A DNA stretch of 55,449 bases from a virus (lineage: Duplodnaviria; Caudoviricetes), in the IMG/VR virus record IMGVR_UViG_3300042564_001643, positions 1 to 55,449 of that record, one strand, 5' to 3'. A model generated the notes under the pieces. That model searched no databases and was not told the origin of the DNA. It saw only the letters and a list, made by a program, of their open reading frames with translations. Below are positions 1 through 55,449 of the stretch, in pieces (position 1 is the first letter of the stretch; the number at the start of each line of letters is the position of its first letter). A program made the translations under genes and the position numbers.

Positions 1-1
1 A

Positions 2-3000
2 TTGATCAATGTCAACATATAAATGGTTGTCATCACCTTTTCCTCTACCTATTACAATTCCACCTTCAACATGTGCACCAAATGAAGCTGACTTAGATGC
101 ATGACGCATGAATTCTTGCAAACCACCCTTAAGCATCATGTGCATCTCTTGGATGAACTTACCATACTTATCAAGTGAAGTTGTATTAGCACCAGTTACA
201 TTATCATCTAACTGTGTACCAGATACTGCGTTCAATGCAAAGACACGGTCTCTTCTTCTATCAAACTTCTCATCCTGTGTATCCAAAATAAACAAACTGT
301 TTAATACTTTGGATCTCATTGTAAATGTATTGTTGTTAGGATTCAAGTAACTCATGTACTGATATTTATCAGTCTTCCATAAATCTTGAATGTTTTTTAC
401 ATCATTAATAGCATGCACTTGCATACTAGCTGAGAAATCTTCTGTATGTTCAAATACTAGTTTTCTTTCAGCATTTAATACACTGAAGTTTGAAGAGTCA
501 GCACCATATCTACCTTGTAGCTCAGCTAACTTTTCAATAAGGTTTTTCTCAAGTACTTCTTTTGGTCCTAGAATTCCTGCAGGAATTACTTTAGTCAAAG
601 TAGTAATTGGGTCTTCCTTAAACTTCTTAACATATTCTTTAGCTTCCTTAGATGCATTAACATCATTATCAAGCTCATTGAATTTTTTAACTACTTTGAA
701 TAGATATTCTAATCCATATACATGTGGATTATTTTCTAATGCATCCTTGATGACTTTAAGGTCATCTAACTGAATACCAATAGCTCTTACAAACTCCCAA
801 GATTTTTTAGTATCAAATCTTCCATTGGGAGCAAATGTTTTTACAATGTTATCTAGCTTAAGTATAGAGTTGTTCTTATCTGTCTTACTAATAAAGTTAT
901 TAGCATCAGCTGCTTTAAACTTATTCTTAAACTTATAAATTACACTAGACACTTGATTAGAAGCTTCAGTTACTTCAGCTGCATAGGTACCATCACTTTG
1001 TTTAAACCATGTAACCTGGATATAAGATATTCTTGGTTTCTTAAATGACTGCCAGAAACCTGTAGTAATAGCCATCTCAGCAGCATTCTTAACCTTACTT
1101 GGATTAGGTAACTTATAGTCTACCAATTGTCTAAGTTCAGGAAATGTACGTGCTGTGTCACTTAGTTTTTGGAACATGATTTCAGGATCCTTAACTCCAC
1201 CAATAGCGCGTACTACATTATTCCATACAGTAGGAAAATCTGCTAACTCATCAAATCCTAAACGGTTCTTTTGTCTTCTGTTTGTAGAGTCTACTTTGAA
1301 TAAACTCTTAAGAATGTACAAAGTATCTTGATCAGCTAACTGATCTAGTGACTTATCATTTATATTTGATTCTTTAAATAGTGCTGTGTTCTCAACATCT
1401 TCGGGAGCTGCAGACTCATTTTCCTCAGATTCAATCTCAACAACTGTAGCTTTTTGTCTTAAAGTCTCAAATGTACTTTTTTCCATATGGTATTTTACAA
1501 TACCTGATTTAGCATCACCCCAGTTATTAATTGTTGCAGTAAAGATACGAATGTTGTCTTTTAACAACTCTTGTCTAGCATCTTGCTCAGCATTCTGTGG
1601 TGTACCAATAGCTTTAATCTCATCAAGTGCAGCATTTAACTTAGTAATGAATGTTCTCTTAGCCATTGTATAAGCTGCCTCACGGTTACTGATACCATCT
1701 TTAGTAAAGTATTTATCACTTAAGATTGCTACAGTACCAGCTTTGTTACCTGTGTTCTTAGCATTAACATCAATAATATTTGAGAATACAGAGTCAATTG
1801 ACTGTGCTACAAGTTTACCATCTTGTGAATTAAAAACTTCTTGATCTTTGTTAGCAATAGATTCAGGCCCTCTGTTGAGCATGTCCCACATTACATTATC
1901 CACAAGTGGTGTATAATTCTTAAGTAAGTTTGGATTCTTGTCAGCAAAGTATAACTTCTCATACAATTCTTTAACAGACCTAACCTCTGAAACATTATTA
2001 ATATTTTTCTTGTTACCAAAAAGCTTCTTTAAGAAGTTAAGTATTCTTCTAAAGATTGTATTGCGTTTAGGCATACTCTTATTTGCCTTTGGATCAAGGG
2101 CATAAGTTCTAAAATCTTCAGCAATTAATTCTTCAAGCTGTAAGAAACTTAAGTTCTTCCATTTAGGATTACTGTTTCTTACTTCATTATATAAAGCTAC
2201 TTTCTCTTTCTTAGTCAAGAATAACTGAGAGAATGCATGCCATGCTTCATGGTATACATCTACATAGTTACCATTAGCAGCTTTATTTATTTCAATCTTA
2301 GCAAGCGTCCCTGGAGTTGCCAACTTTTTACCGGACGCTACAAATCTTGCAAATGCATTTGAATTTACAATGTTTGCCATATGCTCAATACTCACAAACT
2401 TAGATAATGGTGAACTATTCCACCAATCCTTAGCTGCATCAACTTGTTCTTGAGTTACATTGTTTGGTAACTTAGCATCTCTTTCAAGTCCAAATACAGG
2501 AAACTCATCATCATCTGGAGTATTCATGTCATCTGGAGCCAAGATTGCTTTGTCTTGTTCTTCAATAGATGTTTCTACTGGGATCTCATATTCAGGTGTA
2601 GCTACTACTTCTTCTGTAGCATCAATAACTTCATCACCTTTGCTGTAACCTTTCTCTTGTACATATCCAATAAACTTATTGCCCACATATACACTTACAG
2701 GATCAGCATAAAACACACCATTACTTCCAGTCATAGGGCCAGCTAATACTAATGTAGCTACTTTACCCTCATACATTTCAGGTGTCTCATTAGTATTATG
2801 GTTATAGAAGTTTACTACAGATCCTTTTGAGTCTGTAAACTGCCACTGTGTTTGAGTAGTGTTACCTGCAGCATTCTCCGGTTTAGAGATTGTACCTGTT
2901 ACTTCTTTACCTTGTCCTAATGCTTCAACAATTGCAGCTTTCTTTTCTGCAATAGTTAAGTTCTTTTGAACTTCAGCTATGGCTTCATCTACTCTTTTAG

Positions 3001-4867
3001 TATATACTTGATCAAGACCAAAGTGCATATAACTATTAAAGAATCCAGGATCTTTATTTTCAACAAGATATACTTCTGTATCTGTATATGACATAATAAG
3101 ATCAACATAGTTTGATGGTCTTCTATTCAAAGTCCCAGTCTCCATATTATAATCATAGTAAGCATTATCAATTAATGCTTTCTGATTGTATGTCATCTTA
3201 CTTGGTAATTTCTTTTTGTAGTAGTTACCCTCCATTAAACCATTAAAAATAGTATCAAAGTTTTCTGGTACAAGGGGAACTTTTACAAAGTCATTTTTCT
3301 TTATACCTTTTAATTGTGCTTCTGATACTGGCAACGGTCTAAAACTAATTTCTAATTCTTTTGTTTCTTTATTGTAATAGATATTGTACTTCTTAACTTT
3401 TTCTGAAATATTATTATTCATGAAATAAGATATGAAAGTATACTTATCTTTATTGGAAAGCTTAGACATAGTTAGAGCATGAGCAATTTTATTTGCTATC
3501 TCTTTAGTCATATCAGCTCTATCTATCTGAAACTCAGATCCGTTAAGCTTTATAGTATAATTACCTTTTTCAAAACCATCTCTAGGTTCTTTCACAGGAC
3601 GGATACCTTGGAAGTTTTCCTTAGTAACAAATGGTAGATTTTGAATTTGTCCAAATGTTGGTCTATTTATAACTAGCTCAACTGGTACACCAAGACTAAC
3701 TCCTGTTAAAGCAATTGTTTTTGATTCACCTTCTTTAGTTATTTTATCTGTGAATTCTTTGATAGCTCTAAAGTCAGCTTGTTGTTCTCTGTCAATTTCT
3801 GCAATGACTTCTTCTTTAGACGTACCTATGTCAACTAAGTAATCAGCATACTCATCATCTGACATTTTCATGTTTCTTGCTTGACCATTGTAGATTTCTT
3901 CCGGAGTTTGGATCATATCTACTTGACCATAAATATCAGTAGCTCTGAGTCTTGATGAGTTCTTTGCATCAACTCTTATGTTTCTCATGAACTGATATAC
4001 AATCTGGCCACCTTCGGCTTCCGTAGTAATGTTACCGTCTTGATCAAAGTATAATAAGTATCCTTGATCATCTGAAAGAATAAGAGCTACTCTTTCATTT
4101 GCCTGTGCCACTTTTTCAGTACCTACTTTAGCAGAACCCTGATTGCGGACAACCATTTTACTTTTAACTACTTCAGCTCTAGTAGTTTCATCTAACATAG
4201 ATTCTTTTACATCAGATAGTCTAACAGCTTTTAGCTTTAGTACTTTACCTTGATATGTAATGTTACCATCAAAGTAACCTGATGTACCATCAAAGTTATC
4301 TCTAATTCTTGCTAGTGTATTATAAATACGCATTCTAGCAGGATCAACTACTTGTTTATCTACTACACCTTTTTGTCTTGGGTCAATCTTAACAAACTCA
4401 ACAAATGTAGATGACATTGCAGTAAACGGCTTTAATCTTTCTGTGTCAACTGCAGTAGACTCACCTTCAGATTCTTTTACTTCATTGTCTGAAATATTGA
4501 TACTAGCTACTTGATTCAAAATAGAGTTAGCATCAGGAGCTGGTGCATACTTATCCAATACAAAGTTTAGTCCTGTGTCAGGATTCTTAAACTTAGAAAT
4601 CATTTTTCTAACTGGATCAGTTGCCATATCAAGATCTACCAGTTGATTTGTACCGGCAGCAGCATAGATTAAAGTTGGTAACTGTTGTACAAACTTAGCA
4701 GCTGTTTCAGGATTAGTAGCTGAAGCAATTTCATCAAACATATTTTTCATAAATAGCTCAGCATCAAAAGCTTCTGCAGCTTCTAATGAGTCACTCATTA
4801 CTTTATATGTATATTGAAATAATTCTTTAAGTTGGGATGCAGTTAATGCACAAGTAATTTTTGCCAT
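2..4867 (-). CDS. Giant virion/cargo protein, N-terminal >=1622 aa (runs off window), with zincin-like metalloprotease motif; candidate virion RNA polymerase polypeptide
   Basis: Not in the ORF track because it has no stop inside the window. ATG at 4867 reads MAKITCALTASQLKELFQY. The same frame gives VDVYHEAWHAFSQL (first His codon at 2251) and downstream QLEELIAEDF, i.e. HExxH...EExxAE. Its position after the large cargo genes matches giant crAss-like RNAP/protease proteins. I spot-checked the frame rather than translating every codon, and I saw no RNAP catalytic DxDxD motif in the window. Confidence 0.75.
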   Translation of the reverse strand, partial: MAKITCALTASQLKELFQYTYKVMSDSLEAAEAFDAELFMKNMFDEIASATNPETAAKFVQQLPTLIYAAAGTNQLVDLDMATDPVRKMISKFKNPDTGLNFVLDKYAPAPDANSILNQVASINISDNEVKESEGESTAVDTERLKPFTAMSSTFVEFVKIDPRQKGVVDKQVVDPARMRIYNTLARIRDNFDGTSGYFDGNITYQGKVLKLKAVRLSDVKESMLDETTRAEVVKSKMVVRNQGSAKVGTEKVAQANERVALILSDDQGYLLYFDQDGNITTEAEGGQIVYQFMRNIRVDAKNSSRLRATDIYGQVDMIQTPEEIYNGQARNMKMSDDEYADYLVDIGTSKEEVIAEIDREQQADFRAIKEFTDKITKEGESKTIALTGVSLGVPVELVINRPTFGQIQNLPFVTKENFQGIRPVKEPRDGFEKGNYTIKLNGSEFQIDRADMTKEIANKIAHALTMSKLSNKDKYTFISYFMNNNISEKVKKYNIYYNKETKELEISFRPLPVSEAQLKGIKKNDFVKVPLVPENFDTIFNGLMEGNYYKKKLPSKMTYNQKALIDNAYYDYNMETGTLNRRPSNYVDLIMSYTDTEVYLVENKDPGFFNSYMHFGLDQVYTKRVDEAIAEVQKNLTIAEKKAAIVEALGQGKEVTGTISKPENAAGNTTQTQWQFTDSKGSVVNFYNHNTNETPEMYEGKVATLVLAGPMTGSNGVFYADPVSVYVGNKFIGYVQEKGYSKGDEVIDATEEVVATPEYEIPVETSIEEQDKAILAPDDMNTPDDDEFPVFGLERDAKLPNNVTQEQVDAAKDWWNSSPLSKFVSIEHMANIVNSNAFARFVASGKKLATPGTLAKIEINKAANGNYVDVYHEAWHAFSQLFLTKKEKVALYNEVRNSNPKWKNLSFLQLEELIAEDFRTYALDPKANKSMPKRNTIFRRILNFLKKLFGNKKNINNVSEVRSVKELYEKLYFADKNPNLLKNYTPLVDNVMWDMLNRGPESIANKDQEVFNSQDGKLVAQSIDSVFSNIIDVNAKNTGNKAGTVAILSDKYFTKDGISNREAAYTMAKRTFITKLNAALDEIKAIGTPQNAEQDARQELLKDNIRIFTATINNWGDAKSGIVKYHMEKSTFETLRQKATVVEIESEENESAAPEDVENTALFKESNINDKSLDQLADQDTLYILKSLFKVDSTNRRQKNRLGFDELADFPTVWNNVVRAIGGVKDPEIMFQKLSDTARTFPELRQLVDYKLPNPSKVKNAAEMAITTGFWQSFKKPRISYIQVTWFKQSDGTYAAEVTEASNQVSSVIYKFKNKFKAADANNFISKTDKNNSILKLDNIVKTFAPNGRFDTKKSWEFVRAIGIQLDDLKVIKDALENNPHVYGLEYLFKVVKKFNELDNDVNASKEAKEYVKKFKEDPITTLTKVIPAGILGPKEVLEKNLIEKLAELQGRYGADSSNFSVLNAERKLVFEHTEDFSASMQVHAINDVKNIQDLWKTDKYQYMSYLNPNNNTFTMRSKVLNSLFILDTQDEKFDRRRDRVFALNAVSGTQLDDNVTGANTTSLDKYGKFIQEMHMMLKGGLQEFMRHASKSASFGAHVEGGIVIGRGKGDDNHLYVDIDQ

Positions 4868-4871
4868 GATG

Positions 4872-7800
4872 TTAGCACTCTAAGTTTTTGAATAATTTAT
4901 CTTTTAAGTTGGAAGCTTCAGTATCACCAATTTCTTCAATTGCTTTATTAACTGCAGCAGGATCTTGAATAAAGGCATCAGCTATATCATTTGACTCAAT
5001 AACTTTTTCTTTATCAGCCTGATCAAGTATTGGTGTTGCTTCCACCGGAACTATATTTGTTAGTGCTTCCATATTAGTTAAAAATTCTTCAGCCTCATCA
5101 AAACTAACTTGATGTGGCTTATTACCATACTTTAATGTAATCATTTTTTTGCTACCATCAACCCTTGTAACAGTTAATTCTGTACCCTTTCCAGCAAATA
5201 AAAGATTCTTGTTAAAGATATCAATTTTTGCAATAACAGTTGCACCTACAGCAAAACTTGTTGCAGGCATATCTATAGATTCAGGAGTTTCAAGCTGTTT
5301 AATTTTTTCTTCAAACTTAGCTTTTAGTATAGCTCCATCAGCAGCACTGATTCTACCAACTGTTTGGAATCCTCTTAGTATAGCTCTGTAAGATCTTAAC
5401 TCATCCATATTAGGAAGTGCTTCAATAGCAGCAAGTGCCTCCTCTAATGAATATGTTTTACCTTCTAGTTCATTCTCAATATCAGCCATTACATCAGGAG
5501 TAAATGTTAACTTAGATACAGTGACTGCATCTTTAGCTAAGTCTTCTTCTGCTTCTTGAGTTTTCTGTGCTGTAGTAGCAGTAGTATTCATTGTGCTACC
5601 TGGCATAGGTCCACCAGAAGCTGGGTCAGACATTTTAGCTTCAGGATCAAATACTTCACCATCTGCAGTTGTACTAATCAACTCATTCAAATAACGGATT
5701 TGTCTAGTATACTTATCTAATGCACGGTTAAGTTCAGCAAGTCTTTTATTTTCTTGTTCTTTAACTTCTTCTGCAAACTCTACATTATCCATAGTCTTAA
5801 GTAGCTCATTTTGAACTCCTTGGAACTGTCTAGATAATTCAGGATACTCTGCAAGTCTTTCCATATCTTCCGGATTAGTAGAGTTAATTAACTCACCTAA
5901 CTTCTCTTGTGATAATGGTTCATACCCTGTTGTATCCATGAACTTGTTATACTTAGCATCAGCCTTTTTCCAAATCTTAAGATACTCATTCAAGTACTGT
6001 AATGACTTACCAATTGCATTTTTAATTGCTGCAATAAGCTTCTCAATAGTACCCATCTTTTTCTGGATCTTTTTAATCTTAGCTTCAATCTCGTATTTAG
6101 ATAGTGTCTCCATATTAGGATCAGCTATCAAACTGTTATAGTAATCAATCTGATTACCTAAATCATCTTTAAGTGACTCAAGTAATTCAATCTCATACTT
6201 AAGATTGCGTATTGTATTTAGAATAACATCAGCCTCACGGAACTCATTTCTAATTTGACTCTTAAGATTAGCAATCATTGCTGCAGTACTCTGACCTCTC
6301 TTAGTTTTCTTAGATGAAGATGACTTGATAACTTTCTCAAGTGTACTAATACTATCAAGTAATCTCTTAACTTCAGATTCAGATAAATCTACACTAGACT
6401 CTAAAAGATTATTAAGATAACCCAAAGTATCATTCATTGCAGAAAGCTCATTAGAAGCCATCTTTTCACGTGCCTTGAGCATATTGATTCTATTCTGAAT
6501 GCTCTTACCGTTTCTATCTCTTCTCATCTCATTAATGATCTGAGTTTCAATTTCTGCATCATCCATTAAGACTGGCTCCATAGCAAGTTTAGCATACTTA
6601 TTCAATAAAGGTTTTGCTTGATCTCTATCATTGAAAGTCTTTGCCTCTTCAATTTCTGCTTGAGTCATTAACTCTAACATAGCATCACTGAAACCAAGAG
6701 CTCTCAGTTTCTTAAGAGCTTCAGGAGAAAGTGCAGTAGCTATTTTAATACCCGGAACTTCTTCATCACCTGTAACAGGATCAATGTATACTTTAGGAAT
6801 TAAGTTATCAATTCTGTCTTGTACTTTAGAAGTATCAAGCATAATACTAAATGTACCAGGTTTTAGGGCAGAAGATGTTGGTTTTGATGCAGTATTAACT
6901 TTACCAGTTTCAGTATTTAATGTAAGCTGTACTGGTAAGATACCTACCTTAGATACTTCAAGACCTATCATTCTATATAATAGGTTAGCATATGCTGCTT
7001 GCTGAAGCTCATAGTCTTCAGATTTATTCTCTGCATATTCAGCTTTAGCTCTTACAGCTTCATCCTTAGATGCTTTTCTATCCTTATATAAATCTGTACC
7101 AACCCAGCCGTCCCATTTATCTTTGCTACCTGTCTTAAGGTCAATGATGTACACATTACCGTTTTGATCAGCAACAATTAAATCTATCTCACCTGCAATA
7201 CCTAATTCTTCATCATATACTCTAAGTCCTCTAGATAGTATAATCAACTCATTAGAGTCAACTCTAGCTTTGATTTGAGCTAAAGAACCTTTAGGAAGAT
7301 TAGTCTTTGGATCTACTTCAGTGCTGAATAAATTATCAAAAGCTTCTCTTGTAATGTTTTCTTCATTGAACTCCAATGGTAAATCCTCAAACAAGTTTTT
7401 AACTTGAGCATCAATATAATTTCCTGCTGTTCTATTTGCTTCAAATGTATTCTCTAATGAATATGCAAGAAGTCTATTGTATAACTCTTCAGGTGTATCA
7501 CTTTGATTTGCTATTAAAAGATCAGCAACCTCAAGATAATTTTTAGAATTAAATCCTGGAGGGTTATTTGTTTTTAGAGCAGCAATAAATAGATTTACTT
7601 TAGCATCAAAAGACAATGGTCTACCTTCTCCATCTTTTAGATTAGCATTACCAAAAATCTTGTACACTTCTTTTTCAAGTGTTCCTTTACCAATGTAATC
7701 ATACTGTTTGCTTTTAAGAGGAGCAATTTTTCTTGTTACACTATCATATTCTTTACCGTCAATAATGTAAACATGTCTGTCATCATCTCTTGTAATCTTG

Positions 7801-10800
7801 TCTTGTGTTTCTAGTAATGCATCTAGTTTAGACTTAGCTTCTTTTAATTTAGGACTTAGTCCAGCTAAACCACGTGTTCTGATTAAAGCTTCAAACTTAT
7901 TAATCAATGCAGTATGACTGTTTAAAAGATTTTTCTCATCAGTTGTCAAGTTACCTTTCTTCTGAAGATCAGCTTTTAATCCTTCAAATGTTTTGATGTA
8001 TGTTCTTACTTGCTTAGTAGTAAGGTTTCCAGTGTCTATAGTACTACCGTTGAATAGGAACTCAAAGTCTTCTTGTTCTCCGGATAACTTAGTAGCATAT
8101 TTTAAACGTGCTTGTTTGTTATACTGATCAATCAATTGTGCTGCAGCATCTTCTGTTGCAACAAAATCAGTAAACAAGTTCATTACTTGATCATCAGTCA
8201 TTAACTCAACTTGCTCTGGATCCATTTGATCTAAGACTGTTGTTTGAAATAACTGTTGAAGTTGACTGTATAGCTCTGGCTCTCTACTTTGTATATCTTC
8301 AATAGGAGTACTAGGTAGAATAGCATTATAGCTTTGAGCATTCATTGCTTGTTTTTTAGCAGCATATCTTTCATATACTTCTTCAATCAATGCATCATAC
8401 TTTTCTTTAATAGTTTGTACTTCATCCGGATTAGGAATCATGTCATACTTAAAGCGTACAGCAGCTGTGTAAGGTGTTGTATCTCTTTTGATATTAACTT
8501 CTTCACCTTCAGCATTATCAAACTTTAATGTACCACCATCATTGTAGTATGTAATAGTTTGTCCATCAGCAAAACTTAACTCAATATACTCACCCGGTTG
8601 AACTTCTTTAGCTGCCTCTTTTAATGAAATAGTTTTACCTTTAGCAATCTCAACAGGTGCAATATTTACTCTACCCTCTTCTTTTTCTAATGCATCAATC
8701 TCAGCTTTCATCTTCTTCTGAAGATCATCAATTTCTTTTTGCATTTCAGGATCAAGCTTGTTAGCATTGATACTTTCTTGAATCTGAGATAGTAAAACAA
8801 ATTTCTCTATAATAGAGTAGTACTTATCATTATCAGCAGTGATTACTTTTCCTTTACCATCATAAAATTCTGTAGGTAGTACACCCTCATTAATGTATGC
8901 ATCTAACTGGTCAAGGTCTACATAGATATCCTGGTTAGCTAATGCATTGAGTAAATCATTATGCTCCTTTGCTTTCAACTGAGCCTCAACCATTTGGTCA
9001 AAATACTCTTTTCTATTCTTGTAAACGCGCTCCATCCACTCATTGTTTCTGTTAACAGCGTCTAAGAATCCTTGTGGATTAGATAATACATCTACATGTC
9101 TAGCAAGTAAACGTCCTTGCTCACCAAGTGCATAGTAGTCTTTGAGTTTAGAAAAAGCATTATCCATATCTCTATCAAAGATATGTGAGTCATTATAGTC
9201 TCCTAATAGTTTAAGATATTCTTTATAAGCACTCTCAAGTCCTGAGTTTACTTTGATATCATTCTCTTCTGTTCTCTTACCAATTTTCTTATCTAGTAAT
9301 GCATCAATCTCCTCTTGAGTAACATCTTCAGGATTTTTACCTGTAGCTTCAGCAATATCTTCTCTTGCTGCATCAGCAAATTTATGTCTTTGAGTGTAGC
9401 TATTATATGAACTAAACTTATCAAGATAGTTTTCTAAAGCTTTGATCTTTTTCTTCTTATGCTCATAGTCTTTTTTAGACTGAGGATCCGTCATAGTTTT
9501 TAAACCTTCTACTTCAGATTTAAGAATACCAATCTCAGATCCAATCTTATCTACACTAAATAACATTTGAATGTCATTAGCAGCTACTTTAGCTAGTGCA
9601 GGATCAGCAGTAATAGTATCATAAATACTTGCCATTCTTTGATTTACATCATCAAATGATTGATGTGAAAAAATAGCTTCGCGTTTAGCATATTCCCATG
9701 CACTATTTAAAAGTGCAGCTTTTTCATAGTTAGGGTCTTCTTTATCTATTTTACTAAGGTCAACTGGATTTGGAAACTGTTCATTAACTCTTTTGTATTT
9801 AGCTTCAATGCTTTTAGTTTTTTTAATAATACTGTCAAGCTTAGCTTGATACTTAGCACCTTCACCTTTTTCATATCCAAAAGCTTCTTCAAACTCTTCA
9901 GGTGAATATTGTTTGAATGATTCAAGTTGATCAGTAAATAAATTAAGAGTATTAGTATCTAGTGCTGCGTATACTGCAGAGATAAGTGCTTCATCTTTTT
10001 GATCTTTTCTTTGCATTTCATCTAGGTCTCTTTCAGCATTATCTGCAATACTACCTTGTACACCATAGTTAAATATCTTAGAATCAAATAATGTTTCAGG
10101 ATCAGTTTCTGCTAATAGATTAAGTTTTGCAGCAATACCTTTACCATATGAATTTCTTAACTCAGCATATTTTGCAGATTCTTCTTTATTAAAGTAATGG
10201 TTATAACCATACTGCATAGCTTCAAAGGTCTTATTCATTCCTCCACCAAACATTCCCATAAAGAATCCGGAAGCAAATGTTTCAAAACCTTTACCACTAA
10301 ATTGCTCACCTATTCCATCAGTAAGATAAGCTGACAAACCTTTATTAAATTGATGTGATGCTGCACCTGTTTCTTTATAGTAGTTATGTGTGTAATAGTT
10401 CTCCATTGCCATAGAAATTGCTTCTTGAGCATTTTCCTGAAGTGCTTCAGTAATATTAGTTTTAAAATAACCACCAACACCTTTTAGTGTTTGACGTATA
10501 GGTTGACTTTTAAAGTTCTTAAGTGATGTCATAAGACCATCCTTAACATATTCAAAATTACCCTGAAGTAATCTTTTACTTTTTGCTTCAGCTGTTTCCT
10601 TTACTCCTTTTTCTGCTACTTCTTTATAGATAACTTTACCACCTTTCATTTGTAGTACATCATCTATTTTATTCTTAAAGTAACCACCACCCATAGACTT
10701 TCTACCTAAGATACTTGGGAAAGTAATTTTGTTTGATCCGTAGATTAATGCTGTATTCCACATTACTGTACTCATGCCAGCTTCTGTAGATTTATTTATC

Positions 10801-12005
10801 ATTAATTTTTGTTCCTCATCAGTTGGAGCTTTACCATTTTTATAGTAATAATCTTTATACAGTTTATCATATATAGTATTTTGTACAAAACCTCCCTCAA
10901 GTCTAGCTTCAGATAGTGCAGCATTTAATGCTCTAATATCTCTATGCATACCACCTACTGTTTTCTGAGTAGCTTGCCATGTTCTAGCTAATCCAGTTAG
11001 GTTGTCTTCATTTTTTATAATAGAACCAATAGCTCCAGTTGTTCCTTCAAGTGGATTAAGAAAACTTCCTACACTACTATTAGCAACTTTCTTAGTTGTA
11101 TCCCAAAAACGTCTAGCATTACTTATATTATCTAAACTACGTACAGTGCCATTAACTGCTCTTCCCATATCAACAGCACTATCTAAACCTTTTGCAGCAC
11201 GTAAAATATTTTTACCTGCATTAGCGGTAGTTGCAAATAATACCGGAGCGGCTCCACCTGCAGTTCCTGCTGTTAATAAGATTGCAGCTGCTTCTTCTAA
11301 AGCTACTTCTGTCATGATTCCTGCAGTGTATGCAAAACTCTGAGCAGTGTTTGTAAAGAATCCACTAACACCACCTTTAGTAGATGAGCCAATAGCTGCA
11401 GCTTCTTCATAGAATCTTGCATCATCAAGATCTGCACTAAAATCTCCTGATAACATTTTCACCAAACTCTTTGGTCCAGATACAAAACCTCTTGTAAATA
11501 ATGGAACAAATGAATTAGTTACCATTCTACTAAAGTCATCCCAACCACTAGTCTTAGAATTAAACAGGGCTTCATTATCTCTTAATGGAGAAAATCCAAT
11601 ACTATCAAATTTTTCTTGACCATAAGCAGCATATCTTTTGTAAAATGAATTACCAGATGGACCTGCATCATATGCATATACTCTACTATATTCATTCTTA
11701 TCCTGATTAGCATTTGCTACGGCTTTGAATAGTTTACCATAATCACCTGCAGTAACTGTAGGAGATTTACCTGGAGAATTTGGTGCTTTACCAACTGCAT
11801 TTCTGATCTGACCTGCAGGATGATTTAATGACTCTGCACCAATAGGATTAGGATATGCTTTTGGAGCCGGAAAATTAATCTCAGCATCTCTAAGTGAATC
11901 TCCTTCAAAAGGTTTAAAACTCTGAGTATCTAATGAAGGTCTATTGATACCACCATAATCAGGACCTAGTGAATCTAATCCACTAATTGGAGTCTCATCT
12001 GCCAT
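4872..12005 (-). CDS. Large virion cargo/ejection protein (2377 aa) with internal PD-(D/E)xK nuclease domain and coiled coils
   Basis: Contains YDSVT...AGNYID...IAGEIDLIVADQNGNVYIIDLKTG...YELQQAAY (RecB/Cas4-like motifs), N-terminal Gly/Ala-rich hydrophobic segments and long heptad-rich regions. Confidence 0.75.
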   Translation of the reverse strand: MADETPISGLDSLGPDYGGINRPSLDTQSFKPFEGDSLRDAEINFPAPKAYPNPIGAESLNHPAGQIRNAVGKAPNSPGKSPTVTAGDYGKLFKAVANANQDKNEYSRVYAYDAGPSGNSFYKRYAAYGQEKFDSIGFSPLRDNEALFNSKTSGWDDFSRMVTNSFVPLFTRGFVSGPKSLVKMLSGDFSADLDDARFYEEAAAIGSSTKGGVSGFFTNTAQSFAYTAGIMTEVALEEAAAILLTAGTAGGAAPVLFATTANAGKNILRAAKGLDSAVDMGRAVNGTVRSLDNISNARRFWDTTKKVANSSVGSFLNPLEGTTGAIGSIIKNEDNLTGLARTWQATQKTVGGMHRDIRALNAALSEARLEGGFVQNTIYDKLYKDYYYKNGKAPTDEEQKLMINKSTEAGMSTVMWNTALIYGSNKITFPSILGRKSMGGGYFKNKIDDVLQMKGGKVIYKEVAEKGVKETAEAKSKRLLQGNFEYVKDGLMTSLKNFKSQPIRQTLKGVGGYFKTNITEALQENAQEAISMAMENYYTHNYYKETGAASHQFNKGLSAYLTDGIGEQFSGKGFETFASGFFMGMFGGGMNKTFEAMQYGYNHYFNKEESAKYAELRNSYGKGIAAKLNLLAETDPETLFDSKIFNYGVQGSIADNAERDLDEMQRKDQKDEALISAVYAALDTNTLNLFTDQLESFKQYSPEEFEEAFGYEKGEGAKYQAKLDSIIKKTKSIEAKYKRVNEQFPNPVDLSKIDKEDPNYEKAALLNSAWEYAKREAIFSHQSFDDVNQRMASIYDTITADPALAKVAANDIQMLFSVDKIGSEIGILKSEVEGLKTMTDPQSKKDYEHKKKKIKALENYLDKFSSYNSYTQRHKFADAAREDIAEATGKNPEDVTQEEIDALLDKKIGKRTEENDIKVNSGLESAYKEYLKLLGDYNDSHIFDRDMDNAFSKLKDYYALGEQGRLLARHVDVLSNPQGFLDAVNRNNEWMERVYKNRKEYFDQMVEAQLKAKEHNDLLNALANQDIYVDLDQLDAYINEGVLPTEFYDGKGKVITADNDKYYSIIEKFVLLSQIQESINANKLDPEMQKEIDDLQKKMKAEIDALEKEEGRVNIAPVEIAKGKTISLKEAAKEVQPGEYIELSFADGQTITYYNDGGTLKFDNAEGEEVNIKRDTTPYTAAVRFKYDMIPNPDEVQTIKEKYDALIEEVYERYAAKKQAMNAQSYNAILPSTPIEDIQSREPELYSQLQQLFQTTVLDQMDPEQVELMTDDQVMNLFTDFVATEDAAAQLIDQYNKQARLKYATKLSGEQEDFEFLFNGSTIDTGNLTTKQVRTYIKTFEGLKADLQKKGNLTTDEKNLLNSHTALINKFEALIRTRGLAGLSPKLKEAKSKLDALLETQDKITRDDDRHVYIIDGKEYDSVTRKIAPLKSKQYDYIGKGTLEKEVYKIFGNANLKDGEGRPLSFDAKVNLFIAALKTNNPPGFNSKNYLEVADLLIANQSDTPEELYNRLLAYSLENTFEANRTAGNYIDAQVKNLFEDLPLEFNEENITREAFDNLFSTEVDPKTNLPKGSLAQIKARVDSNELIILSRGLRVYDEELGIAGEIDLIVADQNGNVYIIDLKTGSKDKWDGWVGTDLYKDRKASKDEAVRAKAEYAENKSEDYELQQAAYANLLYRMIGLEVSKVGILPVQLTLNTETGKVNTASKPTSSALKPGTFSIMLDTSKVQDRIDNLIPKVYIDPVTGDEEVPGIKIATALSPEALKKLRALGFSDAMLELMTQAEIEEAKTFNDRDQAKPLLNKYAKLAMEPVLMDDAEIETQIINEMRRDRNGKSIQNRINMLKAREKMASNELSAMNDTLGYLNNLLESSVDLSESEVKRLLDSISTLEKVIKSSSSKKTKRGQSTAAMIANLKSQIRNEFREADVILNTIRNLKYEIELLESLKDDLGNQIDYYNSLIADPNMETLSKYEIEAKIKKIQKKMGTIEKLIAAIKNAIGKSLQYLNEYLKIWKKADAKYNKFMDTTGYEPLSQEKLGELINSTNPEDMERLAEYPELSRQFQGVQNELLKTMDNVEFAEEVKEQENKRLAELNRALDKYTRQIRYLNELISTTADGEVFDPEAKMSDPASGGPMPGSTMNTTATTAQKTQEAEEDLAKDAVTVSKLTFTPDVMADIENELEGKTYSLEEALAAIEALPNMDELRSYRAILRGFQTVGRISAADGAILKAKFEEKIKQLETPESIDMPATSFAVGATVIAKIDIFNKNLLFAGKGTELTVTRVDGSKKMITLKYGNKPHQVSFDEAEEFLTNMEALTNIVPVEATPILDQADKEKVIESNDIADAFIQDPAAVNKAIEEIGDTEASNLKDKLFKNLEC

Positions 12006-15000
12006 TTGATAATATTTTATTGTTTTGGTAAATGTTGTTGAATATCAATTGGTATTCATCTCTCAGGTTATCAATATTATTTCCAGGAGAAATTGGATCA
12101 GTATAAGATACAGTACTATATGACTTTGTATTAGGATCCCAAGCTCTATATTGTACAGTACTTACATACTCACCAGTACCATAATTATTTTTACTAATAG
12201 TCCATTTGTTATTTTCATCAAATGGAGAAGTAAATACATATGGCTGTCCGTTATTAACTGAATAGTCAATATTAGCTTTTAATGCAGATACTTGAGATGA
12301 TTTAAACAAACCATTTGTAAAGTTTTGATTATCAGTAATTACAGTAATACCATTAACTATAGCTTGATTGTATTCTGTTTGAGTAATGATACCAGTTGGA
12401 TTTTTATCAGTAATGATGTATTGTTTTAACCACTCAGCATCAGGACGGATTGTCATACCACCTTTACTAGCCATACCTGCTGCTATAGGAATTGAACTAA
12501 GCTCAAAGTTTTTAAATTTACTTTTAGTATTATTAATCTCAGTATCAATTAATCGCATTAAAGCTTTTCCTTTTTTAGTTTGAGTTAAACCAGTAACTTC
12601 ATCAGCCTCACTATCTTTTGATTTTAAGAAAGCACTTTTAGTTGCACCACCAAATGTGATTACACTATTAGACTCATCAAAATCAATATTATTAAAATCT
12701 CTATTGAACTCCATATAAAATCTTTTGCTCATAGAAGTCATAGGTGACTTAGGAGAGACCATTATGAAGTTTTCATTTTGAGTAAACTTACCAGCACCTG
12801 TTCCCGGTGTACCAGGGGCACCGTCTAATACTTTACCAGATGTATATATTTTTCCTGCTTCTTTTACAAGATCCTTATATACTCCACTATCACGTGTCTC
12901 TCTTATGCTTTTTAATCCTTGTTCAGCTTGATTCATCAAACCTTCTCTATAGTTACCTGTAGCATAATCAATAATAGTAGGTAAATCAGGAATCATTGCA
13001 TACATTTGTGCAGCTCTTAGATCTTCTTTTTTATTTTTCTGAGCTTGTGCATTACCTCCTTTACCATAAACTAAATCATTAAATTCAGCTTCTGATCTTA
13101 AATTGCCTTTTGCATCATATAAGTATTTAGCATATTGTCCTATTTCTCCACCTTTAGTTGCTAGTTCTTGCTCAACTATCTTAGAACTTTTCTTTTGCCA
13201 ATCTTCAACATTATCTACATAGTCAAGATAATCATTGAACTGGTTACTAGTGGCTCTATTATTTTCTAAAATAGGACTTACCCTACTATCTTTAGCATAT
13301 TTTTTAAGTGCCCATTCATATCTTCTTGCAATGTTCTTAGTTTTGTTTGTACCCATTCCATTTTTAATATACCAATAACCATTCTGGCTAACTAAGTTAT
13401 TAAACTTGTCAGCTGTCATTGTTGGGTCATTGAATATAAACTTAACATCCTCATCAGAAAATACCCCATCTTTGTTTAAAGACTTAATATTACCTGCCAT
13501 AGACATAAGGAATGGTTTAGCAACCTCTTCAGTTCTATTTTTTGCTTCACGGTTTACACCCATTTTAACATTATACTGATCTGTTGTTTGAGGATTTTCT
13601 CTTGTATGAATTTCATTATACTCAGGTTTTTCAACAGGTTGCATGTAGTTAGGATTTGCTACAGTATTTCCTTTTTCATCAACTACTGTCTTACGCAGAT
13701 CAGGTTCATGAGTACCAGCTTCATACAAATATTCAGCAGCTGCTGCATCTAATTTACTTTGTGCTGTAATACGCGCAGCATCTTTTAATCCTTGATTTCT
13801 AGCTGCAACTTCTTGCATAGAGAATGCATGCTTTTGCTCATTAACTGCATATATGTTAGCTTCAATATCTACTTTAGCATCTTTATACGCAAATATTTGT
13901 GCAGCCTCATTAAGATCTTTTTGCATAAGAGATGATGCCATAGCATTATCTACTTTCCATCTTAATGATTTTACATCTCCATAAGGATTAACAAATCCTG
14001 AAGTTGTAGATGGTGTTCCAGATTGCTCTTTTAAAGCTTCATTATCAGCATCTATTCTAGTAATGATCTTATCATTCATCTCCTTAGCTTCTTTAAGATT
14101 TTCTAAGTATGCTTCAGCATCAGGATCTGCAGTTTTATTTTTAATTTGTTGTTCAATATCTTTGATCTTAGTATCATAACTTGATGATGCATTCTTAAGA
14201 CCTTTGTATCTTCTTTCATTAGCAGCTTTAAGATTGTTATAGTTCTCTTCAAGATACTTCATCTCTGCTGCATTCTTATCTCCATTAAATTGTGCAGCAT
14301 TAGACTCAGCATAATCTTTTCTATCTAAGTAAGCTTGAGTTTTATAGACTGCTTGAATAGCTGGATCATTACCTAGTTCAGCTTCAAACAATTTACTTAA
14401 TGGTTCCATGAGTTGTTCTCCATTTTTCTTTTTGATAACCCATCTACCGTCTTTACTAAACTCTGGAGTTTCCATAGATAAGCCAGCTTCTTTTGCTACT
14501 TCTTGTGCCTTCTTAACTGCATTTATATATGGAGTATAACTAGTATTCTGAAATGATAAAGCCTCTGGATCTGCTGCATCTTTAAATTCTTGACGCATAT
14601 AATCCATTGCTCTTACACCACCATCCCAATATTGTTCTCTAGCTTTTTCATCTAAAGAATTTTTAAGACCTTCTGCTCTTGTTTTTTGATTATTATAGTT
14701 TTTAGTCCATGCCATATCTTTCATGATATGTTCATCTTCATAAAACGGTTTAAATACTTGAGCAGCCTTAGCAACATTCTGATCTAAAGACAAATCTAAG
14801 CCTGTAATCTTTTTAAGATTAAAATCAATGTTTTTAAGAACTTCTTCTTTTCTTGCAATATTACCATCTCTAGTAAGATCAGCATAAAAATACTGACCAT
14901 AAACATTGTTAAGTGATTTCCATGCAGAATCATATTCTGTTTGCTTAGTTTGCAGAACATTACTATACAAGTTCAGATCCGGTTGAAACGGTTGAAACTG

Positions 15001-15039
15001 TGGTATATAATCCTGAACCCCTTGTAAATACGTAGCCAT
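11995..15039 (-). CDS. Putative virion cargo/ejection protein (1014 aa)
   Basis: Long ORF overlapping the next gene. The N-terminus YIPQFQPFQPD...KQTEYD and helical character resemble crAss-like cargo proteins. Synteny supports the call. Confidence 0.6.
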   Translation of the reverse strand: MATYLQGVQDYIPQFQPFQPDLNLYSNVLQTKQTEYDSAWKSLNNVYGQYFYADLTRDGNIARKEEVLKNIDFNLKKITGLDLSLDQNVAKAAQVFKPFYEDEHIMKDMAWTKNYNNQKTRAEGLKNSLDEKAREQYWDGGVRAMDYMRQEFKDAADPEALSFQNTSYTPYINAVKKAQEVAKEAGLSMETPEFSKDGRWVIKKKNGEQLMEPLSKLFEAELGNDPAIQAVYKTQAYLDRKDYAESNAAQFNGDKNAAEMKYLEENYNNLKAANERRYKGLKNASSSYDTKIKDIEQQIKNKTADPDAEAYLENLKEAKEMNDKIITRIDADNEALKEQSGTPSTTSGFVNPYGDVKSLRWKVDNAMASSLMQKDLNEAAQIFAYKDAKVDIEANIYAVNEQKHAFSMQEVAARNQGLKDAARITAQSKLDAAAAEYLYEAGTHEPDLRKTVVDEKGNTVANPNYMQPVEKPEYNEIHTRENPQTTDQYNVKMGVNREAKNRTEEVAKPFLMSMAGNIKSLNKDGVFSDEDVKFIFNDPTMTADKFNNLVSQNGYWYIKNGMGTNKTKNIARRYEWALKKYAKDSRVSPILENNRATSNQFNDYLDYVDNVEDWQKKSSKIVEQELATKGGEIGQYAKYLYDAKGNLRSEAEFNDLVYGKGGNAQAQKNKKEDLRAAQMYAMIPDLPTIIDYATGNYREGLMNQAEQGLKSIRETRDSGVYKDLVKEAGKIYTSGKVLDGAPGTPGTGAGKFTQNENFIMVSPKSPMTSMSKRFYMEFNRDFNNIDFDESNSVITFGGATKSAFLKSKDSEADEVTGLTQTKKGKALMRLIDTEINNTKSKFKNFELSSIPIAAGMASKGGMTIRPDAEWLKQYIITDKNPTGIITQTEYNQAIVNGITVITDNQNFTNGLFKSSQVSALKANIDYSVNNGQPYVFTSPFDENNKWTISKNNYGTGEYVSTVQYRAWDPNTKSYSTVSYTDPISPGNNIDNLRDEYQLIFNNIYQNNKILSNGR

Positions 15040-15053
15040 ATTTTTAGTAATCT

Positions 15054-15105
15054 ATATATGTAAATATATCAAAATTTTATAAGTTTAATAAACCTATAAA
15101 GTTTA
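15054..15105 (-). promoter_or_regulatory. Putative promoter (TTTA-N20-TATATTTA) with two palindromic operator-like sites
   Basis: Intergenic and near-identical to 21361-21412. Spacing matches the Bacteroidota -33 TTTG / -7 TAnnTTTG architecture. Confidence 0.6.
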
Positions 15106-17808
15106 GTAGAACATAAATGGGAAGATATTAGAACCCATTACATACATTCCACCATCTTTTGCATTAGCATTATCCATGATTGTTTCAACATCAGGTCCAG
15201 CATATCCAGATGATTGACCCATTGCTATCTTAGCTGCAGCAATTGCATCTTTAGGAGCAAATCCTTGTGTTATATAGCCTTTAAGTAAAGTATCAAAAGT
15301 TTTATTAATCTCTGGTTGTTGTTTTTTACCACCTGTAAACACAACTGTACCTGTTCTAGGATCGATATCATACTGTGGTGCAGTAGCATTAAGTAATGCT
15401 ATATCTCCTGCATTTTTCCATCCAGTTTGGAATGCTTGTCTTTTAATTGAATCAGCTAATCTTCTATCTCTGTCATACGTAGCATTTGTCAATGTTGTCC
15501 CATCTACTAATTGTTTAGTAATAGCTTGATTCATTGCTCTCTCTTGATTTCTAATACCAACATTATTTTGACCAACTTGATTAGCCAACTGTACATTAGC
15601 ATTGTTATATCTAGATAGAACATCTGCTGCTTGTTTAGCACCTTGACCTTGAACTTGTGATGATCTTGATGATAATGCTTGAGGTCCTACAAACTGTGCT
15701 AAACCTTGAGTAAGAATATTTGCTTGCTCAGAGTTTGCTGCTAGTTCTCTTGTAGGATCTAAGTATATTCCTACATTCTCTTCATTATCAACTGGAGCTG
15801 CCCATGGATAATACTTACGTAAAGAAGCTTTATCTTTAAGTGCTCCATAGTAATTATTTAAATCAGGAGTTGTCCACTCAGGTACTGTAACTACAGGAGC
15901 TGTTTCTTCTTCTTCTAGATCAACTAGATCTGGTCTATCAGTTCCTTCACATTCATTACACTCACCCTTTTCATTTTTACCTGGATCATATGTTTTACCA
16001 TTAGCATCTGTACACTGACAAGTTAAAACTTTCTTAATTGTTTTTTCTTGTTTTGCTGCAGGTGTATAATTTAAACGTTGACCCAATGTAGTATTAGTAC
16101 TAGCATTGTCAATCCCTGAAATAGATTCTCTACCTTTTAGTTCATCACTTTTACCAGTTTGTTTAACACCTCTTTGTTTTTCTTCACCACCTTTAATAAC
16201 ATCATCATATGCTAAGTAAGCTGCTTGAGACAAGTAACCTTTATCAAAAGATAAATCGGATAAACCTGGATTATTTGCAATTAAATCAGAAGCTTGTTTA
16301 TTGACTCTTTGACCTTTAGCAGTTGGTTGATCTGTTTCTAATGCATTAAGCCCAAAAGCTTCTAATCTTGCATTTCTTTCTTCTTGTTGTAGCAATGCAT
16401 CTATAACCTCATCTTCTTTACGGTCTTTTAATGCTTGATGCCAGTTACTTTTTTTACCACCAGTATAGTTAGCTTCTTGATCAATTACTTTCTTATATTG
16501 CTCATATACTTTTTTACGGAAATCAGGATCATTCTTAATTGCTTGTTCAGCAGATCTATAAGCTAAATAAGCATCAGTCTTTCCGTTCCATTTTGTATCA
16601 ACTATCTTTTGTTCTTCAGGTGTTAATGCTGCAGTACCTGTACCACCACCAACCTGGTATTTAACACCAGGTTGCTTAGTAGCCAATCCAGGATACCATG
16701 TATTCATTTTTTGAAACTTTCCATCTTTCAAGAATGCATCTTTAGACATACCAGTTGGTGCATTATACCAATCTGCATTTTGCATGGCTTCCATTGCATC
16801 TAACCTTATTCTCTGTTCATCAGTAAGGGCTGGCTTTTCTATTTCAGGTTTATTCATGTTATCTGCAATATATTTATTAAATGCATCAACATTTATACCT
16901 TCTTGAGCTTCAGGCATATAACCACCATAAGCCATATAAGAAGGCATTTCATAACCATACTGAGCCATAGGTTGTTGACCCATAGCTTGTTCCATCATCA
17001 TTGCATCTTCATCAGGCATTTGTTGCATACCAGAGTTATCATAGATGTTTTCTTCTTCAGTAGGATTCTCTGGTGCAGTGCCATTATCAGGAATTTCACC
17101 TGGACCGCCTGCAACACCTGGTGTAGGTTGTTGAGTTTTTGGTTGATACGTAGGCATAATGTCTTCTTCTGAAATTCCATTAGCTTCCATATATGGTTGT
17201 GCTACCATAGGTATACCTTGTGGGAAACCTTTCTTAGCTTCTTGTGCAAGAGCAAGAGCTCCTAACTTCATATTGTAGTTACGGATCATCAACTCTGCAG
17301 TCTTCTTAGCAATTACATCTGTATCAGGATCTTGAAGTATTTTTCTATACTTATTAATATCATACTGCTTAGCTAATTGAGCAGGAGTATAACCTTTAGA
17401 CTTTTTCCCGTCAGCAGAACCCTTACCAAATCTAGACAACATAGCAGGATCTTTAATCAACATAGATCTTGTATCACTGAATATAAATGTATCATCCGGC
17501 AAGTTCAATGGAACTCCACCAGATGAGTGTCTTGGACCTTCAATATTATAGTGTTCTGCAAAGCCATCACCATTGATGTCTCCGTATGCAGTTTCTCCAC
17601 CTTCAGCTTCTAAGTTAGCTTCTTCTCTTGGTACACGTTTAAGTGACTTTTGAAGTTCTATAGGTTTCTTACCCATGTACTGATCAATATCAGCACCACC
17701 CATTGCTGTTGGTTGGATAGCTAATGCACCATTTAATTGTTGACCAGTCTTAACTGTTCTACCTTGTTGAGCTTTAGGAAGCTTCTTTATCTTTACTTTG
17801 TAATACAT
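15103..17808 (-). CDS. Putative virion cargo protein (901 aa) with EAEGGE...GPRHSSGGV domain and GG-linker motifs
   Basis: Has LEAEGGE...GPRHSSGGVPLNLP...FIFSD, a motif I recognise from Bacteroidota phage virion proteins, plus a MAYGGYMPEAQEG linker and a Q/N-rich helical C-terminal half. Confidence 0.6.
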   Translation of the reverse strand: MYYKVKIKKLPKAQQGRTVKTGQQLNGALAIQPTAMGGADIDQYMGKKPIELQKSLKRVPREEANLEAEGGETAYGDINGDGFAEHYNIEGPRHSSGGVPLNLPDDTFIFSDTRSMLIKDPAMLSRFGKGSADGKKSKGYTPAQLAKQYDINKYRKILQDPDTDVIAKKTAELMIRNYNMKLGALALAQEAKKGFPQGIPMVAQPYMEANGISEEDIMPTYQPKTQQPTPGVAGGPGEIPDNGTAPENPTEEENIYDNSGMQQMPDEDAMMMEQAMGQQPMAQYGYEMPSYMAYGGYMPEAQEGINVDAFNKYIADNMNKPEIEKPALTDEQRIRLDAMEAMQNADWYNAPTGMSKDAFLKDGKFQKMNTWYPGLATKQPGVKYQVGGGTGTAALTPEEQKIVDTKWNGKTDAYLAYRSAEQAIKNDPDFRKKVYEQYKKVIDQEANYTGGKKSNWHQALKDRKEDEVIDALLQQEERNARLEAFGLNALETDQPTAKGQRVNKQASDLIANNPGLSDLSFDKGYLSQAAYLAYDDVIKGGEEKQRGVKQTGKSDELKGRESISGIDNASTNTTLGQRLNYTPAAKQEKTIKKVLTCQCTDANGKTYDPGKNEKGECNECEGTDRPDLVDLEEEETAPVVTVPEWTTPDLNNYYGALKDKASLRKYYPWAAPVDNEENVGIYLDPTRELAANSEQANILTQGLAQFVGPQALSSRSSQVQGQGAKQAADVLSRYNNANVQLANQVGQNNVGIRNQERAMNQAITKQLVDGTTLTNATYDRDRRLADSIKRQAFQTGWKNAGDIALLNATAPQYDIDPRTGTVVFTGGKKQQPEINKTFDTLLKGYITQGFAPKDAIAAAKIAMGQSSGYAGPDVETIMDNANAKDGGMYVMGSNIFPFMFY

Positions 17809-17817
17809 AGTTCAAAG

Positions 17818-20800
17818 TTATAAATATTCTAATTCACCACCATCTGCAAGGAATTGATCTATCTCATCCTGCGTCATGTAAGCTTCTTCATCTTGATCAT
17901 ATTCTGGCATAGTGTAACCACCTTCTTGAAGAAAACCACCATTTCTAATAATACCTTTGAATCCCATTTGATCAGGTCTAAATAAACCGGAATTGGTATC
18001 ATAGGTACCACGGTCTTGCAAGTTTGTTGATCCATATAAGTTATCTCCAGTAAGGTTATCATAGAAATTTTGCTGTATTCCTTTATCACCTCTTTCACCT
18101 AGTTTTTGAATACCAAAGTTAGCAAGTGTATTAAACTGATTTACACCTCTTTCAAAATCAACATTATACATGTTTTTGTTTTTGAACTTAGCTGCATAAC
18201 CTTGTCTTTCAATTTCAGGTTCTTTATCTTCTAATCCCCATGATTCTCTAATTTCCGGCTCAACTGATTCCCAAACATCTTTAGATGATTTTGGCTTAAG
18301 TTCTGCCATTGGTTCAATGTCACTTACACCAATCATTCCACTCTGAGCTTGTGGAAGATATCCGCCATATGCCATGGTAGTATTTGGTTTACCTTCACCA
18401 AATTCATAATAATCTGGAAATGAATTACGCTTCTGCATATCAATCATATCTGGATTATATGGAGCATACTCACCAAATTCTGATTTAGGAGCAACACGTG
18501 GTTCCCTATTTAGATTCAGATTCAGTTGATCATTAACAAATGCTCTGATACCTTTTGTTGGAACATCATTAGCTCTTTGATCTGCTGCAGTACTATTATT
18601 ATTAATAGTAGTTTTTTCAGTAGGAGCAAAATTACTAGAAGGATACATTCTTGCACCTACTTGTCTTAATCCAGGAGTTCTCAATAATAAGTCAGCAAGC
18701 TTTTGTCTTCTTGATCCTTGAGCCATTTGATCCTCATTGTCAACATTACTATCTGCTGCCTTACCATCCTTAGTGTCAAATTGACCATAGTTACCAAAAT
18801 ACATAGTATACTCTTTTGGTCTTTTACCAAATAAGCTAGTTTTAGTTACATCAATCTTACTCAATGGTTGGTTACCCATCATAGCAGCATTAACAGGTTT
18901 CCCTGTTCTTGGATCATAAGTCATTCCTTGTTGTTGTGCCCATGAACCAGCATACTCTATTGTTCTACCTGCAGGACCAAACTGTCTTCTTCCTCCAAAC
19001 ACTGGAGGATACATAGCACCCGTTTGTGGATTGTAAGTAGTATTAGACTTAGAACTAGGAATAACTTTAGAATAATCAATACCTTCTCTATACTCACCTA
19101 CATTAACACCAGCAGCTTTAGCTTTATCATAAACTTCTTTATTCTTATCTACTGTAGTTTCATCTACAGTAGTTTCATCAGGATAATAGTCAGCCATCCA
19201 CTGATCATAAGACACAGGGTTTTGTCTAGAGTATCCTTCTGTAACATCATCACCATACATTCTGTCAAGCCAATCTTTGTATTCAGCTTGTTTACTTCCT
19301 CCTGTTTGAAAATATGGATCAGCAGTATTTTCCTCAAATGGTGTAGGTACAGCATCATCTCCACCATATACAAATTTGTATAGACCGGAATCTTCCATAG
19401 TCATACCACCAAACTGTTTCATCTCACCTGTAACATAACGTCCTGATGATTGAAAATTATCATCAAGATATTTCCATTGAGCATTGCTTTTATCTTTTTT
19501 AATAAGAGCAACTGGCTCTTTATTTATATAATGTTGAGCGGTGTCACCTTTAAATTTAGCATATGAACCATCATTCAGTTGTCTATAATAATAACCTGGT
19601 TTCTTTTTAAGTGTTCCTAGTATTGCTCCCTTTGTTCCTTTACCACTTACAGCACTAGTATTTAACTTTGCTAATGTTTTTTTATCTTTTACAGGAAATG
19701 ATTTAGCACCTTCACGAAGTGTACCGTCATCATTGGGTACAGTATAGCTCCAACTTCCACGTTCATCTACACTATAGAGATATGGAGTATTATCTAAGTA
19801 CTGATATTGACCTGCTGTACTAAAAAATTGATTTGGTTTAAACTTCTCAATGTTTTTAATTCTAGTTGGGTCTGTAACTTCAGTCCAAGTTTCATCTTTA
19901 ATTGCTGTATCTGTTTCATAGTTTGAGTTTACATACCATTTATCATTTACTTTTACATAGCCAGCTTTAGGATTACCTGGATTAAATACTACATCCTTAG
20001 TAGTATAATTAATTGCATTATTACTAGATTCAGTTATAGGTTTAGCTTTAGGAGCTACCTCAACTTTAGGTTTTTCTTCAGCTTTAGTAATTTCAGTATT
20101 AGCTTCTGTAGCTCCATTATTAGTGGTACTACTTCCTTGATCCTGAATAGCTTTAGTATCTTCTGCTGTTGTTACTTTAGTTTTTTCAGCTTCAGTCTTT
20201 ACTTCTGCATTTTTTTCTGTTGCTGTATTCTTAGCATCTACCTCAACCTCAGTCCAAATTTCTTTAGCTTTTTCTTGTTGATTGTTTGCTTCTTGTTTAA
20301 CTACATCCTCACGTAACTTAGGATTGTTATAAGCTTCTTGTGCAAAAGTAATACTGTATTCTTTTGGTCTACCAAATAAACCAGTTCTTCTGACATCAAT
20401 ATTAGCAAGTTGTGGACCACCAGCATATGAACCTTGATCAGGCATAATAAATTGTTGAAGTCCCGTCATTGGCATACCCATTCCCATAATATTCATTTGT
20501 GTAGGGAACATTTGAGATCTGTTATTGAACATACCTGCAGGCATTTGACCCATCATGCGGTTTGCTCTTCTGTTCATTCTACGCATTTGTCCTGGACGCA
20601 TACCACCTAACTGCATATAATCTTGATCAGTATCATAACCATAATCAAGATTATTAGTCATATCTTGTGAATACATATCATACATAGCTTCAGCATCTTG
20701 CTTCATTAAAGCTTGATTTGCATGACCTTGTAAACCTGTGATAAAATCACTCAGTCCATTCTTTCTTACACCTGTATCTGTATCATCTGCTTTGTTTGAT

Positions 20801-21351
20801 GTACCGTCCCCACCCATCTGTTTCTTAGTAAGGTTCATTACATTTTTTACAAATGTTCTTTTGTTAGGTAAAGCTCCTCCAAACTTTGCAATAATATTTG
20901 AAGCTACATCTGTATCATCTCCATAGTCTGTAGTATCTTCATTGTCAGTCATCATCTGTTGATAACGTTGCTTTCTTGCTTCATACTCTTGATCAGCTTC
21001 TGCTTGAGCAGTTAGAGCTGCATCTTCCTCAGCAAGTTTATTAGCTTCATAATCTTGACCAGACATTTCTGCATTGCGTTCTTCAGCTTGACTATTAATA
21101 TAATTAACTGCTGACTCAACTAATTGACTTGCTTTTGCTTGATCTACTCCAGCTGAAACTAATTGATTTAATGCATCTTCAGGAGTACCACCTTGCTCAC
21201 CTATAATAGTCATGACAGAACTAATTAGTTGCTCATCACTATATTGAGGTTGCTGTTGTGTACCACCTTCTTGTGCTCTCCATGGAGCAGCAGTTTTCAT
21301 TGAGAATGGATTACTCCCACCTGCTCCATATATTCTTACACGTTTCTTCAT
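17818..21351 (-). CDS. Putative internal virion protein (1177 aa), modular, many xxGG motifs
   Basis: Long low-complexity ORF with >10 xxGG motifs and an internal duplication (IDVRRTGLFGRPKEYSITF vs IDVTKTSLFGKRPKEYTMYF). Confidence 0.55.
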   Translation of the reverse strand: MKKRVRIYGAGGSNPFSMKTAAPWRAQEGGTQQQPQYSDEQLISSVMTIIGEQGGTPEDALNQLVSAGVDQAKASQLVESAVNYINSQAEERNAEMSGQDYEANKLAEEDAALTAQAEADQEYEARKQRYQQMMTDNEDTTDYGDDTDVASNIIAKFGGALPNKRTFVKNVMNLTKKQMGGDGTSNKADDTDTGVRKNGLSDFITGLQGHANQALMKQDAEAMYDMYSQDMTNNLDYGYDTDQDYMQLGGMRPGQMRRMNRRANRMMGQMPAGMFNNRSQMFPTQMNIMGMGMPMTGLQQFIMPDQGSYAGGPQLANIDVRRTGLFGRPKEYSITFAQEAYNNPKLREDVVKQEANNQQEKAKEIWTEVEVDAKNTATEKNAEVKTEAEKTKVTTAEDTKAIQDQGSSTTNNGATEANTEITKAEEKPKVEVAPKAKPITESSNNAINYTTKDVVFNPGNPKAGYVKVNDKWYVNSNYETDTAIKDETWTEVTDPTRIKNIEKFKPNQFFSTAGQYQYLDNTPYLYSVDERGSWSYTVPNDDGTLREGAKSFPVKDKKTLAKLNTSAVSGKGTKGAILGTLKKKPGYYYRQLNDGSYAKFKGDTAQHYINKEPVALIKKDKSNAQWKYLDDNFQSSGRYVTGEMKQFGGMTMEDSGLYKFVYGGDDAVPTPFEENTADPYFQTGGSKQAEYKDWLDRMYGDDVTEGYSRQNPVSYDQWMADYYPDETTVDETTVDKNKEVYDKAKAAGVNVGEYREGIDYSKVIPSSKSNTTYNPQTGAMYPPVFGGRRQFGPAGRTIEYAGSWAQQQGMTYDPRTGKPVNAAMMGNQPLSKIDVTKTSLFGKRPKEYTMYFGNYGQFDTKDGKAADSNVDNEDQMAQGSRRQKLADLLLRTPGLRQVGARMYPSSNFAPTEKTTINNNSTAADQRANDVPTKGIRAFVNDQLNLNLNREPRVAPKSEFGEYAPYNPDMIDMQKRNSFPDYYEFGEGKPNTTMAYGGYLPQAQSGMIGVSDIEPMAELKPKSSKDVWESVEPEIRESWGLEDKEPEIERQGYAAKFKNKNMYNVDFERGVNQFNTLANFGIQKLGERGDKGIQQNFYDNLTGDNLYGSTNLQDRGTYDTNSGLFRPDQMGFKGIIRNGGFLQEGGYTMPEYDQDEEAYMTQDEIDQFLADGGELEYL

Positions 21352-21360
21352 ACTGTAACT

Positions 21361-21412
21361 TATATATTAAATATAATAAATTTTGTCTGACTTGATAAAC
21401 TTATAAAGTTTA
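21361..21412 (-). promoter_or_regulatory. Putative promoter (TTTA-N20-TATATTTA) with perfect TAAACTT-N3-AAGTTTA palindrome
   Basis: The minus strand reads TAAACTTTATAAGTTTATCAAGTCAGACAAAATTTATTATATTTAA directly upstream of the 1177-aa gene. Confidence 0.6.
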
Positions 21413-23971
21413 ATCTAATTCTTCTATATAATAACCTGCATCTCTGTATGCTTGGATTTCTTCATCTGTTAATTCAGTATCTATAGATCCACCATCTTGT
21501 TCTTGCATCATTCCTATGTCAGCACCATATACATAATCACGTAAAGTTTTTCTTCCTTCATTAAGATGTATAGGTCCTAGCTTACCACCTTTAGCATACA
21601 TTGTAGGACCTTCATTAAATCCATAAGCTCTACGTGTATATTCTTCACCAACTTCTCTACCGCTATCTGGATCATAGCCTGGTAAGAAACCAATTGGTCT
21701 TACACCATCTAAGCTAACTGGCTCATATTCTCTTTTTTTTCTGTCTGGTCTAATACGTTTTCCACCGCCATTATCTGGTGGAGTAATTATTTCTATTTCT
21801 CTTTTTGGTCTATCATCATGTACTGGTTGAACATCAGTAGGATCTTCATCAAATGTTTCTTTATCTTTTTTTCTTTGTTCCTCTGCTTTCTCTTGTTTTT
21901 TTAATATGTTCGGAATAAAAGGATAAACTAAATTAGCTTTAACCATTGGAGTCCAACCAACAGGAGTATCACTATAAGGTGCTTCAGCTAATTTTTTTGC
22001 AGGATTCATTGCCAAACTTGCATCAAAACCCATTCTTACTGGTGAATGTCTAAAAGGTTTGATTTCAAATCCTGCATTACCGCCATAGAAACCTGTAGCA
22101 TGACTACCACTTTTATCTGTTCCTGCTGTTGAAACATCACCATATTGAATACTAGGATCAAAGCCTAAACTTCTCACACCTACACCTGCTGTAGGACCTA
22201 CATATCCTTTCCATGCACCGTGTGGCCAGTTTTGTTGATTATATTTCCAATCTTGGTTATTAGCAAACTCAGCTCTAGGGTTTGCCATGATTCCAAAATT
22301 AAGTCCTTGTTGTGGATCATAACCTGCATGAATATCACTATGAACCGTTGGTAAAAAACCAGATTCTACTGGTCTACCTCCGGTATATCTTCCATGATAA
22401 TTAGCTTTTACACTAGGAACAAATTTACCACTATAAGGTAATCCAACATCTAAAGATACATTATGATTATATTTACCTTGATCTTTACCAGGTAATCTTT
22501 TAGTTGCTCCTATTAATAATTCAGGATTATATTCACCAAATACTTTACTTGCTAATGGAGCAGCATTAGCATTAAGACTATAGGGTGACATCCTAAATGT
22601 AACGTTTTTTCCAAATTGTGCTTCTGGTAAATAACCACCTTGTTCAAAAGTATAACTATGTTCTTTATCCCATTCTTGAGCAGCGGCTTTTGCTTCTTGT
22701 TGATTATAGTATTTTTTGTTACCAACTTGCCAAACATGGTGTCCACTTTCTGGTAGCTCATTAGATTTATTATATTCCCATGTATGCTCATTTAACTTTT
22801 CACCATATGGTAATGTAGCTTGTTTACTACCCATATTTTTAAAACTTCCTGAACTAGGATCATAAGCATGTTGCCATTGATCTCTATATCTGAAAGCCAT
22901 GTTAGCTTGTTCTGGTCTAACTTGAGTCGGGAATGTTTGTGGAACTATTTCATTACTTGGTACATCAAATGTTTTTAGAGGTAACAATGGTAACTTTGTA
23001 ACTTCTTCAGATTGTGGTTCAACTTGTGTTTTATTTTTAGTAATTGTTTGACTTGGCTTTTTATTTGTAGAAGTTAATCCTTTAAGTTTTGATGCAGGTA
23101 TACCACTAGTACCATACTTTTTAACTCTTGCCTTTACTTCAGCAGGAGTTAACATATTACCGGGTTTTACAGCAAGAGGATCGTAATAAGGTAATGTTGT
23201 GACCCAACCAGGTAGTTTATCTTTTGCTACAGAAGTTCCTTTTGGTTTATAATTAATAACACCTTGCGGTTTTATGTTTTTGTTATATTCTAAAAGAGGT
23301 GCATACGGGTCTAGTAATTCAGGAACCATATCTAACAGATATAATTTATTTGGATCCTTGTTTGCTTTAATAGTCTTTTTTTTAACATCCATGTATCTAT
23401 TCAACTTATCATCTAAAGCATCATAGTTTAAATGTTGTCTTTGCATGTCTTTTAAAACATTAAAAGTGTTCATATTATCCCATGGACTAATATCTACACT
23501 TCTATAATAAGGTTTTAATTTATCATAATAAGCTTTTTGTCTTAGTGCATTATTATAAACAGATAAGCTATCTGCTTGTGTTGCTACACCTTTCTGAGCT
23601 TTAGTAAGTTCAGGTACTGAGATATCTTCTACAATGTATCCACCCTTTCTATACTCTTCAATCTCAGCATCTGTAAGATCTGCTTCAAAGTAATCTTCAT
23701 CTGTACCTTGAGGAAACTCATCTACATAGTCTGCACCGGGAAATGTATACTCCATACCCGGATACATCATCTGTTCTTGCCCGTTAGAGCCAACACCAAG
23801 TACAGGATAATTTACACCCTGCATTGTAATATTACTACTTGGTATTCTTGTATTCTCTCCAGGATGTTTCCACTGACCCATAGGATCTACAATAATATCT
23901 TTTTTCTTTGCGGGTGCTTTTGCTTTATCCAATCCAGCAGTAGCTCTATTTAATACTTTCTTATTATACAT
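21410..23971 (-). CDS. Putative internal virion protein (853 aa), modular, with beta-rich central domain
   Basis: N-terminal DPMGQW...NITMQGVNYPVLG...MYPG domain, AQxG/xxGG linkers and a duplicated LTDxEIxxYRxxGY motif. The start abuts the stop of the upstream tail gene. Confidence 0.55.
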   Translation of the reverse strand: MYNKKVLNRATAGLDKAKAPAKKKDIIVDPMGQWKHPGENTRIPSSNITMQGVNYPVLGVGSNGQEQMMYPGMEYTFPGADYVDEFPQGTDEDYFEADLTDAEIEEYRKGGYIVEDISVPELTKAQKGVATQADSLSVYNNALRQKAYYDKLKPYYRSVDISPWDNMNTFNVLKDMQRQHLNYDALDDKLNRYMDVKKKTIKANKDPNKLYLLDMVPELLDPYAPLLEYNKNIKPQGVINYKPKGTSVAKDKLPGWVTTLPYYDPLAVKPGNMLTPAEVKARVKKYGTSGIPASKLKGLTSTNKKPSQTITKNKTQVEPQSEEVTKLPLLPLKTFDVPSNEIVPQTFPTQVRPEQANMAFRYRDQWQHAYDPSSGSFKNMGSKQATLPYGEKLNEHTWEYNKSNELPESGHHVWQVGNKKYYNQQEAKAAAQEWDKEHSYTFEQGGYLPEAQFGKNVTFRMSPYSLNANAAPLASKVFGEYNPELLIGATKRLPGKDQGKYNHNVSLDVGLPYSGKFVPSVKANYHGRYTGGRPVESGFLPTVHSDIHAGYDPQQGLNFGIMANPRAEFANNQDWKYNQQNWPHGAWKGYVGPTAGVGVRSLGFDPSIQYGDVSTAGTDKSGSHATGFYGGNAGFEIKPFRHSPVRMGFDASLAMNPAKKLAEAPYSDTPVGWTPMVKANLVYPFIPNILKKQEKAEEQRKKDKETFDEDPTDVQPVHDDRPKREIEIITPPDNGGGKRIRPDRKKREYEPVSLDGVRPIGFLPGYDPDSGREVGEEYTRRAYGFNEGPTMYAKGGKLGPIHLNEGRKTLRDYVYGADIGMMQEQDGGSIDTELTDEEIQAYRDAGYYIEELD

Positions 23972-26900
23972 TATCTTGGAGAATAAGTAGATTTGTTATT
24001 GTACATCTTAAGAATCATATTTACATTACCTGATACTTTTCTTGTTAAGTTAACAAAGTTAAGATAATGTCTGAATCTTTTTCTTTGTAGCTCATTCTTA
24101 GTATAATCTAAGTTAAGGCTGTTCAGTACTTTAATATATCCATTAGGTTCTGTATCCCAAATAAATCTTTCATTATATGGGCCAGGTAAAACTGTTGTAC
24201 CAGGAGTTACAGCACCAACTACCGGGTAAGTTGATCCTACAGGGAACTCACCTCTATCTGCAGTTATATCCCAGAACTGATTGAATCTATATTTATTCTC
24301 TTCTTTAGTGAATAAAACATCTATAGAGTTTAAATTAATTATTGGATACTGCTGACTAAGTGTTACATTATTCTTAGGGAATATGTTTAAGTTCAAATAC
24401 CCTGATACTTGTTCAGAATTAAATATGACAGCTTGATCAAAGTTAAAGTCTAATACTTGGAATTGATCAACACAGTTATTAGGTCCTCTTTTGTAACACT
24501 CTAGTATATATTCAGCACTACGCATTGTAGTTACTGTCTGACCTTGTGGCATTGGAAACTCAACTTCAAATGGGTAATCAATTCCATAGTAGTTACAGAA
24601 AGAATCACACACAGAATTATGTTTCCATATACCATTTCCTTTAGTAGTTAAGAATGCATTCTTAGTTGGCATTACCATATTTGGATGCCAGTCATGATGA
24701 GAAATCCAGAACTTACTTTTAGGGTCATAACTAATTGTCCAAGAAGCATCCATAAAGAATGTAGGATCACCTAGTCTAATGTCTGTAACATTATTATATA
24801 AGAACTCATTAGTAGACTCATTATAAGTAATCATGTCTTTAAACTCTGGACGTAGCTTGTAGTCTTTCTTAGTAAAATAAAGTATAGTACTTTGATTATC
24901 ATATATTGTTTGACATCCAATACCGGCTACTGCATTATCTGTATGAGGGTAATCAGGAAAATCAACAAGTAACTTGTATGGAAGGAATTCATTAAACCAC
25001 CATTTCATACCTTCTTGAGATATTTCTGATAAACCACTACCATAAGATATAATCTTACCTTGGTTCTGAGATACATAGAACATCCCTGCAGGAGTTGAAG
25101 CTACAGAACGTGAGTCTTGAGATGAACCATACTCATATGATTTATCTGCAATAACAATACTCTGTGGTGTTTGAGCAAACAAACCTCCATCACCAATAGT
25201 AATCTTAGTACCTGAATCAGTTTCTAATTGATCTACACCTTGGAATACTAAAGGACTAGTATTTTTAAACGTAATGAAGACACCTGTCTTAGCAAAGTTC
25301 TTAACTCCATTAACTTGGTCTTTGAACTCCTTATAGTTATTAGCAAGGAAGATAAACCATGAATCTTTTGCTGATTCAAATTGCTGTGGCAAAGAGTATA
25401 TAATTCTATCTGGGTTGTATGTGTAACACAACTTAGATACATTAGGATTATAATATCTTGACTGTAGATTTCCTTGAGAAAAATACTGAGTAAATAACTT
25501 AGATATACTTAATGAGTAATCATAAGAGTAGTAGTTACCTCTAGTAATATTATCAGGGTTGATATTAAATAAAGAGTTAAGATCAGTAAAGTAATATGGG
25601 CTATAGAATCTTTGATAAGGCTCTGTACCCGGTTCTCTAAAGTCAACAATAACATCACTTTCTACAAAGAAGTCTCTTACTGAAGATGTAGATAAATAAA
25701 AGTATGAGTCTTTAACACCAAATAAACCTGGATAACCATCTGCAATTGGATATGGAATAATATTTAATAATGGGTTTGTATTTGGTACTGCATCTGCATT
25801 CGGACCTGTATACTTATAGTTTACGTTATCTAACTTATAGTAAGCATTAGGTAAACTACCAACACCTGATAATACACTAGGGTTGATGTTTAATATGAAT
25901 TGTGGATTCCAAAGATTACTAGCCTCATATCTTTCAGAGTTCATTTTAAACCTAGGCTCAGGTATAAGTTGTCTAGTAAAGTAATTAAACTCAGTACCGT
26001 CTGGTTGACCATATTGCCAATCATAGAAGAAGAACATAGAATTCTTTTCTGTGTATCTATTCACATATGTATCACCGTTAAATAGTATCCCCGTAGAAGG
26101 AACTAATTTCTGTAGTACTCCAGGATTACCACAAACAGGACCGGCAGTTGGAATAGTATCAGGATCAAATTTAAACTCACATTCTCCAATAGGAATTTGT
26201 TTAATACCATCTAACTGACCATACTGATTTTCTATTCTTACTTTAATCCCTGCATAGTGACTTTCTATATTTCTATTAAACTGAACTGTTTTAGCTTCAC
26301 CACTCCAACCTAATGTTTGAGGTCTATTAGATTGTAACATCTCAGTTCCTAGAGTTACCAATGAATTATCTCCATTTAGTAATGCAGGACCTGTATGAGC
26401 TCCTTGACCATTTACAGTTCTAATGACAACTGTCTTTTGTCTCTTTAAGTTATTAATTCTAAACTGCTGAGTTGTCCCACCTTGAATATAAGGTTTAACA
26501 TTTTGTATATTGTCATTAAGATAGAATGAATCATCAATTCTAAATCTTCTAGTAGTATTACACTGACCCGGTCTAAATACATCATATAAACCATGACCAA
26601 CCATTTGCAGAGCATATTGCCTGTATGGTAATAATGCATAAATCAACTTAAGAGTTATCTCAGCACCTTCAGAAAAATAATGTGCTAACTTAACAACATT
26701 TAAAGGAATTCCTAATGCCGTAGCAAATGAACTACCTTCAATATATTGATATCCACTTAACTCAGTGTTATAGTAAGGAGCTGTATAAGAACCCCCTTTT
26801 CTTAAACCACCATCTTCATTAAATTGATCATAAATATCTGAAAGACTAGTACCACCCACACCTAATGCTTCTTGAAAAGCACCACCTGATAAGTAGTTAT

Positions 26901-29457
26901 TAAAGTCAGTATTATAATCTGACAAATCATTATTGAACTCATCAAGATCTGTTGTACCACCTTGATCTGTTATTTCATATTCATCAGTTGTACCACCATT
27001 ACCACTTAGGTCAGACCAGTTACCTGTAAGAGGTAATGTAACAGGAAAAGTACCACCGCCACCAGTTAATGTACCACTACCACCATCTATAGTTTCTTGC
27101 TCATAGTCAGCTAAGAACTTTCTAGTATATCCTGCACCTGGTTGATTAATAGTACGTTTACCTAATGAAGCAATGATAGCTTCAATAACTCCACCTACCA
27201 TCATCATCCAAATGGACAAGTTAGCAATCAACTTTTGTTGAGGCTGTTTATCCGGTTCAATAAAATACTGTGTACTAGTTCCTGCCAGACTTCCATATAA
27301 CTTCATCTCAACTGTAGATAAGAACGGAGTTCTAAAGTTAGTATCCGGTGAATGAAATGTAGTAATGTTTAATGGCATTTGTGATAAAGTAGGATTGATC
27401 ACAGGAATCGGATTAGGATTACCTCCTGCGGTATAATTTCTATCATATACAATATATGGATCAGCAATACCTGTTACTCCCGGAGGAACAATAGTATTAA
27501 ATGGATGATTAGGATATAATCCTTTTATTGCTGGTCCACCCGCATTACCTTTAATCTTATATGGTCTAAGGTTATTAATCATACCCTTAGCAATAATACT
27601 TTTGTTACCTTCTCTTGAACCTCTTAATATTTCATAACCTACTATACCAGGGATGTCATTACCATCTTGGTCTTTTGGATAAACAATATCTTTAAAATCA
27701 ACACCAAGTATTCTAATATACATTTGAGTAGTTGACGTATCTTTTCTGTAATGTTGTACAACATTAGTAAGGCCTGGATTATTTAATCCATGATCTGGAA
27801 ACTTATGATGTCTAATAGGTTTACCACATAGATTTCTAGGTGAGTTAGGATCTGTTACTCCTGTCCAACAATACTCACTAGGATTCCATATGTCTGGTCT
27901 ATTATCTGGATAAACTTCTGTTGACTCCCAATATCCCATCTGACCACGTCCTACCTCAATACCACCATCAGGTAATACTACTTGTGTAGAACTTGATAAT
28001 GTAGCTGTATTATAAACTTCAAACACTCTTTCATTTGGCCCAAATAAAGTATTGATATCATTAAGTGGGGCAGTCTCATTAACTAATGTTCCTGGATTAC
28101 ATGGAAGTGGGTAATTAGTTTTAGGTGGTCTACCTGGAATATGATATGATGATGACTTATCTCCTGTATCATATACCCAACGGATAAAGAATGAATATAC
28201 TTCATCACGTAAGTAACTTGGTTTGTAACCACCTTTTAAATAATACTCAGCAGGATATTCTACTGAAACCCACTCAACATTAATCAAGTTAGCCAAAGGC
28301 TGATAGTTAAAATCAAACTTAGATGTTGGTCCTACTCTCAATAGATAATTACTCACCTCTACCATCTGATCTGATTTCTCATATACAGGTGTTTGTATAG
28401 GTAATTGTTCTACAGGAATAGCAACTAAATCTTCTTTGATCTGATCAATGTAAACCTTTTGTGTTTTAGTAGAGTAAACACCTATCTGTTTTGCAACAGC
28501 ACCCTGATTAATATTAGCTACTACAACTAAAATAAACTCATCAAAGTTTACTGAGTCAGCAGTGATATCAATTTCAAGTGCACCTTGGGGATCTACATCA
28601 AACCATATAGGTTGAACATTACTAGGTGAGAACCAATCTGTAACCTTCTGACCTTTAATACTATAAGCAATGGTAGCAAAGTAAGAACCATTACGTAGTG
28701 TTCCTCCAGCTTTACCGGCAGATACTTTAAGACAGGGTGTCTCCATTAATCTTGCTAGTCTAATTTTATCACAGTCTAACTCTGTAGTATCTTCACATGT
28801 AATACAACCATCTACAGGATGTCCTGCTGGCCAAACTCCAGGTGAAGTTTCTGACACATTACTTGAGTCAGTACATATTTTTTTCCATCTAACTCCTGGC
28901 CATTGTAACGTATTACCTGCTGGATCCGCATATGTATTATCACCAATCCATTGATATGAGTTAGCAGGCCATGTTTGGGGATCTCCAATATTTAAAAATC
29001 TATCAGGACTATTACCATCAGCCCAATATACTTGCCATGAACAATCTTCTTTTTCCCTAGCCGCACCAGTAATCAAATGCCATTTACTTAAACCTAAACA
29101 TGCATCTTGTACAATAGGTCTGTATCTACATAAGCTTTCTTCAAACAATCCAATCTCTGAACCTGTACTTGGTCCAAAATCATTCTGTCCATGAGCTGCA
29201 GTAAATATTAACCACTTGTCACTATACAAATGTATAGTACCTACTATGTGTTTAGTATCAGGTAATGTTGCTCCGGCTGTTGCACATAAGTAATTTGAAT
29301 CTTCATTTGATAAAGTTCCTAAGTCCCCCTCAACTGTATTGTTCACAGCATTACGCGCATGCGTCCACATCCCATCTTGTACAAAGGATCCGTCAGCATC
29401 TGTATTTAATCCTTTAAGAAAAGAATTAGTTTTATTTTGACTTAAGTTTTGTGCCAT
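23971..29457 (-). CDS. Tail stabilisation / muzzle-like protein (P22 gp10-like, crAss-like)
   Basis: N-terminal F.KGLNTD...ARNA...G.LSNE, central SYLRDEVYSFFI and C-terminal WTISYDP...WISHHDW are motifs typical of crAss-like tail stabilisation proteins. It follows the IHF and ring genes as in the crAss gene order. Confidence 0.75.
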   Translation of the reverse strand: MAQNLSQNKTNSFLKGLNTDADGSFVQDGMWTHARNAVNNTVEGDLGTLSNEDSNYLCATAGATLPDTKHIVGTIHLYSDKWLIFTAAHGQNDFGPSTGSEIGLFEESLCRYRPIVQDACLGLSKWHLITGAAREKEDCSWQVYWADGNSPDRFLNIGDPQTWPANSYQWIGDNTYADPAGNTLQWPGVRWKKICTDSSNVSETSPGVWPAGHPVDGCITCEDTTELDCDKIRLARLMETPCLKVSAGKAGGTLRNGSYFATIAYSIKGQKVTDWFSPSNVQPIWFDVDPQGALEIDITADSVNFDEFILVVVANINQGAVAKQIGVYSTKTQKVYIDQIKEDLVAIPVEQLPIQTPVYEKSDQMVEVSNYLLRVGPTSKFDFNYQPLANLINVEWVSVEYPAEYYLKGGYKPSYLRDEVYSFFIRWVYDTGDKSSSYHIPGRPPKTNYPLPCNPGTLVNETAPLNDINTLFGPNERVFEVYNTATLSSSTQVVLPDGGIEVGRGQMGYWESTEVYPDNRPDIWNPSEYCWTGVTDPNSPRNLCGKPIRHHKFPDHGLNNPGLTNVVQHYRKDTSTTQMYIRILGVDFKDIVYPKDQDGNDIPGIVGYEILRGSREGNKSIIAKGMINNLRPYKIKGNAGGPAIKGLYPNHPFNTIVPPGVTGIADPYIVYDRNYTAGGNPNPIPVINPTLSQMPLNITTFHSPDTNFRTPFLSTVEMKLYGSLAGTSTQYFIEPDKQPQQKLIANLSIWMMMVGGVIEAIIASLGKRTINQPGAGYTRKFLADYEQETIDGGSGTLTGGGGTFPVTLPLTGNWSDLSGNGGTTDEYEITDQGGTTDLDEFNNDLSDYNTDFNNYLSGGAFQEALGVGGTSLSDIYDQFNEDGGLRKGGSYTAPYYNTELSGYQYIEGSSFATALGIPLNVVKLAHYFSEGAEITLKLIYALLPYRQYALQMVGHGLYDVFRPGQCNTTRRFRIDDSFYLNDNIQNVKPYIQGGTTQQFRINNLKRQKTVVIRTVNGQGAHTGPALLNGDNSLVTLGTEMLQSNRPQTLGWSGEAKTVQFNRNIESHYAGIKVRIENQYGQLDGIKQIPIGECEFKFDPDTIPTAGPVCGNPGVLQKLVPSTGILFNGDTYVNRYTEKNSMFFFYDWQYGQPDGTEFNYFTRQLIPEPRFKMNSERYEASNLWNPQFILNINPSVLSGVGSLPNAYYKLDNVNYKYTGPNADAVPNTNPLLNIIPYPIADGYPGLFGVKDSYFYLSTSSVRDFFVESDVIVDFREPGTEPYQRFYSPYYFTDLNSLFNINPDNITRGNYYSYDYSLSISKLFTQYFSQGNLQSRYYNPNVSKLCYTYNPDRIIYSLPQQFESAKDSWFIFLANNYKEFKDQVNGVKNFAKTGVFITFKNTSPLVFQGVDQLETDSGTKITIGDGGLFAQTPQSIVIADKSYEYGSSQDSRSVASTPAGMFYVSQNQGKIISYGSGLSEISQEGMKWWFNEFLPYKLLVDFPDYPHTDNAVAGIGCQTIYDNQSTILYFTKKDYKLRPEFKDMITYNESTNEFLYNNVTDIRLGDPTFFMDASWTISYDPKSKFWISHHDWHPNMVMPTKNAFLTTKGNGIWKHNSVCDSFCNYYGIDYPFEVEFPMPQGQTVTTMRSAEYILECYKRGPNNCVDQFQVLDFNFDQAVIFNSEQVSGYLNLNIFPKNNVTLSQQYPIINLNSIDVLFTKEENKYRFNQFWDITADRGEFPVGSTYPVVGAVTPGTTVLPGPYNERFIWDTEPNGYIKVLNSLNLDYTKNELQRKRFRHYLNFVNLTRKVSGNVNMILKMYNNKSTYSPR

Positions 29458-29458
29458 A

Positions 29459-30496
29459 TTATATTACTCTGGATCCTGCATTATATTGATAATAGCGTGG
29501 ATCAATTGGATAACTCTTAAACATGTTGTAGTACTTACCATATTGTGCAACACGGTTAGCCCACCATAATTTTTTCATCTCTTCAAAGTTTGGAGTATTA
29601 ACCAAGCCTAATGCTTGATTTCTAGCTACTTTACTTCTCTGCATAATAAACTGCAATTTTTGAGATACGTCCTCACCATTCATAAGTAAGTTCTCAAGAA
29701 GTCTTTCTTTGATAGCATACTCATAGTAGTCATTAAGTAATGGATGATTTGGTACAAGTAATTCTCCGTCATCTCCTTCAAGCTGACCTTGATAGTTCAA
29801 GTATACTTTGCCTGTTTGGAAAGTAGTAAATAAGAATCCGTTCTTAAGCCAACCTTCATTAGGTGTATTCCAATACAAGTTAGGACACTCACAATCAATG
29901 TTCTGACTTGTCTTCATACGTAATGGAAGTAGTACTCTATATGATCTTGTTTGACCTGTAGGCATAATCTGAATCAACTCATACTTTTCACCTTTACAGT
30001 TCATGAATACACGCGGGCGTATACATGTATCACCATAAGGATTATTAGGATCATAAGCATCTGGAATATAGTTTCCAGGTAATGTATTAGTAGCACATGC
30101 TGCAGTATGATTACACGGATGTGAATTACATACAGAACAGTTAACAGTTGGTGCAGCACATTGGTCTACTGTAGATGGTACTTCTCTATAAGGTACCTCT
30201 TGGATATTTGTTCCACCCAAATTATAACCCGCTTGTAATTGGTATTCACCACATATCATTGCGTAGTTAAATGTATAGAAGTCATCAGGAAGTTTTACTC
30301 TCCCGTGTTCTACTTCTAGTATGACCTCTTTAGTCTGATTGATTCTTAAACCTAAATCATAGTTAAGCTTAGTAGCAATCTTAATTAAAGTTTGAGGCTC
30401 CAACATGTTTTCCAAAGCAAATGTTTGGAAGTCAACCATCACATCTTCTAAGAGTTCATCAAATGTGCGGTACTTGAGTGTATAATTAAAATCCAT
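29459..30496 (-). CDS. Tail ring/tubular protein (P22 gp4-like) with Cys/His-rich insert
   Basis: Contains EVEHGRVKLPDDF and G.VYLNYQGQ...DGELLVP motifs. It lies immediately before the stabilisation protein. Confidence 0.65.
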   Translation of the reverse strand: MDFNYTLKYRTFDELLEDVMVDFQTFALENMLEPQTLIKIATKLNYDLGLRINQTKEVILEVEHGRVKLPDDFYTFNYAMICGEYQLQAGYNLGGTNIQEVPYREVPSTVDQCAAPTVNCSVCNSHPCNHTAACATNTLPGNYIPDAYDPNNPYGDTCIRPRVFMNCKGEKYELIQIMPTGQTRSYRVLLPLRMKTSQNIDCECPNLYWNTPNEGWLKNGFLFTTFQTGKVYLNYQGQLEGDDGELLVPNHPLLNDYYEYAIKERLLENLLMNGEDVSQKLQFIMQRSKVARNQALGLVNTPNFEEMKKLWWANRVAQYGKYYNMFKSYPIDPRYYQYNAGSRVI

Positions 30497-31167
30497 TATC
30501 TAAGTATGTTTTGGCTGTCATCAGCACCGTTAGTAGGAACTTGCATTGCAAGAGTTAACTCTTTTACTACAAACTGCTCAATTTCTGAATATAAATATTC
30601 TGGAAAAGGTAATCTTTGATCCTGTCTAATTCTACAATTATCATCTGTCTCACAGTGATAGGTAGATATATCAGCATCATACAATGCTTCCACTTTAATG
30701 GCATCCCATTGGTTATTAGGTAAATATAAATACCCGTCTAAATACCAAAAGTATTTTTGCTTGTTATATTTAAAGTTAACTGTTTTTGTAATAGATACAT
30801 AAGTACCTGGTTCAGTACGGTATAGTTCCATAGATCCATCTATAGAAGATACAGAACGGATAAGTGGTCCAAAGGAACCATCTAATATTTTAGGTAGTCT
30901 ATCTTTTGTTCTCTTAATAGTACATCCTGAATAGATACCTGCACAACCTGCTTGAACTTTATCTACATCTATTAATTCTACATATGGTAGATCAGTCCAG
31001 ATAGAACTCATCTTCATAAGCTTATACTGGTTATCTTCTCTTCTTAAAAGAGTCTCACCATACTTAATAATAGAATAGTAAATATTTCTATCAGTTAAGA
31101 AAGCATCTTCCTTAACAGCTTTAAGTACTGTTCTTACTCTAGTTATTGTTTCTCCAATTGTTGTCAT
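30496..31167 (-). CDS. Tail ring/adaptor protein
   Basis: 223 aa with a helical N-terminus and YFWYLDGYLYL and LPFPEYL motifs. Translationally coupled with both neighbours. Synteny supports the call. Confidence 0.6.
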   Translation of the reverse strand: MTTIGETITRVRTVLKAVKEDAFLTDRNIYYSIIKYGETLLRREDNQYKLMKMSSIWTDLPYVELIDVDKVQAGCAGIYSGCTIKRTKDRLPKILDGSFGPLIRSVSSIDGSMELYRTEPGTYVSITKTVNFKYNKQKYFWYLDGYLYLPNNQWDAIKVEALYDADISTYHCETDDNCRIRQDQRLPFPEYLYSEIEQFVVKELTLAMQVPTNGADDSQNILR

Positions 31168-31748
31168 AGATCAAACTCATTATAGTTTTCTAGCTTGGTA
31201 TCTAGCTTTTTCTTTTTCACATCTCTGATAGTAATTGCAGTGTATACCTTCCATAGTTTCCTATTTGAGTCTACTTGAATATACATATTCCAGTTTTCTG
31301 GATATGATTTTGCAACTGCTCTCTTAAAGTTTCTGCAGGCACTAAAGCTCCAACATTCTCTGAAGGCATACTTATACTTACTTGCAAAACTTGTATAAAA
31401 TATCTTAGCCAACTTACCATCAGTTTCCCAATTAGTATTGCTAACTGTAACTCCATACTTGTTAGACTTAGCATAATCAACATTAGCACTCTTTGCTCTT
31501 TGACATGTCCCAACAAATATAGCACCTAACCCTTCAGGGAACTGTACACCATCTCTGTTCTCTATGACAGTTTCCCAAAAAGCCTCATTAAAACTCTTAA
31601 TGATTGCACTAATTTGGACATTAGTTAGATCTTTATGCTTTGGAAATTTTCTTCTGAAACTGTTATAAAATTTCCTGCTTCCGATACTGTGTGCTTTCTG
31701 TCTGAATCTTGGTGCATTTAAGTCAGGCTTTCTAAACTCTTTACTCAT
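31164..31748 (-). CDS. IHF/HU-like DNA-binding protein (crAss tail-module type)
   Basis: Basic protein. Two helices followed by GVQFPEGLGAIFV match the HU/IHF beta-arm signature. crAss-like phages carry an IHF homologue at this position. Confidence 0.65.
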   Translation of the reverse strand: MSKEFRKPDLNAPRFRQKAHSIGSRKFYNSFRRKFPKHKDLTNVQISAIIKSFNEAFWETVIENRDGVQFPEGLGAIFVGTCQRAKSANVDYAKSNKYGVTVSNTNWETDGKLAKIFYTSFASKYKYAFRECWSFSACRNFKRAVAKSYPENWNMYIQVDSNRKLWKVYTAITIRDVKKKKLDTKLENYNEFDL

Positions 31749-31750
31749 CT

Positions 31751-31795
31751 TATACTATTTAATATACAAAAAATTATCCACTCTAGCAAATATAC
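31751..31795 (-). promoter_or_regulatory. Putative promoter (TTTG-N20-TATATTAA)
   Basis: Lies after a terminator and before the IHF-like gene. Also contains an exact TATATTTG (TAnnTTTG). Confidence 0.55.
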
Positions 31796-31797
31796 TA

Positions 31798-31834
31798 AAA
31801 ATAGAAAACCCCAGGTACTCTTACCCGGGGTCTT
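31798..31834 (-). terminator. Rho-independent terminator
   Basis: Minus strand reads ACCCCGGGTA-AGAG-TACCTGGGGT followed by TTTCTATTTT. Confidence 0.8.
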
Positions 31835-31844
31835 CCTGTTGTTA

Positions 31845-31869
31845 GCCACAGAAACCAACAAACTGCGAC
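31845..31869 (-). other. RNA hairpin GUCGCAG-UUUGUUGGUUU-CUGUGGC (candidate regulatory RNA element)
   Basis: A 7-bp stem with two G-U pairs that forms only on the minus strand. It lies just upstream of the terminator, and its loop is complementary to the AAACCAACAA leaders. Confidence 0.45.
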
Positions 31870-31874
31870 ATGTC

Positions 31875-32765
31875 TTAAACCTCTTCTACCATAATTTGGG
31901 CTTTTAGTAATCTACCAACAGAACCTGCTTTACTTTTAAACTTAAGTGAAACAGTCTCATTTGGTGCCAATGTAACTACTTGGTAAAAAGAAACATTTGT
32001 AGGAATACGCGTATTATAAAATCTAAACTCAACTGGGTTCACACTTGGTGTAGTAACTACTGTTTCTGTTGTAAGAAAAGTAACTTGCTCTCCAGTAGTA
32101 GGTCCATCAAATAAAGAACCTGCTATATCCTGAGCACCTAAAGTTTCCCATAAAATTGTATCAATAGAACTTACTGTTTTAATAATAGCACCATCAACCC
32201 AATTTGAAAAATCAGCTGTATTAGTCAAAGCTACTGGCACATTTGTATTATACGATACAAATACTTTAAATGTCTTACTAGTTGATGCTGTGTTTGTATA
32301 AGTCAGTGTATTATATCCAGTTGGAAAAAAGTAATTATTAGGACCAGGACTTGGAGCTCCTACTACGATATCAATATCACTTTCAACTTGTTGATTAAAA
32401 AATACTTTAGCTGCTACAGGTGTCAAAGATATTGTGTATGTAGTAGTATCACCAACTGTTGTTGATGTTACATCAATACCTGTACCCTCATTTATTATAG
32501 TAGTAGATCCTGTATTTTCACAGAAGTAACCAATTATATCTTCTAAAGCAAGATTAAGTGGAGTGTTAGTTAATACAACATCATCTAATCCACACTGTAA
32601 ATTAGGTCCTGTATAAACCACACACGCTGCATCAAATACTTCAGAGCATGATTGTTTAGTGGGACAATCAACCGGTGTTGGACATGCAGGAGGAGTAGTT
32701 AGATAACTACCGTTACATCCACATGTTAATTTGTTGCATCCGCAACTTGTACAATTTGTTGCCAT
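31875..32765 (-). CDS. Putative tail fibre/spike subunit, Cys-rich N-terminus (paralogue of 32775-34430)
   Basis: CVVYTGPNLQC motif and a Thr/Val-rich beta C-terminal domain clearly similar to the neighbouring gene. Confidence 0.5.
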   Translation of the reverse strand: MATNCTSCGCNKLTCGCNGSYLTTPPACPTPVDCPTKQSCSEVFDAACVVYTGPNLQCGLDDVVLTNTPLNLALEDIIGYFCENTGSTTIINEGTGIDVTSTTVGDTTTYTISLTPVAAKVFFNQQVESDIDIVVGAPSPGPNNYFFPTGYNTLTYTNTASTSKTFKVFVSYNTNVPVALTNTADFSNWVDGAIIKTVSSIDTILWETLGAQDIAGSLFDGPTTGEQVTFLTTETVVTTPSVNPVEFRFYNTRIPTNVSFYQVVTLAPNETVSLKFKSKAGSVGRLLKAQIMVEEV

Positions 32766-32774
32766 AATCTTTTA

Positions 32775-34430
32775 TTAAATTTCTTGTACGTAAATCTGAG
32801 CTTGAACAACATAAGCTTCATAACCTGCTATTAAAGTTTTAAACTTTAGACTTACTGATTCATTGTTATTTAATGTCAAACGTTTGAAGCATGAGACATT
32901 TTTTGCTGCACTAAATATTTTAAATCTAGCCTCAACATCTAATACTCCAGGTACTGTTTGTACTTTTTCAGTTGTAGTAATATCAACTATATCAGTAATA
33001 GTAGGTCCGTCAAATAAAGATACACCATGTTGTGTGCTTGCTGCAGAACTTTCCCATTCTATTGTATCAATACCTAATGCAGTTGTTATAATTCCACCAG
33101 CAATCAAATTAGAAATACTTACTGGAGTTGCCATTATAGTTGGGATTTCAGTATCAAAACTCACATTAACAATATAGTCTTTAGTTACTCCTGTTGTATT
33201 TGTATAAGTTAAACTATTGTAACCTAAAGGAAAGTGGAAGACTGCTGTATTTGGAACAGGATCATCATCAACATTTATTGAACCAATAGCTTCATTATAT
33301 GATACTTCTTTTGGTCTTGAGACTGTATACGTTGTATCATTACCTACAGTTACTGGTGTAACTACTATATCATCTGCTCCTACTACAATTGCTTCTTTAC
33401 CTGCAATTGTATATGTAGTAACTCCGGCAACAGGTCCAGTCGGTGTTACAGTAATATTGTCTCCTGCAGTTACCACACTTGACAAAGCATCAATTGTGTA
33501 ATCTGTAACTTCATCACTACCTACTAAAGAAACTGCAGGTGTGACTGTTACATTGTTACCCGCTGTAACTGTTACTAAAGCTTTACCAGCATTTCTAAGG
33601 TCACATAAAGCAATCCATAAATTATTAACTGCATTAGCTAATGTTGTTGGACTTGCTACATAAGCAGGATATGCTACTTGCATTTGAGTTCCTGGAGATG
33701 TATACTGTACTGCTAATGCATCATCTGTTCCTAAAATACATTGTGCTAGTATAGAAGATGCAAGATCAGTAACAGACCCAAACGTTGCTTTGTATGGACA
33801 CCATTCTTCATTAATGAATCTACTAAGTACAACATCAATATCCTGTGTTGATCCTGCAGCTAATGTAGGAATGATAGTTCCAATCTCACACTGAAGAATA
33901 AATGAAGGAATAATAAATGAAGGTACTGGAGTTACTTCTAATGTAGCTACTCTTGTATTCAATGAAGATATACCAGAGTTAATAATATTTATTTCTACAA
34001 AGATGTTACAAATCTGTGTAGCTGCTTGTTGTACATAGTCTACTAATGTAACAGTGCCTCCACCAAAACATGGTGATGCTGTCATTAGATAACTTGATAC
34101 TTCTGGAGATCTTGTACTTACACTTGCAGAAGTTGTTGTAGCAACTGAAGCTGGTACATTTTCAACAGCACAAATTCTATCAATCAAGAATTGCAATAAC
34201 TCTTGATAGTTGTTTGGTCCACATGCTGCTAAATTAAAACATGTAAGGTCATAATTCTGTACATTCAGATAATCTAAAATTGTACAAAGTTCTGTTGCAA
34301 GCTTAAACGTAACATCAGAGATTGTATCACCTTTACAAAGATTAATACAAGGAATGTTAGGACCAGCCCATATCACACAGTTTGATGATACTGGACTACA
34401 TGGTGAGTTATCTAAATTTAAAGGCTTCAT
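32775..34430 (-). CDS. Putative tail fibre/spike protein with short beta repeats
   Basis: CVIWAGPNIPC motif, a short coiled coil (ISSLNTRVATLE), three AG(N/D)N(V/I)TVTP-like repeats and a C-terminal domain paralogous to 31875-32765. Confidence 0.55.
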   Translation of the reverse strand: MKPLNLDNSPCSPVSSNCVIWAGPNIPCINLCKGDTISDVTFKLATELCTILDYLNVQNYDLTCFNLAACGPNNYQELLQFLIDRICAVENVPASVATTTSASVSTRSPEVSSYLMTASPCFGGGTVTLVDYVQQAATQICNIFVEINIINSGISSLNTRVATLEVTPVPSFIIPSFILQCEIGTIIPTLAAGSTQDIDVVLSRFINEEWCPYKATFGSVTDLASSILAQCILGTDDALAVQYTSPGTQMQVAYPAYVASPTTLANAVNNLWIALCDLRNAGKALVTVTAGNNVTVTPAVSLVGSDEVTDYTIDALSSVVTAGDNITVTPTGPVAGVTTYTIAGKEAIVVGADDIVVTPVTVGNDTTYTVSRPKEVSYNEAIGSINVDDDPVPNTAVFHFPLGYNSLTYTNTTGVTKDYIVNVSFDTEIPTIMATPVSISNLIAGGIITTALGIDTIEWESSAASTQHGVSLFDGPTITDIVDITTTEKVQTVPGVLDVEARFKIFSAAKNVSCFKRLTLNNNESVSLKFKTLIAGYEAYVVQAQIYVQEI

Positions 34431-34440
34431 ACTTTACTTC

Positions 34441-34475
34441 TATATTTATAATATAATAATTTTTATTGACTTATC
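34441..34475 (-). promoter_or_regulatory. Putative promoter (AAGTCA...AAAA.TTATTATATT)
   Basis: Resembles the downstream part of the 21361-21412 element. Confidence 0.45.
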
Positions 34476-37400
34476 CTAACACAGGAAGTCTGTTTCAGTA
34501 AATGTAAAGTTTACAGGTCCATCACTTACTGCATAAAATGTACTTGAAGTTTGTCCAGCAATTCCACAAATAGGTGGTACTACAATAACTTTTGCACCAG
34601 GTACTACAAGTGATGCTTCAACACCGTCACAATCCAAATAAAATATAACAGTACTAAGTCGAGCAGACAGTTGACAATTATAACGCACACATGGAAGTGG
34701 AATTACACAACCAGCTTCTGAGCATGTTTCATAAATAGTGCCTGGTGTCCAATATACAGTTGTTATATCATTAGTGGCACTTACAACACTATAGCAAACA
34801 TTATTGATAACAATAACTTTTCCTAGTACATTGTATGTGTTAGGGATTGATACTACTTCAGTTATACTTGGATCATAACAACTTGCAAGTAAGTATCTTG
34901 TTGCACTAGGGCAAGTATTATAAACTACATTCAAACTAATAAACCCACAGTCACATCTAGTTGGACAACTGCAAGTACCAACTGAACATGTATAGTCAGG
35001 ATCTACAAGTATATCTAACATAAGCAATGCTTGTTTAACTTCCCATTTGACATCATCATCTGGACAACAGTTGGCAATACCATATCTTTGTGCTAATACA
35101 TTTTTGTATATAACATCAGAAAAAGCACACTGTACTGTTTCATAATACTCCGGATTACATGTACCTGTGTTGTAGCCTGGTCTTACACTTCTATAAACTA
35201 AAGGAGTTGATGGAGGACATACACCATCAACACATGTTCCGTATTCAGTTGCGGTAACACTATTTCCTAATTCCCAAAATAAGTAACAATCTTTTGTTGT
35301 TGTTTCACCACCAGAAAGAATAAGTCTATTACCTTCACCATAACTACCGTTAAGATCAACATAATCAACTATACTTATTGTGTTACCTGTATTTGTAAAT
35401 GTAACACATTTTGGTGTTAGGATACTTGTAAGACAATCAGAGCATCTGATACCAAAAGAATTTTCTACAATGACATCACCAAATACTTCTTGTGGTGTTG
35501 ATACATTTACTTGCCAACATGTATTAGGACAATACTTAAGTTCAACAATTTGATCTACATAGTCAGATAAATCTGTTGTAGTAAAAATAGGATCTGCTAC
35601 ACCAATACAATCTACTAATTCATAAAAAGTTGAATTACATATTTCACAATCAACAAATCCTGCAATTACACTGACTGGTTGTGATGTAGGTGGAATTATA
35701 TCTAATTCTGTTACTGTCCAACATCCACCACAATCTGTTTTAATAATTACTGTAGTGTAATCAGATAAATCAGTTGTAGTATATTGTGTAACTCCAGTAG
35801 TACATTCTGTAAGTAAATATCCTTTAGGATTTAAACAAGTCTCACATGTTGAAAATACAAATTGTACAGAAACTGTAATAGCACAAGAACAGTCATTTTC
35901 AGTCTCACGCACCGTCCAACATGTATCACTTCCTTGTATTTGTATTACTTGTTGAGTATCTACATACTGACCTACTTGTTGATTAAGTGTATAGATGTTA
36001 TCTTCAATACCTGCACAATCAATTAATTCATAACATAAATTACAATTATATGTATCTGTTACCGTGTCTAATGTACAATCACCAAATGTTTCTGAAGTCC
36101 AACACACACTTGGATTAGGACATGTATTAAGTACAGACTTCATACATACTTTATCAGTCCATGTAATACCATCAGTTGGAATATCTAATGTTTGAACTTG
36201 ATTATCACAGTCAATGTAAGTAATCTCATATGTACCTGGGGCAGGCGTACCTGTCCATAAAAATCTTCTACATACACAAGAAAGACATAAATAATCACAG
36301 ATACTTGTATATGGTTCAATACCGTTTCCACATCCTTGTTCTACTAAAGAAAAGTCACTAATCTGACCTTGTGGGAATGGTGGAACACCTACTCCTGTGT
36401 ATGAGTAACTAGTAGCTGTATAACATGATGGTGATACAAGATCTCCATATGGTAGAGAAGATGTATAAACATACACACCGTCTTCTTCTAAAGAGTCATC
36501 TACAAAATAAATGATTACAGGCTCTCCTCCACAACAAGGTTGTAAACTATAAACATTATAACAAGGTGTTGCTGGTATAGCTATAACTTTAGTACATTGC
36601 GGAATACCATTACATACATCTAATGTATACCCATCAGGACATGTCCAAACACCTGGATCAGTTGGATCTGGTATAGATTCTCCTATATAATCTTTTGTAG
36701 AAAAAATAACATAAGGATCAATATCAGCAGGAACATTACCACAATTAGGTGCTCCTGATGCCGGAGTTGTTAATGTAGATTGAAAAGTAGCTAAATCAAT
36801 GTCATAAATTTCTGCTCCAAAAGAAGCTTCACTTCCTAAGTTAAGACCTGAAAGTTTAATAATATGGTTACCTGCATTAAGTGTTATTGGAAAAACATGC
36901 CAAGAAGTAAATGGAGTTGTTACAGCTTGTGCACATATAGGGGTAACACCGTCAACATCTAAAAATACATGAAGCACACTGTCAACATATATTTTAACCT
37001 TATTGTCACCGGCAATACCAATTAAATACTGTTTAGTTGTGTCAATGTTGACACAAAACTCAAATGATAATTCAACATTGTCAGGATAGCCAGGACTCCA
37101 TATCCCAGTTGTCATTAATCTACCTCTATTTGAAATAGTAGTTCCCGTTTGACATGTTGGGATAGTATTATCGCAACCCCATAATTTACTTTTGACACTT
37201 GATAATAAAGGCGTAACCACAACTCCAGCACCGTTATCATCTGTTACAGAATAAGGTATTGTTATTACACATGCAGGGTTATCAGCATAACCATATCCAT
37301 AAAGAGGTAATGTTAAACCAGAAATATCAGGATAGAGTCTTAAACCAAACTTTGTATACGCAGTATTAGCATCCCCTTCAACTACTGGGACAAGTCCTCC

Positions 37401-37733
37401 TGTATAGTTAGCGGGAATTATTTCTGTTAAAATACATTCTCCATCAATAAGTATATATCCTGGAGGGCAATCACCACAAGGCAACTGTTCTACACAGCTA
37501 CTACACTTATCATTCCAAAAGCTATACACTATGGTTACCCAGTTAATGGATACCAAAGGTGTTGGAAGAACCTCTAATGTAACACGACTGACCTCAAAAC
37601 ATTTTCCATATTGAAGTATATCTGATCCTGAATCAAATCTTATATAAGGACCTGGATAAGAAGGTGCTTCATTAGAATAAAACAAACTTCCTGTAGAACC
37701 AGGACATGGAGTATATTTGTAGTAATATGCCAT
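34476..37733 (-). CDS. Cys-rich repetitive structural/adhesin-like protein (1085 aa)
   Basis: Repeated YxLxxC...C(W/Y)xV...CxxC units, two CPxGY motifs flanking a beta-sandwich-like domain, and a location inside the structural module. Confidence 0.55.
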   Translation of the reverse strand: MAYYYKYTPCPGSTGSLFYSNEAPSYPGPYIRFDSGSDILQYGKCFEVSRVTLEVLPTPLVSINWVTIVYSFWNDKCSSCVEQLPCGDCPPGYILIDGECILTEIIPANYTGGLVPVVEGDANTAYTKFGLRLYPDISGLTLPLYGYGYADNPACVITIPYSVTDDNGAGVVVTPLLSSVKSKLWGCDNTIPTCQTGTTISNRGRLMTTGIWSPGYPDNVELSFEFCVNIDTTKQYLIGIAGDNKVKIYVDSVLHVFLDVDGVTPICAQAVTTPFTSWHVFPITLNAGNHIIKLSGLNLGSEASFGAEIYDIDLATFQSTLTTPASGAPNCGNVPADIDPYVIFSTKDYIGESIPDPTDPGVWTCPDGYTLDVCNGIPQCTKVIAIPATPCYNVYSLQPCCGGEPVIIYFVDDSLEEDGVYVYTSSLPYGDLVSPSCYTATSYSYTGVGVPPFPQGQISDFSLVEQGCGNGIEPYTSICDYLCLSCVCRRFLWTGTPAPGTYEITYIDCDNQVQTLDIPTDGITWTDKVCMKSVLNTCPNPSVCWTSETFGDCTLDTVTDTYNCNLCYELIDCAGIEDNIYTLNQQVGQYVDTQQVIQIQGSDTCWTVRETENDCSCAITVSVQFVFSTCETCLNPKGYLLTECTTGVTQYTTTDLSDYTTVIIKTDCGGCWTVTELDIIPPTSQPVSVIAGFVDCEICNSTFYELVDCIGVADPIFTTTDLSDYVDQIVELKYCPNTCWQVNVSTPQEVFGDVIVENSFGIRCSDCLTSILTPKCVTFTNTGNTISIVDYVDLNGSYGEGNRLILSGGETTTKDCYLFWELGNSVTATEYGTCVDGVCPPSTPLVYRSVRPGYNTGTCNPEYYETVQCAFSDVIYKNVLAQRYGIANCCPDDDVKWEVKQALLMLDILVDPDYTCSVGTCSCPTRCDCGFISLNVVYNTCPSATRYLLASCYDPSITEVVSIPNTYNVLGKVIVINNVCYSVVSATNDITTVYWTPGTIYETCSEAGCVIPLPCVRYNCQLSARLSTVIFYLDCDGVEASLVVPGAKVIVVPPICGIAGQTSSTFYAVSDGPVNFTFTETDFLC

Positions 37734-37951
37734 TATTTTTTAACGTATCTATCACGTCCCCATACTTTGTTCTGAGGAGCAATAACAGGTGAATTTAATT
37801 TTGTTGGTGCAATTTGTGATGGTCTTGGTGTTCCCTTTATTCTTGCCTCATAAGCATTCAAACAAGTTGAACAACATCCTTTACCATCTGAAGCAGTTCT
37901 TTTTTGACATCCGCAAGAAAGACGTGCATTACAATTTGAACAAGTTGCCAT
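37733..37951 (-). CDS. Small Cys-rich (metal-binding-like) protein
   Basis: 72 aa with CxxC...CGC...CCxxC. Coupled to the next gene, with an AAAAACCAA leader upstream. Confidence 0.6.
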   Translation of the reverse strand: MATCSNCNARLSCGCQKRTASDGKGCCSTCLNAYEARIKGTPRPSQIAPTKLNSPVIAPQNKVWGRDRYVKK

Positions 37952-37972
37952 AAGTCCTTGGTTTTTATATGG

Positions 37973-38515
37973 TTAACAATTTTTACAATCAAACTTATTT
38001 AAAAGCTTCATAGCATAGTTATAAATGGTCATTGCATTTTGTGCTTCTAGACAATCCTCTGCTTTTGCTTTTGCTGCTTCCAAATAAATTCTTATTAATC
38101 TAAGAGTTTCTAATTTCTCTTTTATTTTTTGTGGAGGCTCACATGATGGAAGATCCAAAGAACACATAGCTTTTCTCCACTTAGTTAATGCAGTAGTGAT
38201 TCTTAAATGATTGTACTCAACATATACAACATCATTTGGAGATACACTATATTTAATTACATACAAACCATCAGGTAGTGGGGCATACTGCTGACCACAT
38301 AATGCAGTTTGTATTTGTAAATCACATGCTGTAAATACATTTGAAAAAAGCTGTGATACATTAAACTGTGTTGAATATCCATAACCAGGAACTGTGATAT
38401 TTAAAGTTTCACAAGTAACTGGTACTGACGGATTGTAAACACTTGTATCCATAATTGAAAGGATACATGTATTCATTACTGTTGGTACCTCTAGACTTAA
38501 TACATGATTTGCCAT
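37973..38515 (-). CDS. Putative structural protein (tail hub/fibre-attachment-like)
   Basis: 180 aa with an LPDGLYVIKYSV beta domain and a helical C-terminus ending DCKNC. Position in the structural block. Confidence 0.5.
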   Translation of the reverse strand: MANHVLSLEVPTVMNTCILSIMDTSVYNPSVPVTCETLNITVPGYGYSTQFNVSQLFSNVFTACDLQIQTALCGQQYAPLPDGLYVIKYSVSPNDVVYVEYNHLRITTALTKWRKAMCSLDLPSCEPPQKIKEKLETLRLIRIYLEAAKAKAEDCLEAQNAMTIYNYAMKLLNKFDCKNC

Positions 38516-38525
38516 AAGATATAAT

Positions 38526-38572
38526 ATAAAAGAAAAGGAGAGGAGAGATAAACTCCCACTCTCCCTTTTCTA
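38526..38572 (-). terminator. Rho-independent terminator
   Basis: Imperfect hairpin AGAAAAGGGAGAGTGGGAG / CTCTCCTCTCCTTTTCT followed by a T-tract, after the 542-aa gene. Confidence 0.7.
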
Positions 38573-38592
38573 GTTTAAAAAATTTGTATGAA

Positions 38593-40221
38593 TTAATCTG
38601 GATTGTACGGATTTGTAACTACAGGGAAACAATCTGTTTCACATCCATAAGTTTCAAATGTACACTCATTAGAACATCCTTCTAACCACTCATTAATTGT
38701 ATCTTCAAATGATATGTTATCACCATTTACAATGAACTCTAACATATATTGATCATTATCAAATGTAGATGATGGGTTGTTAAAGCGTGGTACATTGTGT
38801 AACAAATAGTATTTCGCATACAAAGCTGTACGGTCAATAACATTTACAATCTGATTTCCTTGAGTGATCTCACGGATACGGAAGTCACTAGAGAAGAAGT
38901 TTTGACGGTATTTCTCAGAAAGAATCAAATCACGTAAAACTGTTTCACCAAATCCATTTCCTTGTGTAGGCTCACATTCTGTAACTACACAGATTCCATC
39001 AAATGTACATGGATCTCCGTTTAAGTCAGTCTCAGATGCATATAAACGTACTGGCTCTTTTTCATAGAAGTCAGAAACTTGGAAAGTACAATCTCCAAAT
39101 CTAGTATCTACATAAGCACCATACAAAATCAATCCTGCACAAGCTCCATCAATATGTCCTGTTGATACATAACGATCCCAAGTATTTGTATTTGGTTGTC
39201 CAAATACATCTAAAGAGTTAGGAGCGTAGTAAACTGTTCCATCTTCAGCAATAACTACTGGAGAAATGAATGGAGAGATTAATGGAGAATCAATAATTTG
39301 TTGAGCCCATAGAATCATTACTTTAGTAGAATCAACCGGTAATGGTACAATTGCATTTGAAGGATTATTATCATTATCTGAACAACATCCTGTATAAGCA
39401 GAAACTGTTAAGTAAGCATTGTGATTTAAGAAACGTAATGCAGGAGAACCTTTAACATCTAAACGTAAGTTATAAGTTTCACCACATAAGAACTCTTTAC
39501 AACAATTTGCACCAATTCCTGCAGTAACAGTAAATGTAGGTTGAGCATTAGTGATTTCAGCAGGATCTACATAAGGAATTAACTCAGCTGAAGTAGTTAC
39601 AGTATCAGCTGTTACAAATCCAGTTCCACCGTTTGTAATTTGTACAAAAGTTACTTCATTATCAGTTACAGTAATTGTAGCAATTAATCCAGATCCTGTT
39701 GGAGCTGTAGTATCAACTAATGGAATGTCAGTATATACACCATCAACTAAACCAACTCCTGTAAGAGTAATTGCTAATTCAGTAACTTGATCTGTTGTGT
39801 ATGGAGTGTTACCAATGTGAATTACATTGTTAGACGGCTCACATGCAGCAACTCTATAGAATCTTGATACATAACGTGGGTTGATCATTTTAGACTTGTT
39901 AGTCTCTTGGTAACCACCATGAAAAGGTCCAATTTTGTCATTTGTATAAATTGATGAACCAGCAATGTATACATTACAGCAACTAGATGGTGTAATAGAC
40001 AAGTTTGTTTTTGGATCAAAGATTCCAAAATAACCATTTCTATAATCACCATACTGAGCTGTAGCGTACTCACGCATTTGATTCAAGATAAAAGAAGGCA
40101 ATCCTGTTGTTGTCAAGAATCCCTCATCTGTAGTAACTAGTCCGTTTTTCAACTGGACATCCTCTAAAGTTTGTCCTGTTCCCAAGAAAACTTTAGTAAA
40201 GGCATGATTAAAATAAGCCAT
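38593..40221 (-). CDS. Structural protein (542 aa), possibly auxiliary capsid/decoration protein
   Basis: Has its own promoter-like motif and a terminator, which suggests high expression. Beta-rich and Cys-containing. The function is inferred from context only. Confidence 0.5.
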   Translation of the reverse strand: MAYFNHAFTKVFLGTGQTLEDVQLKNGLVTTDEGFLTTTGLPSFILNQMREYATAQYGDYRNGYFGIFDPKTNLSITPSSCCNVYIAGSSIYTNDKIGPFHGGYQETNKSKMINPRYVSRFYRVAACEPSNNVIHIGNTPYTTDQVTELAITLTGVGLVDGVYTDIPLVDTTAPTGSGLIATITVTDNEVTFVQITNGGTGFVTADTVTTSAELIPYVDPAEITNAQPTFTVTAGIGANCCKEFLCGETYNLRLDVKGSPALRFLNHNAYLTVSAYTGCCSDNDNNPSNAIVPLPVDSTKVMILWAQQIIDSPLISPFISPVVIAEDGTVYYAPNSLDVFGQPNTNTWDRYVSTGHIDGACAGLILYGAYVDTRFGDCTFQVSDFYEKEPVRLYASETDLNGDPCTFDGICVVTECEPTQGNGFGETVLRDLILSEKYRQNFFSSDFRIREITQGNQIVNVIDRTALYAKYYLLHNVPRFNNPSSTFDNDQYMLEFIVNGDNISFEDTINEWLEGCSNECTFETYGCETDCFPVVTNPYNPD

Positions 40222-40242
40222 TGTGTTCTGTTTTAATTAATA

Positions 40243-40284
40243 AATATATACTTTAATATAGTAAAATAATTTAGTATTTCAAAA
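40243..40284 (-). promoter_or_regulatory. Putative promoter (TTTG-N19-TATATTAA)
   Basis: Intergenic, upstream of the 542-aa structural gene, with the same TATATT core. Confidence 0.55.
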
Positions 40285-40800
40285 TTATTTCAAGAATAAT
40301 AACTTGTACTTAGTAGAATTAATTGAATCCTTAACTAAATCTAAATTGTTAACAATCTCAGAGTATGGCATCATACCCTGTAATTTGTTAACCATGTTAT
40401 ACATATCTCTAAGATATTGTACACCATCAGCTACAGTGTCTAATGTTCTAATAGGCATATCCGTATAGCTTAAAAGTTTTTCAGCCACACCTTGATAACC
40501 TTCAACCAATGTATCTGCACTATCATGAAGACCCTCATAAAAATTTCCTAGAGCTTTGTGTGCTGCATAAGAACCATCCCCTTTAACTTTTAAGTGAAGT
40601 CTATGAAAACTTGTAGCAGCATTCATCATTTCTGTTGCACATGCAGCAGTCATTGTATCTAATGAGCTACCACCAACTCCAGTATTTGGAGTAGGTTTTG
40701 GTTTAGCAGATTCTTCTTTTGGTTGTGTAACAACAAGTTCAGGTCTACTTACAGTTTGTGTAGATGATGGATCTCTTTTTAGTATTCTAGGTTTTTCCAT
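40285..40800 (-). CDS. Ferritin/Dps-like four-helix protein
   Basis: FHRLHLKVKG..SYAAHKALGNFYEGL...D.LVE.YQG matches the Dps-like HW...H..L..Y...D..E pattern. Disordered N-terminal extension. Confidence 0.7.
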   Translation of the reverse strand: MEKPRILKRDPSSTQTVSRPELVVTQPKEESAKPKPTPNTGVGGSSLDTMTAACATEMMNAATSFHRLHLKVKGDGSYAAHKALGNFYEGLHDSADTLVEGYQGVAEKLLSYTDMPIRTLDTVADGVQYLRDMYNMVNKLQGMMPYSEIVNNLDLVKDSINSTKYKLLFLK

Positions 40801-40805
40801 TATTA

Positions 40806-41504
40806 TTAATTATTACGCTCTGAAGTTTGTGTACCTCTAGAGAATTGATTTACTGATTCAATATCACCTGCAATTATACTAGCAGCATCATCAAGAATTA
40901 CTTCAATGATATCATCTTTGAATTCACATAACACATTTGATGTAGACTCTTCTCCTGTGTATGGATCAATACATCCTTGTATTTGTATTCTTCTTGGTTG
41001 TCTGTAATATGTTATTGCTGTCTTGCTGATCTCAAAGTCATCATTAGTATAGATGTATACTTTGTTATTCTTAATAGTAGCAAATGTCTCTGCCCACGCA
41101 AAACTTGGTTTCTTACCATCATCTCTTAGTAATTGATTTATGTTAGCTTCTTCTGCTAAATAAATTGTCATACGTCTGTTATCACAGCATCCTTGTTTTG
41201 CATATGCATCAACTCTTTTCCACTGTAAGTAGTTTTCAGGAATAGCAATAGAATAAGCTATTTGCTCATTATTTGCAGGCAAATCAGTTGTAATAAGTAA
41301 AGCCTGAAGGTCATCAATTCTACGTGTAGATTGTTCATCACCTTCCTTAACTACATTAAGACCATGAAGTTGTCTTCTAGACCACTCAACTTGGGCTTTA
41401 TTAAATGCCTCAACTATTTGCCAACATTCAATGTTGTCATAGTCTTGGCTATCTAATTTATTAAGCCTTTGTTTAATCTTTATGGATATTACACTATTTT
41501 GCAT
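40806..41504 (-). CDS. Tail ring / head-tail connector protein
   Basis: LNKLDS...FNKAQ...RRIDDLQ.L...YYRQP pattern of crAss-like ring proteins. Synteny supports the call. Confidence 0.65.
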   Translation of the reverse strand: MQNSVISIKIKQRLNKLDSQDYDNIECWQIVEAFNKAQVEWSRRQLHGLNVVKEGDEQSTRRIDDLQALLITTDLPANNEQIAYSIAIPENYLQWKRVDAYAKQGCCDNRRMTIYLAEEANINQLLRDDGKKPSFAWAETFATIKNNKVYIYTNDDFEISKTAITYYRQPRRIQIQGCIDPYTGEESTSNVLCEFKDDIIEVILDDAASIIAGDIESVNQFSRGTQTSERNN

Positions 41505-41507
41505 TTC

Positions 41508-42047
41508 TTATCCTTTAACTCTTTTTAAACGTGGGTTAGCAGCTTTTGCTTTTGGACTAGCTTTACGTGTTGCTGAAGCTAAGATAGCTCCGGCAGCTTT
41601 TTTAGAAATTCCTTGCTTAGCTGCAATACCAGCTTGCACTGATTTGAAACCTGGATGAGCTGCTCCACCTTTTGCCATTTTAGTTTTAGTAGCTCCCCCT
41701 TTTTTCATTGGACCCATTCTTCTTTTGTATTGCTCAAAAGTTTCATCACTTGATGGTTGTCCTGATTCACTTCTCCAATTTTGTCCATATGTTTTTTCAT
41801 ATGCTTTTTCAAGTGTACCTTGATTTTTTGGATTCTTAGCAATAGGTTTCTTCGGAGCATCCCAAGTACTTTGAGGATACATTGTTTGCATTACCGTATC
41901 ACTAGCTACTGCTCCCGGTGTTTTCATATATTGTTGAAACGGTGTACCAGTAGAAGTTCCTGTCTGTGCTTTACGTAAAGGTTTTTTAACTCCACCTTTC
42001 TGCATCATAGGTTTTTTAGATGCAACTTTCTTTACAGTTTTTCTCAT
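41508..42047 (-). CDS. Lys-rich basic protein with xxGG linkers (putative core/DNA-condensing protein)
   Basis: Contains MQKGG, AQTG, MKKGG and MAKGG. The C-terminal module is HPGFKSVQ...PRLKRVKG. Confidence 0.6.
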   Translation of the reverse strand: MRKTVKKVASKKPMMQKGGVKKPLRKAQTGTSTGTPFQQYMKTPGAVASDTVMQTMYPQSTWDAPKKPIAKNPKNQGTLEKAYEKTYGQNWRSESGQPSSDETFEQYKRRMGPMKKGGATKTKMAKGGAAHPGFKSVQAGIAAKQGISKKAAGAILASATRKASPKAKAANPRLKRVKG

Positions 42048-42052
42048 GACAA

Positions 42053-42439
42053 TTATTTTCTTTTTCTAGCTCCTGCAATTCTATCAGCTGCAGTAGGTCT
42101 TGGGTTTTTATCAATTCCGGCTTTCACAGAAAGCATACCAAATGTAGATCCACCTTTCTTAAACTCAGATGGTCTTTGGTTAACACATCTACCTTCAGCA
42201 GATCTAACCATACCATTACGGCAAGAAGGTTGTACTGCACGGCTTGAACCACCTGTTTGCATTTTACCATATTGCCCTGATGTCCCCATGTTTTCTTGAG
42301 GCATACCAAACAAAGATACTTTAGCTTTACCTATTGCAGGTTTAGAAAGTATATTACCTCCTTTAGCCATTTTTTTAGGAGCGGTTCCTCCTTTAGAATA
42401 TTTAGTGCCTCCACATTTAGCACATCCCATTTTTGCCAT
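42053..42439 (-). CDS. Lys-rich basic protein with xxGG linkers
   Basis: Contains AKCGG, YSKGG, MAKGG, MQTGG and FKKGG. The C-terminal module is FGMLSVKAGIDKNP. Confidence 0.6.
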   Translation of the reverse strand: MAKMGCAKCGGTKYSKGGTAPKKMAKGGNILSKPAIGKAKVSLFGMPQENMGTSGQYGKMQTGGSSRAVQPSCRNGMVRSAEGRCVNQRPSEFKKGGSTFGMLSVKAGIDKNPRPTAADRIAGARKRK

Positions 42440-42451
42440 GATATATAAATT

Positions 42452-42874
42452 TTAACAATTCCATTTTCTTAAAGAAAGAGCCTTTCTAGTAGGTCTTCCT
42501 TTTTCATCCTTCATAGGTCCAGGCATACCTGACATCCTAGCACAGAATGATTTTCTTCTTTTAGCATCTTTACTACCTGCCTTTAATTTTGAAGGTTTAG
42601 TAGTCACAGCTGTCTGAAGTTTACTACCAGGATTAGCAGCTCTATATGAAGCTACTCCTTTTGCATTTAAACCTCCAGAAGGATTCTTACCTTCTTTTCT
42701 TGTCCAAGCAGGGGTACTACCACCTTTTTTCATCTTAGCAGTTTTAGCTGATTCAATGAAAGCTTTAGCAGTAGGTGCACCTTTAGTTCCAGGTTGTCTC
42801 ATTGACTCCCCGGAACCTGATGCTATTCTTTTTCTTTTAGCGTGGATATTGCTATATAAGCCAGCTTTCGCCAT
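42452..42874 (-). CDS. Basic two-module protein (GLYxNIHAKR module + AWTRKEGK...RRKSFCAR...WNC module)
   Basis: Two short basic modules that I recall from aquatic phage proteins (the second is DUF6321-like, from memory), joined by MKKGG. Confidence 0.6.
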   Translation of the reverse strand: MAKAGLYSNIHAKRKRIASGSGESMRQPGTKGAPTAKAFIESAKTAKMKKGGSTPAWTRKEGKNPSGGLNAKGVASYRAANPGSKLQTAVTTKPSKLKAGSKDAKRRKSFCARMSGMPGPMKDEKGRPTRKALSLRKWNC

Positions 42875-42875
42875 C

Positions 42876-43622
42876 TTAACATTTTTTACCTTTCATCATT
42901 CCACCCATCTTAGCTTTTGGAGTTGCTCCTTTTGGTGCAGTAGATGTACCACCTACACGTCCTTTAGCTACTTTAGATGCAGTAACTTTAGTATTAACAC
43001 CTGATTTAACTCCTTTAGAGCCTGCAGTTTTAATAGCAGAAACCTTAGCATTTGAGTTAACCATACCACCTGTTTTATATGCTGATAGTGATTTACTTGT
43101 ACCACCGTATTTAGCCATAGCTGGTTTTGGTGTTGAAGCTTCAGGACCTTTAGTTTTTGGTATTTTACTATCTACGTATTTTTTACTCATCTTAGGTGCA
43201 TACTTTGATACACCACCTTTTTGCATTTTTTTAACAGCACCCCCTTTTTTATAAACGGAACCCTTATTAAAATCTTCTGAAGAACGTATACCCTTTTCAG
43301 AATACATTCTATTTTTCATTTCCATTTCTATTGGATCATTACTAAAACCATAACCTGGATTAAAATTATCTGAATCATAATCTTTTGGTGCAGCTGGAAT
43401 ACGTACACTACTTGTTGATGGATACCAAGAGTCTAACCTGTCTGAATCAGATTCAGTCATTGGACCTGCTTTTCCACCTGCTTGTTTTTTAGCTAATGAC
43501 TTTTTCATTGTAGCTCCACCCATTTTCATCTTAGGACTATTAGCCTTTGCTACAGTTTTTTTAGCTCCTCCACTTTTCATCATGGACTTACCATACATAG
43601 CTTTTGAAAGTTTACTTTTCAT
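42876..43622 (-). CDS. Lys-rich basic protein with ~9 xxGG motifs
   Basis: Contains MKSGG, MKMGG, KQAGG, YKKGG, MQKGG, AKYGG, YKTGG, GRVGG and AKMGG. The composition is histone-H1-like. Confidence 0.6.
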   Translation of the reverse strand: MKSKLSKAMYGKSMMKSGGAKKTVAKANSPKMKMGGATMKKSLAKKQAGGKAGPMTESDSDRLDSWYPSTSSVRIPAAPKDYDSDNFNPGYGFSNDPIEMEMKNRMYSEKGIRSSEDFNKGSVYKKGGAVKKMQKGGVSKYAPKMSKKYVDSKIPKTKGPEASTPKPAMAKYGGTSKSLSAYKTGGMVNSNAKVSAIKTAGSKGVKSGVNTKVTASKVAKGRVGGTSTAPKGATPKAKMGGMMKGKKC

Positions 43623-43641
43623 TTTTACTTATTTTAATTAA

Positions 43642-44658
43642 TTAAGAGTTCCAAAGTTTTTCAATCTTGTTATTCAAATCCTTTAGAATATCCTCATTAA
43701 GTGGATTCTTTAAGTACTCAATAACATCAGATGTATTTCTTCCCATCATAGTACTTGACTGGTGATGATAAATATGTCCATCTGCCTTATTAACAATATA
43801 CTTAAAAAATATGGAATCTTTAACAATTGCTTTGATTTTTAATGTTTCCATATCTAAATTAGCAGCATCTAAGAAGCTTTGAGCAGCTCTTTCTCTGTTA
43901 CCTTCAGTACCCTCACCGTTGATGTGTCTATCCATATTATCATAGATAACATCATTAGGTGTATATTTTTTATATTGTACACTAGCTGTATCTACTGCCT
44001 TAGCAATGTAGAATAACTTAGTGCTGTTTTTATCAAACAATTTTTGTAGCTCAGAAAGAGCTTTGTTTTTAAGTTTTTTGTATTCAGTCTTAGCACCTGC
44101 TGTTTCTTGTGCTTTATCTAAATAAAACTTAGGTGGAACTGCTTTTGATCTTGCTTCATCATAGCTACGTGCTACTAATGAAAAACCTCCAGCTTCAATT
44201 GCATATAACTTGATTCTATCAAACGGATCATTATGATCTAAGAATGTAGGCTCATTAGCACAAGCAATTGTAATCTTATTCCAGAAATCTGAGTTATCTG
44301 GTCTAAGTAATTTTACATCATTCCAGAATGTAGCACTATCAATGTCTAATACATTGGCAGCCAATTCTCTTTCTAATTCTGCAACTGCAACACGGATCTC
44401 TTTGATCTTAGCAGCTTTTTCTTCTGGATCTTTAATAAGTCTGATATCTGGTGCAAACTCATTTAATCCTGTGATGTATTGGATCACTCCATTTTTTTCT
44501 AAACAAGCTAATTGTTCAGAGTGAATTACTCCATCAAATAATGATAATCCATAATTCTCTAAGCCCATGTTAGATACTGAATTATCAAAGTAAGGTTTAA
44601 TAGAAACATTAGTCTTTTTTGTGTCTCTAGTTTCTACCATTGTGAATGTACTTTCCAT
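43642..44658 (-). CDS. Conserved capsid-module protein downstream of MCP
   Basis: 338 aa immediately after the MCP, as in the conserved crAss-like capsid block. AAACCAACAA leader upstream. Confidence 0.55.
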   Translation of the reverse strand: MESTFTMVETRDTKKTNVSIKPYFDNSVSNMGLENYGLSLFDGVIHSEQLACLEKNGVIQYITGLNEFAPDIRLIKDPEEKAAKIKEIRVAVAELERELAANVLDIDSATFWNDVKLLRPDNSDFWNKITIACANEPTFLDHNDPFDRIKLYAIEAGGFSLVARSYDEARSKAVPPKFYLDKAQETAGAKTEYKKLKNKALSELQKLFDKNSTKLFYIAKAVDTASVQYKKYTPNDVIYDNMDRHINGEGTEGNRERAAQSFLDAANLDMETLKIKAIVKDSIFFKYIVNKADGHIYHHQSSTMMGRNTSDVIEYLKNPLNEDILKDLNNKIEKLWNS

Positions 44659-44689
44659 TTTGTTGTTGGTTTTTTATTATTGGTTTTTA

Positions 44690-44727
44690 AATAAAAAGAG
44701 AGAGCATCATTGATGACACTCTCTCTA
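44690..44727 (-). terminator. Rho-independent terminator after MCP
   Basis: Hairpin AGAGAGAGTGTCATC...ATGATGCTCTCTCT followed by TTTTATTT. Confidence 0.75.
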
Positions 44728-44738
44728 GTTTTGACATA

Positions 44739-46355
44739 TTAGAATGATCCACCAGTGATTGGATTTCTCATAACAATTTTCAAGACTTTAGTTGGATCTT
44801 TAACCCAAATAGCTGGCATTGTTTGAGACATCATTACACGGTAACCGTTGAATTGTCCTGAAGACTGGAACCCTTGAGTACGTCCCATATAATCCATTGT
44901 ACCATTTTGATACCACCATTTCAATTGATTATCCCAAGATAATTTCAACAAGTAAATGTTGTCATTAGTGTTATCTGTGATATCAAAGATAATGAATGAA
45001 TAAGAAGATAATGGGAAACCATCAATGATTGGGTTCTCAATATCATTTGTATGAACGTTGTCAAATGCTGGATTCAATACAAACTTAACGTTAGCCAAGA
45101 AAGGAATAACATAAGATGTATAAGCAAATCCAAAATTCAAGTCCATACCTTTACCAGTGATAGCACCGATATCAGCAGCCTGAATCAATAAACCTGAAGA
45201 GATAGCCTCACGTTTAATTGCCTCATTAACCATACGCATACCACCCATACCAGTTTGAACTACTAGAGAACGTTTTGGATCTGGACCTTGGAACTCAACT
45301 TTACCATTGAAGAAGTTGTAGATCTCTCCACGGAATAAATCCAATGTAAAGTTATTCTTGTTGTAGATACGTTTGAAAGAGTTATCCAACTGTTTCCAAA
45401 GACCCACTGACAATCTGATATCATCTGGACCATCTTGTTTAACACGTCCACCTTGTCCCCACATCAAGTAAGTCTCAATGTCAGATGCAATTTTGCTCAA
45501 GTGAGCAGCTTCCATGTTAGTTAAGAATGTACGTGACAAATCTCCGTTATCAAAAGCTTTCTTCACAGAATCTTTACCCATAACTTTTACCATGTCCTCT
45601 AAAGAGTTCACAGATGGATCAATGTTTTTATCGTATGTTCTCCAGATCTCAGTTACTGGAACTGTTCCGTCTGCATTCATTCCACCTTTAATCATCAAGT
45701 CAGCACGAGATGAGATAGAATAATGTACGTGAGCCTCAGCACCACCTACGTAGTTGTAGAACTCACGGAATCCTGCATTTGTAATGATGTCAGAGAAACG
45801 CTCTCCATACTCACCACGTGCAGAACCTTTACGGAAGATTTTTGTACCGTTAGCCAAGTACTTGTTATCCAAGTATTTGTAGTTGTCATTGTTTACCAAT
45901 TGAACAGTATAGATGAAACCATCACCAATAGGTAAGATATCATCTTGTGTAACGTACATCTCAACACCGTTGTACTTGTCATAAGTCAAGATATCACCGT
46001 GTCCAAACTCACGTTTGTTCAACTTGATTTTAAATGTTTGACCATCTACTCCTTTGAAGTCGTTAGCTGGTTCAATGTCTTCAACAATGTATGGAAGGTC
46101 AATAGAGACCGGAGTCTGCCATTTGTACTCTCCACGAGCATTGTCAACCATGATTACATTCTTTCCACCGAAAGATGACATCTGATAAAGAGGCATTTCT
46201 ACCTTTTGAGCCATAGCCCAAAGGTCCACCGGACCTAAGTCCATTGGTTCTGCATCCTTCAGCATGTTTTGTAAGTGATATGAATCCACGTGTGATGTTG
46301 CATTGTATGCAGTATCACGCAGGAATATACCATTGTTTAAAACTGGAGTTGCCAT
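44739..46355 (-). CDS. Major capsid protein (HK97 fold, crAss-like)
   Basis: 538 aa after portal and scaffold. IETYLMWGQG...VGLWKQL and TGMGGM motifs. Followed by a strong terminator, and its codon usage looks shifted toward C-ending codons. Confidence 0.85.
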   Translation of the reverse strand: MATPVLNNGIFLRDTAYNATSHVDSYHLQNMLKDAEPMDLGPVDLWAMAQKVEMPLYQMSSFGGKNVIMVDNARGEYKWQTPVSIDLPYIVEDIEPANDFKGVDGQTFKIKLNKREFGHGDILTYDKYNGVEMYVTQDDILPIGDGFIYTVQLVNNDNYKYLDNKYLANGTKIFRKGSARGEYGERFSDIITNAGFREFYNYVGGAEAHVHYSISSRADLMIKGGMNADGTVPVTEIWRTYDKNIDPSVNSLEDMVKVMGKDSVKKAFDNGDLSRTFLTNMEAAHLSKIASDIETYLMWGQGGRVKQDGPDDIRLSVGLWKQLDNSFKRIYNKNNFTLDLFRGEIYNFFNGKVEFQGPDPKRSLVVQTGMGGMRMVNEAIKREAISSGLLIQAADIGAITGKGMDLNFGFAYTSYVIPFLANVKFVLNPAFDNVHTNDIENPIIDGFPLSSYSFIIFDITDNTNDNIYLLKLSWDNQLKWWYQNGTMDYMGRTQGFQSSGQFNGYRVMMSQTMPAIWVKDPTKVLKIVMRNPITGGSF

Positions 46356-46388
46356 TGTTTATTTGTTTGTTAATTGTTACTATGTATA

Positions 46389-47651
46389 TTAAAATCTTCT
46401 AAAAATATTTCCTTGATTTCTGGAAATAGTTTTTTGTTGTGTTTTCTTTTGTGTGTATTCTTCTTCTTGAGGAGTAGAAGATGTAATCTTTCTTTGTTCC
46501 TCAGTCTTAAGTTGTCTTACTGCTTTTTCAGTAGCTACTTTACCACCTTGCTCTTTGATCTTACCTTTGTATCCATCAGGATCTGCAAGTAACCAAAGTG
46601 CTTCAGCAATAAGATCATGTCTTGGTTCTACAAACTGATACTTTTCTAACAAGTGTCCAAGTAAGTTTGTAGGTTTACCAGAAATTGAAGGGTAGTTAGG
46701 TTGAACTAATCCTGAGTAAAGCATCCCTTGAACTTTCTTATCAAGTTTTACTCCTCCGATTTCTCCACCCACAAGTGTGTTATATACGTTATCCATATAT
46801 ACCTTAGCTTGTTTTTCTTGCTTTTCTTTTCTTGCTTCTTGCTCAGCTAGTTGTCTTGCAACAATTTCTTCTTGCATTCTATCTAACTTAGGTTTGAACT
46901 GATTTGCTTTAGCTTCTAACTTTCCTAGATCTTTCCAGTCAGTAATTTCATCTTCAATCTCTTCAGAATTACCATCTCCGAATCCTGTAGCATACAAGTA
47001 TTGTCTAACAATTTCTTCTTGGTCATACTCATTAGTAGGATCAAGTTGAATCATTTCTTCTACATGTGCTAGAGTTCTGAATAATCCTTTAAGATCTTGT
47101 CCTCCGTCAGCTACATATTTTGCAGCAATCTGAAGCTCTTCAGGTAAAGCATTAAAGAATTCTTTTGGAACTGAACTTCTTACTTTAGCTTCTCTTTCTT
47201 GGAAGTTAGCTTCAAACAATTCACGGAAGTCTTTTGCTGTATACTCTTCTAATGGTTTGTCATCATCAAAAGGCATAAGTGTTCCTTCCTCAATCATCTT
47301 AGCAGCTAAATCAGCTAAGCCAGATTTGTCAACTTTAGGTCTACCACCTTTAGTTCCCGCCTCTTCTTCTTGAGTAATCAGTTGATCAAGTTCTGCAATA
47401 GTCTCTTCAACTTCTAATTTTTGCTCCGGTGTGGTTGGTGTCTTACCATCCTCCGGTTTGTCAATGAACGATAAATCTACATTGCCAGTATTTGTAAATA
47501 CTGTCTTTGTCTTTTCTTCTTCTTTCTTTTCAGAATCTGGTAGCATAATGCTCTCAGCTCCTGGCATTCCAAAGATTTCATCCAAATTTACATCTACCTC
47601 AGATACAGTTGTTGCATTGAGGTTCTGCGCACTTTCATGAGTGTCTGCCAT
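46389..47651 (-). CDS. Putative scaffold protein
   Basis: Acidic disordered N-terminus, helical body and basic C-terminal tip. Lies between portal and MCP. Confidence 0.65.
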   Translation of the reverse strand: MADTHESAQNLNATTVSEVDVNLDEIFGMPGAESIMLPDSEKKEEEKTKTVFTNTGNVDLSFIDKPEDGKTPTTPEQKLEVEETIAELDQLITQEEEAGTKGGRPKVDKSGLADLAAKMIEEGTLMPFDDDKPLEEYTAKDFRELFEANFQEREAKVRSSVPKEFFNALPEELQIAAKYVADGGQDLKGLFRTLAHVEEMIQLDPTNEYDQEEIVRQYLYATGFGDGNSEEIEDEITDWKDLGKLEAKANQFKPKLDRMQEEIVARQLAEQEARKEKQEKQAKVYMDNVYNTLVGGEIGGVKLDKKVQGMLYSGLVQPNYPSISGKPTNLLGHLLEKYQFVEPRHDLIAEALWLLADPDGYKGKIKEQGGKVATEKAVRQLKTEEQRKITSSTPQEEEYTQKKTQQKTISRNQGNIFRRF

Positions 47652-47674
47652 TGTTGTTGGTTTTTTGTTTGTTA

Positions 47675-47735
47675 TTAATTCAATATAAGCATTTTTGACA
47701 TAATAAACTTCTAAAATTTAAAATTCAGAAGTCTT
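47675..47735 (-). promoter_or_regulatory. Putative promoter for scaffold-MCP with palindromic site
   Basis: TAAATTT-TAG-AAGTTTA (47704-47720) lies upstream of TATATTGA. Confidence 0.5.
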
Positions 47736-47756
47736 TTTTTGCAGTATATAGCTAAA

Positions 47757-50507
47757 CTAGTTCTTCTTATTTTTGCTGTCTGGCTTGTCAAATCTATTTT
47801 TGTTCTCTCTAGCTACTTGTAACTGTTTATCAGCTATTTCTTTTTGAGCTTGAATCTTCTCTCTTTCAATCTGATTTTTGTTATTAGCTATTCTGTCACG
47901 GTTCCCTTCTTTCATTCTTTCAAGATTAGATTGATCTTGATACATCTCTGTCTCTCTTATCTCTTTCATAGAATCTAAGTAATCAGACTGCATATTTGCA
48001 TTAAGATCTGAACCTGCTCCATATCCAGCTGCACGAATCTCAGCAACAAGTAAATCACGTTGTCTGTTTTTCTCAGCTTCCATTGCATCATAGTCTCTTT
48101 TAAGTCTAGCTTCTTCTGCTTGAGCTTGTAATTGTTGCTCTTGCATTTGTTGCTGTTGTTGCATCTCTTGCTGTTTGATGTTATTGTTCTTCTCTTCAGA
48201 AGTTTTAAGCACCTGATTAAGTTCAGAGATTGAGTCTGATTGTACAACTTTACCTAAGTCATATATAGTAGCACCAGTAGTATTGTTTTGTAAAGCCATA
48301 GACTTTAACTGTTCAAGTATTGCTCTGTGATTAGCTGTTGTTGAAGCAAAGATATTTAAGTCTCTCATCATCAGATCAGTACCATTCATCTCAAAGTTAA
48401 CTTTCTCATCAGCCGTGGTCATGTACTGCAGTCTTAAAGAAGGTTTAGTAGAATGATAGTACTGTGCTAGATCTGTACGCATTTGATGAACACGTGGCAT
48501 CAAGTAATCACAGTGCTGAATAAAGAATACTTCTGTCTGTGCGTATGAAGCTGAGACAGCCTGCTCTACTCCTGTAGCAGTTTGCTGACTAATTTGTTGC
48601 CCCATACGCTGAGGATTCACACCAATAACTTCATATGCTTGCTGCTTGAAGTAATTAGCTAATTGAATCCTTGACATTAGTCTACTTGTTTGTTCAAGAT
48701 CTAACTTCTGGAAATGTTGAAAGTTTAATGCATTCTCTGTATTTGATATAGATGTATCAAGAGGTAACATCTGGAAGTTCTTCATAGCAACGTATGCTTT
48801 AGCCAGATTGTTCTTACCCCAGTCTTCTCCCATGGAGTGACGAGGTAAGGCATTCTGGTCTAGGAGTATAACTGTGCCGAGTTCATCCACTAAAATATCT
48901 GCAATTTGATTGTTTACAATATTGTATCCAATCTGATATGGCTTCATTAAATCAATTAATGCAGTTGACTTAGTATTTCTATCTGAGAATACAGCACCTT
49001 CTACAGGAAGTTTACATCCGTAGATACTGTTATCTCCTTTGAATTGAAATCTAAGTGGGCCTATTTTGTTCTTATCAATACCAATATAAATTGGAGTAAA
49101 TCCACCAGGGTTATTCATACCCCAGAATGAAGGTACGTTTGGTCCAATCTTTACACCACCCCATACTTCATTAATCCAAATCCAGTCAATGTGCTCACCA
49201 AAAACTAAGTTATCTTTTGTTCTGTTTTTGAATAAGCGTGTATCATATAATGGTTTATCAATAACTGCATAGTCTTCTGTTACAATCTCATTAAGTACTT
49301 CACCATTTTCAGCTACTTTTGTTAAGTGACCTACTTTACGTTGTGACTTCCAATATGATGTAGATACTCTTAATAGATATGCAGTACCTGCTACATTATA
49401 ATCTTCACCTTCAGCTAAGATCTGAGATATAACATCTCCTCCCTCAAGAACTGACCCTGATACCATAGAGGTATATTGGCGGTATGCTAATGAAGGTAAG
49501 TTAGTATTCCATTCATGAGTTTTGGTTGCATCATAATATGAACCATCATTTTGTTGTCCACCAATATTATAACCTGCAGATCTGATAGGATAGATTGCTT
49601 CTAATGCCTCCAATTGATCTTCAGTCATCAAGTATCCATACTTATCAATAACGTCTGCTACAGTGAACATATCTGTTTTACCAACCCAGTTAGCTTGTGA
49701 TATGTATCTTGCATCTGGAGATTTGTGATAGAATGTAAGTACAGGATTCCATAATTCAACATCATAGTCATCCTCCATCATACGCATGTGCCAGAACTCG
49801 CGGTCAGTAATAAGCATATCACGGAAACCTCTTTCTTCTAACTCATCCATCTTGAATCTCTCAACATCTACTTTATGTTGGTGAGTAGCCCATTGTTCAA
49901 TCATTGATCTGTAGTCTTTCTTAAAGAACATCTCAATCTCTGGTAATGTCTTAAGCTTTTCCGGATTTAATTCTTGTTGTGCTTCTTCTGATTCAGGATC
50001 TAATCCTTGTTGTAACATTGCTGCTACAATCTTCATCTTAGCTTCACCTAATAAAACCTCTTCAACTGCTACACGTTTTTGCTCTAACATCTCATTATAA
50101 GAGATCTCATCTACTCCAGTATATGTAAGCTTAGTTGATCTCTTAGCAAATTCAGCTACTAGAACATTAATAACATTAGGGATAATAGGGTAGAACTTAA
50201 GCTCAAGTGCAGAATAGTCTTCTTTAGTTAAGGTCTCAACAATATCTCTGTACTCATTGTCTTCTTCAACAATGTAATCAGATTTATCAATGATACCTTT
50301 TGCAAGCTTGTAGTTCTTCATGAATCTACGTGCATTTCTACGGATCTGTTTTAATCCATTCCATTCCAACCAGTCAAGATTCCAGGCAGCCCATTCTTGA
50401 TCTTTATCTTTTTTAGGGATAAACTGTAATGGTTGGGTAATACTACCCATTCTATTATGCTGAACTTTTGCTCCCTTCTTTAACTGTAGTGCGTTATATA
50501 CTTGCAT
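47757..50507 (-). CDS. Portal protein
   Basis: 916 aa directly after TerL. YPIIPNVINVL, WINEVWGG and LIDLMKPYQIGYNIV motifs and a Q-rich C-terminal barrel helix. Confidence 0.88.
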   Translation of the reverse strand: MQVYNALQLKKGAKVQHNRMGSITQPLQFIPKKDKDQEWAAWNLDWLEWNGLKQIRRNARRFMKNYKLAKGIIDKSDYIVEEDNEYRDIVETLTKEDYSALELKFYPIIPNVINVLVAEFAKRSTKLTYTGVDEISYNEMLEQKRVAVEEVLLGEAKMKIVAAMLQQGLDPESEEAQQELNPEKLKTLPEIEMFFKKDYRSMIEQWATHQHKVDVERFKMDELEERGFRDMLITDREFWHMRMMEDDYDVELWNPVLTFYHKSPDARYISQANWVGKTDMFTVADVIDKYGYLMTEDQLEALEAIYPIRSAGYNIGGQQNDGSYYDATKTHEWNTNLPSLAYRQYTSMVSGSVLEGGDVISQILAEGEDYNVAGTAYLLRVSTSYWKSQRKVGHLTKVAENGEVLNEIVTEDYAVIDKPLYDTRLFKNRTKDNLVFGEHIDWIWINEVWGGVKIGPNVPSFWGMNNPGGFTPIYIGIDKNKIGPLRFQFKGDNSIYGCKLPVEGAVFSDRNTKSTALIDLMKPYQIGYNIVNNQIADILVDELGTVILLDQNALPRHSMGEDWGKNNLAKAYVAMKNFQMLPLDTSISNTENALNFQHFQKLDLEQTSRLMSRIQLANYFKQQAYEVIGVNPQRMGQQISQQTATGVEQAVSASYAQTEVFFIQHCDYLMPRVHQMRTDLAQYYHSTKPSLRLQYMTTADEKVNFEMNGTDLMMRDLNIFASTTANHRAILEQLKSMALQNNTTGATIYDLGKVVQSDSISELNQVLKTSEEKNNNIKQQEMQQQQQMQEQQLQAQAEEARLKRDYDAMEAEKNRQRDLLVAEIRAAGYGAGSDLNANMQSDYLDSMKEIRETEMYQDQSNLERMKEGNRDRIANNKNQIEREKIQAQKEIADKQLQVARENKNRFDKPDSKNKKN

Positions 50508-50512
50508 AGTTT

Positions 50513-52717
50513 CTATTTAAAATTTTTAAATGGTGATCTCTTAATTGTTTTACCCCCACTTCTTAAGCCATTACCCATGTGACGGAACGGACTATGAGAT
50601 AATTTAAACAAATTATCTGACTTTTGCAAGTTTTTAGCCGCATCATCCATGATTGTTCTTTTCATAAATCCTCTATTGGACATCTGAATTTTCATAAAAG
50701 CCACTAGTGCAGAGAACGCAACAAGTCTATCCACGTTGAGTCCTTCAGTGTAAGCCTTCATTTCTTTAAGAAGCATAGGGTCAGGTATACGTTCTATACC
50801 ATAGGTTGTTTTTACTATAGTTCCATCTTCCTTAGTTACAGTATCTAATTCTTCTCTAGTGTATTCAATAACATAACTTAGTAAGTGAGACTTAAATAGT
50901 ATACCGGTATTCTTCCATCCATATTCCTGGAATACATTAGCATTAGCACCCAGGTCTTTTAAGAACATAATCTGTGTTCTTGGTACCAGATACTTCTGTT
51001 TCTTTCTTGATATCATATACTGGATAAACAAGGAGATGTTATTCTCTATCACCGTCCATGCATTATACCATTCTATAATCATCTCAAGTCTTTCATGTGT
51101 TTTCTTAATATCATCAAAGCGGCCACACCAAGCTGCTACAATCTTATCCTGTTCAATAAAGTTCTCAGCTTCTACACCAGATAACTTAGTTACCTCTACT
51201 GGAGCTTTCATAACATATATAGAACACAATGATTCAGATGTAGTTGTTTTTCCCTCAGACACGGGGTCAATAGATGCATAATAGGTCCCAAAGCTAGGAT
51301 CCTTAACTGGTCTTTCCCATACTACAAGAGTACCTGTTTTATCTTCTGTCTTCTTTCCAATAGGAAATTCAGATATTGGTAACTTATTAGTTTCCCTTAC
51401 TTTAGGGTGACCTTGTTCATCTCTGTATATATCTAAGAACTCATATGAGTATTCTTTTTCTTCAATTCTTTTAAGCTGAGCATTGACTAAATGCTGTGGG
51501 AATATTGATACTTTTCTGTGAGCAAAAGCCTCTTCAATATTTCTTGGGTGCTGAGATACTTCTAATTGGTATTTCTCAGGAGTCATTTTCCTTTTACACT
51601 CTTCAAAGTATTGATCAAGTGCTTTTAATGATTCTTCTACAAGTGAATTACCATAGTCATCAATGTATGGTGGCATTGACCATTGTTCAGGTATAAATAA
51701 ACCTGACATACCTATAGTATTATCCTTATCTAGTAGATTAGTGTCTACTGCATAGATATCATTACCCTCTGGATCTAACATCATAGCTTTAAGTGGTTCA
51801 CATTGGTCCAAGTCCCCTACAGAACCTGCTGCAATAAACATCCCTGTTGTCATCATACCAGACTTTAATGCTGGTTTGATATATCCAAATGTGGTATCCA
51901 TCTTAGGAGCAATCCCTGCCTCTTCATGGAAGAAGTATTTAACTGGACCCCCTACACCATTTGTTGGATCTTTTTCAAAAGACATACCTTGTATAGTTCC
52001 TTTAAGACCCACTTCTGTTTTTCTGTCTCCTTTTCTAACCTCAATCTTTTGTTGCCACATCATTACCTTGTCTGGAGACATTGGACGGTACCATGCTGTG
52101 TGCTCATTCAAGAATGCTGCATATTCATTTAAGAATTTCCATGTACCTTTCTCATTGATGTAATCTTTAAGTGAGGCACCCATCTTAAGTGTAACACCGG
52201 TTTCAAACCATTGCTGATTAATTAGTTTACCTGCATGAAAATATGATGAAGCTATCTGACGTTTCTTAAGAATAGCTACATGTTTGTAGTGTAATTCTGC
52301 TAACCATTCATAAAGAGCCATATGATACTGAGCATCACGTATTTTAGCAAAGCCAAAGTTTTGTTCTTCTTTATCAAAGATTGGTAGAAAGTTTAACCAC
52401 ATGTAGTAATCACGTGTAAGGTACCAAGTCTCTTTACCTGATTTGACTATAATACCTTTTCTACATTTATTCTTTTGATCATCCCAATATGTTAGGAAGT
52501 CCTTAGATCTAAATGGAGCTGTACAGTATACCTTAGTTTTCTGAAAGATTTGTGCCTGTTCATTGAAGATCTTATTAGTATCATCATTAAAGTTATACTG
52601 ACCCGGTTCCTTAAATAAAGTAAGTAAGAATGTTTTAAACTCATCTCTTGAGTTAAAATCAGTAACAGTCCAGGTACCATTATCCCAGGTTGGTATGTCA
52701 TTCCAAATTTCTTCCAT
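50513..52717 (-). CDS. terL: Terminase large subunit
   Basis: Walker A-like ILKKRQIASS, Walker B YFFHEEAG, RNase H-like YYASIDP, IENN and C-terminal NVDRLVA. Confidence 0.92.
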   Translation of the reverse strand: MEEIWNDIPTWDNGTWTVTDFNSRDEFKTFLLTLFKEPGQYNFNDDTNKIFNEQAQIFQKTKVYCTAPFRSKDFLTYWDDQKNKCRKGIIVKSGKETWYLTRDYYMWLNFLPIFDKEEQNFGFAKIRDAQYHMALYEWLAELHYKHVAILKKRQIASSYFHAGKLINQQWFETGVTLKMGASLKDYINEKGTWKFLNEYAAFLNEHTAWYRPMSPDKVMMWQQKIEVRKGDRKTEVGLKGTIQGMSFEKDPTNGVGGPVKYFFHEEAGIAPKMDTTFGYIKPALKSGMMTTGMFIAAGSVGDLDQCEPLKAMMLDPEGNDIYAVDTNLLDKDNTIGMSGLFIPEQWSMPPYIDDYGNSLVEESLKALDQYFEECKRKMTPEKYQLEVSQHPRNIEEAFAHRKVSIFPQHLVNAQLKRIEEKEYSYEFLDIYRDEQGHPKVRETNKLPISEFPIGKKTEDKTGTLVVWERPVKDPSFGTYYASIDPVSEGKTTTSESLCSIYVMKAPVEVTKLSGVEAENFIEQDKIVAAWCGRFDDIKKTHERLEMIIEWYNAWTVIENNISLFIQYMISRKKQKYLVPRTQIMFLKDLGANANVFQEYGWKNTGILFKSHLLSYVIEYTREELDTVTKEDGTIVKTTYGIERIPDPMLLKEMKAYTEGLNVDRLVAFSALVAFMKIQMSNRGFMKRTIMDDAAKNLQKSDNLFKLSHSPFRHMGNGLRSGGKTIKRSPFKNFK

Positions 52718-53235
52718 TACATATCATATGCTAGTCCTTGGCCACCACGCACTTTGCTGGATTGCTCTTCTTGTAAATCTTTATATGCACCTTTGAATGA
52801 AGCTCTTACAGCATCATAGTTCTTAGCAGCATTGATCATAGCTGTTAAGTTACCATCTCTACCATCTGTAATTTGCCTTGTTTCCATATACCGTCCTAAT
52901 CTATCTAACATAGTTGCTATACCCTTGTACGCGCGGGAGGTTGGAGTCTCAAACATTCTTTCACAGAAAAGTAATCCTATTTGTATAGTATCATCTTCTG
53001 GAGAAAACTCAGCACCAATTTCTTTAAGAATGATATCCATCTTATCAAGCTCTGGTGTAAAGAAGAATGGATTCATATCAGGGTTAGGACATGTCATATA
53101 GAAGATATATAAGTATATCTTAAGATAGTCCTCCGGATATTCATCCATAATATCTTTGAGTGATTTCAGCGTATAGCAATGTTCAGTAGGAACTACTATA
53201 CCATTCTGTACATCAAATAATCTTGCAAAATTCAT
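52717..53235 (-). CDS. Putative terminase small subunit / conserved helical protein
   Basis: 172 aa, coupled directly upstream of terL, with a helical C-terminal half ending VRGG. The assignment is positional. Confidence 0.45.
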   Translation of the reverse strand: MNFARLFDVQNGIVVPTEHCYTLKSLKDIMDEYPEDYLKIYLYIFYMTCPNPDMNPFFFTPELDKMDIILKEIGAEFSPEDDTIQIGLLFCERMFETPTSRAYKGIATMLDRLGRYMETRQITDGRDGNLTAMINAAKNYDAVRASFKGAYKDLQEEQSSKVRGGQGLAYDM

Positions 53236-54065
53236 TTCTTTTTAATTTTATCTCTGTTATCATGAAGCCAGTTAATTATATTAATAACTTCCTCCTTTAG
53301 ATAAGGCATCTTCATAGCTATGACTTCTTTTACAATTGGGTCTCCGTTACTTGAGTATTTAGTTATTGGGTACCCAAATTCATCTTTATCTTCTTCTTCA
53401 AAAGATACATGATGAATGTATATATCTCCAGCTGATAACTTAGGGTTATGCTTTAATATAATATACATATAAATACTAAGCTGCAAAGCATAGTGATTAT
53501 AGTTACAATCATCTAGATGATCAACAGGGAATAGTAGTTTACTAGAAACACCCTCCCAGTTTTTGAATGACTCAGTTTTGATTTCTTTGTTTGTCTTGTA
53601 ATCAATAATGTGAACTCTACCATTAACAACTTCTACTAAATCTGATTGACCACAGATACCAATTGATTTTAGATATACCATATGTTCAGGATATACACCG
53701 TCATCTAACCTTTGACTAGGTGCTATCTTTAAGCTGTTTTCTTCAATTGGAGTAAATATAGGAATATTAACACCTTCTCTATTAATAGAGGATAATGAAC
53801 ATAGATCTGCTTCTCTTTGATTATGATAGAATGTACCTAGTGTAGTAGCTCTGTCAGCTTCATTCTTCCACAGCTCTAATATCTTCTCAGGCGGTATACC
53901 ATACCACTTGGATTTTTGCTTCTTTGTAACACTTGCTGCTACTTTTTCAGCATCAAATGGAATCTTGAAATTAGATATAAGAGATGTAACACTTATCCAG
54001 TTAATCCCTTCTGTATTATCTAAACTCTTATAGCTGTGATCTGCAGCATTAAATACTATGCTCAT
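53232..54065 (-). CDS. PD-(D/E)xK (RecB/Cas4-like) nuclease
   Basis: SVTSLI...GTFYH...ICGQSDL...IIDYKTN...YALQLSIY motifs. Confidence 0.85.
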   Translation of the reverse strand: MSIVFNAADHSYKSLDNTEGINWISVTSLISNFKIPFDAEKVAASVTKKQKSKWYGIPPEKILELWKNEADRATTLGTFYHNQREADLCSLSSINREGVNIPIFTPIEENSLKIAPSQRLDDGVYPEHMVYLKSIGICGQSDLVEVVNGRVHIIDYKTNKEIKTESFKNWEGVSSKLLFPVDHLDDCNYNHYALQLSIYMYIILKHNPKLSAGDIYIHHVSFEEEDKDEFGYPITKYSSNGDPIVKEVIAMKMPYLKEEVINIINWLHDNRDKIKKK

Positions 54066-54282
54066 TACGTATCTGATTTATAGCCATTACAGCAATTTCA
54101 TAATTATCTCTATCTTCTGAATTCAGCATTAATTTCAAGTTAGCTCCTTCTTCTTTACTAACTTTTTTTTCATCTAATATATCATTTACAACATCAATAA
54201 AATAATGTACAGCTAAGAGATGACTTATCTTATCGGCTCCTGCAGCACCTGTATGTACTACTATATTTCTACTATCCTGCAT
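54049..54282 (-). CDS. Hypothetical protein (77 aa), shares C-terminal motif with upstream gene
   Basis: Fills the gap with overlaps at both ends. EEGANLKLMLNSED resembles EEVTNIRNMLMSED in 54272-54661. Confidence 0.55.
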   Translation of the reverse strand: MQDSRNIVVHTGAAGADKISHLLAVHYFIDVVNDILDEKKVSKEEGANLKLMLNSEDRDNYEIAVMAINQIRNEHSI

Positions 54283-54661
54283 TTTCTAAAATTGTATTAG
54301 CTAATATTCTTGATGCTTCATCTTCAGACATAAGCATATTGCGTATATTAGTTACTTCTTCTTGTGTAAATTTACCTTTTAGAGAGAGTATTTCTAATTG
54401 ATAGAGTTTAAGATCTAGTTGAACAAGTTGCATTTGATTCTCCATTTCTTTCAATCTTGTTTCAAAAGGATCCTCCATTATTGTATTAGTGTAAGGAGAA
54501 GATGTTGAGGTTATCTGACTCCATAATCCTTGACCATAACTTGCAGCATCATCAGTATGAAGCATAGTTTTAGTAGGATCACTAACATATATATTTTGTA
54601 CACCTTGTGCTTGTGCTTGTGCTTGTGCTTGTGCTTGCAATCTATCTGTAAACTTTGACAT
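54272..54661 (-). CDS. Hypothetical protein with QA repeat and coiled coil
   Basis: 129-aa ORF in operon context. Confidence 0.6.
   Translation of the reverse strand: MSKFTDRLQAQAQAQAQAQGVQNIYVSDPTKTMLHTDDAASYGQGLWSQITSTSSPYTNTIMEDPFETRLKEMENQMQLVQLDLKLYQLEILSLKGKFTQEEVTNIRNMLMSEDEASRILANTILENAG
54605..54638 (+). repeat. Perfect hexanucleotide repeat (TTGTGC)x5, encoding QAQAQAQAQAQ
   Basis: Read directly from the sequence. Confidence 0.9.
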
Positions 54662-54665
54662 AGTA

Positions 54666-54974
54666 TTAATCTTTAAGGTTATCTAAATTATCTTCATCTT
54701 CTTCTGTGATCAATGCAAACCACCGTGCTCCATCAGGATGTGGACATGATGATGATAAGGATCTTGTCTTAAATGCAAGAGAACATCCACACTCATTACA
54801 ACAAGGAGCTGTTCCTGGAACTGCACAATCCGTTCCTTTTATATCACATGAATCACAGATATCCATTCTAAAAGAAGCTACTTCTTCTACAAACTCATTC
54901 TTAATTATGCTATTCTTTATACCCTCTAAAATTTGTTTTCTGTTAGTCCAGAAATCACTCAACTTTTTTGCCAT
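54666..54974 (-). CDS. Small Cys-rich putative Zn-binding protein
   Basis: R..ICDSC...C...CCNECGC.L..K.R.....CP...W pattern. Confidence 0.65.
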   Translation of the reverse strand: MAKKLSDFWTNRKQILEGIKNSIIKNEFVEEVASFRMDICDSCDIKGTDCAVPGTAPCCNECGCSLAFKTRSLSSSCPHPDGARWFALITEEDEDNLDNLKD

Positions 54975-55320
54975 CTCTAAAAGCTTTTTTTTCTTGAATA
55001 TATCCTTCTATTCTGGTTCTTGCCTTATGCAGTTTCTCTAATTTGTTTTCTGCATTCTTTATGTTATGATAGTTACTAAAGGTTTGAGTATCACAAGCAT
55101 TCATGATGTTCTCATATTTCCTTATAGACTTTTCAACTGAAGACTGTTTTATTATAAAGGAACCTAATCCTGGTAGATTGATTTTGAGGTGCTCTAAACT
55201 AGATAGTGCTTTTCTCACTTCTTTATAGTAAAAGCTTACAATATCATCTACTGTAGATACTGGGATGTCTTTCTCCTCAGCTACCTGCTTAATTATCACT
55301 TCCGCTTTCTTCGGTATCAT
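54955..55320 (-). CDS. HU/IHF-like DNA-binding protein
   Basis: IIKQVAEEKDIP...VDDIV...INLPGLGSF is the HU/IHF signature. Confidence 0.75.
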   Translation of the reverse strand: MIPKKAEVIIKQVAEEKDIPVSTVDDIVSFYYKEVRKALSSLEHLKINLPGLGSFIIKQSSVEKSIRKYENIMNACDTQTFSNYHNIKNAENKLEKLHKARTRIEGYIQEKKAFRDGKKVE

Positions 55321-55449
55321 GTCCTAAGAATTTATAGTCAAGTAATACTGTTCCTTTTGTTTGGACTTTAAGATCTGGGTTTAGCATAATAACCTTTTTA
55401 TTACTTTGGTCTTTAATTACTAATCCATTTTTCTCAGCTTTATTTATAC
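55289..55449 (-). CDS. C-terminal fragment of putative winged-helix (RepL-like) protein; start outside window
   Basis: Manual translation gives ...INKAEKNGLVIKDQSNKKVIMLNPDLKVQTKGTVLLDYKFLGHDTEESGSDN* (TAA at 55291-55289). The helix-GL-wing-LNP pattern is typical of wHTH proteins. Confidence 0.5.
   Translation of the reverse strand, partial: INKAEKNGLVIKDQSNKKVIMLNPDLKVQTKGTVLLDYKFLGHDTEESGSDN

Follow-up and report, generated by a model that had tools for sequence, protein, structure and literature searches.

The window, by which we mean the whole stretch of 55,449 nucleotides analysed here, is the virion module of a distant marine crAss-like phage. Seven of its proteins share a short peptide ending in Gly-Gly, and the question raised by this locus is whether the peptide marks sites at which these proteins are cut or links parts that stay together. 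A check of the ORFs finds all seven proteins (7/7) on the minus strand, on which every feature located below lies. Three cargo-position proteins of 901, 1177 and 853 aa occupy 15103-23971, and four basic proteins of 179, 128, 140 and 248 aa (13–19% Lys, 10–16% Gly) occupy 41508-43622. The Gly-Gly signal is enriched in these proteins, coincides with module borders, falls in linkers predicted to be disordered and is conserved in relatives, and the junction that it forms is swapped in another phage lineage. We conclude that the seven proteins, which are probably carried inside the particle, are strings of exchangeable modules joined and capped by a short conserved Gly-Gly peptide. The chance that the joints are maturation cleavage sites, as the crAss lineage's version of T4 capsid targeting and gp21 cleavage, we put at about even.

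Enrichment and restriction of the motif

An earlier note on this DNA had reported about 30 xxGG motifs with additional AQxG variants in the seven proteins, and both counts exceed what composition predicts. The pattern [MFYAK]xxGG occurs 32 times (3+9+3+3+5+1+8 in the proteins of 901, 1177, 853, 179, 128, 140 and 248 aa) against 10.6 in a background of 2000 shuffles per protein (z 6.9; 0/2000 shuffles as high) and AQxG 8 times (3+2+2+1) against 1.65, with p-values that are optimistic because the patterns were picked after viewing the sequence. For M..GG in the four basic proteins the numbers are 9 and 0.64. GG alone is present 53 times against 33.8, so the excess sits in the motif context and not in glycine content. 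As had also been claimed, the motif is inconspicuous in portal, TerL and the ring proteins: the other 24 ORFs of the window (14,407 aa, these proteins and the MCP included) show no excess of [MFYAK]xxGG (20 against 13.8, p 0.06) or of AQxG (2 against 2.45).

Independent support for the enrichment and for its restriction to two clusters comes from relatives. In G006, which is 96% complete and has an MCP 92% identical to that of the window, 7 of 102 ORFs contain at least three motif matches. Five of the seven make up the basic cluster that follows the MCP gene and the cargo genes that follow the muzzle gene; the remaining two, a Gly-rich fibre-like ORF of 569 aa and the muzzle protein, have 3 matches each. 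This supports a Gly-Gly signal limited to internal and cargo proteins. That the excess arises by chance or from the composition of low-complexity proteins rich in Gly, Lys and Met, for which the post hoc patterns and the modest enrichment of GG alone could be cited, was tested by shuffling, by homologue conservation and in G006, and was rejected. Composition-preserving shuffles do not once reach the observed count, the motif is kept at aligned positions in 111/120 and 63/121 homologues, and the two-cluster restriction repeats in an independent genome, which makes this explanation extremely improbable.

Peptide preferences of the core signal

The core signal reads Phi(M/F/Y)-[K/Q]-x-G-G. AQxG replaces xxGG at identical aligned joints, which supports a reading of the two as variants of one signal and bears out the proposal of a shared linker code that splits the proteins into modules. 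In the basic proteins, 39% of 95 distinct GG windows have Met three residues ahead of Gly-Gly (8.3-fold), the residue after it is Lys (47%) or Gln (15%), and Ala or Ser follows immediately after Gly-Gly in 41%. In 215 cargo windows, the Met position is occupied by Tyr, Phe or Met. Such position-specific preferences would fit recognition by an enzyme rather than a plain hinge.

The Gly-Gly codons match ordinary Gly codon usage (GGT GGT 23, GGT GGA 13, others 17, of 53) and no gene carries a Shine-Dalgarno sequence, from which it follows that selection acts on the peptide. Both findings speak against a mere seam of recombination or gene fusion, in which microhomology at A-rich Lys codons, or else start relics or internal starts at Met, would generate the motif with no peptide function. 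It is true that module shuffling occurs exactly at the joints and that ATG after A-rich codons resembles start contexts of this genome. However, the Gly codons vary synonymously, Met is replaced by Phe and Tyr, which are impossible as start codons, and the peptide pattern is retained while residues vary. We regard the seam as improbable.

Modular architecture of the cargo proteins

The 901-aa protein (15103..17808) has 1815 homologues at E<=0.001 among 8000 scored and no match in Pfam, NCBIfam, PDB sequences or Foldseek. It opens with a disordered N-leader that ends in LPKAQQG, and a conserved N-domain follows; next come a disordered linker with a 13-residue motif (TAG-2, MAYGGYMPEAQEG, 16897..16935), a variable middle and a helical C-domain. 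The leader end (KKLPKAQQG, 17761..17787) is conserved: 111/120 homologues contain a leader motif within the first 30 residues, 71 as Phi-P-x-A-[QRKA]-x-G and 40 as Phi-P-x(2-3)-x-GG, and the orthologue in Lbo-JY46 reads LPKAQIG. The composite GG...AQxG motif is found in 63/121 members of the family. Copies of TAG-2 are present in the 1177-aa (18337..18375) and 853-aa (22610..22648) proteins, and GGY[LM]P is present 3 times where shuffles give 0.01. In 93/120 homologues, homology to the 901-aa protein breaks at residues 290-319, just past the motif at 292-304, in agreement with the statement that the motifs fall between unrelated blocks; they coincide with module borders in homologues. The AF2 model has a mean pLDDT of 62, with residues 1-46 and 221-310 below 50. 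Segments below 50 make up 32% of the residues and hold 7/10 GG sites (binomial p 0.015), and this placement of joints in predicted disorder is favourable to cleavage.

The 1177-aa protein (17818..21351) carries nine [MFYAK]xxGG, two AQxG and an acidic C-terminal tail, and blocks homologous to it are found in the relatives G001 (1313 aa), G006 (1609 aa) and L017 (967 aa). The 853-aa protein (21410..23971) is ordered as basic head, module A, internal TAG-1 with AQKG joint, payload, Gly-Gly and C-terminal TAG-1. Its first 118 residues also exist as a gene of their own, coding for the 117-aa protein P0414. Module A (residues 26-91, 23699..23896) is a portable N-terminal domain, which is N-terminal in 107/115 shorter homologues and also present in the Leptolyngbya phage Lbo-JY46. 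Seven of the eight internal copies have GG at most 3 aa upstream, and both copies (2/2) inside other cargo proteins begin immediately after GG. A Pfam search found no domain in the three cargo proteins of the window; in the 1757-aa cargo protein of G001 it places SET (115-161), GNAT (881-950) and PG_binding (1107-1149) domains flanked by Gly-Gly sites, an arrangement that also favours cleavage.

TAG-1 is an acidic element of 20–30 residues made up of an acidic helix, a turn and a strand. In the 853-aa protein, it is found internally, followed by the P...KAQKG joint (23588..23680), and at the C-terminus with A-G replacing G-G (21413..21481). A variant closes the 1177-aa protein (17821..17886) and ends its orthologues in G001, G006 and L017 as well. 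A regular expression for TAG-1, chosen post hoc, matches 3 times in the window, where shuffles give 0.02. Conservation within TAG-1 does not extend to Gly-Gly, and this element is more probably a handle for docking than a place of cutting. The earlier picture of a single motif system therefore holds for the shared Gly-Gly joint but lumps at least two elements, since the acidic tail lacks a conserved Gly-Gly. TAG-1 and TAG-2 are conserved over 13–22 residues, which exceeds the needs of a protease site and counts against cleavage.

The DUF6321 junction in basic proteins

The basic proteins show the same arrangement on a smaller scale. The N-leader of the 248-aa protein (42876..43622; Lys 19%, eight [MFYAK]xxGG) ends in MMKSGG, and its modules are GG-flanked in relatives. 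The leader of the 179-aa protein (41508..42047) ends in MMQKGG, followed by KAQTG, and in the 128-aa protein (42053..42439) 5/5 GG stand in [MFYAK]xxGG context. The 140-aa protein (42452..42874) is composed of an N-module (1-46), a KMKKGG joint (42719-42736) and a DUF6321 module (42455-42718; Pfam E 1.9e-24, 86.5 bits, cut-off 28.5), and PHROG 16028 spans its residues 1-49. In pelagiphage HTVC168P and cyanophage S-CBP4 (T7-like), the two modules are separate genes in the scaffold-capsid interval.

In a close set of 120 proteins with a DUF6321 module at least 90% identical, Phi-K-x-GG directly precedes the module in 82/87 fusions, behind 58 distinct upstream 20-aa contexts; random positions give 1.7/85. 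Three proteins have V-x-E, two are unclear, and 33 standalone proteins start with M-A-K-T or similar. In a diverse set of 150 representatives (50% clustering), [LIVMF]-x-E is found at most 4 aa upstream in 130/148 fusions (control 6.5/90), next to 7 GG junctions, 11 others and 2 standalone proteins. The T4-like cyanophages P-SSM2, P-HM2, S-RIM44, S-CAM7 and ACG-2014e have Glu 0–1 residues before DUF6321 in 5/5 cases and [LIV]-x-E in 4/5, and they possess short T4-CTS-like leaders. As read from these sequences, the Gly-Gly joint is present solely where modules are fused. The junction likewise appears to change with lineage, Phi-x-E in T4-like phages and Phi-x-x-GG here, in a comparison of unnamed metagenomic proteins in which the known crAss-like members are the window, IMG/VR L001-L007 and G006 and the known T4-like members are the five phages. 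This swap favours the reading of the joint as a cleavage site.

With their high Lys content, weak paralogy (E about 1e-4) and a gene number of 4 to 9 per relative, the basic proteins might instead carry K-M-x-K-G-G as a repeated DNA-binding or charge-neutralising motif, spread by paralogue duplication and with no role at borders. This is hard to reconcile with one module preceded by the joint behind at least 58 upstream contexts and with the joint in acidic cargo proteins, and it leaves the fixed-position Met, Phe or Tyr unexplained; we consider it quite unlikely.

Cut or uncut joints

In the scheme to which we give an even chance, the four basic proteins would be internal head proteins like the IPs of T4, and the three large proteins encoded after the muzzle gene would be ejected 'polyvalent' cargo. 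Phi(M/F/Y)-[K/Q]-x-G-G or A-Q-x-G would serve as the joint between modules and as the end of short basic N-terminal leaders. Fusions would be loaded into the procapsid through leaders and tails, with TAG-1 as a docking handle rather than a cut site, and we infer that they would then be cut at the joints to small payloads. The candidate protease would be a zincin-like HExxH domain in a packaged protein of 1622 aa.

A search of five records, two of which are 90% complete or better, turned up no known family of maturation or GG-specific proteases. S77, S78, C5 and C48 are absent at E<=1 in 5/5 records, and Pfam gives no maturation protease on 95/102 ORFs of G006 or 31/31 ORFs of the window. Processing at di-glycine, as proposed earlier, gains indirect support from the junction swap (Phi-x-E versus Phi-x-x-GG), but no adenain/Ulp1-like protease, as suggested with it, was found in these records. 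The canonical position of a protease or scaffold, between the portal and MCP genes, is taken by an acidic 420-aa protein (46389..47651) without family match. Its AF2 model, of low confidence (mean pLDDT 47), is all-helical with a long coiled coil, scaffold-like rather than protease-like. The absence of the four families and this all-helical model count against cleavage, as does KMLKGG in a 35-aa protein of a T7-like pelagiphage, to our knowledge a group without prohead protease.

The sole candidate protease seen is the HExxH domain (HEAWH, 2237..2251) of the 1622-aa ORF (2-4867, open at the window end). In the orthologues of G001 and G006 (56% and 38% identity), the motif is conserved together with its flanks, which lends support to cleavage, and the ORF has no Pfam peptidase match. 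By analogy with the phi14:2 preprint, the protein is probably packaged and RNA-polymerase-associated; that preprint proposes cleavage of crAss RNAP polyproteins by the HExxH domain.

A strong rival, which we hold to be possible though short of an even chance, is that the joints are never cut. Gly-Gly would be a hinge, and basic heads, acidic TAG-1 tails and TAG-2 would be docking handles, which either bring units into the procapsid by way of portal, scaffold or shell, or chain them head to tail for ordered extrusion through the tail as one thread. As the units remain linked in both cases, it would make no difference whether their genes are fused or split. This agrees with the negative protease search and with conservation well past five residues. 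TAG-1 stands at the true C-termini of 2/3 cargo proteins and of many shorter homologues, up to Lbo-JY46, and basic heads meet acidic tails at gene borders, both being retained in the fused form. The crAss001 gp45 is likewise modelled as one chain, from tail to capsid, with segments binding portal and ring proteins (PMC10172136). Against uncut joints, standalone DUF6321 and N-modules lack Phi-K-x-GG, which marks fusions only, unlike a loading tag. For a hinge, neither a hydrophobic residue at a fixed place nor Lys/Gln at a given spacing is needed, and T4-like phages substitute the motif of their resident protease at the same joint.

Comparison with known systems

The earlier note knew of no such scheme in tailed phages, and here the literature differs. 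The protease gp21, which belongs to the T4 core genome, cleaves after L/I-x-E (PMC9026906), giant phage SPN3US has AXE cleavage sites (PMC7411985), and an embedded zincin peptidase is predicted to release domains of polyvalent proteins (Iyer et al. 2017, PMC5512222). We found no published description of a Gly-Gly junction motif. Common to T4 CTS/gp21, phiKZ (S/A/G-x-E) and SPN3US is one short motif that occurs both in small basic internal proteins and in large ejected enzymes and that closes short N-terminal leaders; core proteins of those phages are cleaved at many such sites, whereas our joints are read from sequence alone. T4-like cyanophages carry the Glu motif on homologous modules (DUF6321 and others) exactly where this phage has Gly-Gly. 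In contrast to T4 and the giant phages, the motif here ends in Gly-Gly instead of Glu, its occurrence extends to joints within very large proteins and to the vicinity of C-termini, and no gene for an S77 or assemblin-like protease turned up. If the cleavage reading is true, the joints would be the crAss-lineage equivalent of T4 capsid targeting with gp21 cleavage at L/I-x-E.

Polyvalent proteins, known from phages and conjugative elements, are similarly large multidomain proteins delivered with DNA, and the cargo of relatives has GNAT, peptidoglycan-acting and zincin-like domains, unlike the three cargo proteins of the window, which are without Pfam domain. The text of PMC5512222 contains 'linker', 'glycine' and 'Gly-Gly' 0 times, does not mention crAss and names no joint motif.

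Adenain, with the consensus (M/L/I)-x-G-G, SUMO/Ulp1-type proteases and coronavirus PLpro are Gly-Gly-specific cysteine proteases that act on core or polyprotein precursors and cut them behind the Gly-Gly. Among the joints here, some have the form Phi-Q-x-G-G and so resemble SUMO tails. However, no C5/C48 domain is present in the five records, and the adenovirus-type consensus does not match, as one more residue separates the hydrophobic position from Gly-Gly here. ASFV pS273R cleaves Gly-Gly-Xaa (PMC7178854).

In the HK97-fold shells of encapsulins, a short conserved terminal peptide loads otherwise unrelated cargo, and TAG-1 could act in a similar way. It has no sequence likeness to those peptides, and the cargo of crAss001 sits near the portal rather than the shell wall (PMC10172136). 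The crAss001 atlas of Bayfield et al. 2023 (PMC10172136) contains 0 occurrences of cleavage or protease, and gel bands of 85, 100, 270 and >300 kDa in the 2018 crAss001 report are by size alone compatible with intact large proteins; both points count against cleavage. Between the cargo of the window and that of crAss001, neither Pfam cargo families at E<=0.5 nor tblastn gave a match, crAss001 gp46 has no motif, and gp45 is described as uncut. Nevertheless, the crAss001 cargo proteins C1 (gp45) and C2 (gp46) share the genomic position behind ring and muzzle genes, and gp45 contains the motif 10 times against 3.7 (p 0.004) and has a basic Gly-Gly tail.

Genome layout

Every long open reading frame (ORF) of the window lies on the minus strand. 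Among these ORFs, Pfam identifies the major capsid protein (MCP; Crass_capsid, E 5.2e-30) and the two ring proteins (CrAss_Ring_2, E 7e-23; CrAss_Ring_1, E 1.3e-7), and portal and TerL are recognised by PHROG matches. MCP and rings 1 and 2 are syntenic with the genes for portal, TerL, muzzle and cargo, as in a Crassvirales-like virion module. Read from the right, the order is TerL, portal, an acidic 420-aa protein, MCP, a 338-aa protein, which in the ESM Atlas matches only viral clusters without names, and four small basic proteins. These are followed by structural and fibre genes, ring 2, ring 1 and an 1828-aa muzzle-like protein, then by the cargo-position proteins of 853, 1177 and 901 aa and by proteins of 1014, 2377 and 1622 aa. 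Phage crAss001 has the same layout, with cargo and virion RNA-polymerase proteins coming after the muzzle gene, and from this synteny we infer that the cargo proteins of the window are delivered with the virion. The nearest isolates (Leptolyngbya phage Lbo-JY46 and Cellulophaga phages) share only 23-29% MCP identity with the window, and its close relatives are uncultured contigs only.

Three further features of the genome were observed. A ferritin/Dps-like protein (40285-40800; DUF5856; PHROG 'starvation-inducible regulator') is encoded within the virion module, adjoining the basic proteins, and its orthologue in the uncultured relative G006 is recognised by Pfam as Ferritin (E 1.8e-25). In the probable virion RNA-polymerase protein of 2377 aa (4872-12005), a PD-(D/E)XK nuclease-like domain is embedded at residues about 1400-1690; a separate gene upstream of terminase (53232-54065) encodes a paralogous nuclease of 277 aa. 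Two adjacent fibre-like proteins of 296 aa (31875-32765) and 551 aa (32775-34430) have a common C-terminal domain of ~210 residues (42% identity, E 3e-39) and share a Cys-containing N-terminal motif.

Enrichment and consensus of the joint motif

The three cargo-position proteins (15103-23971) and the four basic proteins of 179, 128, 140 and 248 aa (41508-43622) together contain 53 GG, 32 [MFYAK]xxGG and 8 AQxG. The motif is commoner than composition predicts, with composition-preserving shuffles yielding 10.6 for [MFYAK]xxGG (z 6.9) and 1.65 for AQxG (z 5.1). For the remaining 24 ORFs of the window the corresponding values are 20 versus 13.8 and 2 versus 2.45. Since GG alone is enriched just 1.6-fold, the signal sits in the context of the Gly-Gly. 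The 2377-aa protein shows a local cluster of M/K-x-GG-like sites at residues 348-585 and as a whole no enrichment (13 GG versus 9.1).

Weight matrices were built from 95 distinct GG windows of basic proteins, taken from the window and its relatives, and from 215 cargo windows. The basic-protein consensus reads Lys, then Met (39%, 8.3-fold) or Phe/Tyr, Lys/Gln, any residue, Gly-Gly and Ala/Ser. In the cargo consensus, Tyr/Phe/Met takes the Met position, and the joint is followed by Tyr, a hydrophobic residue and Pro. In G006, which is 96% complete, at least three matches are found in two basic and three cargo proteins, in the muzzle and in one Gly-rich fibre-like protein, out of 102 ORFs.

Following a single N-terminal module, relatives alternate between KMQKGG, KLKLGG, PKAQKGG, PKAQRG and KAQKG. 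At the N-terminus of the 901-aa family, Phi-P-x-A-[QRKA]-x-G, Phi standing for a hydrophobic residue, is present in 71/120 homologues and Phi-P-x(2-3)-x-GG at the same place in 40/120. Judged by sequence, xxGG and AQxG are to be regarded as a single signal. The strict DNA pattern for GGY[LIM]P[EQ]AQxG occurs at only 11 loci in IMG/VR, so that exact form is narrow. A relic of Shine-Dalgarno sequences or internal starts was rejected as an origin of the motif: Gly codon usage is normal, a Shine-Dalgarno sequence is found in no gene, and Phe or Tyr substitutes for Met. AQxG as an A-x-E site of the SPN3US type was likewise rejected, as this fits only two AQEG copies.

Module borders in relatives

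The proposal that the motifs divide these proteins into modules is borne out in relatives, where motifs and borders coincide in basic proteins, at breaks of cargo homology and at copies of a module of the 853-aa protein. Relatives hold 4 to 9 genes of shuffled basic modules, and four basic module families occur either as standalone genes or directly after a Gly-Gly joint. These explicit comparisons of standalone and fused forms supersede an unfiltered test of internal HSP starts of the basic proteins, in which 9/33 lay near GG versus 6.2 expected, not a significant excess. Three of the four basic proteins begin with leaders of 11-19 residues with a Gly-Gly end, in form like the short N-terminal leaders of the T4 type, with which they may share a function. 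Pfam, PHROGs and NCBIfam are silent on the basic proteins except for the 140-aa protein (DUF6321, PHROG) and a sub-threshold DUF5792 match on the 179-aa protein. In Pelagibacter phage HTVC168P, three tiny basic genes (gp29-gp31; L014:5894-6395) between scaffold and capsid genes match the basic modules of the window. As identity reaches 66% across very different phage families, the sequences suggest that basic modules are freely exchanged among marine phages.

For the 901-aa cargo protein, homology to 93/120 relatives stops at residues 290-319, just past a 13-residue motif (292-304), and a second break, seen in 26 homologues, follows GGG at 387-389. In its AF2 model, 7/10 GG sites lie in segments with pLDDT below 50, which make up 32% of residues (p 0.015). 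Module A, residues 26-91 of the 853-aa protein, is N-terminal in 107/115 shorter homologues; GG precedes 7/8 internal copies, and both copies inside other cargo proteins stand behind GG (2/2). Gene fission is also seen, as a separate 117-aa protein equals residues 1-118 of the 853-aa protein. In shorter homologues of the 853-aa protein from other phages (P0449, P0454, P0504, P0507), module A is combined with a VanY, phage lysozyme or SLT transglycosylase domain, so that it could be a virion handle for wall-degrading enzymes that are ejected.

Two further elements recur. TAG-1 is acidic, about 20-30 residues long, and has the approximate consensus L-T-x-E-E-I-x-x-Y-x-x-x-G-Y-x-V-E-E-L. It is placed at the C-terminus of the 853-aa and 1177-aa cargo proteins and of their orthologues, in internal copies and at the end of many shorter homologues, and is retained in Lbo-JY46. 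The Phi-Q/K-x-GG joint stands ahead of it, and the Gly-Gly inside it is frequently replaced by Q-G, A-G or L-G. TAG-2, the 13-residue motif, is common to all three cargo proteins and resembles a truncated TAG-1 end joined to the P-x-A-Q-x-G with which a basic leader ends. The units accordingly have basic heads and acidic tails, both of which are kept in fusions.

Pfam recognises no domain in the three cargo proteins of the window, PHROGs and NCBIfam return nothing for them, and for the 901-aa protein the best match of the family profile to PDB sequences has only E 0.87 and Foldseek finds nothing in the PDB at E<=0.001. No match was found for the 1177-aa protein and a 51-aa TAG-1 stretch by tblastn against 50,697 phage records, nor were related loci found with the 1177-aa protein. 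In relatives, cargo domains comprise SET, GNAT, PG_binding, lysozyme, VanY and SLT, and in the 1757-aa cargo protein of the uncultured relative G001 there are Gly-Gly sites on either side of each of three domains (SET, GNAT and peptidoglycan-binding). The cargo of G001 (L013:6703-11976) and G006 (L032:2504-6505) contains a SET-domain methyltransferase (E 1.5e-9), a GNAT acetyltransferase and a peptidoglycan-binding domain, as well as a chitin-binding-like module and a weak zincin (DUF6782). With these enzyme domains the injected cargo looks like a set of host-modifying enzymes.

Junction of the DUF6321 module

The C-terminal part of the 140-aa protein (residues 62-138) matches DUF6321 (PF19846) with 86.5 bits versus a cut-off of 28.5. 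This module is extremely widespread, with 3245 representatives at E<=0.001, and is found in 596 phage records, chiefly of cyanophages and pelagiphages. We compared a close set of 120 proteins with module identity of at least 90% and a diverse set of 150 representatives at 50% clustering. In the close set, 82 modules stand directly behind Phi-K-x-GG in 58 distinct upstream contexts (control at random positions, 1.7/85), while 33 are standalone, 3 follow V-x-E and 2 are unclear. In the diverse set, [LIVMF]-x-E lies at most 4 residues upstream in 130 (control 6.5/90); GG is found in 7, something else in 11, and 2 are standalone. Five named T4-like cyanophages have Glu at the joint in 5/5 cases, as [LIV]-x-E in 4/5, together with additional Glu joints between other modules, and with short leaders that resemble the T4 capsid-targeting sequence (CTS). 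In two T7-like phages, which are not known to have a prohead protease, the modules are separate small genes between scaffold and capsid genes.

At the border of this module, the Glu motif of the resident protease is used by T4-like phages only and Gly-Gly by the crAss-like clade; in the two T7-like phages the module stands by itself. In T4, gp21 cleaves after L/I-x-E, whereas the joints of the window end in G-G or A-Q-x-G; the first ten IPIII residues direct proteins to the core, and T4 relatives have varied basic proteins with such leaders (PMC9026906; also PMC3012670 and PMC7411985). This lineage-specific junction swap is our main line of evidence, drawn from sequence comparison. It argues that the Gly-Gly joint may be a maturation cleavage site, a reading that we regard as evenly poised, and that the four basic proteins would be internal head proteins like the IPs of T4.

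The 'gp114' proteins of T4-like cyanophages adjoin terminase genes (P-SSM2, L034:4425-5240; S-CAM7, L038:13-1131; P-HM2, L036:364-1257). They consist of the same small modules, Cys-containing and basic, strung together by Phi-x-E joints. Some have CTS-like leaders, and the proteins look like unrecognised internal-protein polyproteins.

Search for a protease

The adenain/Ulp1-like protease that the earlier note had in mind did not turn up, with C5 or C48 domains in 0/5 records at E<=1. The clan CE consensus of adenain (C5), Ulp1 (C48) and ASFV pS273R, (M/L/I)-x-G-G, has its hydrophobic residue two positions before Gly-Gly, whereas the enriched Met/Phe/Tyr of the joints stands three positions ahead. 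Prohead proteases of the S77 or S78/assemblin type (PF03420, PF04586) were found in 0/5 records at E<=1, where a very divergent homologue is possible, and the window and G006 scans gave no prohead protease match in Pfam. The 420-aa protein has a helical AF2 model of low confidence in which no protease fold is seen, which is no proof either way.

The joints could instead be uncut hinges between modules that carry docking handles. This explanation gains from the five records without S77, S78, C5 and C48, from the helical model of the 420-aa protein and from the available parts of the crAss001 papers, which report no processing, and on account of these points we consider it a real possibility, though not a probable one. 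Cleavage at the joints is the reading to which the exchange of Gly-Gly for a Glu site between lineages points.

The Pfam scans yielded only three peptidase-related items. One is a metallopeptidase-VWA protein (DUF2201) encoded in the replication module and one a homologue of ClpS; the third consists of zincin hits in the cargo of relatives, where weak DUF6782 and M91 matches lie below the cut-off. The sole protease-like feature of the window is a HEAWH motif on the 1622-aa ORF, which is conserved in two orthologues and has no Pfam match. A preprint proposes that its phi14:2 counterpart processes the RNA-polymerase polyprotein. The ClpS homologue is an 84-aa adaptor of G006 (L029:14600-14854; E 2.8e-13). 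Any cleavage of joints ahead of Tyr, Phe or Leu would create N-termini that are N-degrons, and one may speculate that a phage ClpS could bear on them.

Proposed maturation and comparison with known systems

We tentatively propose that crAss-like phages might mature their particles via a so far unrecognised Gly-Gly-specific protease, possibly a zincin-like domain, that dices internal and cargo proteins. The candidate enzyme would be a zincin-like domain travelling on a packaged RNA-polymerase-associated protein. It would break down both the IP-like basic proteins and the giant polyvalent cargo into dozens of small payloads, with the basic heads and acidic tails acting as handles for loading. 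The concept as such is known from T4 and giant phages, polyvalent proteins and the cores of ASFV and adenovirus. Compared with polyvalent proteins (Iyer et al. 2017), mixes of enzymatic domains are seen in the cargo of relatives and none is recognised in the three of the window; as a candidate for their embedded zincin-like metallopeptidase there is the conserved HEAWH. In the literature searched we found no description of the motif, of its use at internal cargo joints or of any processing in a crAss-like phage, and in the consulted sections the crAss001 structural atlas does not mention cleavage, nor the polyvalent-protein paper (PMC5512222) a joint motif.

No phages are more abundant in the human gut than crassviruses, whose relatives are also frequent in seawater and lakes. 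Crassviruses have about 5 MDa of cargo protein to load and release (PMC10172136). A conserved joint code would offer a direct way into this loading and release and predicts cut or docking positions. It would delimit unit payloads, with SET, GNAT and wall-degrading domains among those of relatives, would mark the four basic proteins as internal head proteins, and could serve as a portable tag to pack foreign proteins, like the T4 targeting sequence. If the joints are cut, there is a protease of new specificity to discover, and Crassvirales would have a processing step absent from every structural study so far. The two fragments of crAss001 gp45 in tail and capsid would then be distinct pieces and not a single chain passing through the portal, and the threading model in print would have to be revisited.

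The family of gp45, crAss001 cargo C1 (PF25725), has no match in the three cargo proteins of the window at E<=0.5. Gly-Gly near the ends of cryo-EM-resolved gp45 fragments was dropped as evidence, being at chance level with 21 GG in 842 aa. The gp45 gene (L040:11988-14516) encodes 10 [MFYAK]xxGG versus 3.7 expected (p 0.004), for instance in A-[FY]-G-G contexts and with two Gly-Gly in a basic tail; gp46 has none.

Follow-up and report, generated by a model that had tools for sequence, protein, structure and literature searches.

The 3' UTR of a tail-module gene for a 296-aa protein in an uncultured crAss-like phage from lake water carries a small stem-loop that is, on comparison of related genomes, a real and strand-specific RNA structure. 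Its loop is essentially invariant in the loci read, and the same comparison indicates that it is under selection for its sequence. The loop is complementary to a motif that precedes the start codons of head genes, and the hairpin is tentatively regarded as a 3'-UTR riboregulator that would pair with these leaders, a reading that we hold to be possible rather than probable.

The window, which is the whole stretch of 55,449 nt of DNA that was analysed, encodes hallmark genes of crAss-like phages. Positions 29459-31167 match Pfam CrAss_Ring_2 (81.8 bits) and CrAss_Ring_1 (31.7 bits), and the PHROG matches in the window include portal, terminase and major head families. The nearest MCP of a deposited phage is only 28.8% identical, and the DNA of 31000-33000 was unmatched among deposited phages. 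The stretch is contained in 24 public runs, all of them DNA metagenomes (none RNA) from lakes, freshwater or seawater. Relatives have been binned into MAGs of many phyla, the closest into Chitinophagaceae and Bacteroidetes bins. MAG contigs with an MCP at 67-70% identity are too short to contain the hairpin, and the MCP representatives P0002 and P0003 had no relatives in the viral collection. The neighbouring gene has 294 and 195 relatives in two viral-collection searches. A search for tRNA and tmRNA genes found none. Phages of this group abound in aquatic metagenomes, those from lakes included, and next to nothing has been learned of how they time and balance their late genes in hosts that do not rely on Shine-Dalgarno sequences. 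A literature search on the motif strings and on crAss-like freshwater phages, covering articles exclusive of their supplementary files, returned no description of the hairpin.

The hairpin and its surroundings consist of the following features:

31875 to 32765, minus strand: gene for the 296-aa protein, from the list of open reading frames, with its stop codon at 31875-31877 and the hairpin in its 3' UTR
31845 to 31869, minus strand: stem-loop, with 5' arm GUCGCAG (31863-31869), loop UUUGUUGGUUU (31852-31862) and 3' arm CUGUGGC (31845-31851)
31836 to 31844, minus strand: CA-rich 3' flank UAACAACAG, which could pair with the loop in alternative folds (centroid structures)
31797 to 31836, minus strand: intrinsic terminator (GC-rich hairpin plus U run), common to the 296-aa gene and the stem-loop

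The fold GUCGCAG/CUGUGGC, which the initial annotation had placed between the stop codon of the 296-aa gene and its terminator, was found with the sequence described, on the minus strand. The stem has 7 bp, two of which are wobble pairs (U31868-G31846 and G31866-U31848), and the hairpin is the MFE structure of the 39-nt stretch, at -8.3 kcal/mol. Its stability is that of shuffled sequences (z -0.49, with equal folding in 49/200 shuffles), and the centroid of the hairpin region is a competing hairpin, not the MFE hairpin. When the flanks were shuffled, a helix of at least 6 bp enclosed the loop in 129/1000 shuffles; that a stem can form therefore says little by itself, and it is covariation that carries the case. 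In the window alone it is the complementarity of the loop, not the fold, that goes beyond chance, and the fold is validated only through comparison with relatives.

In 55 sequences of group A, base pairing is kept in 97.7% of 385 stem cells; with slid partner columns the figure is 30-58%, and none of 500 shuffles reached the observed value. Across groups A-D, the outer five pairs are paired in 148/148 cells (slid controls, 22-71%) of a 30-sequence alignment whose rows came from hairpins that folding had already picked out, a choice biased towards pairing. This alignment contains 24 double-sided changes, with six pair types at one position. The covariation of the stem that the initial annotation had named as a check is present across relatives, with compensatory changes in the outer pairs of groups A-D. 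The contrary prospect it had raised, of a hairpin and loop that are not conserved in relatives, does not hold, with 50 distinct hairpins that have a constant loop core on 37 different stems. The stem has 6 to 10 bp and the invariant loop 8 to 12 nt, and most relatives have a CAAC-type flank 3' of the hairpin. One additional stem, GUCAUG/CAUGAC, comes from a MAG-binned relative.

G-U pairs occupy 82 of the 351 stem cells (23%), which places the structure in the coding-strand RNA. Read on the opposite strand they would become A-C mismatches, and the DNA is thus no palindrome. Folding of the plus strand of the hairpin stretch gives no hairpin, and the strand specificity originally proposed is borne out by both observations.

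The hairpin and terminator occur as one unit per genome in the relatives checked, in which the flanking proteins are only 43-70% identical. A covariance model gave one strong match per genome in three near-complete group-A genomes and the window (34.7-57.6 bits; 54.6 bits for the single match in the window), and the next best match scored 19.3 bits. On groups B-D this group-A model recovers only the loop (11.8 bits), and the hairpins there were found by synteny. Seven loci of the synteny set had motif matches in coding sequence. Two of them, L238 and L246, later yielded the true hairpin; for the other five (L239, L243, L263, L277 and L282) the coding-sequence match is what was read, and L254 is too short. 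A search of five MAGs with the covariance model returned one true match (L330) and two chance matches.

The 296-aa gene itself is variable, its relatives being 48-61% identical with differing C-termini, and it had no match among PHROG or Pfam families. The order of stop codon, hairpin and terminator is the same in relatives, as expected of an RNA derived from a 3' UTR. The hairpin lies from a few to about 16 nt upstream of the intrinsic terminator, and the pair moves as a unit whatever gene follows. The terminator is kept in relatives with a differing sequence, and the 111-nt region that contains it in the window folds at -38.3 kcal/mol (z -3.97, with 0/200 shuffles folding as well). The stem-loop at 31845-31869 is not itself an intrinsic terminator, since it is directly followed by UAACAACAGG with no U run. 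In the sequences read by eye, no conserved promoter-like box was seen directly upstream of the hairpin. No Rfam family reached its gathering score anywhere in the window. The Prevotella-2 RNA (RF03043) gave a weak full-length alignment over 31743-31858 (32 bits, E 0.007) that covers mainly the terminator and a promoter-like AT-rich block and starts inside the loop; membership in this family was rejected, as its gathering score is 72.1 bits.

GUUGGU is present in 50/50 loops, and UGUUGGU in all except a few U-to-A variant loops. The loop is composed of U and G only, with the core UUGUUGGU, and this core is identical in groups B-D on stems that are unrelated in sequence. A metagenome scan that fixed the stem but put no constraint on the loop gave 50 matches with phage context, and every one of them had UUGUUGGUU. 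The motif lies upstream of the 194-aa homologue, identified by protein homology, in 85 of 86 loci, the single miss being a truncated contig. It is very improbable that the hairpin is a passive 3'-end element, such as an exonuclease block, an RNase site or a termination aid, or a protein site at the DNA level, with a loop whose conservation reflects recombination or hitch-hiking where an exchangeable tail-gene cassette ends. Its location at the border between a hypervariable gene and conserved genes and its ordinary folding energy would agree with such a role, but an invariant loop amid 37 stems and unrelated terminators would be unexpected, and both the frequent G-U pairs and the unfolded plus strand argue against a DNA site.

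Several other readings of the hairpin region were rejected. A competing helix between GUUGGUU and the 3' flank GGCUAAC is paired in 70.9% of cells, a value identical to that of shuffles, and so is not conserved. An H-type pseudoknot with the 3' flank would, by its geometry, leave no connecting loop. A mini-ORF of nine codons from the ATG at 31870 keeps its start and stop in a few close relatives, most relatives lacking the ATG, and its few changes are non-synonymous. A stimulator of stop-codon read-through or recoding does not fit a distance to the stop codon and a frame that are unconserved, or an upstream gene that differs. A CRISPR-repeat mimic (RNA anti-CRISPR) was considered as well and seems less likely, since the arm order and loop length are not known to resemble those of CRISPR repeats.

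An invariant loop on freely changing stems is also what would be expected of an RNA element whose loop is read by a phage or host protein. Under this explanation, the main alternative although it appears rather unlikely, the complementarity to leaders would be a coincidence of composition (U/G-rich against A/C-rich). The element could be a boxB/nut-like site that modulates read-through of the downstream terminator, or an operator or stability element for a phage protein. The hairpin is constantly upstream of the terminator and travels with it, and the arrangement of a hairpin before a terminator resembles cro-nutR-tR1 of phage lambda. The lambda nutR/boxB element is a small hairpin with a sequence-specific pentaloop located between a gene and the next terminator. 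Unlike nutR/boxB, the hairpin described here has a loop of 9-19 nt and one site per genome, with no boxA or N-like protein identified; of the features of a boxB/nut-type site, only the position upstream of a terminator was found. Family scans matched none of the neighbouring proteins to a known RNA-binding family, so a candidate binder is lacking, and a single element per genome is at odds with the presence of more than one terminator, for example after the MCP gene.

The motif to which the loop is complementary is found in the following leaders:

47654 to 47663, minus strand: leader motif AAACCAACAA, 2 nt upstream of the start codon (ATG) in the 420-aa gene (46389-47651)
44663 to 44672, minus strand: leader motif AAACCAACAA, 4 nt upstream of the start codon (ATG) in the 338-aa post-MCP gene (43642-44658)
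44677 to 44686, minus strand: imperfect second copy of the motif, AAACCAATAA, in the leader of the 338-aa post-MCP gene
37958 to 37966, minus strand: partial motif AAAAACCAA before the 72-aa gene (37733-37951), a 7-nt complement

Lying between portal and MCP, the 420-aa gene is in the scaffold position. The window contains three exact copies of the 10-mer AAACCAACAA against 0.22 expected, a count that 0/100 shuffles reach; the copy at 31852-31861 on the plus strand is antisense to the loop. If one mismatch is tolerated, the 10-mer is not enriched in the window (10 against 7.68 expected, with 25/100 shuffles reaching 10). The leader copies of the 420-aa and 338-aa genes have a 16-mer in common, and tandem AACCAAC copies precede the post-MCP gene in relatives. 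The 10-nt pairing that had been claimed for the scaffold and post-MCP leaders thus corresponds to exact copies next to both start codons, and the partial pairing claimed before the 72-aa gene to AAAAACCAA only; the genes also lack Shine-Dalgarno sequences, as had been stated. The predicted duplex of the loop with the 72-aa gene leader in the window has only -8.2 kcal/mol, and the small genes of G002 and G003 that are homologous to the 72-aa gene have the full AAAACCAACAAA in their leaders.

The complement of the loop, AAACCAAC, is among the most enriched words directly upstream of start codons. In three near-complete genomes, the numbers of genes with AACCAAC at -22 to -1 are 5, 6 and 3, where 0.27, 0.19 and 0.20 would be expected, and other motif-bearing leaders occur elsewhere in the genome. 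AACCAAC sits anywhere between 0 and 16 nt before the ATG, a variable spacing more in keeping with the binding site of a regulator than with a ribosome contact at a locked position. Motif-bearing leaders are predicted to be unstructured, and the scaffold motif is single-stranded in the predicted fold of its leader.

A Watson-Crick complement to the loop of at least 8 nt is present in the scaffold leader in 44/46 distinct leader sets (30/31 in group A and 14/15 in groups B-D), compared to 0/48 for the similarly A/C-rich MCP leader (0/31 and 0/17, respectively). The post-MCP leader has such a complement in 24/29 group-A leader sets and in 0/15 of those in groups B-D. The leader motif of the initial annotation therefore stands for the scaffold leader throughout the clade, but for the post-MCP leader only in the window's sub-group, and it has decayed in group B. 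An invariant loop together with this scaffold complement is the conserved seed that a 3'-UTR sRNA would be expected to have. Duplex energies with the loop were compared for the 39 orthologue clusters found in 6 or more of 8 genomes; the mean is best for the scaffold-position gene (-11.24 kcal/mol), and the post-MCP gene is second. By genome, the scaffold duplex ranks 2, 1, 3 and 2 among its group-A competitors, first in the group-C genome, and 9 and 5 in the two of group B. Judged by its best conserved target, the observed loop is fourth of 165 orderings of 8 U and 3 G, and the top five orderings are register shifts of the GUUGG motif. A protein-binding element leaves unexplained both the exact complementarity of the loop to an enriched leader motif and the presence of a complement in 44/46 scaffold leader sets against 0/48 for MCP. 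The tandem AACCAAC before the post-MCP gene would suit a multimeric binder of single-stranded RNA, independent of the hairpin.

The covariation of loop and leader, also proposed in the initial annotation as a check, was not seen; no compensatory loop/leader change was found among the relatives. In the genome with the loop variant UUAGUUGGUUU (L003/L037 type), the leaders are still AAACCAACAA, and leaders are unchanged where loops are shortened or altered on the 3' side (L043, L068, L069, L093). Drift in group B has left AAAAACCAAA (8 nt) in the scaffold leader and AAAACCUUUU in the post-MCP leader. For G019, a complete genome of group B, the scaffold translation initiation region (TIR) is 9th of 101 at -8.4 kcal/mol and the post-MCP TIR is 31st, and AACCAAC is absent from the enriched TIR words. 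The loop of group B is unchanged despite this drift, indicating that something besides these leaders keeps it invariant. A loop that is constant where the leader motif has decayed is consistent with recognition by a protein.

Constancy of the loop across phage groups with differing leaders would also be explained by a target in the host, either a AAAACCAACAAA-like host RNA or a host RNA-guided or RNA-binding factor in defence or regulation for which the hairpin serves as a decoy. Phage-encoded sRNAs that act on host functions have been reported (10.1101/2024.10.31.621285; PMC13502914). A host target is nonetheless improbable. The MAG bins of relatives span many phyla and so point to no defined host, and the conserved complement in the phage's own scaffold leader would be unexplained.

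The statistical support is modest: composition-matched shuffled loops equal the real loop on the top three TIRs in 4, 6, 8 and 13 per 300 trials in four genomes. Loop and leader are each conserved by descent, and many genomes therefore amount to roughly one coincidence. A helix of 10-11 bp inside a closed loop of 11 nt is impossible without strain or opening of the stem. A/C-rich unstructured leaders may be selected by themselves for efficient initiation without a Shine-Dalgarno sequence (PMC6847099).

Pairing of the loop with the scaffold leader could also take place in cis, between the 5' leader and the 3'-terminal hairpin of a single late transcript, giving a circularised mRNA that would be more stable or better translated. 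The genes between 47651 and 31875 all share one strand, the hairpin and terminator end that block, a promoter-like block lies upstream of the scaffold gene, and it is the scaffold leader in particular that keeps the complement. However, a strong terminator follows the MCP gene, between the scaffold leader and the hairpin, so that the 16-kb read-through transcript would be a minority species. Motif-bearing leaders elsewhere in the genome likewise misfit a single 5'-3' pair, and circularisation of this kind is scarcely credible.

The reading preferred here, though with less than even confidence, is that this widespread clade of uncultured aquatic crAss-like phages has a dedicated riboregulator whose loop acts on scaffold or head-gene leaders in trans or in cis. 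On the observed structure, strand, loop invariance and complementarity, we infer that the RNA would accumulate, that its loop would pair with these leaders, and that the effect would be repressive. The 3' UTR of the 296-aa late gene would encode an RNA module of about 75 nt, consisting of the stem-loop and the intrinsic terminator, that acts within the full mRNA or after processing to a 3' fragment. The stem would display the U/G-only loop as a single-stranded seed, and the loop would pair with the unstructured A/C-rich AAACCAAC(AA) located 0-16 nt upstream of the scaffold-position start codon. In the window's sub-group, further pairing may involve the post-MCP leader and a few small-gene leaders. 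Because these mRNAs lack Shine-Dalgarno sequences, the leader duplex would occlude the ribosome landing site. The expected outcome would be lowered translation of head-assembly genes, possibly with altered mRNA stability; the guiding of translation that the initial annotation had offered as an alternative found no support.

If the hairpin is such a riboregulator, it would couple expression of a tail gene to translation of head-assembly genes, and a phage-encoded RNA would control the phage's own morphogenesis genes within Bacteroidota-type translation that is free of Shine-Dalgarno sequences. Pairing with the scaffold leader would add a new case of a phage regulating itself through a 3'-UTR RNA, and the loop and leader would provide a natural seed/target pair with which translation could be engineered in Bacteroidota. 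Should the partner of the loop be a protein or a host RNA instead, the hairpin would still be a new conserved RNA family and a useful marker of the clade. Being single-copy and constant in its loop, the hairpin lends itself to clean tests.

There is a precedent in Bacteroides thetaiotaomicron, where sRNAs that anneal to TIRs without Shine-Dalgarno sequences repress mRNAs and are built of a seed and a terminator (PMC7366714, PMC11697453). The hairpin is like GibS and FopS of this species, which anneal to TIRs and repress, in the setting of a phylum without Shine-Dalgarno sequences and in the combination of a seed with a Rho-independent terminator (PMC7366714; PMC11697453). GibS and FopS have long linear 5' seeds and are independently transcribed or multicopy genes, whereas the hairpin has its seed in a loop and lies in a single-copy 3' UTR. 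GibS and FopS have no sequence relation to the hairpin.

CpxQ and SroC are base-pairing sRNAs derived from 3' UTRs. Another, CisR, originates from the prtV 3' UTR and is reported to inhibit the cep mRNA of phage CTXphi (PMC13250501). Like such sRNAs, the hairpin lies between a stop codon and the parental terminator and has a short conserved seed complementary to leaders, and the module is kept while the parental gene varies. It differs in that its seed is in a loop and not linear, in that it is a predicted RNA with no known chaperone, and in that the regulator and its putative targets are both genes of a lytic-type crAss-like phage.

Regulators with seeds in loops include the RNAIII and Rsa RNAs of S. 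aureus, whose C-rich loops pair with Shine-Dalgarno regions, and antisense RNAs with kissing loops that contain a YUNR U-turn. The hairpin is like these regulators in having a stem-displayed, conserved loop complementary to the ribosome-loading region of several mRNAs, and unlike RNAIII and the Rsa RNAs in its A/C-rich target without a Shine-Dalgarno sequence and in consisting of a single hairpin. As read from its sequence, the loop includes UUUG and UUGG, both of which fit YUNR.

Comparison of related genomes points to the stem-loop at 31845-31869 (-), in the 3' UTR of the 296-aa gene, as a conserved phage RNA motif that is new and may act as a riboregulator. PHROG and Pfam matches identify the window as a fragment of a crAss-like phage, with a CheckV completeness of 46%. 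All long ORFs are on the - strand. Deposited phages are remote, the best match to the major head protein (MCP) having 28.8% identity. The matched genes are as follows:

50513-52717 (-), terminase, PHROG match
47757-50507 (-), portal, PHROG match
44739-46355 (-), MCP, PHROG match
29459-31167 (-), CrAss_Ring_2 and CrAss_Ring_1, tail ring proteins of 223 aa and 345 aa, Pfam match

Given the CrAss_Ring matches at 29459-31167, the hairpin sits at the border between a variable tail gene and a ring and giant-protein module. The genes lack Shine-Dalgarno (SD) sequences, as the initial annotation held; SD-like words are almost absent, preceding 2/36 window genes and 1/121, 2/130 and 10/124 genes of three near-complete relatives. 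The hairpin locus contains, in order of transcription:

31875-31877 (-), stop codon of the 296-aa gene
31863-31869 (-), 5' arm GUCGCAG
31852-31862 (-), loop UUUGUUGGUUU
31845-31851 (-), 3' arm CUGUGGC
between 3' arm and terminator (-), CA-rich flank
31797-31836 (-), strong terminator
after the terminator (-), promoter-like block, then the 194-aa gene

The arms, the loop, the two G-U pairs and the motif copies before two ATGs had been described accurately. The hairpin is the minimum free energy structure of the 39 nt originally delimited (-8.3 kcal/mol). Its stability is ordinary, since 49 of 200 shuffles fold equally well (z -0.49), and the centroid is a competing hairpin, not the proposed fold. 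With G-U at two of its seven pairs, the hairpin does not form when the + strand is folded. Past the terminator, the conserved promoter-like block (31749-31796, -) carries a perfect Bacteroidota-type -7 box, TAnnTTTG (TATATTTG, 31787-31794, -), followed by TTTTTTGTATATTAAATAG immediately upstream of the 194-aa gene's ATG. Relatives have a comparable TTTTGTATATTAAAG block ahead of the scaffold gene (about 47665-47720, -, in the window), and the block may be a phage late promoter or leader.

The element is conserved in the close relatives that form group A with the window. Relatives of the 296-aa protein (48-61% identity, differing C-termini) occur in seven viral loci, and the element lies directly 3' of the stop codon in all seven, one of which has an unrelated terminator sequence. 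A search by the downstream 194-aa gene, independent of the hairpin sequence, kept the best 80 of 294 relatives; with 16 from an initial search these gave 86 loci and 67 distinct upstream regions. The loop motif is found upstream of the 194-aa homologue in 85 of the 86, the sole miss being a contig truncated 94 nt ahead of it, and an extra gene displaces the hairpin 931 nt upstream in two loci. Across an alignment of 55 distinct sequences the stem is paired in 97.7% of 385 cells, the few unpaired cells falling mainly in two misaligned rows with differing stems. Slid controls are 30-58% paired, and 0/500 shuffles match the observed percentage or covariation score. Stem changes pass mostly through G-U intermediates (one pair: UG 25, UA 15, CG 13; another: GU 29, AU 24, GC 2). 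With a covariance model from this alignment, the window and three near-complete genomes each give a single strong match (34.7-57.6 bits); the best of the other matches scores 19.3 bits. The competing helix was rejected as a conserved structure, being paired in 70.9% of cells, the same as shuffles. Genome G002 (L105-L110) has at 57408 (+) a second small inverted repeat, ACAGA...UCUGU, enclosing the loop-like UUGUGUUGGUU, to which the covariance model gave no score.

An MCP search of 1.84 billion protein representatives led to one with 61% identity, whose relatives in viral collections form two sets by MCP identity to the window: group A (85-94%) and other groups (72-78%). Five long genomes of the latter set encode a 194-aa homologue, 43-46% identical, with an extra gene ahead of it. 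The group-A covariance model had no full-length match in these five, and its loop segment matches at the syntenic place, about 1.38 kb upstream, in 5/5. Those places hold a hairpin and terminator with unrelated stems (e.g. GUGGAG/CUCUAC, GUAGAG/CUCUGC) and a conserved loop core reading UUUUUUGUUGGUUUUAA. The 194-aa homologue of this set yielded 80 further loci (the best 80 of 195 relatives), where the hairpin-terminator unit recurs with the loop (G)UUUGUUGGUUUU and yet more stems, among them GUGGUGG/CUACUAC, GUGAUAG/CUGUCAC and GUAGUG/CAUUGC. Constrained folding around the loop anchor gave 55 distinct hairpins, of which 5 within coding sequence were dropped. Among the 50 retained there are 37 distinct stems, 6-10 bp long, and GUUGGU is in every loop. 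That the element is passive or acts at the DNA level is very improbable, since 37 stems enclosing a single loop, and G-U pairs in 82 of 351 stem cells (23%), are hard to square with it.

In a 30-sequence alignment across groups, pairing holds in 148/148 cells of the outer five pairs (slid controls 22-71%; shuffle mean 83%; 0/500 shuffles reach the observed value). Double-sided changes number 24, and as many as six pair types occur at a single position. Since the rows were drawn from hairpins previously found by folding, a bias toward pairing, and since shuffled flanks form a helix of at least 6 bp in 129/1000 trials, weight is placed on covariation and not on foldability. Covariation of the stem in relatives from groups A-D bears out the proposal that the hairpin is a real, conserved RNA structure. 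A further stem, GUCAUG/CAUGAC, encloses the unchanged loop in one MAG-binned relative. A metagenome scan with the commonest stem fixed and the loop free kept 80 loci from at least 120 matching stretches; 50 have phage context, all with the UUGUUGGUU loop, and the other 30 are unrelated chance matches. In groups B-D (L188-L192, L210-L289) the hairpin-terminator unit is separated from the 194-aa homologue by an additional gene (about 1.3 kb, ending ...YSPD*), and in the group-A genomes L046 and L048 by another insertion, about 0.9 kb long; the hairpin remains with the upstream variable gene. One 194-aa homologue (G020:C1:71575-72084, L192) has one in-frame TAA within the match.

Rfam 15 contains no family that matches at gathering score; a Prevotella-2 match (32 vs 72.1 bits) was rejected, as it covered mainly the terminator and promoter-like block. 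Literature on the motif strings and on crAss-like freshwater phages, supplementary files being outside its scope, held nothing relevant. The element is alike in kind to 3'-UTR-derived sRNAs and loop-seed regulators. Proven pairing, one test of sRNA membership, was not found, so the element is rated a candidate riboregulator.

The 10-mer AAACCAACAA occurs exactly three times in the window versus 0.22 expected (0/100 shuffles reach three): antisense to the loop, and ahead of the ATGs of the 420-aa scaffold-position gene (by 2 nt) and the 338-aa post-MCP gene (by 4 nt). With one mismatch allowed it is not enriched in the window. From the window alone, this complementarity, and nothing else, beats chance. 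The partial pairing claimed for the 72-aa gene leader amounts to a complement of just 7 nt. AACCAAC ranks with the most enriched 7-mers of the 22-nt stretches ahead of start codons in three near-complete group-A genomes, where it precedes 5, 6 and 3 genes versus 0.27, 0.19 and 0.20 expected: the scaffold-position and post-MCP genes, the small homologue of the window's 72-aa gene and, beyond the window, a few small genes. It lies 0-16 nt from the ATG, is single-stranded in predicted leader folds, and often has 2-3 tandem copies in the post-MCP leader. The tandem AACCAA(C/T)AA copies (2-3, spacing 9-16 nt; window 44663-44686, -; L025-L034, L128-L150) are crowded into the interval from the MCP terminator to the ATG, with no obvious promoter between.

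The preferred reading, a tentative one, is a 3'-UTR riboregulator whose loop would anneal to the scaffold-gene leader, and in group A to further leaders as well, the duplex blocking ribosome loading. Passages in PMC7366714 and PMC11697453 describe Bacteroides thetaiotaomicron sRNAs that anneal to SD-less initiation regions and repress them. In group-A genomes the predicted loop-leader duplexes (-11.4 to -12.4 kcal/mol) are at the top of the ranking of translation initiation regions (TIRs). Among 39 orthologous clusters present in at least six of eight genomes, the scaffold-position gene has the best mean duplex energy (-11.24 kcal/mol; one genome's scaffold ORF lies outside the cluster), ranking 2, 1, 3 and 2 in group A, 1 in a group-C genome, and 9 and 5 in two group-B genomes. 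The post-MCP gene is second, solely through group A. The observed loop is 4th among all 165 orderings of its letters, the top five being register shifts of one motif.

Leaders complementary to UUUGUUGGUUUU over a contiguous 8 nt or more, distinct leader sets
Scaffold-position leader: group A 30/31; groups B-D 14/15
Post-MCP leader: group A 24/29; groups B-D 0/15
MCP leader (control): group A 0/31; groups B-D 0/17

Most MAG-binned relatives with MCP identity of at least 76% retain AAAACCAAC ahead of the scaffold gene; at 67-70% the motif is lost from two of three relatives, and the third keeps AAAACCAA. The MAG contig L314 (MCP 81%), of a GC-richer lineage, has the scaffold leader AAACCAACCAAG and post-MCP leader AACCAAACCAACCAATG, and does not extend over the hairpin of that lineage.

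Covariation of loop and leader, a check suggested by the initial annotation, was not seen. No compensatory change was found among variant loci, and the UUAGUUGGUUU loop variant and four variants altered on the 3' side coexist with unchanged leaders in the same genomes. In group B the loop is kept and the leaders have drifted; in its complete genome G019, TIRs show no enrichment of AACCAAC, and that of the scaffold gene reaches only -8.4 kcal/mol. A protein-binding hairpin, such as a nut-like site acting on the adjacent terminator, would better account for loop invariance in group B; it leaves the specific leader complement unexplained and is possible, if unlikely. Composition-matched shuffled loops equal the real loop in 4-13 of 300 trials. 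Because loop and leader are both inherited, the many genomes amount to about one coincidence, whose probability, allowing for loop composition, is about 0.01-0.04. A/C-rich unstructured leaders may also be selected for SD-less initiation itself, as indicated in PMC6847099.

Of the remaining explanations, a variant with 5'-3' pairing in cis is scarcely probable at all. A host-directed RNA is improbable; relatives were binned into MAGs of many phyla, the closest being Chitinophagaceae and Bacteroidetes bins. The clade contigs from GTDB MAGs (L313-L329), which include whole genomes of 115-120 kb, come from bins labeled Micavibrio, Fluviibacter, Clostridium, Campylobacteraceae, Rickettsiales, Pseudomonadales, Patescibacteria, Chitinophagaceae and Bacteroidia. 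This mixture is probably binning contamination, making the labels unreliable for host assignment. Finally, CTTAAAA(C) is strongly enriched just upstream of G002 start codons (9 genes vs 0.38-0.46 expected) and may be a second leader or promoter motif of a different gene class.
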